A stretch of 39,962 bases of DNA from a virus (lineage: Duplodnaviria > Caudoviricetes): the IMG/VR virus record IMGVR_UViG_3300031965_000081, positions 1-39,962 of that record; one strand, written 5' to 3'. Made by a program: the position numbers and the translations under genes. Numbering within the stretch: the first letter of the stretch is position 1; each line of letters opens with the position of its first letter. Under the pieces are notes generated by a model. The model was not told the origin of the DNA. It did no database searches and was given only the letters and a program-made list of their open reading frames with translations. Positions 1 through 39,962 of the stretch are shown here, in pieces.

Positions 1-127
1 GAGACAATGTCTCTCCTTGCCCCTTCACCCACTCATCAAAAGACTGACCACTTTGTTTGGCGGATTTGATACTTGAAGTTAGGTTATCTACACCTTTTAT
101 GGGTTGGTTGTAAATGTCGGTGAGTTG
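1..127. repeat. Terminal direct repeat (127 bp), left copy; circular assembly overlap
   Basis: 1-127 is identical to 39836-39962; 127 is a common assembler k-mer; the reading frame runs through the junction. Confidence 0.95.
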
Positions 128-1501
128 GGATTTATATACTACTGGAACCTCTTTAATTCCAAGTTGTTTATATGCTTCCAATCTGCTATGTCCTTGTCTT
201 ACACGACTTTCAAGAATCGCATCATACTGTCTCCCGCCTTGAAGGTTGTCTGTAATTTTTGATACATAAGGTTTATCTTCTACAATAACAATAGGTCGCT
301 CTCCTTTAGAAATTCTTTCTTTCCAATGGCTTACTTTTCCCTCTATTAACTCTTGTCCAGCACCTATTTTCCCTTTCAAAACTCCCTCATTAAATTTATA
401 TTCACCATATCCAAGAAAGTCAGATGTTTTTCTATATGAAACTAGGGGTTTTAATTCACTAAAGTCTTTACCTAGAGTTTTACCGTTTACGATTGGGTCT
501 CTTTTCCCAATTATTATAGAATCGGCAAACTCCTCCGCACTCTTATACTTCCTAGCTTCTTCTACTAAAGACTGACCAGAGGCTTTGGCTTTGGAGATGG
601 AGGTAGATAGTTCTGTTTTAGGTGCAATCGCTGTTTCTGGGGCAGTTTTGGGCGTTGTGGGGGCTTCTGTGGGCTTAAGGAACTGTTGTAAAGGTTTCTT
701 TTCAGCTTGCTTCATTAAGAAAGCCGCCTCGCCCTTAATAGCGGTTTCTACTCCTTCAGCAGTTTTAGCTCTGGCTACATTTTTAGCGGCTCGTTCTGCT
801 AGTTCTTCAGGTAAGCCGTATTTAATCATTCTAGTTTTAGCAAGGTCGTCTGTTTGAGCTGCTATAAGTTCTTTGACCGCATTAGAACCTAGTTTTCTAC
901 CTCTTCCAAAAGGAGTAAGGTCAGCCGCAAACATAGCTACAACCGCCGCAAAAGGTAGATATTTCTTTTCTGCTGGAGTAGCGTCCGGTTGTTTTTCTAA
1001 ATACTCGCTTATTGACTCTTGATAGTCTGCATAAGATTTTGGATTAAAGCCAAATAATTTCTTTTCTAACTCTTGTTGTCCTTGTGTTCCTCTAATAGTT
1101 GCTTGGGCTTCTAAACTAGCTTGACCTAAATCTTTACCTAGTGCGGCTTTTCCATAAGTTAAAACAAATTCTTGTATTGTTTTACCTGTTTCAGATAACG
1201 CCCCTCCAATAAATCCTGCTGTTTTTCCAAGTATCTTGGCGGGTTGTTTTACAAGTTCAGTAAATGCTTGTTCGCCAAAGGTTTGTGTTGAGCGTCTTTC
1301 TGCTTGCTTTTGAGAGTAGTCTGTCAAAGCTCCACCCAATGCTTCACCTACTATTTTTGCACCACCAACTATATTACTGGGTTTTAGAAATGTATCTTCC
1401 AATTTAGTTCTAATATAACCTCTAGGGTTAGACGGCTTCAAAAACTCCGACAAAGGCGGTTTTTGTGGTTTTAAGAAATCTTTTAAGGGTGCTAATGCCA
1501 T
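1..1501 (-). CDS. N-terminal part of ~1645-aa multidomain (polyvalent-like) putative virion/ejection protein; contains first ParB/Srx-like cassette; continues at 39835
   Basis: Hand translation from ATG at 1501 (MALAPLKDFLKPQKPP...) is open to position 1 and in frame with ORF 36399..39863; contains KERISKGERPIVIVED...VRQGHSRLEAYKQLGIKEVPV; missed by the ORF track because it runs off the edge. Confidence 0.9.
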   Translation of the reverse strand, partial: MALAPLKDFLKPQKPPLSEFLKPSNPRGYIRTKLEDTFLKPSNIVGGAKIVGEALGGALTDYSQKQAERRSTQTFGEQAFTELVKQPAKILGKTAGFIGGALSETGKTIQEFVLTYGKAALGKDLGQASLEAQATIRGTQGQQELEKKLFGFNPKSYADYQESISEYLEKQPDATPAEKKYLPFAAVVAMFAADLTPFGRGRKLGSNAVKELIAAQTDDLAKTRMIKYGLPEELAERAAKNVARAKTAEGVETAIKGEAAFLMKQAEKKPLQQFLKPTEAPTTPKTAPETAIAPKTELSTSISKAKASGQSLVEEARKYKSAEEFADSIIIGKRDPIVNGKTLGKDFSELKPLVSYRKTSDFLGYGEYKFNEGVLKGKIGAGQELIEGKVSHWKERISKGERPIVIVEDKPYVSKITDNLQGGRQYDAILESRVRQGHSRLEAYKQLGIKEVPVVYKSQLTDIYNQPIKGVDNLTSSIKSAKQSGQSFDEWVKGQGETLS

Positions 1502-3067
1502 TTAATATGTTCTACTACTTGTACTAGAACTTAAAAGTCCAGCATCTTTTAATAATTGGTCTGCTGTAGTGACCGTCATTCCCCCTCCTTCTTTACTAGT
1601 TAAAAATGCTTTTATCTCTCCTGCGGAATATCCCATTTCAGCGAGTTGTTTTATACCGCTTGTAGAGGCGACATTTATTTGTTGTCCAGTTGAGGTAGTG
1701 AAATTTTTGGTCTGCAAAGCTCCTTTATTTTGGTCTTCATAAATACTCCTTAGCTCTTTCGCTAGTCCTATATTATCCCCCCCGAATTTCTTAGCCAATG
1801 CTTGTCCTTCGGAAGTTTTTAGATATTGAGGATACCATTGTTCGTAAGAAGCCCCCGGCGAACCTTCGTATGAACCTCCTACTGATCCGTATTTCTCCAT
1901 AGCCGCTTTAGTCAATGGTCCCATTATTCCGTCTACTTTTAGGTTGGCTCCTTGAGCGTTGAGCTGAGTTTGGAGAGCTTTGATTTGGTCTTTGCTCATA
2001 GTTGAGGTGCTTGGAGTATCTGTTTGGATAGAAGTTGTGCTTGTTGGACTAGAAGTTCCGCCCGGTTGATTTATTGAGGTGGTTTCTCCTGTCTCTTGGT
2101 TGTAGGTATAATATCCCGTAGTAGAGTTGCCAAGTATTTTAGGAGTAGTTGTAGTGCTTGCAGGTGTACTTGTATCAGCTTTTAAAACATCGCGCCTATA
2201 ATTTTCATCCAGTTGTTGAGCTTTGAGTGAATCTTGTCTAGCGGTTTCCTTATCACTTCTGTCTAACTGGAATCTAACTGCGTCTAAGCTCGCTTGGCGT
2301 TTCTGTTGGGCGTTCGCTAGTTGTTGCTGAAGTGGAATTTGTAAGTTCACATTTCTCTTTTCTAAGTCTGCTTGTTGCCCTGAGATGAATTGCATTCCTA
2401 TGGGTTGTTCGCCTATGTTCTGTGTACCTGTGCGAAAAGCGTTTTGCTGGTCTTGGATAGCTTTCTGGGCGGCTTGTTCTTCGGGAGAGAGTCCTAATAG
2501 TGCTTGATACTGGCTGGCTAGATTATTAGAATTACCTACATTGCTTGAGGTGTTATTGTTTTGTAATGCTCCTAGTTGATTTCCTATAGGAGATTGTGTT
2601 TGTCCTCCTAAAGAAGCTGGAGTTGTTTGAGCGGTAGAGCCAACCGCTTGATTAAAATCCTGCGATGTGCGGTAGTTAGGTGAGTCAGGATCGGATGCAC
2701 TGCCAATAATCACCCTAGTGCCATCTGCAAGAGTTTTGGTTTGTAAAGGACCCTCTCTGGGTTCTGACGTAATCCCTAATTCTTTTTCTGTTGTTGCCAA
2801 CTCATCCAACGTCAAGTCACTTGGAGTAACTTGTCCACCACCTAACATTCTCTGAATGTCAGCCAGTGATTTTGAGGTTAAAAATCCTCTTCCCCAGATA
2901 TTAGCTATCTGTGAACCCTCTTTGGTTGGAATATCAGAATATCCACTAGCGTCTGCATATTGCTTAAGAACCTGTGCTTCTGTCAGTCCTTGTTGTTGGG
3001 CAAGAGGAAGTATTCTCTGTTGAATAAAATCATTAGACGATAAACCTTCTATGTATTGTGTTGCCAT
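1502..3067 (-). CDS. Putative internal virion/ejection protein with peptidoglycan-binding (PG_binding_1-like) domain
   Basis: 521 aa, Q/T/S/G-rich with coiled coils; motif QIKALQTQLNAQGANLKVDGIMGPLTKAAM; position after tail genes. Confidence 0.6.
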   Translation of the reverse strand: MATQYIEGLSSNDFIQQRILPLAQQQGLTEAQVLKQYADASGYSDIPTKEGSQIANIWGRGFLTSKSLADIQRMLGGGQVTPSDLTLDELATTEKELGITSEPREGPLQTKTLADGTRVIIGSASDPDSPNYRTSQDFNQAVGSTAQTTPASLGGQTQSPIGNQLGALQNNNTSSNVGNSNNLASQYQALLGLSPEEQAAQKAIQDQQNAFRTGTQNIGEQPIGMQFISGQQADLEKRNVNLQIPLQQQLANAQQKRQASLDAVRFQLDRSDKETARQDSLKAQQLDENYRRDVLKADTSTPASTTTTPKILGNSTTGYYTYNQETGETTSINQPGGTSSPTSTTSIQTDTPSTSTMSKDQIKALQTQLNAQGANLKVDGIMGPLTKAAMEKYGSVGGSYEGSPGASYEQWYPQYLKTSEGQALAKKFGGDNIGLAKELRSIYEDQNKGALQTKNFTTSTGQQINVASTSGIKQLAEMGYSAGEIKAFLTSKEGGGMTVTTADQLLKDAGLLSSSTSSRTY

Positions 3068-3112
3068 ATTCTATAATTATATTATAAATTGTTAATTGTT
3101 TTTATGGGTTTC

Positions 3113-4444
3113 CTAAATTAATCTTCTAAACATATATCCTCTTGTTTCGGAGCCGAGAGAAAGAATATAAATACTGTCTTTTATGTTTAGCATCTTATTA
3201 GCCCAGTCAGGGTAGGTATTATCTTCTTCAACAGATAACTGGGTTCCATCTGTGTCGTAGGTATGTAATTTTCTATTAGTAGAATCATAAGAATAAATCT
3301 TCCCATTTGATAAAACCATGTATCCGCCACCTGACGCATTAAAACCAGCATTAGCTGAACCGCAAGTAATTGTGGAATCATACGTAAATGTTGTTCCTGA
3401 TAAGGTATATTTAGCAATATCAAATGCATCAGCAGAATTTCCCCCATCAAAACTAATATAAAAATTAGTTCCATCAGAAGTCATGGAAAGAGTTAAATCG
3501 GTAGTCAAATCAGGGGCGGTGCCAGAGAAAGACATCTGCGTTCCTCCTGCAGATAAATTAGTTATATCATAGCGGAATACTCTATATTCATCAGGAGTCG
3601 TTCCTGTGTCTATCAAAAGTAAATAGAGAAATCCATTTAATAAAACACCAATCCTCGCATTATCCATATCCGCCCAGTCATTAATAGAATCGTATTCTTC
3701 AATATCACCTGATACTTCATTAAAGATTTTAATTATGCCTCCTCCTTTAATAGAAAACCATAAATCCGTTCTATCTGTGAAAACACTAGCCCAGTTTTCA
3801 CCGACTGGAGAAGAACTAATTATTAAATTGACTAAACTTTGAGTTTTTCCCAAAAAGTTGAGACTCTCGCCGTCCCAAGTAAGTTTATTCCCCACAGAAT
3901 CTCCAATGGAAAATTTCGGTGTCCCTCCATCATTTCCTATCCACCAACCCGTTCCTGTATCATAGTCTGTCTGCCCTGAACGGATATGTCCATCTGAACC
4001 TATCACCAAAGAGCCTATAATAGTTCCCTCTGTAGCTGTGATAGAACCTCTAAATATACCATTGCCAAACTCCGAATTGCCCTCAGCATCTATCTGCCAG
4101 CCCGCCTCTCCTGCAACAAAGTTTTGGCTTTTCTGTATGCCGGTCATCATTATGTTCTCGCCAGTTAAGAATTTCTGCATACCATTCACAATCACTCGGA
4201 CTTTAGCTTCAGTCATTGGGTCATAGCTTTTTAGAATTGACATAGCTATTTCCCTTACTTGGTCTTCCTTCAGTCCTGTGCTTATATTCTGCCCCACAAT
4301 GTCTCGGACTTGTTGTTCTGACAGCCCTGACAAATTAACAGGCGAGGCTTCTTTAGCGGAAACAGTTGCAGGATTATCTACTGTGTCGGGTAGACTTGTG
4401 TCTGTAGATGGGATTTTATAGAGTTTTAATTCTTCATTTTCCAT
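3113..4444 (-). CDS. Putative tail protein (beta-rich C-terminus)
   Basis: Likely start MENEELK at 4444; motif SQNFVAGEAGWQIDAEGNSEFGNGIFRGSITA typical of tail proteins. Confidence 0.55.
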   Translation of the reverse strand: MENEELKLYKIPSTDTSLPDTVDNPATVSAKEASPVNLSGLSEQQVRDIVGQNISTGLKEDQVREIAMSILKSYDPMTEAKVRVIVNGMQKFLTGENIMMTGIQKSQNFVAGEAGWQIDAEGNSEFGNGIFRGSITATEGTIIGSLVIGSDGHIRSGQTDYDTGTGWWIGNDGGTPKFSIGDSVGNKLTWDGESLNFLGKTQSLVNLIISSSPVGENWASVFTDRTDLWFSIKGGGIIKIFNEVSGDIEEYDSINDWADMDNARIGVLLNGFLYLLLIDTGTTPDEYRVFRYDITNLSAGGTQMSFSGTAPDLTTDLTLSMTSDGTNFYISFDGGNSADAFDIAKYTLSGTTFTYDSTITCGSANAGFNASGGGYMVLSNGKIYSYDSTNRKLHTYDTDGTQLSVEEDNTYPDWANKMLNIKDSIYILSLGSETRGYMFRRLI

Positions 4445-4445
4445 A

Positions 4446-6023
4446 TTATTTATCCTCCTCATCAGAATGCGTTTCAACGACTATTTCAATAGGAAACGCT
4501 ATTGGTAAAGGATTTGTTGATGTCCATGCAAACTCTAAAGTGCAGTTATTTCTGCCGATGTAGTCTTTCAGTTCTGGAGTTTTGTAAATGACGTGTCTGC
4601 TTCCTGGAAAGTTTGTATTATTTATTGCGGTTAAAGTTTTGCTACTAGAAAGGTCGTCAAACCATACTTTAGGAGTTATTGTGGTATTTGCCGCCACCGC
4701 ACCGCCAAAAGGAATACGCATTTTTAATATATTAAATTTCTGTCCGATATTCATCGTCCAGCGAAGATATGAACCAAGTGTTCCTGTTGCACTCCACTCA
4801 TCTATACCACGATTATCAGCGTCATTCCATGCCACAATAGTTTTTGGTTGTATATTTGATGACTGCTGGACAACTTTAAGAGCTGATACTGCTGGCGTTG
4901 CTCCGGCACTTGTAGTCTTAGCAATATTGTGGATTCCTGTAGGCATCCTATTGTCCTTTGACCCCCAGCTCCAAACACATGCTGAGGTAGCCGGAGTAGT
5001 AGTAGTTCCGCCCCAGATTACCTTGTTTCCGACAGCGTCTACCGCTTGTGAAAAAGGCGGGAAGCCTTCTTCAAAAAGGGCTATGTCTTGTACGCTGTCA
5101 CCACCTACATATCTTGAAAGTCTAAAGCCGTTCTGTCCGTTGCCAGACCAGATATAGATTACTCCGTTTACATTAAGGAGAGCCGTGGCTAGAGGATCAG
5201 CTAGGAATATCGGGCCTTCGGAAAAACTGACTGTATTAGTAGGATTCCATATTACAAAAGCTGATTTGCCTTGATGCACTGTGCCATCGCTTGAATAATT
5301 GCCTAGAACCACTATAAGCGTGCCTAGAGCTTCTATATCGGTAGGATAAAAGCCAAAGGGCAGATCCAGGACAGAATAAGCCGATGGGACTGTTGTGCCG
5401 TTGGTGTCTCCCTCGTCAGTTCCTTTTTTGGTGTTTATTCTGTGTATTTGTCCTTGTCCGTTGATGAAGTCTGTAAAGTATAAAGAATTATCTCCGTGAA
5501 CGTGTCCTACATGGTTAGGGATAGATACGCTATTAAAAGTAGGATAGGTTGTGTTCGTAAGGGCAGTTTGACTTCCTAGTGTTGCTCCTGTCCATACGCT
5601 GTCTACCAGAGAAGGAGAGTTATTGAGTGGTCCATATCTTGAAACATCTGTCGGAGTGAATATGTAAATATAATTGTTGTAGTAAACCCCAGAAGAAGCT
5701 ACACCGCCTGTTACTGTGCCGATTAGGGTTTCGTTATCTAAAGCGTTATCATATGAAATTAGCCGTCCGTTAGAAGTTACCACATAAGTAAGGGTATTTT
5801 TAGGATTAGTGATGATAGATACTGCCCGTGAAGTTAAATTAGCCCCTGAAAAGTCAGCCATACCGACAGGCACTGCGAAGCCCGAAGTTCTAATAGCCGA
5901 ACCGACAATAGGGAAATCTGGATCTATGGCTAGGGATTGGTCAAAAGTTCCTTCCGCACCGAAGTAACGGGATGGACTCGCCCCTGCTAGGATACTATTG
6001 ATTTTTAAGGTTCGTATTGCCAT
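4446..6023 (-). CDS. Putative tail nozzle / tail tubular protein B-like beta-propeller
   Basis: Likely start MAIRTLK at 6023, just after upstream stop; beta-rich ~525 aa; follows adaptor gene in podovirus-like order. Confidence 0.55.
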   Translation of the reverse strand: MAIRTLKINSILAGASPSRYFGAEGTFDQSLAIDPDFPIVGSAIRTSGFAVPVGMADFSGANLTSRAVSIITNPKNTLTYVVTSNGRLISYDNALDNETLIGTVTGGVASSGVYYNNYIYIFTPTDVSRYGPLNNSPSLVDSVWTGATLGSQTALTNTTYPTFNSVSIPNHVGHVHGDNSLYFTDFINGQGQIHRINTKKGTDEGDTNGTTVPSAYSVLDLPFGFYPTDIEALGTLIVVLGNYSSDGTVHQGKSAFVIWNPTNTVSFSEGPIFLADPLATALLNVNGVIYIWSGNGQNGFRLSRYVGGDSVQDIALFEEGFPPFSQAVDAVGNKVIWGGTTTTPATSACVWSWGSKDNRMPTGIHNIAKTTSAGATPAVSALKVVQQSSNIQPKTIVAWNDADNRGIDEWSATGTLGSYLRWTMNIGQKFNILKMRIPFGGAVAANTTITPKVWFDDLSSSKTLTAINNTNFPGSRHVIYKTPELKDYIGRNNCTLEFAWTSTNPLPIAFPIEIVVETHSDEEDK

Positions 6024-6024
6024 T

Positions 6025-6927
6025 CTAAAGTTGTATGAACAAATTTGGATTACTTTGCTGATAATCGTCTCCACTATCAATTACCATGCTCTCACTTTTG
6101 CTGGCGTAGCTTTCTATAAGGCTCTGCTCCATCTGGGAATACATTCCTCCGTAAAGTTGAGCTTTAGCGTTGTCGGGTTGGACAGAAGTGTAGTAAGTTC
6201 TTAAAGCTCCGTAGATAGGTAAGTCTTGATATTGTTCTGGTAAGAGAGAACATTGAGATATGGTATAGGCGGCGTTGCCTCCTGTTATTGCTGTGCCTTT
6301 GTAAGGGCGTACAAGCGTCAAGGAGGTGGTTGAAGCTACGGATAGTATCTCATACCAAAATCCGTCCCCTTTGTCATCTGTGTCACTCTCTGTAATGCGT
6401 AGCCACCTACCAGCCATAGATGTAGCCCAAGTTGTGCCTGTGCCGGTTACTGTGGCAGAGTCTAATACTGTAGTTACCACTCCTCCTGTAGTGTAGTCAG
6501 CGATAGTCAGGTCTTTAGCTAGACGTTTACCGTTTATGGTTATAGTATTGCTTGACGTTGCAGGTTCGGGATATAATCCTACTTTGCCGTCATATACAAA
6601 CCACCATTCAGGAATATCCGAGCTTACTGAAGTCTCATTTAATCTATCCCATACAGCTCTTGACGGACATTCTTTAGGGGAATAAACCCGATCGTCTACT
6701 GTTACGGTTACTGTGAACACTCTGTCTACATACTGGGGAAGCACTACGAATTGATTTGAGCTGTCGGTTTCTGTCGTAAATTGTTTCTCCAAAAACGGCC
6801 AATTACGAGAGCTTAATATCCTTTTTTCCTCTATATTTGTGAGTTTATCTGCGAGGCTGAGATTATCTGAAGACGAATTGTTTGATAAGTCTCCAAAAAG
6901 TGACCGCCTTTCGCTATAACTAAGCAT
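6025..6927 (-). CDS. Putative head-tail adaptor / tail tubular protein A-like
   Basis: RNWPFLEK, PEWWFVYDGKVGLYPEP, LLPEQYQDLPIYGAL motifs; internal TVTGTGTTW beta insert. Confidence 0.6.
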   Translation of the reverse strand: MLSYSERRSLFGDLSNNSSSDNLSLADKLTNIEEKRILSSRNWPFLEKQFTTETDSSNQFVVLPQYVDRVFTVTVTVDDRVYSPKECPSRAVWDRLNETSVSSDIPEWWFVYDGKVGLYPEPATSSNTITINGKRLAKDLTIADYTTGGVVTTVLDSATVTGTGTTWATSMAGRWLRITESDTDDKGDGFWYEILSVASTTSLTLVRPYKGTAITGGNAAYTISQCSLLPEQYQDLPIYGALRTYYTSVQPDNAKAQLYGGMYSQMEQSLIESYASKSESMVIDSGDDYQQSNPNLFIQL

Positions 6928-7300
6928 ATTGTTTCTTTAAGATTTGTTTTTTAAGCTCAACCTGAAGTTGTAACTTCTCTAATTCTTCTTTTAAGTCAAT
7001 TATTTTGTCCTCTAGTGCGTCTTTACGAGCTACGAGGTTGTAGAACTCTTCTTTCTTCTCCTCTACTAGTTTCTTGTAGGCTACCAAGTTGGCGAGTTCT
7101 TTGCTCATTTTAGTCTGTAAGTCCTCGCACCATACTTGGTAGTTTTTTACCTTTCGGGCTTTGTCTGCGTCAAATTCTATGTCTTTCTGTAAAGAGAGTA
7201 TTTTCCTCAAAGATTTAGCCAAGCGTTGGTTCTTTAAGACCAATTCTCTGGTCTGGTCTTTTTTTACTTTATTCACTTGTTCTTTGGAAAATAATTTCAT
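6920..7300 (-). CDS. Coiled-coil hypothetical protein
   Basis: 126 aa K/E/L-rich; overlaps neighbours. Confidence 0.7.
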   Translation of the reverse strand: MKLFSKEQVNKVKKDQTRELVLKNQRLAKSLRKILSLQKDIEFDADKARKVKNYQVWCEDLQTKMSKELANLVAYKKLVEEKKEEFYNLVARKDALEDKIIDLKEELEKLQLQVELKKQILKKQYA

Positions 7301-7755
7301 TAAGCTGGTTCAGTTACAGTTATATTTGCCCCACTGGACAATGGTCTCCAGAGACAATAGAAGTCCACAACTCCTGCGGTTAAATCCGTTGTCCCAATCG
7401 TTAGAATAATATCTGCTCCGTCATTTAAGACTTTTACAGTTGGTAATGCTTCTACTCCTACACCAGGTGTTGCGTCTACCCATATATCACCGTCATCTAA
7501 GTCTGTTGCATCGGCAATTTGAGCTATCAGTCCAGCAGTGTTTCCCGCTACCCCCACTTCCATGGTTCCAGCACCTGCGATATTCGTATCGCAAATTCCA
7601 AAGACGCTGACCAACACATTTCCTGTTACAGTGAACAGAGTGTGTGTAGCCACATCTCCAGTTTCAGCTTCAACGAATGTCCAAGTGGATTCCAAAACAA
7701 ACGATTCATTAGAGGTTATTGTCCTGCGATTATCATCAATTTGTTGTACTGCCAT
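7300..7755 (-). CDS. Putative virion structural protein
   Basis: 151 aa acidic beta-rich protein in structural operon. Confidence 0.6.
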   Translation of the reverse strand: MAVQQIDDNRRTITSNESFVLESTWTFVEAETGDVATHTLFTVTGNVLVSVFGICDTNIAGAGTMEVGVAGNTAGLIAQIADATDLDDGDIWVDATPGVGVEALPTVKVLNDGADIILTIGTTDLTAGVVDFYCLWRPLSSGANITVTEPA

Positions 7756-7756
7756 T

Positions 7757-8155
7757 TTATTTTTTCTTAGCTTTTAATGGCTTCTTCTTAAGTTCAGCAA
7801 ATTCTTCCTCAACGACTACTTTGGAAGATTTCTTTTCCTTTATTTCTTTCTTGATTTCAATCTCCTTTTCCTTTACTTCTGCTCTTGCGTTTTTGTCCAA
7901 CGCTTCTTCGGTAGTGATTTTTTGTGCTTCTGGTAGGGCTTGATGTAGGAATTTCTCTCGCTCCATCATATTGGAGGTTATCATTCCCGCCTTGTGCATT
8001 ACTCGGTCTACTAAATGCTTAGCAAAGTGCCAAGCCTTCCAATCTTCTACATACATCTCCTTGCCTGGTGCGAAACGATAGGGGACACCATCCCAAGAAC
8101 ATACAAACTCTTCGTCTGTGAAGTTCTTAAACACTACACTTTTTACTTCTCTCAT
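7757..8155 (-). CDS. Hypothetical protein (head module)
   Basis: Likely start MREVKS at 8155 (AATT-ATG context); the upstream part of the track ORF overlaps hairpins. Confidence 0.65.
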   Translation of the reverse strand: MREVKSVVFKNFTDEEFVCSWDGVPYRFAPGKEMYVEDWKAWHFAKHLVDRVMHKAGMITSNMMEREKFLHQALPEAQKITTEEALDKNARAEVKEKEIEIKKEIKEKKSSKVVVEEEFAELKKKPLKAKKK

Positions 8156-8260
8156 AATTACGGGTTTTTTGTGAGGAAACCTAGACCTCGTTCTTATTAT
8201 AATTGAGGCTTGCGAGCCTCCCATTCCCCCCATAAGGAGGAAGTGGAGAGTAACAAACTC

Positions 8261-8992
8261 TTACCTAATTACAAGGTGAATCATTGCATATTCAGCCGTA
8301 ATTCCTGTTGCCATGTGGTAACCAAGAATGTTGGTTGCCGCAATAGCCGGAGCAGCAGAACCAGAAGTTCCACCCGAAAGTGAACCGACTGCTTTACCTG
8401 CTGCACCTGTTCCTGTAAACAAAACTGCACACGGTCCCCAAGTCTGTGTCCAACCATACTCTCCATCGGCGATTATTGTGTTAGGGACACCTGCGATAGC
8501 CGCTGTTGGTGTGCCTGGTTCAATAACAATGCCGTTGTAAGTATTCTGAACTACGATGACTTTTGAGGATGTCGTCAGTGCTACAACGATAGGGTCTTCA
8601 AGAGTGAAGGTCGCTACTGCAGATGAAGCTGCAGTGTTGCCTTTAATCTTGTAAGTGTATCCCTGTCCTGGAGTCACTGCGACTGATAGATACCCTCCTG
8701 CAAACTCGTTAAGAGTGTAAGTGAGTGTATCAGTAATTGTGACCTCAGTAGCCCCAACAGCGGCTGCCTCTACGGCAATACCGCCTGAAGGCTGGTCGTT
8801 GGTAGCGTCAAGGGCTTTACCCTGATATACCTTTCCAGCGACTGTGTCTACTGCTCCTACTTTGGAGTATCTCCAACCTCGTCCGTCAGCAGTTTCTGCA
8901 TAGCAACCTATGTCCTGAAGCTGAACAGATGAACTGGTGAAGACTTCTTGTCCAAAGATAAGAGGAGCGCTTGATAATGAAGTTCTTGCCAT
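8261..8992 (-). CDS. Putative capsid decoration/cement protein
   Basis: 243 aa A/G/T-rich; GRGWRYSKVGA and YGWTQTWGP motifs; downstream of MCP. Confidence 0.55.
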   Translation of the reverse strand: MARTSLSSAPLIFGQEVFTSSSVQLQDIGCYAETADGRGWRYSKVGAVDTVAGKVYQGKALDATNDQPSGGIAVEAAAVGATEVTITDTLTYTLNEFAGGYLSVAVTPGQGYTYKIKGNTAASSAVATFTLEDPIVVALTTSSKVIVVQNTYNGIVIEPGTPTAAIAGVPNTIIADGEYGWTQTWGPCAVLFTGTGAAGKAVGSLSGGTSGSAAPAIAATNILGYHMATGITAEYAMIHLVIR

Positions 8993-9023
8993 AATAATAA
9001 TTCGTTAAGTTAAGTTGATAATT

Positions 9024-9662
9024 TTACGTTAGTAGTGCGTGACCGTAAGTAGTTATTACGAACTGTCCAGCAGTGTAGGTACCGTCGTCAGTTGCTCCTT
9101 GAGTCAGGTAATAGTAGTAGTTCGCTGTAATCCCTGGGACATCGTTGACTATGGTTTCGCCAAGTGCCCAGTCGCCAGTGCCGTCACACACAGCTATGGT
9201 GTTAGCAACTGTGTCGTCAAACGCTTCATCGGCTGCGGAGCCAGCTACTAAGATAACATCGGCGTCTCCGGTGAGAGGTACTTCTATACAAGACATCTCA
9301 ACACGAAAGATTTGACCGTTAGTTGCAACAACATTTCTACCTAGATATGCTGCACCACCACCGTCCAATCCGATTACATCGTTCTCGGTTCCCGAAGAGT
9401 CCAGCCCAGTTAAGTCAATCGTAATTCGGGTGATAATCACACCAGCTTCTGTCCATCTTTTGGTTGCTGGAGCTGCTGCTGTGCCAATTGCACCTGCACC
9501 GTGTTCAGCCGCTGTCGTTGCAGGAGTTAGGTCACCTACTAATCCACCTGTAGCAGTAACTGCACCTGCAACCGCAAGAGTTCCACCTAGGGTAACATCC
9601 TTATCGGTGTTGATACCGTCTTCTCTTATTGGCGGTAGATATTCTTCTAATTTTCTAGCCAT
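9024..9662 (-). CDS. Putative minor head/structural protein
   Basis: 212 aa A/G/T/D-rich, directly after MCP. Confidence 0.55.
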   Translation of the reverse strand: MARKLEEYLPPIREDGINTDKDVTLGGTLAVAGAVTATGGLVGDLTPATTAAEHGAGAIGTAAAPATKRWTEAGVIITRITIDLTGLDSSGTENDVIGLDGGGAAYLGRNVVATNGQIFRVEMSCIEVPLTGDADVILVAGSAADEAFDDTVANTIAVCDGTGDWALGETIVNDVPGITANYYYYLTQGATDDGTYTAGQFVITTYGHALLT

Positions 9663-9698
9663 AATGTTTTTATGTTAATAATAATAAACATCAGGCGA

Positions 9699-10763
9699 CT
9701 AAACTGAAGTTATACCGTCCAATACTCCGTTTCTGCGTGGGTTGTTGCCAATCAATTCTCCTCCTAGGTAGATGTGTGATACTACTGAAGCGGAGTTTGT
9801 TGGCTTAATCCAGTCAGACCAACAGAATCCAAGACCCATCATTTCAGAGTAATCGTTACCCTGAATATCTACGGACTTGTATTTAATTGGTGAAGCTAAA
9901 CCTGCTTGCGATGCCTTTTCGGCTGGAAGAGCGTAAAAGTCAAGGTAATCTTCGTTAATGAAGTACAATTCCCCTGCTGTTACTTTCTCATCTCCAAGGA
10001 TAGGAAATCCTTTGAAGAATAGGCCTGTAAAACCTGTTCCACCTGTAAAACCTGTTCCTGCCTTTCCATAATTGCCTCGTGTCTTGATCATAGACACATC
10101 CTTGTTGATTCTTTCTTGTGGCTGTAGGAGTTGCCCGTACAATGAAAAGACTGCTTCTGGAGTAAATCCACAAGTAGGACGTTGTGCGCCTGAAGTCACT
10201 GCATTGTAAAGAGTATCCATTTTAGCCAAAGTTAGAGTTCCACCTGAAGCTGTGTCTGTGCCTTGAATGGTCGTGTAAGTTGAACGAGATAGTCCTCCGT
10301 AGGTTGCTACTGCACCACCATCGTCCACGATAGCGGAAAGACCTAGGAAATCCTTTGAGCCATTTCCTGTACCATCAGCCATGAAAATAGTACCGATTGC
10401 ATCAGCCATATCGTGAGCCGAAGACATTACTTCTACTCCCATTAGGTCAATAACCTTTTCACTTCCGTTGTTTACCCATAGTTCGTCTAGGGGCAAAGCT
10501 ACTGTAATTTGATAGAACTTAGGACTAAACTCCAAGTTCTGTCGGTTGTCGGTTGCCGCTGTTGAGAAAGTATCAAAGCCAGCAAATGAAGTCCCGGTAG
10601 TGTTGCCACTTACCTTGATGGGAAATTTCATTTTCTCGCCTGAATATCTCTTGGCTGCACCCATTTGTCTTGTTGCGAACACATTACTTAAAAGAAATGT
10701 GTCTACCACGCTCGCCATGATTTTATCTTGGGTTGTCGTAGTTATGCGATTTCCAAATGCCAA
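9699..10763 (-). CDS. Major capsid protein (probable TTG start, 354 aa)
   Basis: Follows scaffold; GTGNGSKDFLGLSAIV, TYGGLSRSTY, NPRRNGVLDGIT capsid-like motifs; TTG at 10763 lies 1 nt after the HNH stop; alternative ATG at 10718. Confidence 0.85.
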   Translation of the reverse strand: MAFGNRITTTTQDKIMASVVDTFLLSNVFATRQMGAAKRYSGEKMKFPIKVSGNTTGTSFAGFDTFSTAATDNRQNLEFSPKFYQITVALPLDELWVNNGSEKVIDLMGVEVMSSAHDMADAIGTIFMADGTGNGSKDFLGLSAIVDDGGAVATYGGLSRSTYTTIQGTDTASGGTLTLAKMDTLYNAVTSGAQRPTCGFTPEAVFSLYGQLLQPQERINKDVSMIKTRGNYGKAGTGFTGGTGFTGLFFKGFPILGDEKVTAGELYFINEDYLDFYALPAEKASQAGLASPIKYKSVDIQGNDYSEMMGLGFCWSDWIKPTNSASVVSHIYLGGELIGNNPRRNGVLDGITSV

Positions 10764-10764
10764 T

Positions 10765-11403
10765 TTAGTGCCTTTCAGCCACCAACTGTTGTAAGTATGG
10801 CGACAATTCCGCTTCTCGTTCCCTACCCCTGGGGTGATGAGCGTGGCATAAGGTGATGCCATTGTTAATATCATATCTTAATTCGGGGTAATCTTTCCAA
10901 TTAAGAATATGATGTGATTCCAATTTTCCGTTGCAATCACGGTTGTTAATTTTACATTTCCAGTTATCTATTTTCTTTACTGCTAACATCCATTCTCGGT
11001 ATCTTCCGTCAAGATGTTTCTTGTCGCTTTTAACTAATTCATCTCTGTTTGGAATCCACTTATGATGTTTTTCTTTAGCTAACTGACCTTTCTTAAACCA
11101 ACTCTTATTACCTCTTGCATGGGCTTCCTCGGAAATCTTCCAACTTTTACCTAAAGTATTCTTATTTCCTCGCATAAAGATTTTAGCGGCTTGCCCGATT
11201 TTGTCTTTATGCGCTTGAGATAAAGGTTTTCCTTTTTTGGAATTTATCATCTTTAATTTAGATTTTTCATTCATTGGGATTCCCTTATTCCAAGTTTGAT
11301 GCCCTTTCTTAAAGCCATTTTTCCCTGCCCAAGGACATTTAACACCCTTGTTCCAAGATGTTTTACCCTTATTCCACGGAATATAACCTTTTGCAAAAGA
11401 CAT
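10765..11403 (-). CDS. HNH homing endonuclease with NUMOD3-like WNKG repeats
   Basis: PWNKG/SWNKG/TWNKG repeats; LESHHILNWKDYPELRYDINNGITLCHAHH. Confidence 0.9.
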   Translation of the reverse strand: MSFAKGYIPWNKGKTSWNKGVKCPWAGKNGFKKGHQTWNKGIPMNEKSKLKMINSKKGKPLSQAHKDKIGQAAKIFMRGNKNTLGKSWKISEEAHARGNKSWFKKGQLAKEKHHKWIPNRDELVKSDKKHLDGRYREWMLAVKKIDNWKCKINNRDCNGKLESHHILNWKDYPELRYDINNGITLCHAHHPRGREREAELSPYLQQLVAERH

Positions 11404-11428
11404 AATAATTCTTTGTTAAGTTTATAAT

Positions 11429-12169
11429 TTACCTCCATCCTTTCCTCAAATCAGAGGAAGTGTAGAAGTCTTTGTTCTCTTTTACTGATGTTTCCTTTGA
11501 AACAGTTGCATCTGCAATATTCTTTTTCACTTGGGTTTTTTGGGTTGTTTCCGCTTCTTTAGCTTTACCTAAGTCTTGGAGTATCCGGTAACCCTTGCGA
11601 TAGTCAAGATTGCCTTGCTCGTCTGTTGGAGAATATTCCAGCATTACTTTAGACAATTCATTCTTTTTACTTTCGTCTTTAGAGAAATCTACTTTGAACT
11701 CTTGCTCTACCTCAGAAAGTCTTTCATTTGTCCAGTTAATCCAATGCTCCTTTTCTTTCTGCTCTTGTTCTTGGGCTTGTTCTTGCTCTTGTACTAACTC
11801 TTGCTTTAATTGCTCTTTCAAACTTTGCTTTTCTTTAGCCCATACTTTCTCTACGTCCTCATTTTCGCCCACTAAAGACTGAACGAATTCGGACTTTTCC
11901 AATGAGTCTTCTTTTTCCAGAGCTGAAAGTCGTTCCTCTAGTTCGGTTGCCTTTCTTTCAGCTTCTTCCCTAGCTGTACGCATTTCTTCAAAAGCACTAT
12001 TTCGCTTTTGAATTGCCAAGTTGTCCTCATCTGGTAGATCTAATTTTTCGGGTAGCGACTCCGCAGGATTCTCCTCTTCGGTTTCCTCCTGTAATTCCTT
12101 TTCAACTGAATCAAGGTCTAATTCCTCTCCTTCGCGTGGAATATCCGCTAATAAATTTTCTTCCTCCAT
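11429..12169 (-). CDS. Capsid scaffolding protein
   Basis: Highly acidic coiled-coil 246 aa between portal and MCP. Confidence 0.75.
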   Translation of the reverse strand: MEEENLLADIPREGEELDLDSVEKELQEETEEENPAESLPEKLDLPDEDNLAIQKRNSAFEEMRTAREEAERKATELEERLSALEKEDSLEKSEFVQSLVGENEDVEKVWAKEKQSLKEQLKQELVQEQEQAQEQEQKEKEHWINWTNERLSEVEQEFKVDFSKDESKKNELSKVMLEYSPTDEQGNLDYRKGYRILQDLGKAKEAETTQKTQVKKNIADATVSKETSVKENKDFYTSSDLRKGWR

Positions 12170-12221
12170 AATTATCTCGGGTTTTATTTTACGTCCACTA
12201 CAAGGAAACGGACTTATTTAG

Positions 12222-12485
12222 TTAATAACCTCCTCTACTTTTCACTCTATTCATTGCTTGCACACGTTGCTCTGGTTGAGATGTGGGTCTCTTTGCTTGA
12301 GACGGTAATACTGGTCGCGCTGTTACATCTGGTTTTAGTGCTTTACCGGCAACACCTCTATTAAACGCAGCGTTTTTATTTGCATGTTCAAGTGCCTTGG
12401 CGTTTGGGGCTAGATTCTGTAACGCCTCTTTTTGCCTTAATCTTGGACTAGGTATCCTAACCTGTTGTAATTTATTCATTGCCAT
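12222..12485 (-). CDS. Small basic hypothetical protein
   Basis: 87 aa ORF overlapping portal stop. Confidence 0.6.
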   Translation of the reverse strand: MAMNKLQQVRIPSPRLRQKEALQNLAPNAKALEHANKNAAFNRGVAGKALKPDVTARPVLPSQAKRPTSQPEQRVQAMNRVKSRGGY

Positions 12486-14436
12486 TTTTTTGTTTCTTTT
12501 TATTTTCTAAATCGACCTTTGCTTTCGCCTCCGCCTGCTTAATTGATAATTTCAACTTCTCCATCTCTAAGTCGTGTTTTTCTTTCATGTTTAATATCTC
12601 CTCTACCCCCTTAGTCTGGTCAATCTCGGCTTTTTGGGCTTGAGCTTGTAAATCTCCTTGTCCTTTCATTTGTTCTAGTTGTGCTTTTTGCTGGATACTC
12701 TGGGCTTTAGCTTCTTGCTCTGGATCTGGTGGTGGTCCGCCTAGCTGTTGAGCTAATTCTGGGAATAGAATAAGTGGGTCTATCTTCCAAGCTGTTAGCT
12801 GTTCGGCTGTTTTTTTAGGATCGGGGAAATCTAGTTTTTCAAAGAAAGTTATCGGGTCTATGGCTCCCATTTCCCATAGAGTTACCACTTCTTCTCGTTG
12901 GCTCATAGCGTCTTTGGGTATCATTGAGCCGTCTTTTACCGAGACTAGGAGTTTTATATTTAAATCAGAGTTCTTGAGCTTTATGGCCTCCATTGCTTTG
13001 TTTTGTCCCATGAGCGTAGCAACATGTTCCTCGTCATAGTAGACATACATCATTTGGACTACATAATTATATACGTGGTCAGAAAATTGCTCTAAAAAGG
13101 TTGAAATTCCTCCTCCTATTCTATCGCTATCTTGGCCTTTTATCTGGAGTTTACCCCTAACGGTCTTGTCTTGGATCGTTCCTTGAGCACTTGAGCCTCT
13201 TACTCCAAAGATATTTCTCAGTTCATTTCGGTAGTCCAGCAGGCTTTCATAAACAAAATTAGCTAACGGTGGGGCTTGTAAACGCGCCACAGCTCTATTC
13301 ACATCTCCGTTAGGCACGAATATAGTTCCACCTTTCTCCACGGCTTTGCCTACTCCGGCCGCTTGTTCTTTAGAGAACGAATCTCCAGACACAGCTAGCC
13401 CTCCATTAGTCTTGTCTGCGTTCTTATCTATTTGCCTTAGTCTCTTATTAATTAAGTCTTGTAAAGGAAGGTTTTGCTGTATTAAGTTCGTATCATCATA
13501 AGGCCTAAGTCCTAGAGAGAAGACTGAAAGCATAGCGTAGGGTTTCTTGGGGAAGCTGAAGTGGTTTTTGCCTTCCACCTTTTGCTTCTCTACACTTCCA
13601 AATTCATTGGTCTGTTCACTCTCGGTCTCATAGTTCCAATGAGGATTCTTGGCTTTAGCCAAAACTTCATAGTCCATAGTCCAAAATACATAGTCATCAG
13701 TCCACCATTCTATGTATTGCATTTTAGTTCCTAGCTTGCCTTTACATTGGTCAGTTATGTATTTCTCGGCTTTCGGGAAACGAGCTATCAGGTTTCTAGC
13801 CGATTCTTTACGATATTCGCCTATATACTCCCCAGTGTATTCTGCTGATTCTATGCTTGCATCAGGGTCTAGGATGAGCTTCTGGGGACGTATAGCAACA
13901 CAAGTTATATCGTTTGCTTTGTTAGACCAACCAATTTTCATCACTCCGAGCTTGTAAAGGGACCAATAACGAGCTACTTGTTTGAGTTTTAGGTTATATA
14001 CTTGGTGATCCGCCCAAAATGTAAGCATCTTTCTAACTTTATTAGCCAGTGTTTGTCCTTCCGGAGTTTCGTCAGCGTTCACCACAGGATCAGCTTTAGG
14101 GCGAGTAGCGATAGGTAAAAAGGTTTCTAGGGATTCAAAAATTAAGTTATCTACAAGAGCATGACCATCTGTCGCCTTGCTTGTACCTTCGTATTGTTTG
14201 CCTAACCAATACTTCTCATTGTCGTCTTGGCTCTTGGCGAGTTCTTTTTCAAAAGGTGTCCATTGAGCTTTCCAATCTTTGGAGAGTTCTAATAGTTCTT
14301 CATCAGACATTGAGAGTTCTAGTTCAGGAGTGAGTTCACCAATAGTGCCTTCCTCGGTCTCATAAGAAGCACCAGTTTTTGTTTTGTTGGTGTCTTGACT
14401 AAGTGACAGATATCCTTGTAGTAAATCTGATGCCAT
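12472..14436 (-). CDS. Portal protein
   Basis: 654 aa after TerL; NEKYWLGKQ, DNLIFESLETFLP, LPLQDLINKRLRQI; C-terminal coiled coil. Confidence 0.85.
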   Translation of the reverse strand: MASDLLQGYLSLSQDTNKTKTGASYETEEGTIGELTPELELSMSDEELLELSKDWKAQWTPFEKELAKSQDDNEKYWLGKQYEGTSKATDGHALVDNLIFESLETFLPIATRPKADPVVNADETPEGQTLANKVRKMLTFWADHQVYNLKLKQVARYWSLYKLGVMKIGWSNKANDITCVAIRPQKLILDPDASIESAEYTGEYIGEYRKESARNLIARFPKAEKYITDQCKGKLGTKMQYIEWWTDDYVFWTMDYEVLAKAKNPHWNYETESEQTNEFGSVEKQKVEGKNHFSFPKKPYAMLSVFSLGLRPYDDTNLIQQNLPLQDLINKRLRQIDKNADKTNGGLAVSGDSFSKEQAAGVGKAVEKGGTIFVPNGDVNRAVARLQAPPLANFVYESLLDYRNELRNIFGVRGSSAQGTIQDKTVRGKLQIKGQDSDRIGGGISTFLEQFSDHVYNYVVQMMYVYYDEEHVATLMGQNKAMEAIKLKNSDLNIKLLVSVKDGSMIPKDAMSQREEVVTLWEMGAIDPITFFEKLDFPDPKKTAEQLTAWKIDPLILFPELAQQLGGPPPDPEQEAKAQSIQQKAQLEQMKGQGDLQAQAQKAEIDQTKGVEEILNMKEKHDLEMEKLKLSIKQAEAKAKVDLENKKKQKNGNE

Positions 14437-14442
14437 AAATAT

Positions 14443-14472
14443 AAAAAGGCAAGCCCTTGCGGGAACTTGCCT
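14443..14472 (-). terminator. Terminator-like hairpin immediately upstream of portal start
   Basis: Minus strand AGGCAAG-TT-CCC-GCAA-GGG-CTTGCCT followed by TTTT. Confidence 0.6.
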
Positions 14473-14523
14473 GCTCTGTGTTAGAGGTTAGACTTCTAAA
14501 AACTAAATTATACTAACATGTTT

Positions 14524-14534
14524 ATTATATCACA
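14524..14534 (-). promoter_or_regulatory. Extended -10 promoter TGTGATATAAT (portal operon)
   Basis: TGnTATAAT; identical 11-mer at 27928 and 28387. Confidence 0.6.
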
Positions 14535-14574
14535 AACAAAACAAAAAATAAAATGCAAATCAATATTAGAGCGT

Positions 14575-14802
14575 TTATAACTTTTTATGCCTTGCAGAAT
14601 ATAAAAAGTCGTGTCGCTCTATGCTTCCGATGTTTCCGTCTGCATCAAAGTTTAACATTATGTTAGCATTCTTATTCTCAAAGACTCCGTTCTCTAATAA
14701 GAGTTCAAATAGTTCGTGGTGTTTTTGAAATTTGATAAAAAGCTCTGCGTCAATTGGAGTGAGAAATATAGTTGTTGTTTTATTCTGTATCTCGCCAGTC
14801 AT
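14575..14802 (-). CDS. Hypothetical protein between TerL and portal
   Basis: Likely start MTGEIQ at 14802 overlapping TerL end. Confidence 0.65.
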   Translation of the reverse strand: MTGEIQNKTTTIFLTPIDAELFIKFQKHHELFELLLENGVFENKNANIMLNFDADGNIGSIERHDFLYSARHKKL

Positions 14803-16399
14803 TTTCTTTTTTTGGATATGAGAAATTAAAGAGTTTCTTTGGGTCAATGGCTGGAATTGTCTGGTCCGGCATCAATTCTGGGCTTTCTTTCATTGCTACA
14901 CTGTCCTCCATAAATATCTTAGCCCCACCTGTTCCGAATCTTGACATACCTGTACGCCAATAGCAAAGTGCATGTACGAAATGATCGTCATCAAATCTTT
15001 CCCATTTGCTCTCTGGCACACCCAAAGCGTTTTCTTCTGTGGTTCGGTAAATATGAGAAAAGTGTAAAGCTACATCATACCAATCATCTTCGCTTCCGTT
15101 TAATGGAATACGCTTGTCTCTAAATTCATCTATCACCATTTGTATCATGCGGTTACGGTCTACGGTTACATTACCTGTTTCATCATTCGCACCCCACCTT
15201 ACAAGTTGTAAAGTTTTTCGGTCTCTTTGATAGTGGCACAAGAATACTCTACCAGGGAATTGCTCTCGCATTTTTCTTGAACCGATTAAGTCTCCTCCTT
15301 GATCTATTACCATTATAGCGGTCGGGTATCGTTTCATCAATACTTTCAACGGCTCGTAATCTTTACAGTTTCCATTATAAAATAATCCTTGCCGATTTCC
15401 TATCACATACCAGATTGGAAGTCCGGTATCTACTCCAATAACTATTCTACCTTCTTGGTCGTTCACATCAGGAATACAATTTTTGAGAATGTCTTGAATG
15501 TTTACTTTGTCGCCACCTTGAGTGTAAGGAAGTCCTAGTACACGAGTATAAAAAGTATATTGGTCGCCTTTACTTGCGGTTATTATTTCTTTAGCTGTAA
15601 CCCATGAAGCAATAAATAATGGAATCCAAAAACCAGAATAGGGTCTAGTATCTGATATTTGATACTTAGATACCCACCTGCCTGTTTCTCGTTGCGTGTT
15701 GGTCAATTCTACGCCACACTTTTTGCAAATAAAGCAAGATTTCTCAAAATCTATGCTTTCTGGGTAATTCATGTATTCTTCGTGTCCGTTGTCGCAAGTG
15801 ATAAACCAATGCTTTTGGTCTGACTTTTGCCATGCTTGGTGAATGCCTACTTCGGGTAATGAAGGGTGAGAGAATAACCATTCCCATTTTACTTTACTGG
15901 CTTGAAGTCTTGATTTAAACTGCTTGATTATTTTCTGGTTACTGGTATCTATTTCATCGTGAATATTTAAGTCGGAGGAAAATGCAATAGCTTGTGATTC
16001 TTTCTCGGCTCCACTAAAAATACAATTAGACTTCCCTATTCTTTTCATGTAAAGATTGTCTGTCTTGTCTGTTGTACTCTTGAATGCTGGGTTAGCGTCT
16101 ATGATAGGATTTACTTTACCTTGCACAAACTTTTGCATAAGGTCTCCTGTGGGAAATGTGTAGATAGAACTTATTGCAAACATTTGGATTACTCTTAGAA
16201 CTTTTACAATGATAGATTCACTTGCTCCTACCTGCGCTCCTTTCATCCAGCATTGCATAGGAGATAAATCTGTAAAAGGTTCGGCTAGGAACTTTCTATC
16301 TCCATTAAAATACATTGGCTTGCCTGCGGATGTAACTATTCTGTTGGCTTTTACCCAATCAAGAATACTGACATCTGACAAAATAAATTCGTCTATCAT
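14780..16399 (-). CDS. terL: Terminase large subunit (lambda gpA-like family)
   Basis: KGAQVGASE Walker A-like, NIHDEID Walker B, FSHPS, Cys/His ribbon, IVIGVDTG and DDHFVHA nuclease motifs. Confidence 0.9.
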   Translation of the reverse strand: MIDEFILSDVSILDWVKANRIVTSAGKPMYFNGDRKFLAEPFTDLSPMQCWMKGAQVGASESIIVKVLRVIQMFAISSIYTFPTGDLMQKFVQGKVNPIIDANPAFKSTTDKTDNLYMKRIGKSNCIFSGAEKESQAIAFSSDLNIHDEIDTSNQKIIKQFKSRLQASKVKWEWLFSHPSLPEVGIHQAWQKSDQKHWFITCDNGHEEYMNYPESIDFEKSCFICKKCGVELTNTQRETGRWVSKYQISDTRPYSGFWIPLFIASWVTAKEIITASKGDQYTFYTRVLGLPYTQGGDKVNIQDILKNCIPDVNDQEGRIVIGVDTGLPIWYVIGNRQGLFYNGNCKDYEPLKVLMKRYPTAIMVIDQGGDLIGSRKMREQFPGRVFLCHYQRDRKTLQLVRWGANDETGNVTVDRNRMIQMVIDEFRDKRIPLNGSEDDWYDVALHFSHIYRTTEENALGVPESKWERFDDDHFVHALCYWRTGMSRFGTGGAKIFMEDSVAMKESPELMPDQTIPAIDPKKLFNFSYPKKENDWRDTE

Positions 16400-16911
16400 T
16401 TTATTTTTCTACCCCAAGTAGAAGTTGTTTTATGGCAAAGAAAACATAACACTCTACCATTATCTATTACGAAGCGTAATTCAGGATAATCAGAGAACCT
16501 TTTAATGTGGTCTACGTGTAAATTTTCTTTAGAACTACACCAAATACAAGTATAGTTATCTCTTTCTAAAACTGCCTTTTTCCATAAAAGATATTCTCTA
16601 GAATGTCTGATTCCTCGTTTGATTACAGTAATACCACCTTTCCAATTAGGGTTAGCAGAACCTGTGCGTAAAGGACATTTTATTCTACCTTCTTTAAATG
16701 CCCTTTTCATTGAGTCAGATTGCTTCTTTCTAGCCTCTAAAGACCGTTTTTTTCCTTTTTGAGCAATACTCATTTTTAACTTACTCTCCTCACTAAATTT
16801 TTTACCTTTATTCCAAACTTTTGTTCCCTTTTTACTTTTAGAAATCTTAGCTTTCGTTGCATCCGAGTGCGATATTCCTTTATTCCAAGCGACTCTTTTA
16901 TTACTGTTCAT
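16396..16911 (-). CDS. HNH homing endonuclease with NUMOD3-like repeats
   Basis: WNKG repeats, NPNWKGG, ERDNYTCIWC...LHVDHIKRFSDYPELRFVIDNGRVLCFLCH. Confidence 0.9.
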   Translation of the reverse strand: MNSNKRVAWNKGISHSDATKAKISKSKKGTKVWNKGKKFSEESKLKMSIAQKGKKRSLEARKKQSDSMKRAFKEGRIKCPLRTGSANPNWKGGITVIKRGIRHSREYLLWKKAVLERDNYTCIWCSSKENLHVDHIKRFSDYPELRFVIDNGRVLCFLCHKTTSTWGRKIK

Positions 16912-17362
16912 TTGCTCTTTGTTTGTTTATTGTTTTAAGAGCTTCTAATACTTTAGGATCAGTAGGGTCAATGTTCTTTACATTCATATTGATATTTATG
17001 TTTTTGTCTGGGGCGTAGCTTCCTTTTAGTTTGTAAGCACTATCAAGATATTTATGGCGGACTGCGAAGTCTGGCTCTACTCCTAAGTCATCTATCTCTC
17101 CTGTTTCATTATTATTTTTGTAAATATGTTTTCCCGCTTCAAGTCCTTCTAAATGTGTTTTCTCTAAAAGCTCATCTGGTATTCTATCTGCTATGGATTG
17201 TATTGCTTCTTTTATGTAAGGTTTAGTAAGGTTTTCACTCGCTATGCTTTTTGCTACGATATTATCTTTTACATCATAATTATTCATAACAGCTTGAGTT
17301 CCATTTTCAGTTTTAATGTAATCCTTTACGAACCCTTTTTGTTTTTTTGTTAACTTAGCCAT
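16901..17362 (-). CDS. terS: Terminase small subunit
   Basis: LTKKQKGFVKDYIKTENGTQA...ASENLTKPYI N-terminal HTH typical of TerS; upstream of TerL. Confidence 0.85.
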   Translation of the reverse strand: MAKLTKKQKGFVKDYIKTENGTQAVMNNYDVKDNIVAKSIASENLTKPYIKEAIQSIADRIPDELLEKTHLEGLEAGKHIYKNNNETGEIDDLGVEPDFAVRHKYLDSAYKLKGSYAPDKNININMNVKNIDPTDPKVLEALKTINKQRANEQ

Positions 17363-17593
17363 TTATTTGTACATTAAATCTTTAGGTGGTTCTCCATAGT
17401 ATTTTCGGAATATCTTTCCGGTTCTTCCTCCAGGTTGGGCGGTGTCTCTCTGGTGTTCTTTTAAATACTTCCGATTATCTATTCTCCCTGTTTTGTCTTT
17501 CTTGTAAGAGTTTTGGTGTTTGCACTCTACGCATATTTCTCTTATGCCGTCCGGTGTCTCCGTTATTTTTCTGAAGTTGTGGATGTGTTGCAT
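17363..17593 (-). CDS. Small hypothetical protein (HxH...CxxC)
   Basis: 76 aa; stop abuts TerS start. Confidence 0.65.
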   Translation of the reverse strand: MQHIHNFRKITETPDGIREICVECKHQNSYKKDKTGRIDNRKYLKEHQRDTAQPGGRTGKIFRKYYGEPPKDLMYK

Positions 17594-17832
17594 AAATAGC
17601 GTATATCTTCTTCTGGTATTATAACGTATTTTTCGCTGTCAATGTCTATTTCGTCTATATTGTAAGACTTGAAAAGAATAGTGTCGCCTACATTTACTTT
17701 TGTTACTTCGTCTCCGATTTCCAAGACTATTGCTTTTTCTGTTCGGGCTTCTTTTTCATCTACTTGTTCCATTGCTGAAAAATTAGACTTTGTGATTTCT
17801 ATGCGTATATTGTTTCCTAGTGGTTTTCCCAT
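17563..17832 (-). CDS. groES: Co-chaperonin GroES-like
   Basis: KPLGNNIRI, AIVLEIGDEV, VNVGDTILFKSY, YVIIPEEDI; adjacent to groEL. Confidence 0.85.
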   Translation of the reverse strand: MGKPLGNNIRIEITKSNFSAMEQVDEKEARTEKAIVLEIGDEVTKVNVGDTILFKSYNIDEIDIDSEKYVIIPEEDIRYLCNTSTTSEK

Positions 17833-17833
17833 A

Positions 17834-19372
17834 TTAGTTTTTCGGCTCTATGCGTTTTGCTACGCTTGAGCCAGTTGCTGTTAAGAGTGACCCTACTAAA
17901 TTACAGGCATTTTCTACGGCATAGCGAGTGCTTTTGACACTGTCTATTACATGGGGTTCAATCTTTAATTGTCCGCCTGCGTTTTCTTGTATTTGATTGT
18001 AAGGAGCTTGAAGAGCTTCCTTTAGTATTCCGTCTGGTAAATCTAAGGCAATCATTTTAAGAGCCACACCTCCGCCTTTGACTGAACCTTCCTCTATTGC
18101 TCCCTTGGTGGCGTAAATAGCGTCCTCTATTTTGTCTTTTAGGTAGGATAGGTCTTGTTGGGTGGGTGCGCCTACCTTGATTACAGCTGTTTTACCCTGA
18201 AGTCTAGCTATTCTGGCATCATAATGCTCTTTGACTTCTGAATTGTCTCTTTGGTTCTTTAATGTTTCAATTTTGGAATCTATGTCGCCTTTACCGCCTA
18301 TGAAAGTAGTTCTCTTTTGAGTGATTACTACCTTTTCACATCTGCCAAAGTGTTCTTCAATAAACTTTTTGCTTTCTTGTAAATAGTTAGGATCTAAAGG
18401 TTGTCCTTGTGGATTTCTCTGATTGCATACTGGAGCTTGATCGGGGAATATTCCTGTAGAGAGTCCGAATACTTTACCTTGTGTTACAAGAGCTATGTCT
18501 TCTATGAACTCTTGCTTCTTAACTGTGGGGAATTTGACTGCAAAGATTTCCATTACGTTCTTGCCTTCGTTGTATTTAGCCATTTTGTTTCGGGCGATAG
18601 TTGAGAGAGTGTTACCAGCTAGTCCATCACAAACCAAAAGCACTTCGGTAATTCCATTGTCGGCTAGGTTCTGAACCACAGGGAGAATGGTTTTTATATT
18701 ATCTACTTTAGAATCCACGAGGAGGACGTAAGGTTCGTTCAAGACTGCTTCGCCTCGTTCGTTATTCATCATAAACTCTGCAACATACCCTTCGTCTATC
18801 TCTAATCCAGGGGCATATTCTACCCTAACACCATTTATTTCACTTTCTTGTACGTCTATTTTGCCTTCTTTGCCTACTTTTTCAGTAGCTTCGGCTATTA
18901 AATATCCGATTTCTTCGCTTTGAGCCGAGATAGTGGCTACTTTTTTAATATCTTCAGGAGTTTTTACTGGTTGGGCGGAAGATTTTAGCTCTCCGAGAAC
19001 AGTTTTAGCATGTTCTGCTATCTCTTCTTGCTTGGCTAGAGGGTGTTTATCTGACTTTCTGCCCTCTTTCCAAATAGACTGGACCAGGGTTATGAAGGTT
19101 GTAGAGGCGTCTCCGGCATACATATTCGTCCTCATAGCGGTTTGTTTTACTGCGTCTACTATAGCTTGTTCGGTTTCATCTTCTGTAAAAATCTGACGAG
19201 CTACGGTTACGCCGTCATTGGTAACGAGCGGAATATTATATTGATTAGTGTAAAAGAAATTCCGTCCACTTGGACCTAAAGTCTTTTTAACAGGGTTGGC
19301 TATAATATCTATCCCCCTGTCTACAACTTCTAAAAACTTCTCATCTTCTAATATAATCCTGTCTTGGTGCAT
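17834..19372 (-). CDS. groEL: Chaperonin GroEL-like
   Basis: KTLGPSGRN, VTNDGVTVAR, AGDASTT, VATISA, RIARL, AVIKVGA, IEDAIYATKGAIEEG, GGGVAL. Confidence 0.95.
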   Translation of the reverse strand: MHQDRIILEDEKFLEVVDRGIDIIANPVKKTLGPSGRNFFYTNQYNIPLVTNDGVTVARQIFTEDETEQAIVDAVKQTAMRTNMYAGDASTTFITLVQSIWKEGRKSDKHPLAKQEEIAEHAKTVLGELKSSAQPVKTPEDIKKVATISAQSEEIGYLIAEATEKVGKEGKIDVQESEINGVRVEYAPGLEIDEGYVAEFMMNNERGEAVLNEPYVLLVDSKVDNIKTILPVVQNLADNGITEVLLVCDGLAGNTLSTIARNKMAKYNEGKNVMEIFAVKFPTVKKQEFIEDIALVTQGKVFGLSTGIFPDQAPVCNQRNPQGQPLDPNYLQESKKFIEEHFGRCEKVVITQKRTTFIGGKGDIDSKIETLKNQRDNSEVKEHYDARIARLQGKTAVIKVGAPTQQDLSYLKDKIEDAIYATKGAIEEGSVKGGGVALKMIALDLPDGILKEALQAPYNQIQENAGGQLKIEPHVIDSVKSTRYAVENACNLVGSLLTATGSSVAKRIEPKN

Positions 19373-19394
19373 GTTTATTAAAAATTACTTATAA

Positions 19395-19589
19395 TTATTC
19401 AGTTGGGAGTTGATTTACATATGCTTCTAAATCTTCCCGATCCTCGTCTAGAATATATATTTCCCCTTTTTGCCGAATACTATTTTCAGCTTGCTTTAGC
19501 GTCCTCTCAATCGGAACCTCGTATCTCTTAATGGCTAAAAACACTATAATAGCTAATAGAAGTCCTATAATTATGCCTAAAATAATCAT
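19395..19589 (-). CDS. Small membrane-anchored protein
   Basis: N-terminal hydrophobic helix MIILGIIIGLLLAIIVFLAI. Confidence 0.65.
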   Translation of the reverse strand: MIILGIIIGLLLAIIVFLAIKRYEVPIERTLKQAENSIRQKGEIYILDEDREDLEAYVNQLPTE

Positions 19590-19783
19590 TTTTTTGGTGT
19601 AGGTTTTTCTTTGGTCTTAGGGTGAGTAGTAGCTTCAGGTTTGATTTCTTCTTTTGTGGATATCATTAAAGTTTGGATTTTCTGTAGAAGTATGGCTACT
19701 GTTACGCTTTCGTTTCCTGTAATGGGGGCTTTTAAAATTAACGCTTTTATATTGTTTAAGTCTTCGTTGGTAAATTGATTCAT
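19586..19783 (-). CDS. Hypothetical protein
   Basis: 65 aa; ATGA overlap with next gene. Confidence 0.65.
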   Translation of the reverse strand: MNQFTNEDLNNIKALILKAPITGNESVTVAILLQKIQTLMISTKEEIKPEATTHPKTKEKPTPKK

Positions 19784-19863
19784 TTTTTGTTTTTATAATT
19801 ATCTGTTAATTTATGGGTTTTCGCCTGTGCATATATTTTTTAGTTTAATGATAATATCTTTAT

Positions 19864-19892
19864 ATTATATCCAATTATAGCTATCTTGTAAA
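19864..19892 (-). promoter_or_regulatory. Sigma70-type promoter heading the groEL/terminase operon
   Basis: TTTACA (19892-19887), 17-nt spacer, TATAAT (19869-19864). Confidence 0.6.
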
Positions 19893-19903
19893 CTTATATT
19901 TCT

Positions 19904-20029
19904 TTAATCTTCCCTTAATTTGTGCCCTAATGGTAAATCTGCCCCACAATTCTCGCACCACGTCTTCGGCTTACACTCCTCACACTTTCCATTTGAGTCA
20001 CAGTTGCATGTTTTTATGTTTTTATTCAT
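19904..20029 (-). CDS. 41-aa Cys-rich protein (MNKNIKTCNCDSNGKCEECKPKTWCENCG...)
   Basis: Hand translated; starts in junction AAAAACCATGAATAAA; below track size cutoff. Confidence 0.5.
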   Translation of the reverse strand: MNKNIKTCNCDSNGKCEECKPKTWCENCGADLPLGHKLRED

Positions 20030-20183
20030 GGTTTTTATAATGATGTCTTTTGAATAACTTACAATTTCCATTATTAATAATGTTTTGTCGCTTATAGTAG
20101 TCTAGTAAATATAAAGTAAGAGCACTCGCCTTTTCTCCACACTCACACTCTACATTATATGGGCACATTAGTTCTTTAGTCAT
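20022..20183 (-). CDS. 53-aa Cys-containing protein (MTKELMCPYNVECECGEK...KNHE)
   Basis: Hand translated; starts and ends in cassette junction repeats. Confidence 0.55.
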   Translation of the reverse strand: MTKELMCPYNVECECGEKASALTLYLLDYYKRQNIINNGNCKLFKRHHYKNHE

Positions 20184-20424
20184 GGTTTTTATTGGTTAGG
20201 GTTTGTAAAACATCGTCTATCGCTTGGTTGTAGCCAGTTATTCTGGTCATTTCTTCTAAAGAAGTCTTCGTTATAACATTTGAATATATCTTTTTCTTCA
20301 TCCCCTCTATCTCCTCCCTCACCTCCTCCTCATGTTGGCGTAATTCTTCTTCTCTTATTTTCTGTTTTTCTTTCTCTATTATTTCCCTCACCCCATCCCA
20401 CTCTGCTTTTAGTCCTTTAGTCAT
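20176..20424 (-). CDS. Cassette-array hypothetical protein (LKAEWDGV...ELRQHEEEVREEIE...LQTLTNKNHD)
   Basis: 82 aa ORF containing three repeat classes. Confidence 0.7.
   Translation of the reverse strand: MTKGLKAEWDGVREIIEKEKQKIREEELRQHEEEVREEIEGMKKKIYSNVITKTSLEEMTRITGYNQAIDDVLQTLTNKNHD
20306..20348. repeat. 43-bp exact direct repeat (encodes ELRQHEEEVREEIE), second copy 20840-20882; partial copies 22051-22068 and 22351-22366
   Basis: tctatctcctccctcacctcctcctcatgttggcgtaattctt read at both loci. Confidence 0.95.
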
Positions 20425-20435
20425 AGTGTTTTTCT

Positions 20436-20753
20436 CTAAGCAAACCCCAAATTAGTTTCTTTTAATAACCATTCGCCATTTTTGTTTCTTTCCCAAATTG
20501 CACCTCGTAGTGGATTATCTAGTATTACTTGCCATTTTGCTTTTGGGTCTTTCTTGGCGGATTTTTCAATATCTTTTAGTGTTTTGTATTTTTCCCATTC
20601 TAAATTAGAATCACCTATATAAAATATCTTCCCATTTCTTTTAACATGATAACCACCAAATCCTTGATATAAAACTTCATTCATATCTAGAATATCCTCA
20701 TTACCAGGACAACTTAGACAACCGCCTCTATAAATTGTTTTCTTTTTAGTCAT
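20436..20753 (-). CDS. Cassette-array hypothetical protein
   Basis: 105 aa, starts MTK in junction repeat. Confidence 0.7.
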   Translation of the reverse strand: MTKKKTIYRGGCLSCPGNEDILDMNEVLYQGFGGYHVKRNGKIFYIGDSNLEWEKYKTLKDIEKSAKKDPKAKWQVILDNPLRGAIWERNKNGEWLLKETNLGFA

Positions 20754-21054
20754 GGTTTTTGGTTAGGGTTTGTAATGCTTTTAGAATAACCTGTCGGTTT
20801 GTCATTGGAGTTTCTCGGTATATTTTTGCAATTACCTTTTCTATCTCCTCCCTCACCTCCTCCTCATGTTGGCGTAATTCTTGGAAGACATACAGCTCAA
20901 TTCTATCTGCCACCTCTTGGAGTTCCCCTGTCGGCATAATGATGTCGCCCGCCCTTGTATCCCCTTGCGACATAAATAATACGCTAACATAGCCTAATTC
21001 CTCTTGGAGCTTTGTTCTAAAATCTTTCTTCTTCTCTATTTGTGTTTTGGTCAT
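20746..21054 (-). CDS. Cassette-array hypothetical protein (ELRQHEEEVREEIE...LQTLTKNHD)
   Basis: 102 aa. Confidence 0.7.
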   Translation of the reverse strand: MTKTQIEKKKDFRTKLQEELGYVSVLFMSQGDTRAGDIIMPTGELQEVADRIELYVFQELRQHEEEVREEIEKVIAKIYRETPMTNRQVILKALQTLTKNHD

Positions 21055-21581
21055 TTTTGTATATAAGTTACACCATTGATAATAAGTTCTAAGGGTAAGG
21101 TGTCTGAAAGTTCAGAGTTACCGAGTTCAGAGGACTTGCGGAGAGAAAAGACAAAGCGAAGGTTGGCAAACCACTGAAGGCCGGGATAGCCCCAAAAGTC
21201 GCGCAGTCCCAAATCGTCGCCATCGGTGTCCAGATAGAAAAGCCTCGGCTCGCCGCCAGTCGAAATAGGTTGCATTCCAATTGTTAGCCATTCTACTATG
21301 GGTTGGTCAGTATACTCATTCCTAAGATATACCCCTATCTCAGCAGGACATAATTCTAATCCTTCTTGTTCTGCTCGGTCATATATCTCTTTTGTGGTTG
21401 GATTATAGTCAAACCAATCACTTAGTGTAATTTTTACCAGTTCTACCTCCTTTTCTTCTGTTGAAAATTCAATTTTCTTTATCATCTCCTGTGCGTAGTC
21501 TGATACGTAGTGTTTTTTCAACTCTTTTAGTGCTTTTTGTTTGTCTCCTATTTTTATTGTTTTCCAGATTGTTTTAGTCAT
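21051..21581 (-). CDS. Putative CLec-fold DGR-target-like protein
   Basis: GLELCPAEIG...YTDQP core; adenine-poor C-terminal segment ending W..NLRFVFSLRK. Confidence 0.55.
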   Translation of the reverse strand: MTKTIWKTIKIGDKQKALKELKKHYVSDYAQEMIKKIEFSTEEKEVELVKITLSDWFDYNPTTKEIYDRAEQEGLELCPAEIGVYLRNEYTDQPIVEWLTIGMQPISTGGEPRLFYLDTDGDDLGLRDFWGYPGLQWFANLRFVFSLRKSSELGNSELSDTLPLELIINGVTYIQK

Positions 21582-21586
21582 GGTTT

Positions 21587-21757
21587 TTATTGGTTAAGAA
21601 TTTCATATTCTCCCTTAAAATCATAAGCGTCTTTTGGCTTCCACTCCCCACATTCACAATAATAGGGTAAGATTTTACTACCATTTCCTCCTAAGATATT
21701 TTTACATTTTGGACAAGTTGGCATAACGAACTTTTTTGTTTTGTAGATTATTTTCAT
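21587..21757 (-). CDS. 56-aa Zn-ribbon-like protein (MKIIYKTKKFVMPTCPKCK...YCECGEW...)
   Basis: Hand translated; AAGGAG upstream; ends in junction repeat. Confidence 0.55.
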   Translation of the reverse strand: MKIIYKTKKFVMPTCPKCKNILGGNGSKILPYYCECGEWKPKDAYDFKGEYEILNQ

Positions 21758-21784
21758 ATCTCCTTAGTCATAATATAAGGTTAG

Positions 21785-21931
21785 TTAGTTTTTAATTTCA
21801 CAAAACTTTCCCCAAGCTATACATAGACCTAGTTTTTGTGCTCGCTTTTTATCTTCTTCTGTTAATTCTCTACTGCAGGTATGGTTCTTTACGTCACTTG
21901 CACAGAATGTTTTGTCTTTGTAACATAGCAT
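21785..21931 (-). CDS. 48-aa Cys-rich protein (MLCYKDKTFCASDVKNHTCSRELTEED...)
   Basis: Hand translated; starts right after junction repeat. Confidence 0.55.
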   Translation of the reverse strand: MLCYKDKTFCASDVKNHTCSRELTEEDKKRAQKLGLCIAWGKFCEIKN

Positions 21932-21932
21932 A

Positions 21933-22411
21933 TTATTTATTGGTTAGGTTTTGTAATTCTTCAACTGATATATAGCTCTTTCCTTGCTCTATTTCTTGTA
22001 CTCCCTCGTCATTTTTGTACCACGTAAATTCAGTGAGTATCTTATCTACTACCTCCTCCTCATGTTGGGAGAGGGCAAGCTCTACAAGTTTCTCTGGTGT
22101 GCGGTATTTGGGTGCAATCGTATTCCAGCCTGCTAAAGTTAATAGCCGAATTTATCACACTCTTTGTTATTACAATAAAGTGCTTTATTTGTGTCACTAA
22201 TTCCAAAAATATCAAAAGCTGAAGCCGAGCCATCTGAATTAGCTGTTTCCATTTTCTTGTTACAACTTGCACACTCAAACCACTCTTCTCTTACCACTAT
22301 TTCTTTCTTGTGAGCTTGCTCTACCATTTTGGTTATTTCTTCGCTTGCTATCACCTCCTCCTCATGGTGGGTCGCCGCCTCAATATCACATTTTTTTACT
22401 TCTTGTTTCAT
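21933..22411 (-). pseudogene. Frameshifted cassette-array gene (CxxC...CxxxxC; two HEEEV repeats; ends LQNLTNK)
   Basis: ORF stops at 22139 (KFGY*), but the -1 frame continues TLAGWNTIAP...ALSQHEEEVV...EELQNLTNK* to 21933. Confidence 0.6.
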
Positions 22412-22450
22412 ATATCTATTTATTTCTTACTTCCCCAGTGACGGTGGGGG

Positions 22451-23023
22451 TTAAAGCCATTTAATAATAGGACTTCCGACATAGTCCTTTTCCCATACGA
22501 ACCAAGCGAACGCCATAGTGCTACTCATCTTCTTGCCTGTAATCTCATCATTTTCTTTGCCGTTTCTCATTGGTTGTTGCCGTTTCTTGAAGACATAAAC
22601 AGTTTTTAGGGGCGTGGTCTGTAAGAATGTCGCTCGTTTCTGTCCTTCAAGTGCTTGTAATTTCCCGAACATTATTACTTTTCTATCAGATACTTTTAAC
22701 GCTTTCTCAAGAAATTCTTGAAACAGATTAAATGGAGGATTTGTAATGACTGTATTGTAATTCTTCAGATAATTATGTTCTAAAAAGTCTATACCACCAG
22801 ACCCAAAACCTCTATCTATTAAATCTGTTGAATATGTATGCTCTCTGTCCAATAATTTACTTATATGCCCCTCACCACAGGCTGGCTCTAAGGCTGGGTA
22901 TATAATCTCCTCTACTTCTAAAAGTGCTTTTGTACTATCGGGGTGAGTAGCATAAAAGTCGTTTTCCATTCTACCTCTTGAGGGATTGCCTCCTGCTATT
23001 TTTCCTCCTTGTCCTTTTATCAT
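22451..23023 (-). CDS. DNA N6-adenine (amino) methyltransferase
   Basis: NDFYAT, LEPACGEGHI (motif I), VITNPPF (motif IV), FAWFVWEK. Confidence 0.85.
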   Translation of the reverse strand: MIKGQGGKIAGGNPSRGRMENDFYATHPDSTKALLEVEEIIYPALEPACGEGHISKLLDREHTYSTDLIDRGFGSGGIDFLEHNYLKNYNTVITNPPFNLFQEFLEKALKVSDRKVIMFGKLQALEGQKRATFLQTTPLKTVYVFKKRQQPMRNGKENDEITGKKMSSTMAFAWFVWEKDYVGSPIIKWL

Positions 23024-23074
23024 CTTTATTCTCTATTTACTTCCCCAGTTCGACTGGTCTAGGGTGATTATTCA

Positions 23075-23590
23075 TTATTCACTGCGAGAAAAGCACACAC
23101 CCAGAGCGACGTCGTCCCGAACCCTCGGATACCACCTATTCACATTCGCGCCCCCCTCGACAAAGAAACCGACAAACAACAGCAAACCGGAAGAATCACG
23201 GGAAGACGTCCAAGTATACTTATAACTTGTCAGCAAGTCTCTAAACTCTTGGTAGTTAGCAAGTAAATATACGACCTCAGGGAAGTTCAGCATTTCTTTG
23301 TCGCCTTTTAAGACGTTACATTTATTCCACGATTTTCCTTTGTGTAAAAGTTCAAGGTCAATGGTTCTCTTTCCTTTACGGGTTTTTTCTGTGGTGAAGA
23401 AGTCCTCATCTTTATACCAGTCAATGTTATAGAGGAGTTTTCCGCCTGCAACTTTGTTGTCGCATTGTTCCATTATCTCTTTGGCGGTGAGTTCGGGAAA
23501 GTCTACTGTGAGAGTCGTTGGTTCGCTCTTTACTAGTTCGCTTTCCAACTCGTCCAATAATTCTCTTATTTTTTGTATTTTTGTTTTCAT
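23075..23590 (-). CDS. Putative CLec-fold DGR-target-like protein
   Basis: C-terminus YTWTSSRDSSG...VGFF...NVNRWYP....ALGVCFSRS; adenine-poor DNA. Confidence 0.6.
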   Translation of the reverse strand: MKTKIQKIRELLDELESELVKSEPTTLTVDFPELTAKEIMEQCDNKVAGGKLLYNIDWYKDEDFFTTEKTRKGKRTIDLELLHKGKSWNKCNVLKGDKEMLNFPEVVYLLANYQEFRDLLTSYKYTWTSSRDSSGLLLFVGFFVEGGANVNRWYPRVRDDVALGVCFSRSE

Positions 23591-23591
23591 A

Positions 23592-23789
23592 TTATTTTAA
23601 CTTATCTAATAATCTTTTTTTTGACTTCCAAAAGCTGGTGATTGAGACTCTTTTTTCTGTTTTTCCTGTCGCAATGTTAGGGAGATTTGATACTCGTTTA
23701 CTGAATTTCACCTTACCAATTCCAAAATCTATCTCGCCTGATTCTATTGCTGACTGTATTGCTTTTTGTTCTTGTTCTTTAGATAACAT
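23592..23789 (-). CDS. Possible divergent HU/IHF-like DNA-binding protein
   Basis: GEIDFGIGKVKFSKR...NIATGK...FWKSKKRLLDKL resembles the HU arm region. Confidence 0.35.
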   Translation of the reverse strand: MLSKEQEQKAIQSAIESGEIDFGIGKVKFSKRVSNLPNIATGKTEKRVSITSFWKSKKRLLDKLK

Positions 23790-24039
23790 GTTTCATTCTT
23801 AGACTTAATTGTTCATGTCTTGTCGGGATATACCTGTAAGACGCTGTTTTCTTTTTTCCTAAATAATCTACCTCTAACTCTCCGTCTTCTGTCATTTCTC
23901 GGAGGCGTCTTGAGGCATTGCTAGCTTTGTACCCTCTTTCTAGTGCAAATCTTTCTATCGCACCGCCGTTTATGTATCCGTTTTCTCCTCTTAGATACTT
24001 AACTCTAAAATTTGATAATATCTCTTTACGAAGACTCAT
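23779..24039 (-). CDS. Winged-helix DNA-binding protein
   Basis: GYKASNASRRLREMTEDGELEV wHTH-like pattern. Confidence 0.55.
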   Translation of the reverse strand: MSLRKEILSNFRVKYLRGENGYINGGAIERFALERGYKASNASRRLREMTEDGELEVDYLGKKKTASYRYIPTRHEQLSLRMKHVI

Positions 24040-24379
24040 ATTCATCATCTAACCTACCTTGAAACTTTTTAATAATTTTTATCTGTTCTCCTAAAAGTTC
24101 ATATAAGTTTTTGATTTTCTGCCATTCTTTGTATTGGTCGCTTGCTTTTGCTCTTGCTTCGCTTTCAGCGTTTGATTTTCCGTCATCTAAACCTTGTACT
24201 ATCTGTATTCGGTATAACTGTTCCAGGTTTGACACTTCACCTGTTAAATAAGCCATGCACCCTATAAAGTTTTCCGCTTCCATAAAAGCGGTGCTTGCTT
24301 CGGGTATCGTCTTATAATCCCTTGCTTTCGCTAGTAACCCTAGTGCTTGCTGTGTTATTTTTTCGGTGATTTTATTCAT
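24026..24379 (-). CDS. Helical hypothetical protein in recombination module
   Basis: 117 aa, coupled to SSB-like gene. Confidence 0.65.
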   Translation of the reverse strand: MNKITEKITQQALGLLAKARDYKTIPEASTAFMEAENFIGCMAYLTGEVSNLEQLYRIQIVQGLDDGKSNAESEARAKASDQYKEWQKIKNLYELLGEQIKIIKKFQGRLDDEYESS

Positions 24380-24741
24380 TAGAAAGGTACTTCTCCATCT
24401 ATTCCTTCGCTTTCTGCCGTTGGGTATTTGTTTGGCTGAAGGTTAAGAAGCATGTTTTTAATATCAAATAATGCGTGTCTGATTTTAGTTAATTCTTCTT
24501 GAATTTTATCAGCTTTCTTTGGGGTTGTGAAGTTTAGATATTCTTTTCCATTAAAAGTCTTTTTCTCTATCGTTACTTCTACTTCGTCGCCCTCTTTCCA
24601 GTCGGCGTTTTCCTGTCCGCCGAAGCCGTTGATCCACTGATCGCCGTACTTGTCACACTGTATCCCTAAAGATACATACGGCTTACCCGCTTTTGATGTT
24701 TTATCGCTTCTGCTAATTCTCGTGAGTCTAATTGTCTCCAT
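24379..24741 (-). CDS. OB-fold ssDNA-binding-like protein
   Basis: TSKAGKPYVSLGI...WKEGDEVEVTIEK; acidic tail ending DGEVPF. Confidence 0.55.
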   Translation of the reverse strand: METIRLTRISRSDKTSKAGKPYVSLGIQCDKYGDQWINGFGGQENADWKEGDEVEVTIEKKTFNGKEYLNFTTPKKADKIQEELTKIRHALFDIKNMLLNLQPNKYPTAESEGIDGEVPF

Positions 24742-25513
24742 ATTTTTTTTGTATTCTATACTGATAAACTAAGTTTTCAAAAACTTGACCAAGTTCTTTG
24801 AGGGCTTCTCCTCTTAACGTGTATTCTTCAAAATCTTTGTTTAATCTAAGAATTGTGAAGCCATATATATCCTCTTTAATCATTTTTGAATACGCTGATA
24901 GTTGTATTTTGTACGATAGATAAATTCCCTTTCCGGTCTTTAAGTCTCCAATGTATTTCTTACCGTCTATCTCAAACAAGATGTCGGCAGTACCACAGAC
25001 AAATAAGTCTTTATCGTACAATGGTATCTCGGTCGCCAGAAAAGTTACTTCGTTCTCTACAGCCCAGTTATAGATTGGCTCTAATTCGCTCAAAACTGGC
25101 TTCAAGAGCGTTTTTTGGTCAATACATGACTGTAACCACAGCTCTAGCTCTTTATGGGTGTCTGTTCCCTCTTTAGCACGTTCGTTCTTGAAAGTATTAT
25201 GTCGGGCGTAACACTCCTGTAAAAGGTCTGCATAGTCTTCGTTGGAGAGTTCCGATATATATTCTCTTGCTTCTCCGGCGTACTTCCATAGTTCCTCTTT
25301 GGACGCTTGTTTTTTGTTTCTCCAGCCGAGATTTTCCAGTGCCATTCCCGCCGCCCACCATGTTAGGGGTTTGGGTAGAGTCTCAGAAAGGATAGTCGTT
25401 ACACCTGTCCCCTTCTTCCACTCATCATTTACCTTGATATAGTAGTCGTGTTTGTTTCCCGTGAAATCATAGGCAAATTCTTCATTTACTATTGTTGCTG
25501 TTTCGGGGTTCAT
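24728..25513 (-). CDS. PD-(D/E)XK (Cas4/RecB-like) exonuclease
   Basis: GVTTIL, GTDTH, E...CGTAD...IGDLKTG...IQLSAY. Confidence 0.8.
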   Translation of the reverse strand: MNPETATIVNEEFAYDFTGNKHDYYIKVNDEWKKGTGVTTILSETLPKPLTWWAAGMALENLGWRNKKQASKEELWKYAGEAREYISELSNEDYADLLQECYARHNTFKNERAKEGTDTHKELELWLQSCIDQKTLLKPVLSELEPIYNWAVENEVTFLATEIPLYDKDLFVCGTADILFEIDGKKYIGDLKTGKGIYLSYKIQLSAYSKMIKEDIYGFTILRLNKDFEEYTLRGEALKELGQVFENLVYQYRIQKKYGDN

Positions 25514-25581
25514 AGTATCGCCACGAAAAATAAGATAATAAACACTATTCCCGCTATAAACATTTTTTTATCTGGATTCAT
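25510..25581 (-). CDS. 23-aa single-TM micropeptide MNPDKKMFIAGIVFIILFFVAIL
   Basis: Fills the gap exactly with ATGA overlaps on both sides. Confidence 0.55.
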   Translation of the reverse strand: MNPDKKMFIAGIVFIILFFVAIL

Positions 25582-26018
25582 AGTAGTAATTCTTTATTCT
25601 CATAAATGTTTCCGATGATTTCCTTTTCACTGAAAATTTCTCCGTCATCTGAAATAAAATTAAAGTAATTAACCATTCCGTATCTGTCTTTGTCGCACAT
25701 TGACTGAACACACTCTAAAGAAAAACAACTGTGGTCATAGAACACTTGCCCACACATTTTTAAGTCTCCCCCTAGTTCTCCGTTTGATTGAACCACTTCA
25801 TAGATACCTTTTACTATATCCCCCTCGTATATCTCTTTGCTGTTCTTGTCCTTGAGTCCGGTGTATTGCATAATTTCTATATCTTTAAGTGCAAATCCAG
25901 TGCTATTATTATCAAGCCACGGTATTACACCGCCATATTGAGGAGATATAAGAAAGCTGTCGTCTTTCAAAAATATCCCTTTTTCTTTATCCCACGCTCT
26001 AAATTTAATTTCTCTCAT
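25578..26018 (-). CDS. YopX family protein
   Basis: MREIKFRAWDK...MQYTGLKDKNSKEIYEGDIV...EIIGNIYENKELL. Confidence 0.9.
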   Translation of the reverse strand: MREIKFRAWDKEKGIFLKDDSFLISPQYGGVIPWLDNNSTGFALKDIEIMQYTGLKDKNSKEIYEGDIVKGIYEVVQSNGELGGDLKMCGQVFYDHSCFSLECVQSMCDKDRYGMVNYFNFISDDGEIFSEKEIIGNIYENKELLL

Positions 26019-26268
26019 AGTATTTTTCAATGTCATCATTGACATTTTCCCAATCTTTTAATGTTCCATCCCAAGCTAACCGACCATTAGCATATCCAAC
26101 TAAAGTTAAGTGCTTTAGAAATATCTTTAATTCTTGTGCTAACATAACTTTTTTGAATTTCATCTTAATTCTTTTAGCTATTGGATTGTTATAAAATTTA
26201 TCTTCTTTTTCTTCTGTGGCATTTTGCCATTCCTCTTTATGATGATTGTCTAATGCTTCGTAGTCCAT
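26005..26268 (-). CDS. Hypothetical protein
   Basis: Likely start MDYEAL at 26268 (ATTATT-ATG); the upstream part of the track ORF lies in a structured leader. Confidence 0.6.
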   Translation of the reverse strand: MDYEALDNHHKEEWQNATEEKEDKFYNNPIAKRIKMKFKKVMLAQELKIFLKHLTLVGYANGRLAWDGTLKDWENVNDDIEKYYERN

Positions 26269-26278
26269 AATAATGTTT

Positions 26279-26420
26279 TTTTCTATTCGGCTTACCTCCC
26301 TTACGAGTAGATAAACCGAATAGAAAACGTAAGGTTTATAATGTAGCCCAGCCGGGTTTTCGGGATAGCTCCAGTCGGGACCGAAACGTCCGTACTCACC
26401 CATACCTGCTACGTTATAAA
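26279..26420 (-). ncRNA. Structured 5' leader (multibranch domain plus 19-bp hairpin)
   Basis: 26420-26408 pairs with 26347-26335; 26327-26309 pairs with 26297-26279. Confidence 0.5.
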
Positions 26421-26475
26421 TATATTCTATGTGTTAGCGTTTGTCAAGCGTATTTATAAACCACTATGTGGATAA
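26419..26475 (-). promoter_or_regulatory. Promoter TTGACA-17-TATATT with upstream perfect DnaA box
   Basis: TTGACA at 26447-26442, TATATT at 26424-26419; TTATCCACA at 26475-26467. Confidence 0.55.
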
Positions 26476-26778
26476 CTCATTTCGTTTTTTTGAATCATGG
26501 CAATACTCGCATGAATACTTTGATGTCCACAGAAGATCACATACGGGACAATGAAGTGTAGTGTCCACTGCTCGCTTCTTGTATTCACTCTTCGGCTTGA
26601 GCTTTGGATTTTTACTTCCGGTTTTGCCTATACCTGTATATCTCTGCCAGTGATAAACAACCGATGAATGGTCTATACCGAATATTTTAGCTATTTCAGG
26701 GAAAGACATACCCTCCTTGCGGAATTGTATCATTTTCTTTATCGCCAGTTTTGATTGTGTTCGTTGTCCGTGTTTCAT
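26464..26778 (-). CDS. HTH protein with C-terminal CxxC...CxxC
   Basis: GMSFPEIAKIFGIDHSSVVYHW HTH; start MKHGQR by ATGA overlap. Confidence 0.7.
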   Translation of the reverse strand: MKHGQRTQSKLAIKKMIQFRKEGMSFPEIAKIFGIDHSSVVYHWQRYTGIGKTGSKNPKLKPKSEYKKRAVDTTLHCPVCDLLWTSKYSCEYCHDSKKRNELST

Positions 26779-27029
26779 ATTCTCAAAGAAAACCACCAAG
26801 TGCTTGAGAAGTTCTTCGCATCCTTGCAATATGACAAAAACCAATAAAGGTCTTGGGTTGATAGATGGCTCATTTTAATTGCGTAGTATTTTGCTCCTAA
26901 AGGTTTGTATTTGTTTTTGATCCGGTCGCTGTCTAGGATTTCAGTAAACTGTTTTATCAAATCTGCTCTTTCAGATTTTATTTCAGTTTTTTCTTTTTTG
27001 TAGTTTTTTAGAAGTTCAGAGAGTTTCAT
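26775..27029 (-). CDS. Hypothetical helical protein coupled to RNase H
   Basis: Start MKLSELL at 27029 by ATGA overlap with RNase H stop. Confidence 0.65.
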   Translation of the reverse strand: MKLSELLKNYKKEKTEIKSERADLIKQFTEILDSDRIKNKYKPLGAKYYAIKMSHLSTQDLYWFLSYCKDAKNFSSTWWFSLRI

Positions 27030-27478
27030 AGATTTTTCCATAGCATTTGTTTTGTTTCTGTTAAATATTCTCCATTGAATTCTTCTTGGGTTATGCTCGC
27101 TTCCCATTTTGTTTCATCTTTTTCATTGAGCAGTCCAGCGAGGTTAAAATTTCTTCCCTCCCACATAAGATTTATATTTTTCCCTTTTAAGAGAGTTTTG
27201 CACTTCTGCAGGATTTCATATAAGTCGGGTCTGGCTTTTGATTTTCCTTTGTTTGCCCAGGTTAAGCAACACATTGAATCGGTGGAAACAGTGTCGCCTT
27301 CTTTCGCCAGATCTAGTGCTTTTAGAATTCCAAGAATTTCTCCCTCGTTATTCGTGAAACCTTTTTTTCTGATTACTTCACGGCTTATCAATGTACCGTT
27401 TTCATCTGTTATTGTATATCCTCCTCCATATTCGCTTGGATTAGATATTATATTAAAACCATCAGTATAATACTTCAT
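27026..27478 (-). CDS. Ribonuclease HI-like protein
   Basis: YYTDG (D6), TNNEGE (E47), STDS (D67), LMWEGR..NLAG; fourth acidic residue appears replaced. Confidence 0.8.
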   Translation of the reverse strand: MKYYTDGFNIISNPSEYGGGYTITDENGTLISREVIRKKGFTNNEGEILGILKALDLAKEGDTVSTDSMCCLTWANKGKSKARPDLYEILQKCKTLLKGKNINLMWEGRNFNLAGLLNEKDETKWEASITQEEFNGEYLTETKQMLWKNL

Positions 27479-27484
27479 ATTTTT

Positions 27485-27800
27485 ATAACGCCCGACTTAC
27501 CAAAAAAAGAGAGGCATTGCTAATAATTTGACAGACAAGGATTGTATACCTTGAGTAGCTACCACTAATATAGTATCGTGCCTTGAGTGAATGTGATACT
27601 GTATCCTTTTTGCTCTCCGATATACCGAACTTGATTCGGCATTCGTTGGATGGCTGGGTGGAAGTCGGACACCATTTATCCCAGCTTTCGCACGAATGTC
27701 TAATCAAATCCTTTATGTTTCAGATTGAGGACTCAACTCAATCATCCCATTAGGAACTGTTTTACTGCCAAGTCCCTACACGCAGGTTTCTTGTCTTTTG
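27485..27800 (-). ncRNA. Large multi-stem pseudoknotted non-coding RNA upstream of RNase H
   Basis: At least six nested stems plus a 14-bp loop-to-3'-end pseudoknot (see finding). Confidence 0.65.
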
Positions 27801-27809
27801 TAAAAACAC

Positions 27810-27833
27810 AAAAAAACGCCCGAAAAGGCGTTT
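27810..27833 (-). terminator. Intrinsic terminator/attenuator
   Basis: AAACGCC-TTTTCG-GGCGTTT followed by a U tract. Confidence 0.7.
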
Positions 27834-27925
27834 ACTTAAATACTCTGTCCGCAACCGCAAGTGATTGACCACCAGCGATGCGGGTGCGGAAACAATATTC
27901 AAATATCTTACTGGTGATCATTCAC
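27834..27925 (-). promoter_or_regulatory. Pseudoknot leader: 5' segment complementary to loop of long hairpin
   Basis: GTGAATGATCACCAG (27925-27911) pairs with CTGGTGGTCAATCAC (27875-27861) in the loop of hairpin 27904-27834. Confidence 0.65.
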
Positions 27926-27927
27926 CT

Positions 27928-27968
27928 ATTATATCACACTCTGATCCTCGTCAAAGGAGTTTTCCACA
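27928..27968 (-). promoter_or_regulatory. Extended -10 promoter (TTGACG-15-TATAAT, with TG extension) and adjacent DnaA-box-like TTTTCCACA
   Basis: TGTGATATAAT 27938-27928; TTGACG 27954-27949; TTWTNCACA match at 27960-27968. Confidence 0.6.
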
Positions 27969-28004
27969 CATGTTCATTATTTTCTATTAAGCCATGGAAA
28001 CTAT

Positions 28005-28379
28005 TTATAAATCTTCAATCTTATCTTTAAAGTATTGGATCTGACCCATAGCCCATAAATCGTCCAGTTTTATAGGTGTCCACTTACTTTTATTAAGTTC
28101 GTGGATTATATCTTTTCCGTATTTATCCATTAAATAAACTGCGAACTCGTCTTGTTCACCTCCCATAAATCTATTGCATTTTCGGCATTGAATGGCACAG
28201 TTATACTCATCCCAACGAGTGGCAAGGTGTTGCCGGGAGATGTAGTGTCCACAATCTAAATCTTCATATGGTTTTATTACTCGGCAAGTTACACATTTAC
28301 CATATCCTTTTTTAGTATCTCTCTTGCGTATGTATTTACTAAAAATACGGTCAAGTTTTTTCTTATTAGTTGATGTCAT
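28005..28379 (-). CDS. ninG: NinG/Rap-family recombination endonuclease
   Basis: LDRIFSKYIRKRD...CVTC...DCGHYISRQHLATRWDEYNCAIQCRKCNRF. Confidence 0.85.
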   Translation of the reverse strand: MTSTNKKKLDRIFSKYIRKRDTKKGYGKCVTCRVIKPYEDLDCGHYISRQHLATRWDEYNCAIQCRKCNRFMGGEQDEFAVYLMDKYGKDIIHELNKSKWTPIKLDDLWAMGQIQYFKDKIEDL

Positions 28380-28386
28380 AAATTTA

Positions 28387-28397
28387 ATTATATCACA
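28387..28397 (-). promoter_or_regulatory. Extended -10 promoter, probably leaderless ninG mRNA
   Basis: TGTGATATAAT ends 7 nt before the ATG. Confidence 0.55.
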
Positions 28398-28430
28398 AAA
28401 ATGGAGTCAGTACCGAAATACCAACTCCAT
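28397..28430 (-). terminator. Intrinsic terminator
   Basis: ATGGAGTTGGTAT-TTCG-GTACTGACTCCAT followed by TTTT. Confidence 0.75.
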
Positions 28431-28459
28431 AGGTAACGCCTCCTTGTCAGCAGCGTTTC

Positions 28460-28864
28460 TTAACAGACCTCATATCCCGTCTTTTTTAGAGCCACGAGAG
28501 CATTCCAATCTTTAATTGGTACGGTTTTTCTTTCCGTTCTCCGGAGGAAGATGATTTCATGTTCTGCGGTTTCTGGATTTGGACGTACATCTACGCCACA
28601 TCCGATGATTGCACAAATTGATTCGTACTCTACTTTGTCTTCTCTGTTTTGATAAAACTGGATAATGTGCGGTACGAAACCGAGACGATGATGCTCAATG
28701 AGAACATCTACATCTACGTCTTTAGTGAAAAAACCGTCCCTTCTTGACCCGAAAAGGACTACTGTGTCTGTGTGTGAGGGTCTGCCATGTTTGGCACACT
28801 CTTCACAAAATGCGATTCTGGTAATGAACATGGCATATAGTTTTGGTTCTTCTACATTATACAA
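28460..28864 (-). CDS. Hypothetical protein (CxxC, CxxxxC)
   Basis: 134 aa overlapping HNH stop. Confidence 0.65.
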   Translation of the reverse strand: MYNVEEPKLYAMFITRIAFCEECAKHGRPSHTDTVVLFGSRRDGFFTKDVDVDVLIEHHRLGFVPHIIQFYQNREDKVEYESICAIIGCGVDVRPNPETAEHEIIFLRRTERKTVPIKDWNALVALKKTGYEVC

Positions 28865-29378
28865 CTTTATTAGGTTTTCTCCTAAATTTTCTTCTATTTT
28901 TCATCTGTTGAGACCAAGTAGCCCAGCGACAATTTTCTTTACAATAATGACCGTTCACATCAACTCTATCTATTGTTGTGTTTTTCCAACCAAATTTTTT
29001 TAAATGTTTCAAAAAACTTTTACACATATCTTCCTTAAAATCTTGATAGCCATCCCAAAGACATTTAATTCCTCTACCACCATAATACTCGTAACGATTA
29101 TGACTTGGATATTTACATCTTCCCCTTAAACTAAGCCACACCTTAAATAAACCATCATCTTTTGTATTTTTATATTTTTCAAATTTTTCATATCCTCCAG
29201 TTTCTTTCCATCGTTGTGATATTTTTTTGCGATATTCAGGATTTTTTTTATATTTTTTGTTATATTCAGGATTTTTTTTATACCAAAGTCTATTGTACTC
29301 ATTTTTACAATCCCTACAAAAATAATTATGGTATGGTAAACGTTCTTTAATTTTACATTTTCCACAAACCTTATTCAT
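28857..29378 (-). CDS. HNH-type endonuclease (YGGRGI family)
   Basis: RCKYP...YYGGRGIKC.W...F..DM...TIDRVDVNGHYCKENCRWAT. Confidence 0.85.
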   Translation of the reverse strand: MNKVCGKCKIKERLPYHNYFCRDCKNEYNRLWYKKNPEYNKKYKKNPEYRKKISQRWKETGGYEKFEKYKNTKDDGLFKVWLSLRGRCKYPSHNRYEYYGGRGIKCLWDGYQDFKEDMCKSFLKHLKKFGWKNTTIDRVDVNGHYCKENCRWATWSQQMKNRRKFRRKPNKVV

Positions 29379-29460
29379 GCTTCTAGTTTATCATAAAACA
29401 AAACTAATACCATCCTTTTTTGTTATGAAAACTAAATACGGGCGCTATAATAATTAACTT

Positions 29461-29880
29461 CTAAAATGTGTTTATGCTGGTAAAACTAGATGGATTTAAT
29501 GCCACAGAGAGGTCTGAATTTTCTATAGTATATATTACATCACCAGTACCAGTATTGTATGTTCCTCCACTGTTGTATATTATATCTTCAGCACACCAAA
29601 CCTGATATGGTTTGAACCAAGGATTTGAACTCCATTTATCCTCAATAATACGAATAGTTTTTACAGTATCTTGTTTTGATTCTGATAACTTCTGAACTAG
29701 CGTTCTGAGAAATTTAATCTCTTCTTCTAGACTTTTTTTATCTCTACCGTCTTTTTCAATTTCACTAAATAATATCTGTCTTGCTTCTTCTTTGCTTAAT
29801 AAATTATCTTTTACTAAGTCTCGGAGCGATTCTGATGTTGGCTGCTCCTTTAATCGCCAATTTATAGTCGTCTTCTTCAT
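29461..29880 (-). CDS. Hypothetical protein
   Basis: Likely start MKKTTINWRL at 29880. Confidence 0.65.
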   Translation of the reverse strand: MKKTTINWRLKEQPTSESLRDLVKDNLLSKEEARQILFSEIEKDGRDKKSLEEEIKFLRTLVQKLSESKQDTVKTIRIIEDKWSSNPWFKPYQVWCAEDIIYNSGGTYNTGTGDVIYTIENSDLSVALNPSSFTSINTF

Positions 29881-29919
29881 AGATTTATTTAGCACCCGTA
29901 TTTAATTTTCATAGAACAT

Positions 29920-30315
29920 TTAATAATGCCCAACTTTGTTATGTTTTATAAGTGCTTCTGTTGGTGTACCATAAACTATTAAAACATATTCTATCATGGC
30001 ATCTATTTGTTTGTAGGGATTTTCTGTCTTTTCATGACCAACTAATTTCCACGTACCTATTAAAAATTGCCCTATCCCGAAAGCCGTGGATTCAGGATTC
30101 TGAGCTTTTGGATTCCATTCACTCTCTCTACGGATAATTTCAAAGAAAGGTTTTACTTCTTCGTGACCCCATACGTCAACAATCTCGTAATAGGCATAAT
30201 GCTTTACGGTTGGTATGTTCGGCGCAAAATAGTACGCACTTGAACTCGGTATAAATAGTGCTAGGAAAGCTAAGGTTAATATGATTACTAACACTATTGT
30301 TCTTAATTTTTTCAT
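29920..30315 (-). CDS. Lytic transglycosylase (SLT-like) with signal peptide
   Basis: IIRRESEWNPKAQNPESTAFGIGQFL; N-terminal hydrophobic stretch ending SSA. Confidence 0.8.
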   Translation of the reverse strand: MKKLRTIVLVIILTLAFLALFIPSSSAYYFAPNIPTVKHYAYYEIVDVWGHEEVKPFFEIIRRESEWNPKAQNPESTAFGIGQFLIGTWKLVGHEKTENPYKQIDAMIEYVLIVYGTPTEALIKHNKVGHY

Positions 30316-30356
30316 TATATGCCAAAACTCATTGGCTTGCCTTTCTATCGTTATTG

Positions 30357-30436
30357 AATTTCCTGTGAGCCAAACCCTAAAGGGCTTAGCTTAAGTCACA
30401 CCCGTCCGAATCCTAAGACTCGGCTCACAAGAAATT
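30357..30436 (-). ncRNA. Multibranch RNA structure closed by a 17-bp stem
   Basis: AATTTCTTGTGAGCCGA pairs with TTGGCTCACAGGAAATT; internal hairpins such as CCC-TTTA-GGG. Confidence 0.5.
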
Positions 30437-30685
30437 AAAATGAGCTAATGAGAAAACATAAAATTTATAATTCTCTCACTAACCCATTAAATGGATTAGT
30501 TAAAACCAACTATTTGTTAAATTTAACCCCTTTTCTATTACTTTTGGAAGTAACAAACAAATTAAATTATAATCCCATAATAGTTCGTTTTATAATGCCA
30601 GTTATTTTAAAGATTTACAGTTCTTTTATTGAGTTTGTTAACTTTTATCTTCAAACTAGCATATATATATTATACCATGCTGAAA

Positions 30686-30844
30686 TTATAAAGGAAAACC
30701 TGTAATAAGATTAAGTAGCCAAAATATTGCCACAAGAACAACAATAATGGTGACTACTGTTCCAATAGGTGAAGGAAGTTTTGGTGCAAGATATTCAAGC
30801 ACTGCCCAAACTACAACTGCAAGAATTATAAATTCTATGATCAT
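30686..30844 (-). CDS. 52-aa two-TM membrane protein
   Basis: Hand translated MIIEFIILAVVVWAVLEYLAPKLPSPIGTVVTIIVVLVAIFWLLNLITGFPL; starts 2 nt after holin-like stop. Confidence 0.65.
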   Translation of the reverse strand: MIIEFIILAVVVWAVLEYLAPKLPSPIGTVVTIIVVLVAIFWLLNLITGFPL

Positions 30845-30846
30845 AT

Positions 30847-31113
30847 TTAATATAGATCTATCTTATAATCTGTTAGCGAACCAGCGGAACTTGTCTTTTC
30901 TAACTTATTTATCATATACCAATTCAATATATGCTTCCATATTTCAGAAATAACTACTCCAGCAAGACCAATTATAGCAAGCGGTATACCCATTTCTACT
31001 AATCCATCATTAGCAAATTCTGTAAAACTTACCCATTCTGGACTAACTAATACTACGCTTAATACAGAAACCAAAGTAATTAACCCTGATTTTATTCTTT
31101 TGCTTAAATTCAT
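30847..31113 (-). CDS. Putative holin (2 TM)
   Basis: Two hydrophobic helices; directly after endolysin. Confidence 0.55.
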   Translation of the reverse strand: MNLSKRIKSGLITLVSVLSVVLVSPEWVSFTEFANDGLVEMGIPLAIIGLAGVVISEIWKHILNWYMINKLEKTSSAGSLTDYKIDLY

Positions 31114-31121
31114 AATAATTT

Positions 31122-32186
31122 TTATACTAATAAACTTCTTGTGATGGGGCCGACGATTCCATCAACTGTTACTCCTTTTGACCGCTGAAAATCTTGAACC
31201 GCTTTTCTTGTAACAGGTCCAAAAAATCCAGTGGAAGCCGAAGTTAAAGAATAGAACCCAAAATACTTCAGGAGATCTTGTAGATTGACTACTTGTGGGT
31301 CATTCATTCCGTATCTTAGAGTTTTTGTTATAAGCATTGGTGGCTTGTTTGGTTCTGGCTCTTGTGTATCTCTCCAGTTATTAAATAAGTCTTCTACATC
31401 CGCACAGAAAGTCATTCTGGCTTTTAAATAGTCTTCTGAGATAAACCGAAGTCCGTTTACTGTGGAGCTGTGTAGTCCCCAAGAGTCTTGTGTGAAGAGT
31501 CCTTTCTTTCCGTTCATTATTCCATAGTCTATTGCTGTTACACTGTGATGAACAATATCTGTATTTGAGTTACTTACTACGGGTTGTGCATTCCATTCAT
31601 TTCTAGGGAAACGATACCAAGTCATTATGGGTTTACCTACGCCGTTTTTTCTTCCGTTTTCAATAGTCCATGCTATTTTTTCAATGTCAAATGGAAGTTG
31701 CACGAAATTTTTTATCCTGAAAGTTTTAGCAACTTGGATATCTGACTCTTTACGGTTTATATCACTACTAATCTCACTCTCAGACTGATTATCAGAAGGA
31801 ATGAGATCATTTAAAGTAAGTCCATAGTCCCTAAGTATGTTAAGAGCATCTACGCCTATCATACCACCTTGTGGCTTATTAGAACGCCTGTCATATCCGT
31901 CTTTGAAAGAAAACTCTATATACTTGCCTTCTTCAAGATAATTTATAATACCGAGCATTAAGGCAGAAGTTGCCATAACACAGGAACTTGAACCGTCTTG
32001 GTTTCTTACGGGGAAAGTATGAATATCCTCAAAGTTCTTTTGTTTCCAATCTACAGGCCCAAAACTCACTACTTCTTCAGCCTTATAATCTTTGTCCTTT
32101 TCCTCCTGCGAACGGTCATCATCTAATGCTCCTGGGAATAAATTTAACTTCTCTACTTCTTTGATTTTTGTTGGATTTTGTTCCAT
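31122..32186 (-). CDS. Putative endolysin: papain-like C1 cysteine peptidase plus peptidoglycan-binding domain
   Basis: VRNQDGSSSCV, HHSVTAIDY, QDSWG; C-terminal LRYGMNDPQVVNLQ...TRKAVQDFQRSKGVTVDGIVGPIT. Confidence 0.8.
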   Translation of the reverse strand: MEQNPTKIKEVEKLNLFPGALDDDRSQEEKDKDYKAEEVVSFGPVDWKQKNFEDIHTFPVRNQDGSSSCVMATSALMLGIINYLEEGKYIEFSFKDGYDRRSNKPQGGMIGVDALNILRDYGLTLNDLIPSDNQSESEISSDINRKESDIQVAKTFRIKNFVQLPFDIEKIAWTIENGRKNGVGKPIMTWYRFPRNEWNAQPVVSNSNTDIVHHSVTAIDYGIMNGKKGLFTQDSWGLHSSTVNGLRFISEDYLKARMTFCADVEDLFNNWRDTQEPEPNKPPMLITKTLRYGMNDPQVVNLQDLLKYFGFYSLTSASTGFFGPVTRKAVQDFQRSKGVTVDGIVGPITRSLLV

Positions 32187-32189
32187 ATA

Positions 32190-32390
32190 TTATTTTTTAT
32201 TAGTAATGTTTTCCTCCCGCATTTCATCTCGACCAGCAGAATGCGCCTCTGACTTTGTTACTGATAATAATTCAGTCATGCGACTGTTAACTGAAGTATG
32301 TATTTTTTTACTTTCACGCCAAGCTAACAAAGCCATAATTGTCGGTGGTGTTGCAGTTATTAAAGATGTTATAATAATTTCCCAGTTCAT
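32190..32390 (-). CDS. Small membrane protein (lysis module)
   Basis: N-terminal hydrophobic segment; IHTSVNSRMTELL. Confidence 0.6.
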   Translation of the reverse strand: MNWEIIITSLITATPPTIMALLAWRESKKIHTSVNSRMTELLSVTKSEAHSAGRDEMREENITNKK

Positions 32391-32716
32391 CGCTTTGGAA
32401 TCCTCTCGGATATGATAGTTGATAATTTTGTAATTTCTGTACTTAATCCTTTCACATCTTCAGCTAGTTTGTCAACCTTAACATCAACGCTGTGCGTGTG
32501 ATTCTGAGCTAAATTAAAAGCGTCTTTAATACTTGTTTGAATTTCTTGAAACTTTCTTTCATTACCCTCTATTTGCCATTGTACTTGCTGTGCAAGCAAA
32601 GCATCTCTTTTATCAGAGTCTATTTGTGGGTTGCGGAAATATTTGTATACACCAAATATTACTCCAAGGATTCCGAGAACGAACATTATATTATTTGGTG
32701 TAAAAAAGTTTTCCAT
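32387..32716 (-). CDS. TM plus coiled-coil protein (lysis module)
   Basis: IMFVLGILGVIFGVY followed by coiled coil. Confidence 0.65.
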   Translation of the reverse strand: MENFFTPNNIMFVLGILGVIFGVYKYFRNPQIDSDKRDALLAQQVQWQIEGNERKFQEIQTSIKDAFNLAQNHTHSVDVKVDKLAEDVKGLSTEITKLSTIISERIPKR

Positions 32717-32717
32717 A

Positions 32718-33833
32718 CTAGCTTATATTAAATACTCGCCTACTTATAACTGGTACATTTTCTTCACTTCCAATAGTGTAGAAAGTATCAGGGTTATTCT
32801 GGTTGGCGTATTCTGCTTCGTGAAGATCGTCATAGTAGTTACCGTCTGAATTCGCGCTCCACCTTGCCCAAGCAAGACTAAATCTCTGTCCGTCTGTAAA
32901 CAGTGTGGTATCGGTTGTTCTTATTCTCCCAAGCAGCATTTGATAAGTTTTCCAATCTCCAGAGGTAGATACTGAATCACTTTCAATTAAAACACCATCT
33001 CCGTAAGATTCAAAAAGATTGGAAGTTGGCTGATGAACATTAGCCAGATATCGCCAAGCTGTTCCGGCAGAAAAATCCCCTGTATCATTATTTAATTGTA
33101 ATGTCCCTCCGTTATTACTGAGCGCGTTCACATCAACCGATCCAGTACCACCCGCAATTGCCCTGACTCTTCCTCCTAATTGATTGGAGCCTATTTTTGT
33201 TAGACACAATGAACTATTTTGACTGTAAACCCATCCACCGTATGATAGACGAACATTAAAGCCAACCGTTACCGTCATCATGCCAGCACCACCAGAAACC
33301 CAGTGTTCTGTGCTTACTCCGGTTTCAATGTATTGTCCAATAGGGCCAGAACCAACCTCAGACCCATCCCATGTTCCTTGAGCAGTCAGATCATTCCCAG
33401 TCCCATTCAGATTGGTAAACTGAGGAGCACTACCTGAGGGATCTTGTTCAAGGTCCCAAAAGCCCATGAAATTTTGAAATGTGTTATTCCGTCCATAAGT
33501 AGCAGTTACTGCAGGGGTTGATGCGCCACTATTGCCATAGTATATGTATATGTCAGTATCTACCGTGCTAGATAGAGTACCGGGGTACCTGAAGAAGAGG
33601 TAGCCGGTCTCTGCTCCGGTATCTATGGCATTGACGTAGGTAGGTACTTCAGTAGTACCGTCACTGGTGGTTATTCTAATATCTCCACCGTCTGACTTTA
33701 CTGTGGAAAAGAAGCTTGATGGTAGAAGAGAGAGATCTACATAGGCAGTATAGTTGTCTAGGTCGCCCGGTACCTTTGTGTTATCAATCGTTACCTTTAC
33801 TCTATATTGCCAATTGTTATTATACCAAGCCAT
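32718..33833 (-). CDS. DUF2341-like plus LamG/ConA-like domain virion protein
   Basis: MAWYNNNWQYRVKVTID, SDGGDIRITTSDGTTEVP, IYIYYGNSGA, EYANQNNPDTFY. Confidence 0.7.
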   Translation of the reverse strand: MAWYNNNWQYRVKVTIDNTKVPGDLDNYTAYVDLSLLPSSFFSTVKSDGGDIRITTSDGTTEVPTYVNAIDTGAETGYLFFRYPGTLSSTVDTDIYIYYGNSGASTPAVTATYGRNNTFQNFMGFWDLEQDPSGSAPQFTNLNGTGNDLTAQGTWDGSEVGSGPIGQYIETGVSTEHWVSGGAGMMTVTVGFNVRLSYGGWVYSQNSSLCLTKIGSNQLGGRVRAIAGGTGSVDVNALSNNGGTLQLNNDTGDFSAGTAWRYLANVHQPTSNLFESYGDGVLIESDSVSTSGDWKTYQMLLGRIRTTDTTLFTDGQRFSLAWARWSANSDGNYYDDLHEAEYANQNNPDTFYTIGSEENVPVISRRVFNIS

Positions 33834-33834
33834 T

Positions 33835-36402
33835 TTAATCTCGTGTAAATTTAATAGTAATATTTATTTCATCCAATGTTCCACTTTGAGCTGTGGTTTC
33901 CACCCAAACCCAACTACTTGCAGGAATAGTTGCATCATTAAACGATGTTACTTCACTGCCTGTTGTTGTAGAGGTTGTGGTTGTTCCTGATGTTACTACC
34001 TCCGCACCGGTAGCACTTCTGTCTGTTCCGTGCCTGATTGTCCAAGTCACAGAAGGCGTAGAACTTCCAAGAAGGACTGCGTTCATTTGAGTAACTGTAA
34101 TAGCGTAATCTGTGAAGAACATAGTTAGGTCTTCTGAATCTGTCGGGTCTTCTATTGTGATTGCTTTTATATATGCATCTGTTATATCAAGAACCCTATT
34201 TCCACCTGCTTGAACTTCCCCTGTTCCGTTTGGTGCAATGTTAATGTCCCCATCCGCCCCGTCTGTAATGGTGATTGTTCCTGTGGTAGCGTTGCCTGTT
34301 TGGAGGATGAGGTCTTGGTTGCCGTTGGATTCTAATGTCCCAGAGGCTGAGCCAGTCCCTATAACAATAACACCAGTACCATTAGGAGAAAGAATTAAAT
34401 CTTCATTAGTTCCGGTTGATATTATATGCGCGCCAGTGCCAGCATTTGTTAATCCTAAGGTTGCAGGGTTATTCGTTGAGTCGTTTTGGTTTATTTGAAG
34501 TCCTACGTTATTTGAGTCATCGGGTACCGTTATCTCTACCGCTCCTGAGTCTGCGGTTATGGTACGGCCACCGCCACCAGAACCAATACCACCGTCATAT
34601 GCTTCATCAAGAGAATTTACATTTGATGATGTTGTAATTACAATTGCACCAGATCTAAATTGCATATCGTCAACATAAAAATGGATATTACTACTTGGAC
34701 TTCCTGAGGTACCCTCACAAGTAAATCTAACCTGATCTATTGTTTCGCCGGGTGGGATATTCATCTCAAATACCGGAATTGAGACACCTTGATAGTTTGA
34801 AAAATCATTAACATCAAGACCAACAGAAGAATTTACTAAAACAAAAGTACCTTTCTGTACTCCTTGATTATAAAACCTAGCAAAAAGTAATCTGTTTCCA
34901 GTCCATTCTGTAAGTTTCATGAAAAAAGTAAGAGCACTATATTGAGATGTATCTATTGCACTTGCACCTTCAAATTCAAAGTAATCAGCACTGGTTAAAT
35001 CTGCATCCACATGAAATGTACCAGTACGAGGGTCTGCTGTAGCGGCAAAATCAACATCACCCCCAGAACCATCTGTACCGTCCCATTCTGTTGATTGTCC
35101 TGCATTTTCCAAGTAAACATCTTCTGTCGTTTCTTGAAGAGAAGTTGCACCAGCCGGAACAAGAACAAATCCCACTTCAACAAAAAGCGTAGGGTCTACT
35201 GATGGTTTTGATGGATTTGCCGCCGGTGTACCGGTTACTTTCCCAACTGTTCCTGATGTATCAAGAGTAATTGCGTCAATACGGTCATTTGTCACATCAG
35301 CGTCATCAAGAGTGATACTTTGTTGTGCGCTTGAATACAGAACTCCTTGAATAAGATATGTACCAGACGTAACAATGAATGTAAGTCCAGTATCATAAAT
35401 AAGTTGACAACCGGAAACAATACGTGTTTCAGTTGATGAAGGAATACCAAGGGAATTTACAAAATCTTCGTATGAAATAACATTATGATGAGTTCCACTA
35501 TCATCATAGAATACTAAAAGGTCTGCAGACGCAATCGTATCTGCAGATAAACCACTTACATCAAGACTTACAGTGGTACTTGCAGAGTCAAGACCTTCAC
35601 CCGCTGTATCAAAAAATAATGATGTAGTATTGTCATAATTTGAAAGATCGTCGTCTACTGTAACAGTTGTAGCATCATTACCAGCATCATCAGCCGCTGT
35701 AATTGTCTCCCCTATAAAGTTAAGATAAGTTCTGGCCGTTAAATCAGACCCCTCTTCTTGGATTGTATGGCCCGCACCTCCCCCACCTCCTGTTAAATCA
35801 AGCGTAGCTACTCCATTTCCAGAGTAAGTTATAGAACCTCCTGAACCCGTTACATTTAATTTAGTTATGGGGCTTTGAGTTATGGTAGTGCCGTCATCTT
35901 GGAAGAGGATAGTCGGACCACCTCCGCCTCCTGTTCCACCTTGACCCAGCTCTCTTGAAGTAAGGAAGTCAGGGACATTTTTAAGTATAGTGAAATCAAG
36001 AGCGTTTTTGATTGGTGAGATTTTTTCTATAATTTGTTCGCCTGTGTCCGGTGAGCCGTCTTTACCGTCTTTACCTTTAAGACCAACGGGACCAACAGGA
36101 CCAATAGAACCAACTTCCCCACGATCACCCTTTACTCCCTTTTCTCCAGTCGGGCCCCTAAGACCTTGAGGACCAATCTCTCCTCTTTCACCAGTTAAAC
36201 CAATTTCCCCTTTTTCGCCCACTTCTCCTTTTATAGTTAAAAGTTCCGCCCCTTCCAATTCCACCTTCATTTTAGTAGGAAATTCTTTTTGCTCTATTCG
36301 TTTAAGGGTTTCATGGGCAACATTCACTGCCTCCGTTGTTTTATCGGTAGCACTAGCTTGTAGTTGTTCTGGGGTTTTGTGGATGTCGTTCAGGTTTTTC
36401 AT
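33835..36402 (-). CDS. Tail fibre / receptor-binding protein with collagen-like repeat
   Basis: 20 consecutive Gly-X-Y triplets (36049-36228); Gly-rich linkers; PNGTG repeats. Confidence 0.75.
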   Translation of the reverse strand: MKNLNDIHKTPEQLQASATDKTTEAVNVAHETLKRIEQKEFPTKMKVELEGAELLTIKGEVGEKGEIGLTGERGEIGPQGLRGPTGEKGVKGDRGEVGSIGPVGPVGLKGKDGKDGSPDTGEQIIEKISPIKNALDFTILKNVPDFLTSRELGQGGTGGGGGPTILFQDDGTTITQSPITKLNVTGSGGSITYSGNGVATLDLTGGGGGAGHTIQEEGSDLTARTYLNFIGETITAADDAGNDATTVTVDDDLSNYDNTTSLFFDTAGEGLDSASTTVSLDVSGLSADTIASADLLVFYDDSGTHHNVISYEDFVNSLGIPSSTETRIVSGCQLIYDTGLTFIVTSGTYLIQGVLYSSAQQSITLDDADVTNDRIDAITLDTSGTVGKVTGTPAANPSKPSVDPTLFVEVGFVLVPAGATSLQETTEDVYLENAGQSTEWDGTDGSGGDVDFAATADPRTGTFHVDADLTSADYFEFEGASAIDTSQYSALTFFMKLTEWTGNRLLFARFYNQGVQKGTFVLVNSSVGLDVNDFSNYQGVSIPVFEMNIPPGETIDQVRFTCEGTSGSPSSNIHFYVDDMQFRSGAIVITTSSNVNSLDEAYDGGIGSGGGGRTITADSGAVEITVPDDSNNVGLQINQNDSTNNPATLGLTNAGTGAHIISTGTNEDLILSPNGTGVIVIGTGSASGTLESNGNQDLILQTGNATTGTITITDGADGDINIAPNGTGEVQAGGNRVLDITDAYIKAITIEDPTDSEDLTMFFTDYAITVTQMNAVLLGSSTPSVTWTIRHGTDRSATGAEVVTSGTTTTSTTTGSEVTSFNDATIPASSWVWVETTAQSGTLDEINITIKFTRD

Positions 36403-39400
36403 AATTGTCTTAATACCTCTTCGGCTGTTAATACTTTGTTTACTTTAAAGTCAGTCATTAAGCCCTCGGCTTTCTTTCTAGTTATTATACCGCTTCTAAC
36501 CGCATTTCCTACTGCAATATCTACAGGAGTGAAAAAGTCGTGCATTGTGTTATCTACTAGCATCAAGTTTTTGTCAGCCGAACTTCCGCCTGCTTTGACA
36601 GGGGTGATATGTTCTAATTTCCACTTGCTTGCCTCGCTCCAAGGAATACCTTCGGAAGCCATTAGGGTTCTTTTATATTCTTGCGAGCCACCTTCATCTC
36701 TAAAATCTACACCATAAAACCTCTGCAGTTCTACAAGGTTTCCTTCTACAAGTCCTAGTTTCTCCTTGGTAAATAATGCCCTAAAGGCGTTGGCTGGGTC
36801 TTTGGTAAATGCTTTGACATAGTCGGAAGCTATGCCTAGTTTGCTTCGGCCATAAGCGTCTTCAACTTTCTTAGTTTCCTTTAGAGATTTCTTAACTTTT
36901 TGGTATGCTTTGTATTCTTCGTCAGAAAGTGCGTCTACCACAGCTTGAGCTTCGTCCTTTTTTCCCTCATCAAGAAGTTTTTGGTTTGACTTCACAACAG
37001 GAAACATTTGTTTTTGTAATTCTAGTGCTTCTTTTTTCTTATCATCAGCTTTTATCTTTTTGTAGGTCTCGTAATCCTCATCTGACAGAGCGTCTACAAT
37101 AGCTTGGGCTTTATCTTCTTCACCTTCAGCGATATGTTCTTGAGCTAAATTGTAAAGTGGAAGGATTCTTTTTTCGTTCTTGCGGTCTGCTTTAGCCTCC
37201 GCAGAATTAGGGTCAAAACTTTCAGAGTATTCAATACCTGCTCGGGTGCTGTATGGTCCGACAATGGGTGCTAATACTTTGTCAATTCCCTCCACAGGAA
37301 AGGCAATATCCCCACCTCTTGTTTCCACAAATCCTTTAGCATTAGCTATCATTCCGTCTACAAAGCGATTAACAGTAGCTGCCCCACCTATTCCTGAAAA
37401 TCCCATTCCCCATTTAGTTAATTCTTTTCTTAGTTTATCGGTCTTTCCTAATTCAATATAGTCTTTACCTGCGTTTAATATGTTTTCAAAATCAGCCAAA
37501 GGTGCAACAGGAGATCTGTCTCCACCCTCATATCCTTGTTCTCTCAATCCTGTAGCAACTAGCCCTTTACCAACAAGTTTATTTACAGTAGAACCAACAA
37601 CGGGTAAAGATGGAATTAGTTTTCTTCCCGTCATTTTTTCAGAGTATTCGTTGTAAACATACGTTCCAACAATAAGTGCGATTATTTGATTTAGGCGTTG
37701 GCTTTTTTCTAAAGGCAGTCCTCCGCCTTGACCAATCAGGGTTCTTGAAAAACGATATAATTCAAAAGCGAATGTCTGAAATGGGGCAACTGCTCTTACA
37801 GATAGATTTTGGAGCATTCTAGGTCTAGCTTCTTTGTTATAAGCTGATTGTGTGCCTTCAATTACATAGTTTGCGAAAGTCTTTTGGTCGGCTGATTTAA
37901 GTCCGAGACGTTTAGCTTCTCTCATTCCAGCTGCACCTGATACTCCTGAAAGCCAGTATTCCATTTGGTCTGACAAGTATGTTGCAAAGGAATTAAAAGA
38001 ATCAATCTTGGTCTTAGCAACCCTTCGTGCTGTTCTATCTACATCACCTGCAAGCGTTGTCCCTAAAGAGGCAGTTCCTGTTTTAAGTCTAAAAGATGAA
38101 AGTTGATTGATGGCTTTTGGATTAAGAGCGAAATCAACAGCTCCACCCACCATATTTTGAAGTCCATGAGTAATCCCCCCAACCCTAGGAAATGTCATTC
38201 CCAAAAAAGAAGCGGGCTGAAAAACAAATGTCCATACTAGGTTTCCAGCAAGGGCTGAGATGTTTCGTGCCTGGTTTATACCGGCAACGATCATTCTTCT
38301 TTTTGTTCCAACATCCAAGCCCACCATTTTGTCTAAAACTCCGGGCTTTCCTACAAATCCACTTCTTATAGTGTCTTCAATAACCTTACTTAATTTATTC
38401 AGCCCGTTGGCTTTGACCACCTGATTGACTGCTTTTAGCTGCTCAATGGTTTTGGTTATGTAAATATCACTAGAGATAGCTTCTAGGTATGAGTCGTAGA
38501 GTTTGAAAAAGTCTGTTTCTAGGTTGCCCATTCCGCCTTTTCTTGGCAAAGCGTGGGGATTTTTCTTGGCGTTTGGAATAATGTAATCAAAAGCATCTGA
38601 GATTGTAGTTCGTTTGTCAGCCCATAGTTTAGACCAAAAACCAGTTTCCTGAAGGTGTGGGGCATAATCTTCAATGTATCCTATCTCTGATTTACCTAAT
38701 GCTTTTCTGACAACATTGGCTTCTTTTCTTAGCCCATCAAGAACCACCCTGACCTCTTCTGCCATTTTAGAAATGTTAGCAGGAACTTTCTTTCCCTCTA
38801 GGGCGTCCATTAAAAGTTTTCCGTTTGCTTTGTTTATTTTGACTCCGTTTCTTTCTGCGATTTTTGTCAGACTATTAACCTTACTAGAAACAAACTCACC
38901 TTTTTGAGCCAAAGTTTCAGTAGTTTGTTCCCAAGTCTTAGCCAGAACTCCAAACCCTTTATCTTTCGCTCCTCGTAGGGTTATATTGTCGGCTTCAAAG
39001 AAAGCATCTCTTAAATTATAAGATTGACCACCAAGTAGTCCTCCTTTAATGTCTTTTTTCAATTCTCCGACTGCTTTAGGTGCGAACACGCCAGTATCAC
39101 GAATGGCATATTTAGTGTCTCCTGCGGGGTTTTTATATGAAGCAACGAAGTCTGCCCCTTCTTTTCTTATTTGAGGGATTAAATCTCTATCTACTCTTGG
39201 CACTCCTAAGTCTGTATTTACAATATCCTTTGTTTGTGATACACTTTTAGAATATGTATCAACATTTTTCTTGGAAACAGATTTTAGCGCAGGTTGCTTT
39301 TTTACTGGTACTAGTGGTGGTTGGCTACCTTTTGGTAGAGTTGTTTGACCTGTGGCATCTCGTGGAATACTCACACCAGACCTTCTAGCCGACTCTTCTA

Positions 39401-39962
39401 ACGAAGGTATCTCGGCAGATGTTCTCATTTGCCTTATTTTTGGTTTCCCCACCCCATCCCACTCTGCTCTTAATTGGGAGCGGGTTTTGAGATTGGTTGG
39501 TTGTATTATCGCACTTCCATCGTCTGAAACTTTCACCAAAACATCAATTTCATCAATACCTGCTTGTTTATACGCAGTAAGACGATGATTCCCATCCATA
39601 ACCTCATTCAAGGCGAATTGTCCTTTTGGATTTATGGTAATTGGTGGCAACTCCTTTCCTTCTTGAATTGCTCTTTTTGCACTTGCGATTGATTCTGTGC
39701 TACCAGTTTGCCCACCGAAAGAAATATCTTTTACCTTCATCTTCTGTAATTCAAAAGTACCCTTAAGGGGATTAGGAGATGTTTCGCCAATACCAGGAGT
39801 TTCAACTTTATTTTTTAGATTTATTAATCTTCCTTGAGACAATGTCTCTCCTTGCCCCTTCACCCACTCATCAAAAGACTGACCACTTTGTTTGGCGGAT
39901 TTGATACTTGAAGTTAGGTTATCTACACCTTTTATGGGTTGGTTGTAAATGTCGGTGAGTTG
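36399..39962 (-). CDS. C-terminal part of ~1645-aa multidomain protein: second ParB/Srx-like cassette, helical core, duplicated DALSDE repeat, C-terminal HNH-like domain
   Basis: LPPITI...VMDGNHRLTAYKQAGIDEIDV; WKLEHITPVKAGGSSADKNLMLV....H; in frame with 1-1501 across the junction. Confidence 0.9.
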   Translation of the reverse strand, partial: QLTDIYNQPIKGVDNLTSSIKSAKQSGQSFDEWVKGQGETLSQGRLINLKNKVETPGIGETSPNPLKGTFELQKMKVKDISFGGQTGSTESIASAKRAIQEGKELPPITINPKGQFALNEVMDGNHRLTAYKQAGIDEIDVLVKVSDDGSAIIQPTNLKTRSQLRAEWDGVGKPKIRQMRTSAEIPSLEESARRSGVSIPRDATGQTTLPKGSQPPLVPVKKQPALKSVSKKNVDTYSKSVSQTKDIVNTDLGVPRVDRDLIPQIRKEGADFVASYKNPAGDTKYAIRDTGVFAPKAVGELKKDIKGGLLGGQSYNLRDAFFEADNITLRGAKDKGFGVLAKTWEQTTETLAQKGEFVSSKVNSLTKIAERNGVKINKANGKLLMDALEGKKVPANISKMAEEVRVVLDGLRKEANVVRKALGKSEIGYIEDYAPHLQETGFWSKLWADKRTTISDAFDYIIPNAKKNPHALPRKGGMGNLETDFFKLYDSYLEAISSDIYITKTIEQLKAVNQVVKANGLNKLSKVIEDTIRSGFVGKPGVLDKMVGLDVGTKRRMIVAGINQARNISALAGNLVWTFVFQPASFLGMTFPRVGGITHGLQNMVGGAVDFALNPKAINQLSSFRLKTGTASLGTTLAGDVDRTARRVAKTKIDSFNSFATYLSDQMEYWLSGVSGAAGMREAKRLGLKSADQKTFANYVIEGTQSAYNKEARPRMLQNLSVRAVAPFQTFAFELYRFSRTLIGQGGGLPLEKSQRLNQIIALIVGTYVYNEYSEKMTGRKLIPSLPVVGSTVNKLVGKGLVATGLREQGYEGGDRSPVAPLADFENILNAGKDYIELGKTDKLRKELTKWGMGFSGIGGAATVNRFVDGMIANAKGFVETRGGDIAFPVEGIDKVLAPIVGPYSTRAGIEYSESFDPNSAEAKADRKNEKRILPLYNLAQEHIAEGEEDKAQAIVDALSDEDYETYKKIKADDKKKEALELQKQMFPVVKSNQKLLDEGKKDEAQAVVDALSDEEYKAYQKVKKSLKETKKVEDAYGRSKLGIASDYVKAFTKDPANAFRALFTKEKLGLVEGNLVELQRFYGVDFRDEGGSQEYKRTLMASEGIPWSEASKWKLEHITPVKAGGSSADKNLMLVDNTMHDFFTPVDIAVGNAVRSGIITRKKAEGLMTDFKVNKVLTAEEVLRQL
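39836..39962. repeat. Terminal direct repeat, right copy
   Basis: Identical to 1-127. Confidence 0.95.

Follow-up and report, generated by a model that had tools for sequence, protein, structure and literature searches.

Organization of the giant gene

The window, i.e. the whole stretch of 39,962 nucleotides of viral DNA that was analyzed, represents a circular genome of 39,835 nt with an end overlap of 127 nt, and the giant gene therefore runs from position 1501 to 1 and then from 39835 to 36399. This gene, which crosses the circular junction, encodes a product of 1645 aa and is located downstream of the terminase, portal, capsid and tail genes, that is, among the virion genes. From the gene position alone it is likely that the giant protein enters the host together with the DNA. 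The gene contains two tandem ParB-like cassettes, which are bracketed by left and right motifs of types A and B:

1..1501, minus strand: giant gene, 5' part, within the virion block; the gene resumes at 39835
36399..39835, minus strand: giant gene, 3' part
567..604, minus strand: type-B left boundary, upstream half only (SISKAKASGQS), in fusion with the type-A left boundary
526..566, minus strand: type-A left boundary (LVEEARKYKSAEEF), G/T-rich
134..525, minus strand: cargo 1, ParB-like domain (weak PHROG matches)
104..133, minus strand: type-A right boundary (KSQLTDIYNQ), C/A-rich; the tail at 114-95 resembles the array junction
18..70, minus strand: type-B left boundary (AKQSGQSFDEWVKGQ); the copy at 39853-39905 is the assembly overlap
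39489..39852, minus strand: cargo 2, ParB/sulfiredoxin-fold domain according to the predicted structure
39450..39488, minus strand: type-B right boundary (KTRSQLRAEWDGV); the outer half is the 19-mer discussed below

Cargo 1 gave weak ParB-like matches in PHROG (E 6e-4 and 8e-4) and is alignable to other ParB-like cargo. Cargo 2 matched Pfam ParB_N weakly, and its AF2 model (mean pLDDT 62.8) matched ParB-N and Srx structures with a best E of 2.9e-4. Three boundary helices were predicted by AF2 with pLDDT values of 85-98. The 53 nt of the type-B left boundary at 18..70 are 100% identical to locus L008. The segment at 567..604 belongs to a stretch with 90% identity over 90 nt to L001, which stops at the type-B/type-A junction, and L112 carries the same hybrid as the window (97% over 61 nt). 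The junction after SGQS is also present in G005, where it is joined to another cargo.

Conservation of the boundaries in other phages

Dozens of other phages keep the boundary sequences nearly letter for letter, with an identity between phages of 77-90% and median exact runs of 11-22 nt (11-15 nt for type A). From their giant genes and the window we collected 73 bracketed cassettes, 56 with A-A ends, 17 with B-B ends and none with mixed ends. The cargo falls into 32 clusters (ART-PolyVal, ParB, GNAT and others), about 25 of which are singletons; ART-PolyVal was above the cut-off in 8 of the 44 cassettes scanned. An identical kind of cargo was found in both the A and the B frame. Thirteen pairs of cargos share at least 45% identity (up to 84%), and in none of them could the flanks be aligned. 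Other contigs of 3.5-30.8 kb from the one DNA run containing this genome, which may be its source, showed the same boundaries with different flanks as well; no RNA run containing it was listed.

A check of synonymous-site conservation, proposed in the first-pass annotation, was positive for the boundaries of the giant protein. Synonymous identity was 0.65-0.80 (type A: left 0.78, right 0.65; type B: left 0.77, right 0.80) versus an expected 0.40-0.48, and the ART motifs within the cargo were at expectation (0.41 and 0.43). The description of the ends as G-rich on the left and C/A-rich on the right was borne out by the codon composition in both boundary types. Using a fully degenerate search pattern, 91 left ends were obtained with AGT in 84 and GAG in 85 and 86 of them. 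Third positions are G/T at left ends (Ala GCC in 0 of 91) and C/A at right ends (Gln CAA in 45 of 45, Leu CTG/TTR in 0 of 45).

Only one clean swap between close relatives was seen. The genomes G024 and G025 share 95% identity over 23,276 nt; this identity ends with the left boundary and is restored from base 1 of the right boundary onward, so that the cargo is swapped exactly there. The same two giant genes also exchanged their N-terminal region, and there such motifs are missing. Among the loci compared, no empty site was seen. Taken together, the proposal that the boundaries are DNA-level marks of exchange is supported for the giant protein; its extension to one mechanism common with the early array is not supported.

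A boundary half-site in the early array

The early array contains the following features:

20176..20424, minus strand: 82-aa gene of the array, member of a small family (QHEEEVREEIE ... LQTLTNK)
20389..20413, minus strand: stray outer half of a type-B right boundary, located where the 82-aa gene starts
20306..20348, minus strand: array repeat with an exact 43-nt copy at 20840-20882 and shorter ones at 22051-22068 and 22351-22366
20175..20209, minus strand: A/C-rich junction of gene end and gene start in the array; related copies lie at 20744-20775, 21572-21596 and 21929-21956

The reported 19-mer is indeed present at 20389-20407 and 39450-39468, exact, in the same orientation and coding for AEWDGV in both cases. 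Repeats of at least 19 nt arose in 2 of 150 simulated order-4 Markov genomes, and a repeat by chance is unlikely. Using a matrix trained on type-B right ends of other phages, the array copy scored 31.4 of 35.4 bits. It is identical to the right end of L002 over 25 nt, compared with 23 of 25 for the window's own right end. This half-site, which was found in this genome only, lies in register with the array family's own LRQHEEEVREEIE block and is joined via a GGTG microhomology. Three relatives of the array proteins lack AEWDGV. The 25-nt half-site is probably the scar of a single ectopic recombination.

The first-pass annotation had also compared the tail at 114-95 with the array junction at 20209-20187. 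The resemblance is present, but it contains three gaps and a mismatch and lies in a different reading frame. Outside the array, nothing matches the junction better than this tail (1 of 5308 windows), and with a score of 15 (median 8) it also ranks first among the 56 type-A right ends. Its first half (IYNQ) is a variant that is common in the family. Most simply, the array junction is a start context without a Shine-Dalgarno (SD) sequence, and an SD-like word precedes only 2 of the 56 window ORFs. The array repeats likely form a distinct set, made up of duplicated gene ends and of start contexts without SD. The array modules themselves have a G-rich left end, a C/A-rich right end and a variable middle.

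Proposed short-homology exchange and alternative explanations

In favor of exchange we observed the boundaries with their synonymous conservation and unrelated cargos between them, an exact swap in one case, hybrid junctions and cassettes in tandem. With moderate confidence we attribute these features to short-homology exchange of cargo, taking place at a helical bracket within a polyvalent protein, with one stray half-site in the array. The in-frame boundaries of 30-40 nt, which encode short predicted helices, likely act as common homology arms, and cargo could thus be swapped without breaking the reading frame; co-infecting phages would swap cargo domains via short-homology recombination. 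The left and right helices may pack together as a small bracket able to accommodate whatever domain is inserted, and such a helical bracket would explain why each end, A or B, pairs only with one of its own type. The exchange probably proceeds by general relaxed homologous recombination, through RecA of the host or various annealing proteins of phages, and not by a dedicated enzyme, and the DNA spelling may be kept by selection for compatibility with a shared cargo pool. Against this explanation, no single-strand annealing protein was recognized in the window; in its favor, none of the nuclease, NinG, the SSB-like protein and tyrosine integrase was common to the 50 cassette phages. Boundary length and identity are near the pairing minimum of 23-27 bp and the mismatch tolerance that are cited for Red-beta in excerpts of De Paepe et al. 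(2014; PMC3945230); the exact runs of type A are below this minimum. Plain homology does not account for the G/T-left, C/A-right polarity. Furthermore, one array gene contains look-alikes of both right ends of the window, and a single scar explains only half of this.

The polarity would be covered if the boundaries were oriented recombination pads, a doubtful refinement of the short-homology explanation. A break inside the cargo would create G/T-rich 3' tails, on the top strand at the left and on the bottom strand at the right, which would favor strand invasion and gene conversion of the cargo. RecA prefers GT-rich DNA, and the third positions of both boundary types point in this direction. 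On the other hand, codons ending in G/T or A/C form over-dispersed runs in other genes of these genomes as well (139 versus 88 and 142 versus 80), so that such runs are not a unique mark of the boundaries. Drift with an AT bias, starting from an ancestor rich in G or in C, could also give similar codon spectra, and the sequences behind the codon counts are not independent.

It is rather unlikely that the boundaries constitute an undescribed standard of in-frame domain exchange with oriented signals, in a phage group probably of Patescibacteria/DPANN hosts, whose grammar also reshuffles accessory genes. If true, the G/T-left, C/A-right grammar would capture small accessory genes, and the early region would feed cargo into the injected protein; such a genome-wide extension would surprise more, but its basis is one genome. 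Quite improbable is the proposal of the first-pass annotation, one dedicated DNA or RNA signal system acting on the giant gene as well as the early array, with the phage's own nuclease, NinG and SSB-like protein as effectors. The genuine 25-nt boundary copy within the array, the match of the window's type-A right end to the junction, the similar architecture of the array modules and a block of small genes between cargo and intact right boundary in L112 are consistent with a genome-wide system. However, the boundary motifs had no strong match outside the giant genes in 20 relatives, and the right-end 12-mer, exact in 11 of 50 genomes, was single-copy in all 11. A scan with the right-end 16-mer yielded at least 16 loci matching the cassette peptide among the 118 listed, the rest being mostly unrelated proteins, and no array-type gene start was recognized among the matches listed. 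The array motifs had no match in viral contigs or in the 20 relatives, and in metagenome contigs they matched only a contig with the window's own positions; a pattern scan gave 301 matches, none of them confirmed, and no array module was found in the 50 cassette phages, a set with no positive control. The absence of AEWDGV from three relatives of the array proteins also argues against such a system. The suggested effectors (genes 24026-25513 and ninG) were likewise not general: PD-(D/E)XK nuclease, NinG and SSB-like protein were detected in 12, 14 and 0 of the 50 cassette phages by single-sequence searches, which may miss distant forms. In the contigs of one DNA run, which drop rare variants, there was no joint between array and giant gene.

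That the boundaries are a protein bracket only, with shared codons reflecting recent common ancestry and no role at the DNA level, would fit the high-confidence predicted helices and the strict A-A/B-B pairing of the ends, but is highly unlikely, as the synonymous conservation persists although neither flanks nor cargos can be aligned, even at the protein level, and swap endpoints fall at the motifs. The lack of a base-pairing signal would agree with it too. Duplex energies of cognate, non-cognate and shuffled ends were -12.2, -12.1 and -11.7 for type A and -19.7, -19.5 and -16.2 (sd 4.5) for type B; as a specific signal, left/right complementarity was thus rejected, and pairing was barely above that of shuffles. 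The type-A consensus fold was empty for left, right and left plus right, and the type-B right end forms a modest hairpin (-10.9 versus -5.2 for shuffles, sd 3.0). This hairpin and a GTG after EEF in 63 of 112 left ends could reflect a role of the DNA spelling in the mRNA (left/right pairing, internal start at GTG after GGAGG, ribosome pausing), which is extremely improbable given the equal cognate and non-cognate energies, the empty type-A fold, GTA, GTT and GTC in together 25 of 112 left ends and the rarity of SD-like words, which also makes an internal SD-dependent GTG start a weak candidate.

Relation to known systems

In integrons, exchangeable cassettes follow one another in tandem and are separated by repeated junctions, the attC sites. 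Here, folding of left, right and left plus right ends gave no conserved hairpin for type A, and the cassettes are in-frame domains; a linked tyrosine integrase was absent from the window and found in 5 of 50 relatives. In polymorphic toxins the C-terminus is exchanged at VENN or DPxG, a short coding motif marking the exchange point. In contrast, the boundaries described here are two-sided with internal or terminal cargo, and neither orphan donor cassettes nor immunity genes came to light. Compared with a terminal-inverted-repeat transposon, the boundary ends pair no better than composition predicts.

The nearest analogue of the early array are the PeSL cassettes of T4-type phages, in which recombination at short repeated motifs shuffles modules (excerpts of Arbiol et al. 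2010; PMC2839356). As described there, PeSLs are intergenic promoter-terminator units that move whole genes, whereas the giant-gene boundaries are coding and move domains. A promoter/terminator cassette does not apply to the array either: we found no repeated promoter at the junctions and no terminator-like sites on the coding strand of the array, and its repeats lack matching terminators (2 found versus 3.3 expected). According to excerpts of De Paepe et al. (2014; PMC3945230), phage Rad52-like recombinases catalyze relaxed homologous recombination over short, divergent segments; homology is incidental there, whereas here a standard pair of 30-40 nt is kept across unalignable genes.

We found no description of these boundaries in the literature. 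The giant protein resembles the polyvalent proteins of phages and conjugative elements (Iyer et al. 2017; PMC5512222), which in excerpts of that paper are large, encoded among virion genes and equipped with variable ART, ParB-like, GNAT and metallopeptidase domains. The two ParB-like cargos of the window, cargo 1 being a weak match, give it at least two effector-type domains. The excerpts raise cassette-type recombination as possible at one locus, describe the gain of effector domains as accretion without a mechanism, and contain neither a DNA-conserved boundary pair nor mapped swap points as found here; the unnamed LPD domains mentioned in them might include the boundary helices. A short coding boundary pair with DNA-level conservation and a mapped swap provides a concrete, testable route of exchange, and the boundaries delimit many unannotated cargos as candidate effector domains.

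Cassettes in the giant gene

The phage genome is circular and comprises 39,835 nt, with an overlap of 127 nt between the assembly ends. It contains genes for terminase, a P22-like portal, capsid, tail proteins and GroEL/GroES; the GroES and GroEL genes adjoin the terminase genes (17563-19372). An SD-like word precedes 2 of the 56 ORFs. The giant gene spans the circular junction and gives a product of 1645 aa. The C-terminal end of this protein (36402-36800, minus strand) shows an HNH-like motif and 71% identity to the phage locus L008 (G005), the nearest relative seen. Eighteen GTDB contigs match the right-boundary pattern and eight of them are labelled Patescibacteria or DPANN; such a host is only suggested, because these contigs may be binned phage contigs.

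Using peptide-based scans, a recurring pair of left and right motifs was found in many giant ORFs. Two types of boundary flank the cargo domains:

Type A: left EARKYKSAEEF ... right KSQLTDIWNKA
Type B: left SGQSFDEWVKGQ ... right KTRSQLKAEWD

This in-frame cassette standard within one gene is real and widespread. The 73 two-ended cassettes were A-A (56) or B-B (17) and never mixed; in two B cassettes the inner half of the right end is A-like. Tandem junctions were A>A (seven), B>A (one) and A>B in the window, with further A>B and B>B junctions in the phage records P0007-P0011. The window's type-B left boundary is also the site of the assembly overlap (1-127 and 39836-39962), where other contigs from X1, a sequencing run that contains the window DNA and may be its source, branch.

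The cargos form 32 clusters, the biggest with 30 members. The ART-PolyVal cut-off was passed by 8 of the 44 cassettes scanned (out of 73), and matches to GNAT, ParB and SprT were weaker. For cargo 2 of the window a ParB/sulfiredoxin fold is predicted. Third-position T is about 0.4 in cargo interiors versus about 0.25 in the flanks, which suggests a different origin of the interiors. Some type-A left boundaries (L003, L223 and L305) are followed by a stop after a few codons and may represent truncated or decayed cassettes. AF2 models of 24 ART cassettes place boundary helices at residues 5-10, 16-22 and 173-185 (pLDDT 85-98), and we infer that left and right helices pack against each other. By domain content and gene position the giant protein belongs to the polyvalent proteins, and it would resemble them in how it works, as far as these are described in the available part of the source (PMC5512222).

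Conservation at the DNA level

Left ends were collected with a fully degenerate pattern (at least 91, from 123 of about 150 stretches listed; the sequences are not independent). Among the matches listed, Ser is AGT in 84/91 and the two Glu are GAG in 85/91 and 86/91; in the 45 right partners among them Ser is TCC in 38/44 and Gln CAA in 45/45. Pairwise synonymous identity of the boundaries was 0.65-0.80 versus 0.40-0.48 expected, and that of the conserved ART motifs of the cargo equalled expectation (0.41 and 0.43). Thus conservation at the amino-acid level only, which would have spoken against DNA-level signals, does not apply. Runs of at least 10 codons ending in G/T or A/C occur at 1.6-3 times the codon-usage prediction in all gene classes of 22 genomes.

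Exchange of cargos

None of the 13 cassette pairs with at least 45% cargo identity had alignable flanks, some of which stop at a stop codon, and one cargo is shared by an A frame and a B frame (64% identity). X1 contigs other than the window's have the boundaries in common and different flanks. The genomes G024 and G025 are 95% identical across 23,276 nt; identity breaks at the final left-boundary codon and restarts at the first right-boundary base, with unrelated cargos between. Both genes differ also in an N-terminal region without boundary motifs, which counts against exchange at boundaries only. The first left end of the window is a hybrid, type B in its upstream half and then type A. The identical hybrid is present in the locus L112, and G005 joins another cargo at the same SGQS point. 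Such joins of unlike types are probably easier to reconcile with relaxed homology than with a strictly site-specific enzyme. At L112:2486-3700 a ParB-like cargo terminates in a stop and is separated from an intact type-B right boundary by small ORFs on the opposite strand (about 800 nt); the join to the boundary is at its usual first base.

The boundaries would encode a helical bracket and at the same time serve as short homology arms for general relaxed recombination between co-infecting phages, a combination that we consider rather probable. According to the part of PMC3945230 available, Red-beta has a minimum of 23-27 bp and tolerates about one mismatch in five; boundary size is near this minimum, and the exact runs of type A are shorter. 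A literature search found no published description of these boundaries. The homology-arm model could be refined by assuming oriented recombination pads, which would account for the polarity of G/T versus C/A. RecA prefers GT-rich DNA, but G/T and A/C codon runs are common across these genomes, and this refinement seems unlikely.

The early array

The first-pass annotation had proposed one genome-wide shuffling system acting on the giant gene and the early array. The following features are concerned:

20176..20424, minus strand: 82-aa array gene
20389-20407: array copy of the 19-mer (AEWDGV)
39450-39468: 19-mer at the right boundary of cargo 2
114-95: tail of the type-A right boundary
20209-20187: array gene-end/gene-start junction

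The 19-mer was confirmed at both positions, and a repeat of this length arose in 2 of 150 Markov-4 genomes. In viral_contigs it occurs twice, each time at a domain's right end within a giant ORF. The array copy matches the right end of locus L002 over 25 nt exactly and the window's own right end in 23/25; it lies in register with the LRQHEEEVREEIE block of the array family itself, a small protein family in which three relatives lack AEWDGV. Outside the array, nothing matches the array junction better than the tail at 114-95 (1 of 5308 windows), which is also the best among 56 type-A right ends, but the alignment is gapped, in a different frame and chosen post hoc. We regard this resemblance as suggestive.

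Some points favour traffic of some kind between array and giant gene: one array gene contains sequences resembling both right ends of the window, the array modules are, like the boundaries, G-rich on the left and C/A-rich on the right, and in L112 small genes are inserted ahead of an intact right boundary. The signal shared with the early array is real in the window genome; that it forms part of a system was not supported. When 20 relatives (four of them without their final 0.2-2.4 kb) were scanned with matrices along with the window, the array copy was the sole strong match outside giant ORFs (31.4 bits), and the remaining outside matches were weak and close to shuffle levels. The exact right-end 12-mer occurs once each in 11 of 50 genomes. 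Array motifs were not found in the viral_contigs scan or the 20 relatives, nor the array module in the 50 genomes, which include no positive control. In metagenome_contigs the motifs occurred only in a contig sharing the window's length and positions, and of 301 matches to an array pattern none was confirmed. Left/right pairing showed no register specificity, and complementarity was rejected as a specific signal. Of the suggested effectors, single-sequence searches, which may miss distant forms, showed the nuclease in 12, NinG in 14 and the SSB-like protein in none of 50 cassette-bearing records (30 near-complete); five encode a tyrosine integrase. The array is only loosely like PeSL regions, as portrayed in the accessible text of PMC2839356.

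Directly past the stop of 22139-22411, an open frame devoid of a start codon (21933-22151, minus strand) holds a fourth QHEEEV ... LQNLTNK module and is possibly a split or re-initiated gene. The HEEEV repeat at 22351-22366 (minus strand) contains, within a gene, GGAGGTGAT, which we take from the SD consensus to be a strong SD-like word, in a phage whose genes are without SD sites. A second short intergenic repeat, absent from the 20 relatives, ACTGGGGAAGTAA (coding strand), is located ahead of two early genes (22427-22440 and 23037-23050).

Follow-up and report, generated by a model that had tools for sequence, protein, structure and literature searches.

A conserved RNA with three predicted pseudoknots as a candidate origin in a phage genome with no recognisable replication genes

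Introduction

How does a phage begin to copy its DNA when none of its genes is recognisable as a replication gene? This question is raised by IMGVR_UViG_3300031965_000081, which we analysed over its full 39,962 nt (the window). A terminal repeat of 127 nt identified the window as a complete circular phage genome; the phage genes lie on its minus strand. Among its 56 ORFs, virion, lysis, recombination, GroEL/ES and nuclease genes were recognised by Pfam and PHROG scans. Within the sensitivity of the profiles, no polymerase, primase, helicase or initiator was found among these ORFs, which bears out an observation of an earlier note on this DNA. That note had also proposed that a large folded RNA upstream of an RNase H gene is a replication primer processed by the phage's own RNase H, or else a new large noncoding RNA class. 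The host is likely a member of the ultra-small Patescibacteria, an assignment taken solely from the taxa (Minisyncoccota) of the Atlas clusters of an 84-aa protein encoded beside the RNA. The genome also encodes GroES and GroEL (17563-19372), adjoining the terminase, and three HNH endonucleases (10765-11403, 16396-16911 and 28857-29378), one of which overlaps the longest start of the capsid ORF while another lies between the terminase subunits.

Initiation from RNA has precedents. The ColE1 origin (PMC11012335) involves the RNA II pre-primer, RNA I, and host RNase H and Pol I. ARRPOF, from a Fusobacterium plasmid, is described in PMC5737381 and PMC12990946 with helices P1-P8 and four pseudoknots. 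At the T4 R-loop origins (PMC3016281), the primer for leading-strand synthesis is a phage transcript that has annealed to the origin.

Our comparative analysis shows that the element is real and structurally conserved, likely an RNA with three predicted pseudoknots outside any Rfam family, and that about two dozen other viruses, likely also parasites of Patescibacteria, carry the same folded element. We assign a probability of about 0.55 to the reading that it is an RNA-dependent origin that replaces an initiator protein and works like ColE1 or ARRPOF while belonging to neither. If true, this would explain how many 35-45 kb phages without recognisable replication genes start copying, and would add a modular phage replicon to the RNA-primed origins of plasmids. 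With the RNA and its cognate RNase H in one locus, the question of what ARRPOF-like RNAs do becomes testable, and the element is a covariation-defined RNA of a size tractable by cryo-EM. Even without a replication role, it would be a multi-pseudoknot RNA class absent from Rfam.

Results

Fold and conservation of the RNA

Folding of the 321-nt domain (27800-27480, minus strand, as are all parts of the element described below) gave z = -3.5, and none of 100 shuffled sequences folded as well. All of the stems listed in the earlier note were found in this phage at the positions given there. Neither the stem proposed to close the domain (27796-27790/27539-27533) nor the variable-region hairpin (27723..27743) was seen in homologues by eye. 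The conserved core (27628..27710) consists of P3 (27710-27693/27645-27628), which carries a conserved A.G mismatch; a 7-nt joiner between P3 and P4 (27692-27686); P4 (27685-27680/27658-27653), followed by an A-rich bulge; P5 (27674-27672/27661-27659); the hairpin loop (27671-27662); and the 5′ strand of P6 (27652-27646). Next come a variable insertion domain (27510..27627), the core-to-tail distance being 60-206 nt across homologues, and a 3′ tail (27489..27509). The placement of the tail 6 nt upstream of the RNase H ATG was confirmed.

Homologues were collected by three pattern scans of viral contigs followed by nhmmer and filtering by eye, which yielded 21 distinct copies including that of this phage. 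Two of the 41 loci from the first scan were homologous and near-identical to each other. The second scan gave the same two plus L136 among 58 loci, with L147, L174 and L173 rejected by context. The third gave 119 loci from 56 of the 64 parts of the collection; 25 were inspected, this phage's own record among them, and exclusion of L224 and L319, which had no visible tail, and of the duplicates L264 and L284 left 21. In the core alignment of these copies 92.4% of 567 cells pair, as against 67.6% after shuffling, a comparison that ignores relatedness (some copies are close pairs); slid-register controls paired at 39-48%. Both sides change in 20 of the 27 core pairs, and P5, under a rule-based split, is paired in all 21 homologues. 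Because the third pattern fixed both the joiner and most of P4, their invariance is not evidence.

Model R1 scored the core at 83 bits on the minus strand of this phage versus 30.6 on the plus strand. R1 also found four loci that lay outside the model and had no pattern match, L075 (with its duplicate L076) and L468-L470, of which L469 and L470 are near-identical. By eye, these hold-outs keep two of the pseudoknots described below (PK1 and PK2) with new letters, P4 varies, and P6 is retained partly or fully. Run over 101 genomes from a single bacterial phylum, R1 returned one candidate match of 28.9 bits, and a further small set gave none (0/3). A 74-aa ORF with a TTG start overlaps the element at 27483-27707; the compensatory changes and variable inserts argue against its being coding.

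The element was then compared with existing collections. A cmscan of this genome against Rfam 15, which includes ARRPOF, gave no matches at gathering thresholds, and only five at E ≤ 10, all far below threshold. INPHARED phages contained no real match, blastn of 27470-28000 against the 72,556 plasmids of PLSDB returned one 23-nt chance match only, and a sequencing-run look-up listed no carrier of the RNA. Our literature searches showed no published description of the element; candidate viral RNA catalogues beyond Rfam could contain it. Covariation across the 21 homologues and the hold-outs supports the suggestion of a new large noncoding RNA class.

Three predicted pseudoknots

The stem 27778-27771/27758-27751, previously described as a plain hairpin, is present but is predicted to be the second stem of an H-type pseudoknot, PK1 (27751..27785), that had been missed earlier. 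Stem 1 is 27785-27782/27768-27765, and an A-rich linker (27764-27759) lies between the stem strands. In a rule-based search PK1 outscored 19 or more of 20 shuffles for 13 of the 21 homologues, in one of them at the wrong site; PK1 was weak in two and nothing was found in six.

The second pseudoknot, PK2, joins the hairpin loop in fixed register to the 3′ tail 60-206 nt downstream. A loop-tail pseudoknot had been noted in this phage with 14 bp; it exists, but spans at most 10 bp (27671-27662 with 27498-27489). The 14-bp version was rejected, as the extra 5′ bases form P5; they contribute just 0.7 kcal/mol. Five PK2 pairs occur in 21/21 copies by construction, since the placement rule required them; the sixth occurs in 19/21. 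Out of six possible Watson-Crick pairs, each loop formed a mean of 5.9 with its own tail versus 2.6 with tails of mismatched copies. In 20/21 copies the placement outscored 95 or more of 100 shuffles. This placement rule replaced an earlier one whose sites were judged wrong in L332, L230 and L236.

In the third pseudoknot, P6, the 3′ strand of the internal loop is paired to the tail segment just upstream of the PK2 partner. Two P6 positions pair in 21/21 copies with four pair types each; where the last one changes, P6 persists and P3 loses its top. Overall, pairing in P6 is weaker (4.6 pairs with its own tail versus 3.4 in cross-comparisons), and P6 is degenerate in this phage.

The types of base pair bear on the form in which the element would act. 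It might work at the origin as single-stranded DNA, as a primosome-assembly or lagging-strand signal, with transcription merely opening the duplex, and motifs of this kind may function as single-stranded DNA according to Weinberg 2017. PK2 and P5 have no G-T pairs, although the rule-based placement selected for Watson-Crick pairs, and the slot and depletion data presented below would be accounted for equally. However, G-U is the commonest pair at one P3 position (13/21) and is frequent at others, and a promoter-like site, identified by eye, precedes most copies. A-rich linkers are typical of RNA pseudoknots, and the element has such linkers. We regard action as single-stranded DNA as decidedly unlikely.

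The upstream promoter and leader cassette

The earlier note had described a DnaA-box-like site and an extended -10 promoter ahead of the RNA. Both are present on the minus strand: a 9-mer with an 8/9 match to the DnaA-box consensus (27960..27968), and a putative sigma-70 promoter (27928..27954) with a -35-like hexamer and a perfect extended -10, but the spacer is 15 nt. A consensus scan did not call this promoter because it requires a spacer of 16-18 nt. In 12 of 21 homologues a box-like 8-mer occurs no more than 480 nt upstream, and DnaA-box-like sites also precede the conventional initiators in genomes G045 and G048. On the plus strand, one promoter-like site (27442-27471) was found, compared with 2.8 expected by chance.

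The promoter is followed by a leader (27833..27920) whose 5′ end (27920-27911) is complementary to the loop (27875-27866) of a long hairpin at 27905-27833. An intrinsic terminator (27804..27833) between leader and RNA was confirmed, the scan placing it at 27833-27814. By eye, the same complementarity between 5′ end and loop recurs with different letters in G001, G003 and G049, and before the initiator of G010. Judged from its sequence, the leader is likely an attenuator resembling the seqA/CI arrangement of phage P4, for which PMC4825925 describes seqA/CI/seqC attenuation. The likeness concerns the leader only: in both, the loop of a downstream hairpin, placed before a terminator, is complementary to the 5′ end of the leader, and a likely replication function follows. 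The differences here are the lack of an Rfam match and of a demonstrated processed antisense RNA. A similar cassette elsewhere in this genome (26400-26475) comprises a perfect DnaA box, then a promoter-like site and a structured-looking leader.

A position behind a promoter and an attenuator-like leader would also suit a cis-acting mRNA leader, one acting on the early gene that follows by stabilising or processing its message or by promoting its translation, perhaps in an IRES-like or self-cleaving manner. In many copies a start codon lies between a few and about 40 nt beyond the end of the tail (this phage, G026, G027, G028, G034, G035, G036, G039 and L075). However, a new promoter or DnaA box, seen by eye, follows the element in G001, G003, G025, G031, G032 and G041, the next called ORF is on the opposite strand in G029 and G042, and the downstream genes are mutually unrelated. 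The depletion of initiators described below would be left unexplained as well, and we consider an mRNA leader unlikely.

RNase H, the 84-aa protein and the HTH protein

The gene following the RNA (27026..27478, minus strand) encodes a 150-aa RNase HI-like protein, as judged by profile, fold and conserved carboxylates. Its fold model has a pLDDT of 89.7 and its top PDB matches are RNase HI. Archaeal and actinobacterial RNases HI (3aly, 3hst and 3u3g) share the predicted fold (Foldseek E ~1e-6) and three carboxylates at about 23% identity, whereas the fourth carboxylate is not evident in the phage protein. Among 95 relatives D67 is invariant, and D6 and E47 occur in at least 90%; the fourth position appears to be replaced.

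RNase H (phrog_531) was found in 3/20 RNA genomes and in 0/26 controls selected by capsid (p=0.075; p=0.17 without this phage). All three genes adjoin the RNA, none of them more than about 160 nt away from the core motif or tail, and two are divergent from this phage's gene. The enrichment is not significant. The hold-out L075/L076 likewise has the RNA with an RNase H. Obligatory coupling was rejected, and with it processing by the phage's own RNase H as a general rule, as 17 of the 20 RNA genomes, including the complete G003, have no RNase H match. Conversely, when R1 was run over 85 RNase H-family loci besides this phage, only L075/L076 carried the RNA, so that most such loci carry other upstream sequences. 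In a rough test, the 370 nt upstream of RNase H genes had z ≤ -3 in 14/42 cases versus 3/41 inside the gene.

The next gene (26775..27029, minus strand) encodes an 84-aa protein, a small helical bundle. Its family, large and unnamed, comprises 788 clusters at E ≤ 0.001 and occurs in Minisyncoccota as well as in viruses of these hosts. Members lie within 1.1 kb of the RNA in 4 of 20 RNA genomes. No Pfam family occurred in more than 3 of 141 members, and the best structural match was a designed protein (VIA Z 7.0, rmsd 9.2), with none standing out. Atlas leads below 0.8 were RepB_C, Bac_RepA_C and gp59_N. There was no significant match to any initiator domain and no profile match to two initiators, and a weak test for a form fused to a winged-helix initiator found none. 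In G020 (L211:13462-13780) a gene of this family is split over two frames just after RNase H. Small proteins without a PHROG match, mostly beside the RNA, occur at L357:4865-5107, L347:13605-13808, L193:16050-16298, L359:9123-9575 and L369:13064-13495, and are possible analogues of the 84-aa protein. An HTH protein (26464..26778, minus strand), whose membership of the module is putative, ends at a perfect DnaA box (26467-26475).

The RNA occupies the slot of an initiator gene

The expectation that the RNA and Rep genes exclude each other was examined with phrog_270, as the Pfam domains HTH_36 and DnaB_C proved too insensitive: they were found in 0/16 and 1/16 near-complete control phages, so their absence is not distinctive. 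The N-terminal, DNA-binding half of phrog_270 was found in 0/20 RNA genomes versus 7/26 controls (p=0.014), in a test that ignores relatedness and compares unmatched sets, the controls having been chosen by two capsid families and the RNA genomes by motif. Among genomes at least 90% complete the figures are 0/11 versus 5/16 (p=0.06). Inspection of 10 controls by eye and with PHROG revealed full-length initiators in 6, and neither this RNA nor a recognised initiator in 4. Eight initiators, six from controls and two from RNase H-family genomes, had no full-length relative in RNA genomes.

Gene order gives a closer comparison. In this phage NinG is followed by the box, promoter and leader, the RNA, RNase H, the 84-aa gene and recombination genes. 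In G045, whose capsid is 77% identical and whose gene order matches, NinG is followed by the box, promoter and leader, an initiator, a partner gene and recombination genes; the initiator lies behind a DnaA box, an extended -10 promoter and a hairpin leader. G046 and two fragments have capsids as close as that of G045 or closer, and G046 has neither RNA nor initiator. A promoter and leader cassette also precedes the initiators of G010 and G014.

Partial initiators were found as well. RNA-bearing G001 encodes an initiator's C-terminal half alone (L195:12731-13189; phrog_270 positions 168-254, E 5e-21), and stand-alone C-terminal halves lacking the DNA-binding domain also occur at L492:10433-10906 (G050) and L065:7055-7360. 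Control G050 combines its half with another promoter-terminator noncoding stretch, and control G049 has a member of the 84-aa family and a second RNA motif in the gap where G003 carries this RNA. Initiators occur in G010 and G014, and a primase-helicase in G019, all three being RNase H-family genomes that lack this RNA; G014 has RNase H, the second RNA motif and an initiator together.

Support for the replication role proposed earlier is indirect and comparative, coming from the shared slot, the depletion of initiator DNA-binding halves and the stand-alone C-terminal domains. GC skew shows no switch at the RNA locus and is uninformative for the origin. The GC-rich RNA-bearing genomes G028, G029, G042 and G043 encode Replic_Relax and/or CHC2-finger proteins that could replicate them. 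All four have a CHC2-finger protein, three with Replic_Relax and an integrase module, and carry the RNA near lysis genes; they may be chimeric or integrative.

Genomic distribution

The position of the RNA varies among genomes (early cluster, terminase-portal gap, after lysis genes), with varied neighbours. Such patchiness would fit a phage noncoding RNA that acts in trans as a protein scaffold, a decoy or an anti-defence RNA, or else a mobile ribozyme with no part in replication. This alternative seems quite unlikely to us, as there is one pattern match per genome in 20/20 records searched, no dedicated 3′ terminator after the tail in this genome's locus, and no associated RT or homing partner seen, and it would leave initiator depletion and RNase H adjacency unexplained. 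Copies between terminase and portal or just before portal (G001, G003, G038, G041 and G076-G078) bring to mind a packaging RNA like the pRNA of phi29. However, R1 found the RNA absent from 16/16 near-complete phages chosen for related capsids, in this phage its neighbours are early genes and the terminase is 10 kb away, and G049 has a different RNA in the same gap; a packaging role is highly improbable.

Discussion

The reading of the element as an RNA-dependent origin is favoured by the conserved fold, the slot equivalence with G045, the depletion of initiator DNA-binding halves and the adjacency of RNase H. It is opposed by the 4/10 controls with neither RNA nor initiator, the Replic_Relax or CHC2 proteins in four records and the lack of a GC-skew switch. 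In such an origin, host RNA polymerase would transcribe the element when the upstream leader permits read-through, and the folded RNA would stay hybridised to the template as a persistent R-loop. An RNase HI, the phage's where present and otherwise likely the host's, would trim the RNA to a primer, which a host polymerase would extend. Loading of the host helicase would be helped by a small helical protein that stands alone, possibly the 84-aa protein here. In the most speculative step, the core loop and P6 strand would clamp the displaced non-template strand and, with the nascent tail still on the template, lock the R-loop; the sole basis of this idea is that the non-template strand has the same sequence as the 3′ tail of the RNA.

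The proposed origin would resemble ColE1 in that it needs no initiator protein and has a promoter upstream from which a long folded transcript is made; RNase H is implicated, and control is likely exerted through RNA folding upstream. No element-encoded initiator was found in this genome, within profile sensitivity. By contrast, ColE1 is a plasmid, whereas the element belongs to a phage, has a different, predicted triple-pseudoknot fold and is sometimes accompanied by an element-encoded RNase H. PLSDB (27470-28000) and Rfam revealed no similarity to RNA II or RNA I, and neither a ColE1-like G-tract nor a significant antisense promoter was found in this phage's locus. With ARRPOF the element would share a size of about 250-350 nt, several pseudoknots and a link to Rep-independent replication of a mobile element; it differs in having no Rfam match even at E ≤ 10 and in its long core hairpin with a docking 3′ tail. 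T4 encodes its own replisome, whereas this phage has none recognisable and its RNA has a conserved elaborate fold.

A broader proposal is more tentative: phages of Patescibacteria may repeatedly have swapped the DNA-binding half of an initiator for interchangeable large structured RNAs of at least two classes, while retaining just a small domain for helicase recruitment and, in some cases, an RNase H of their own; this RNA would have pseudoknot arms that could clamp the displaced strand.

Other noncoding layouts were observed during the scans. A second RNA class with a covarying pseudoknot (L002:4630-4720, L017:9680-9760, L061, L062, L064 and L480, the last from G049; by eye also L021, L022 and L071) lies upstream of RNase H genes, and in G049 in the terminase-portal gap behind a leader like that of G003. 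A third shared noncoding family upstream of RNase H (L001, L005, L017, L043, L044, L045, L046, L049, L050, L054 and L061; blastn E down to 1e-62) has a recurrent short hairpin near its 3′ end. Split G-tracts, absent from this phage's RNA, occur 40-150 nt before the RNase H start in L008, L012, L042, L053 and L063, and reversed in L009 and L015; we take them to resemble mitochondrial CSB II. In G047 (L476:8450-9010), a gap with z -6.0 contains, downstream of a DnaA box and a promoter, tRNA-like ends that surround an insert of about 90 nt. Finally, G003 encodes a 2H-phosphoesterase with a weak match to the anti-CBASS protein Acb1 (L192:3164-3769), and G044 a protein matching the Beta-lactamase2 family (L352:13255-14139).
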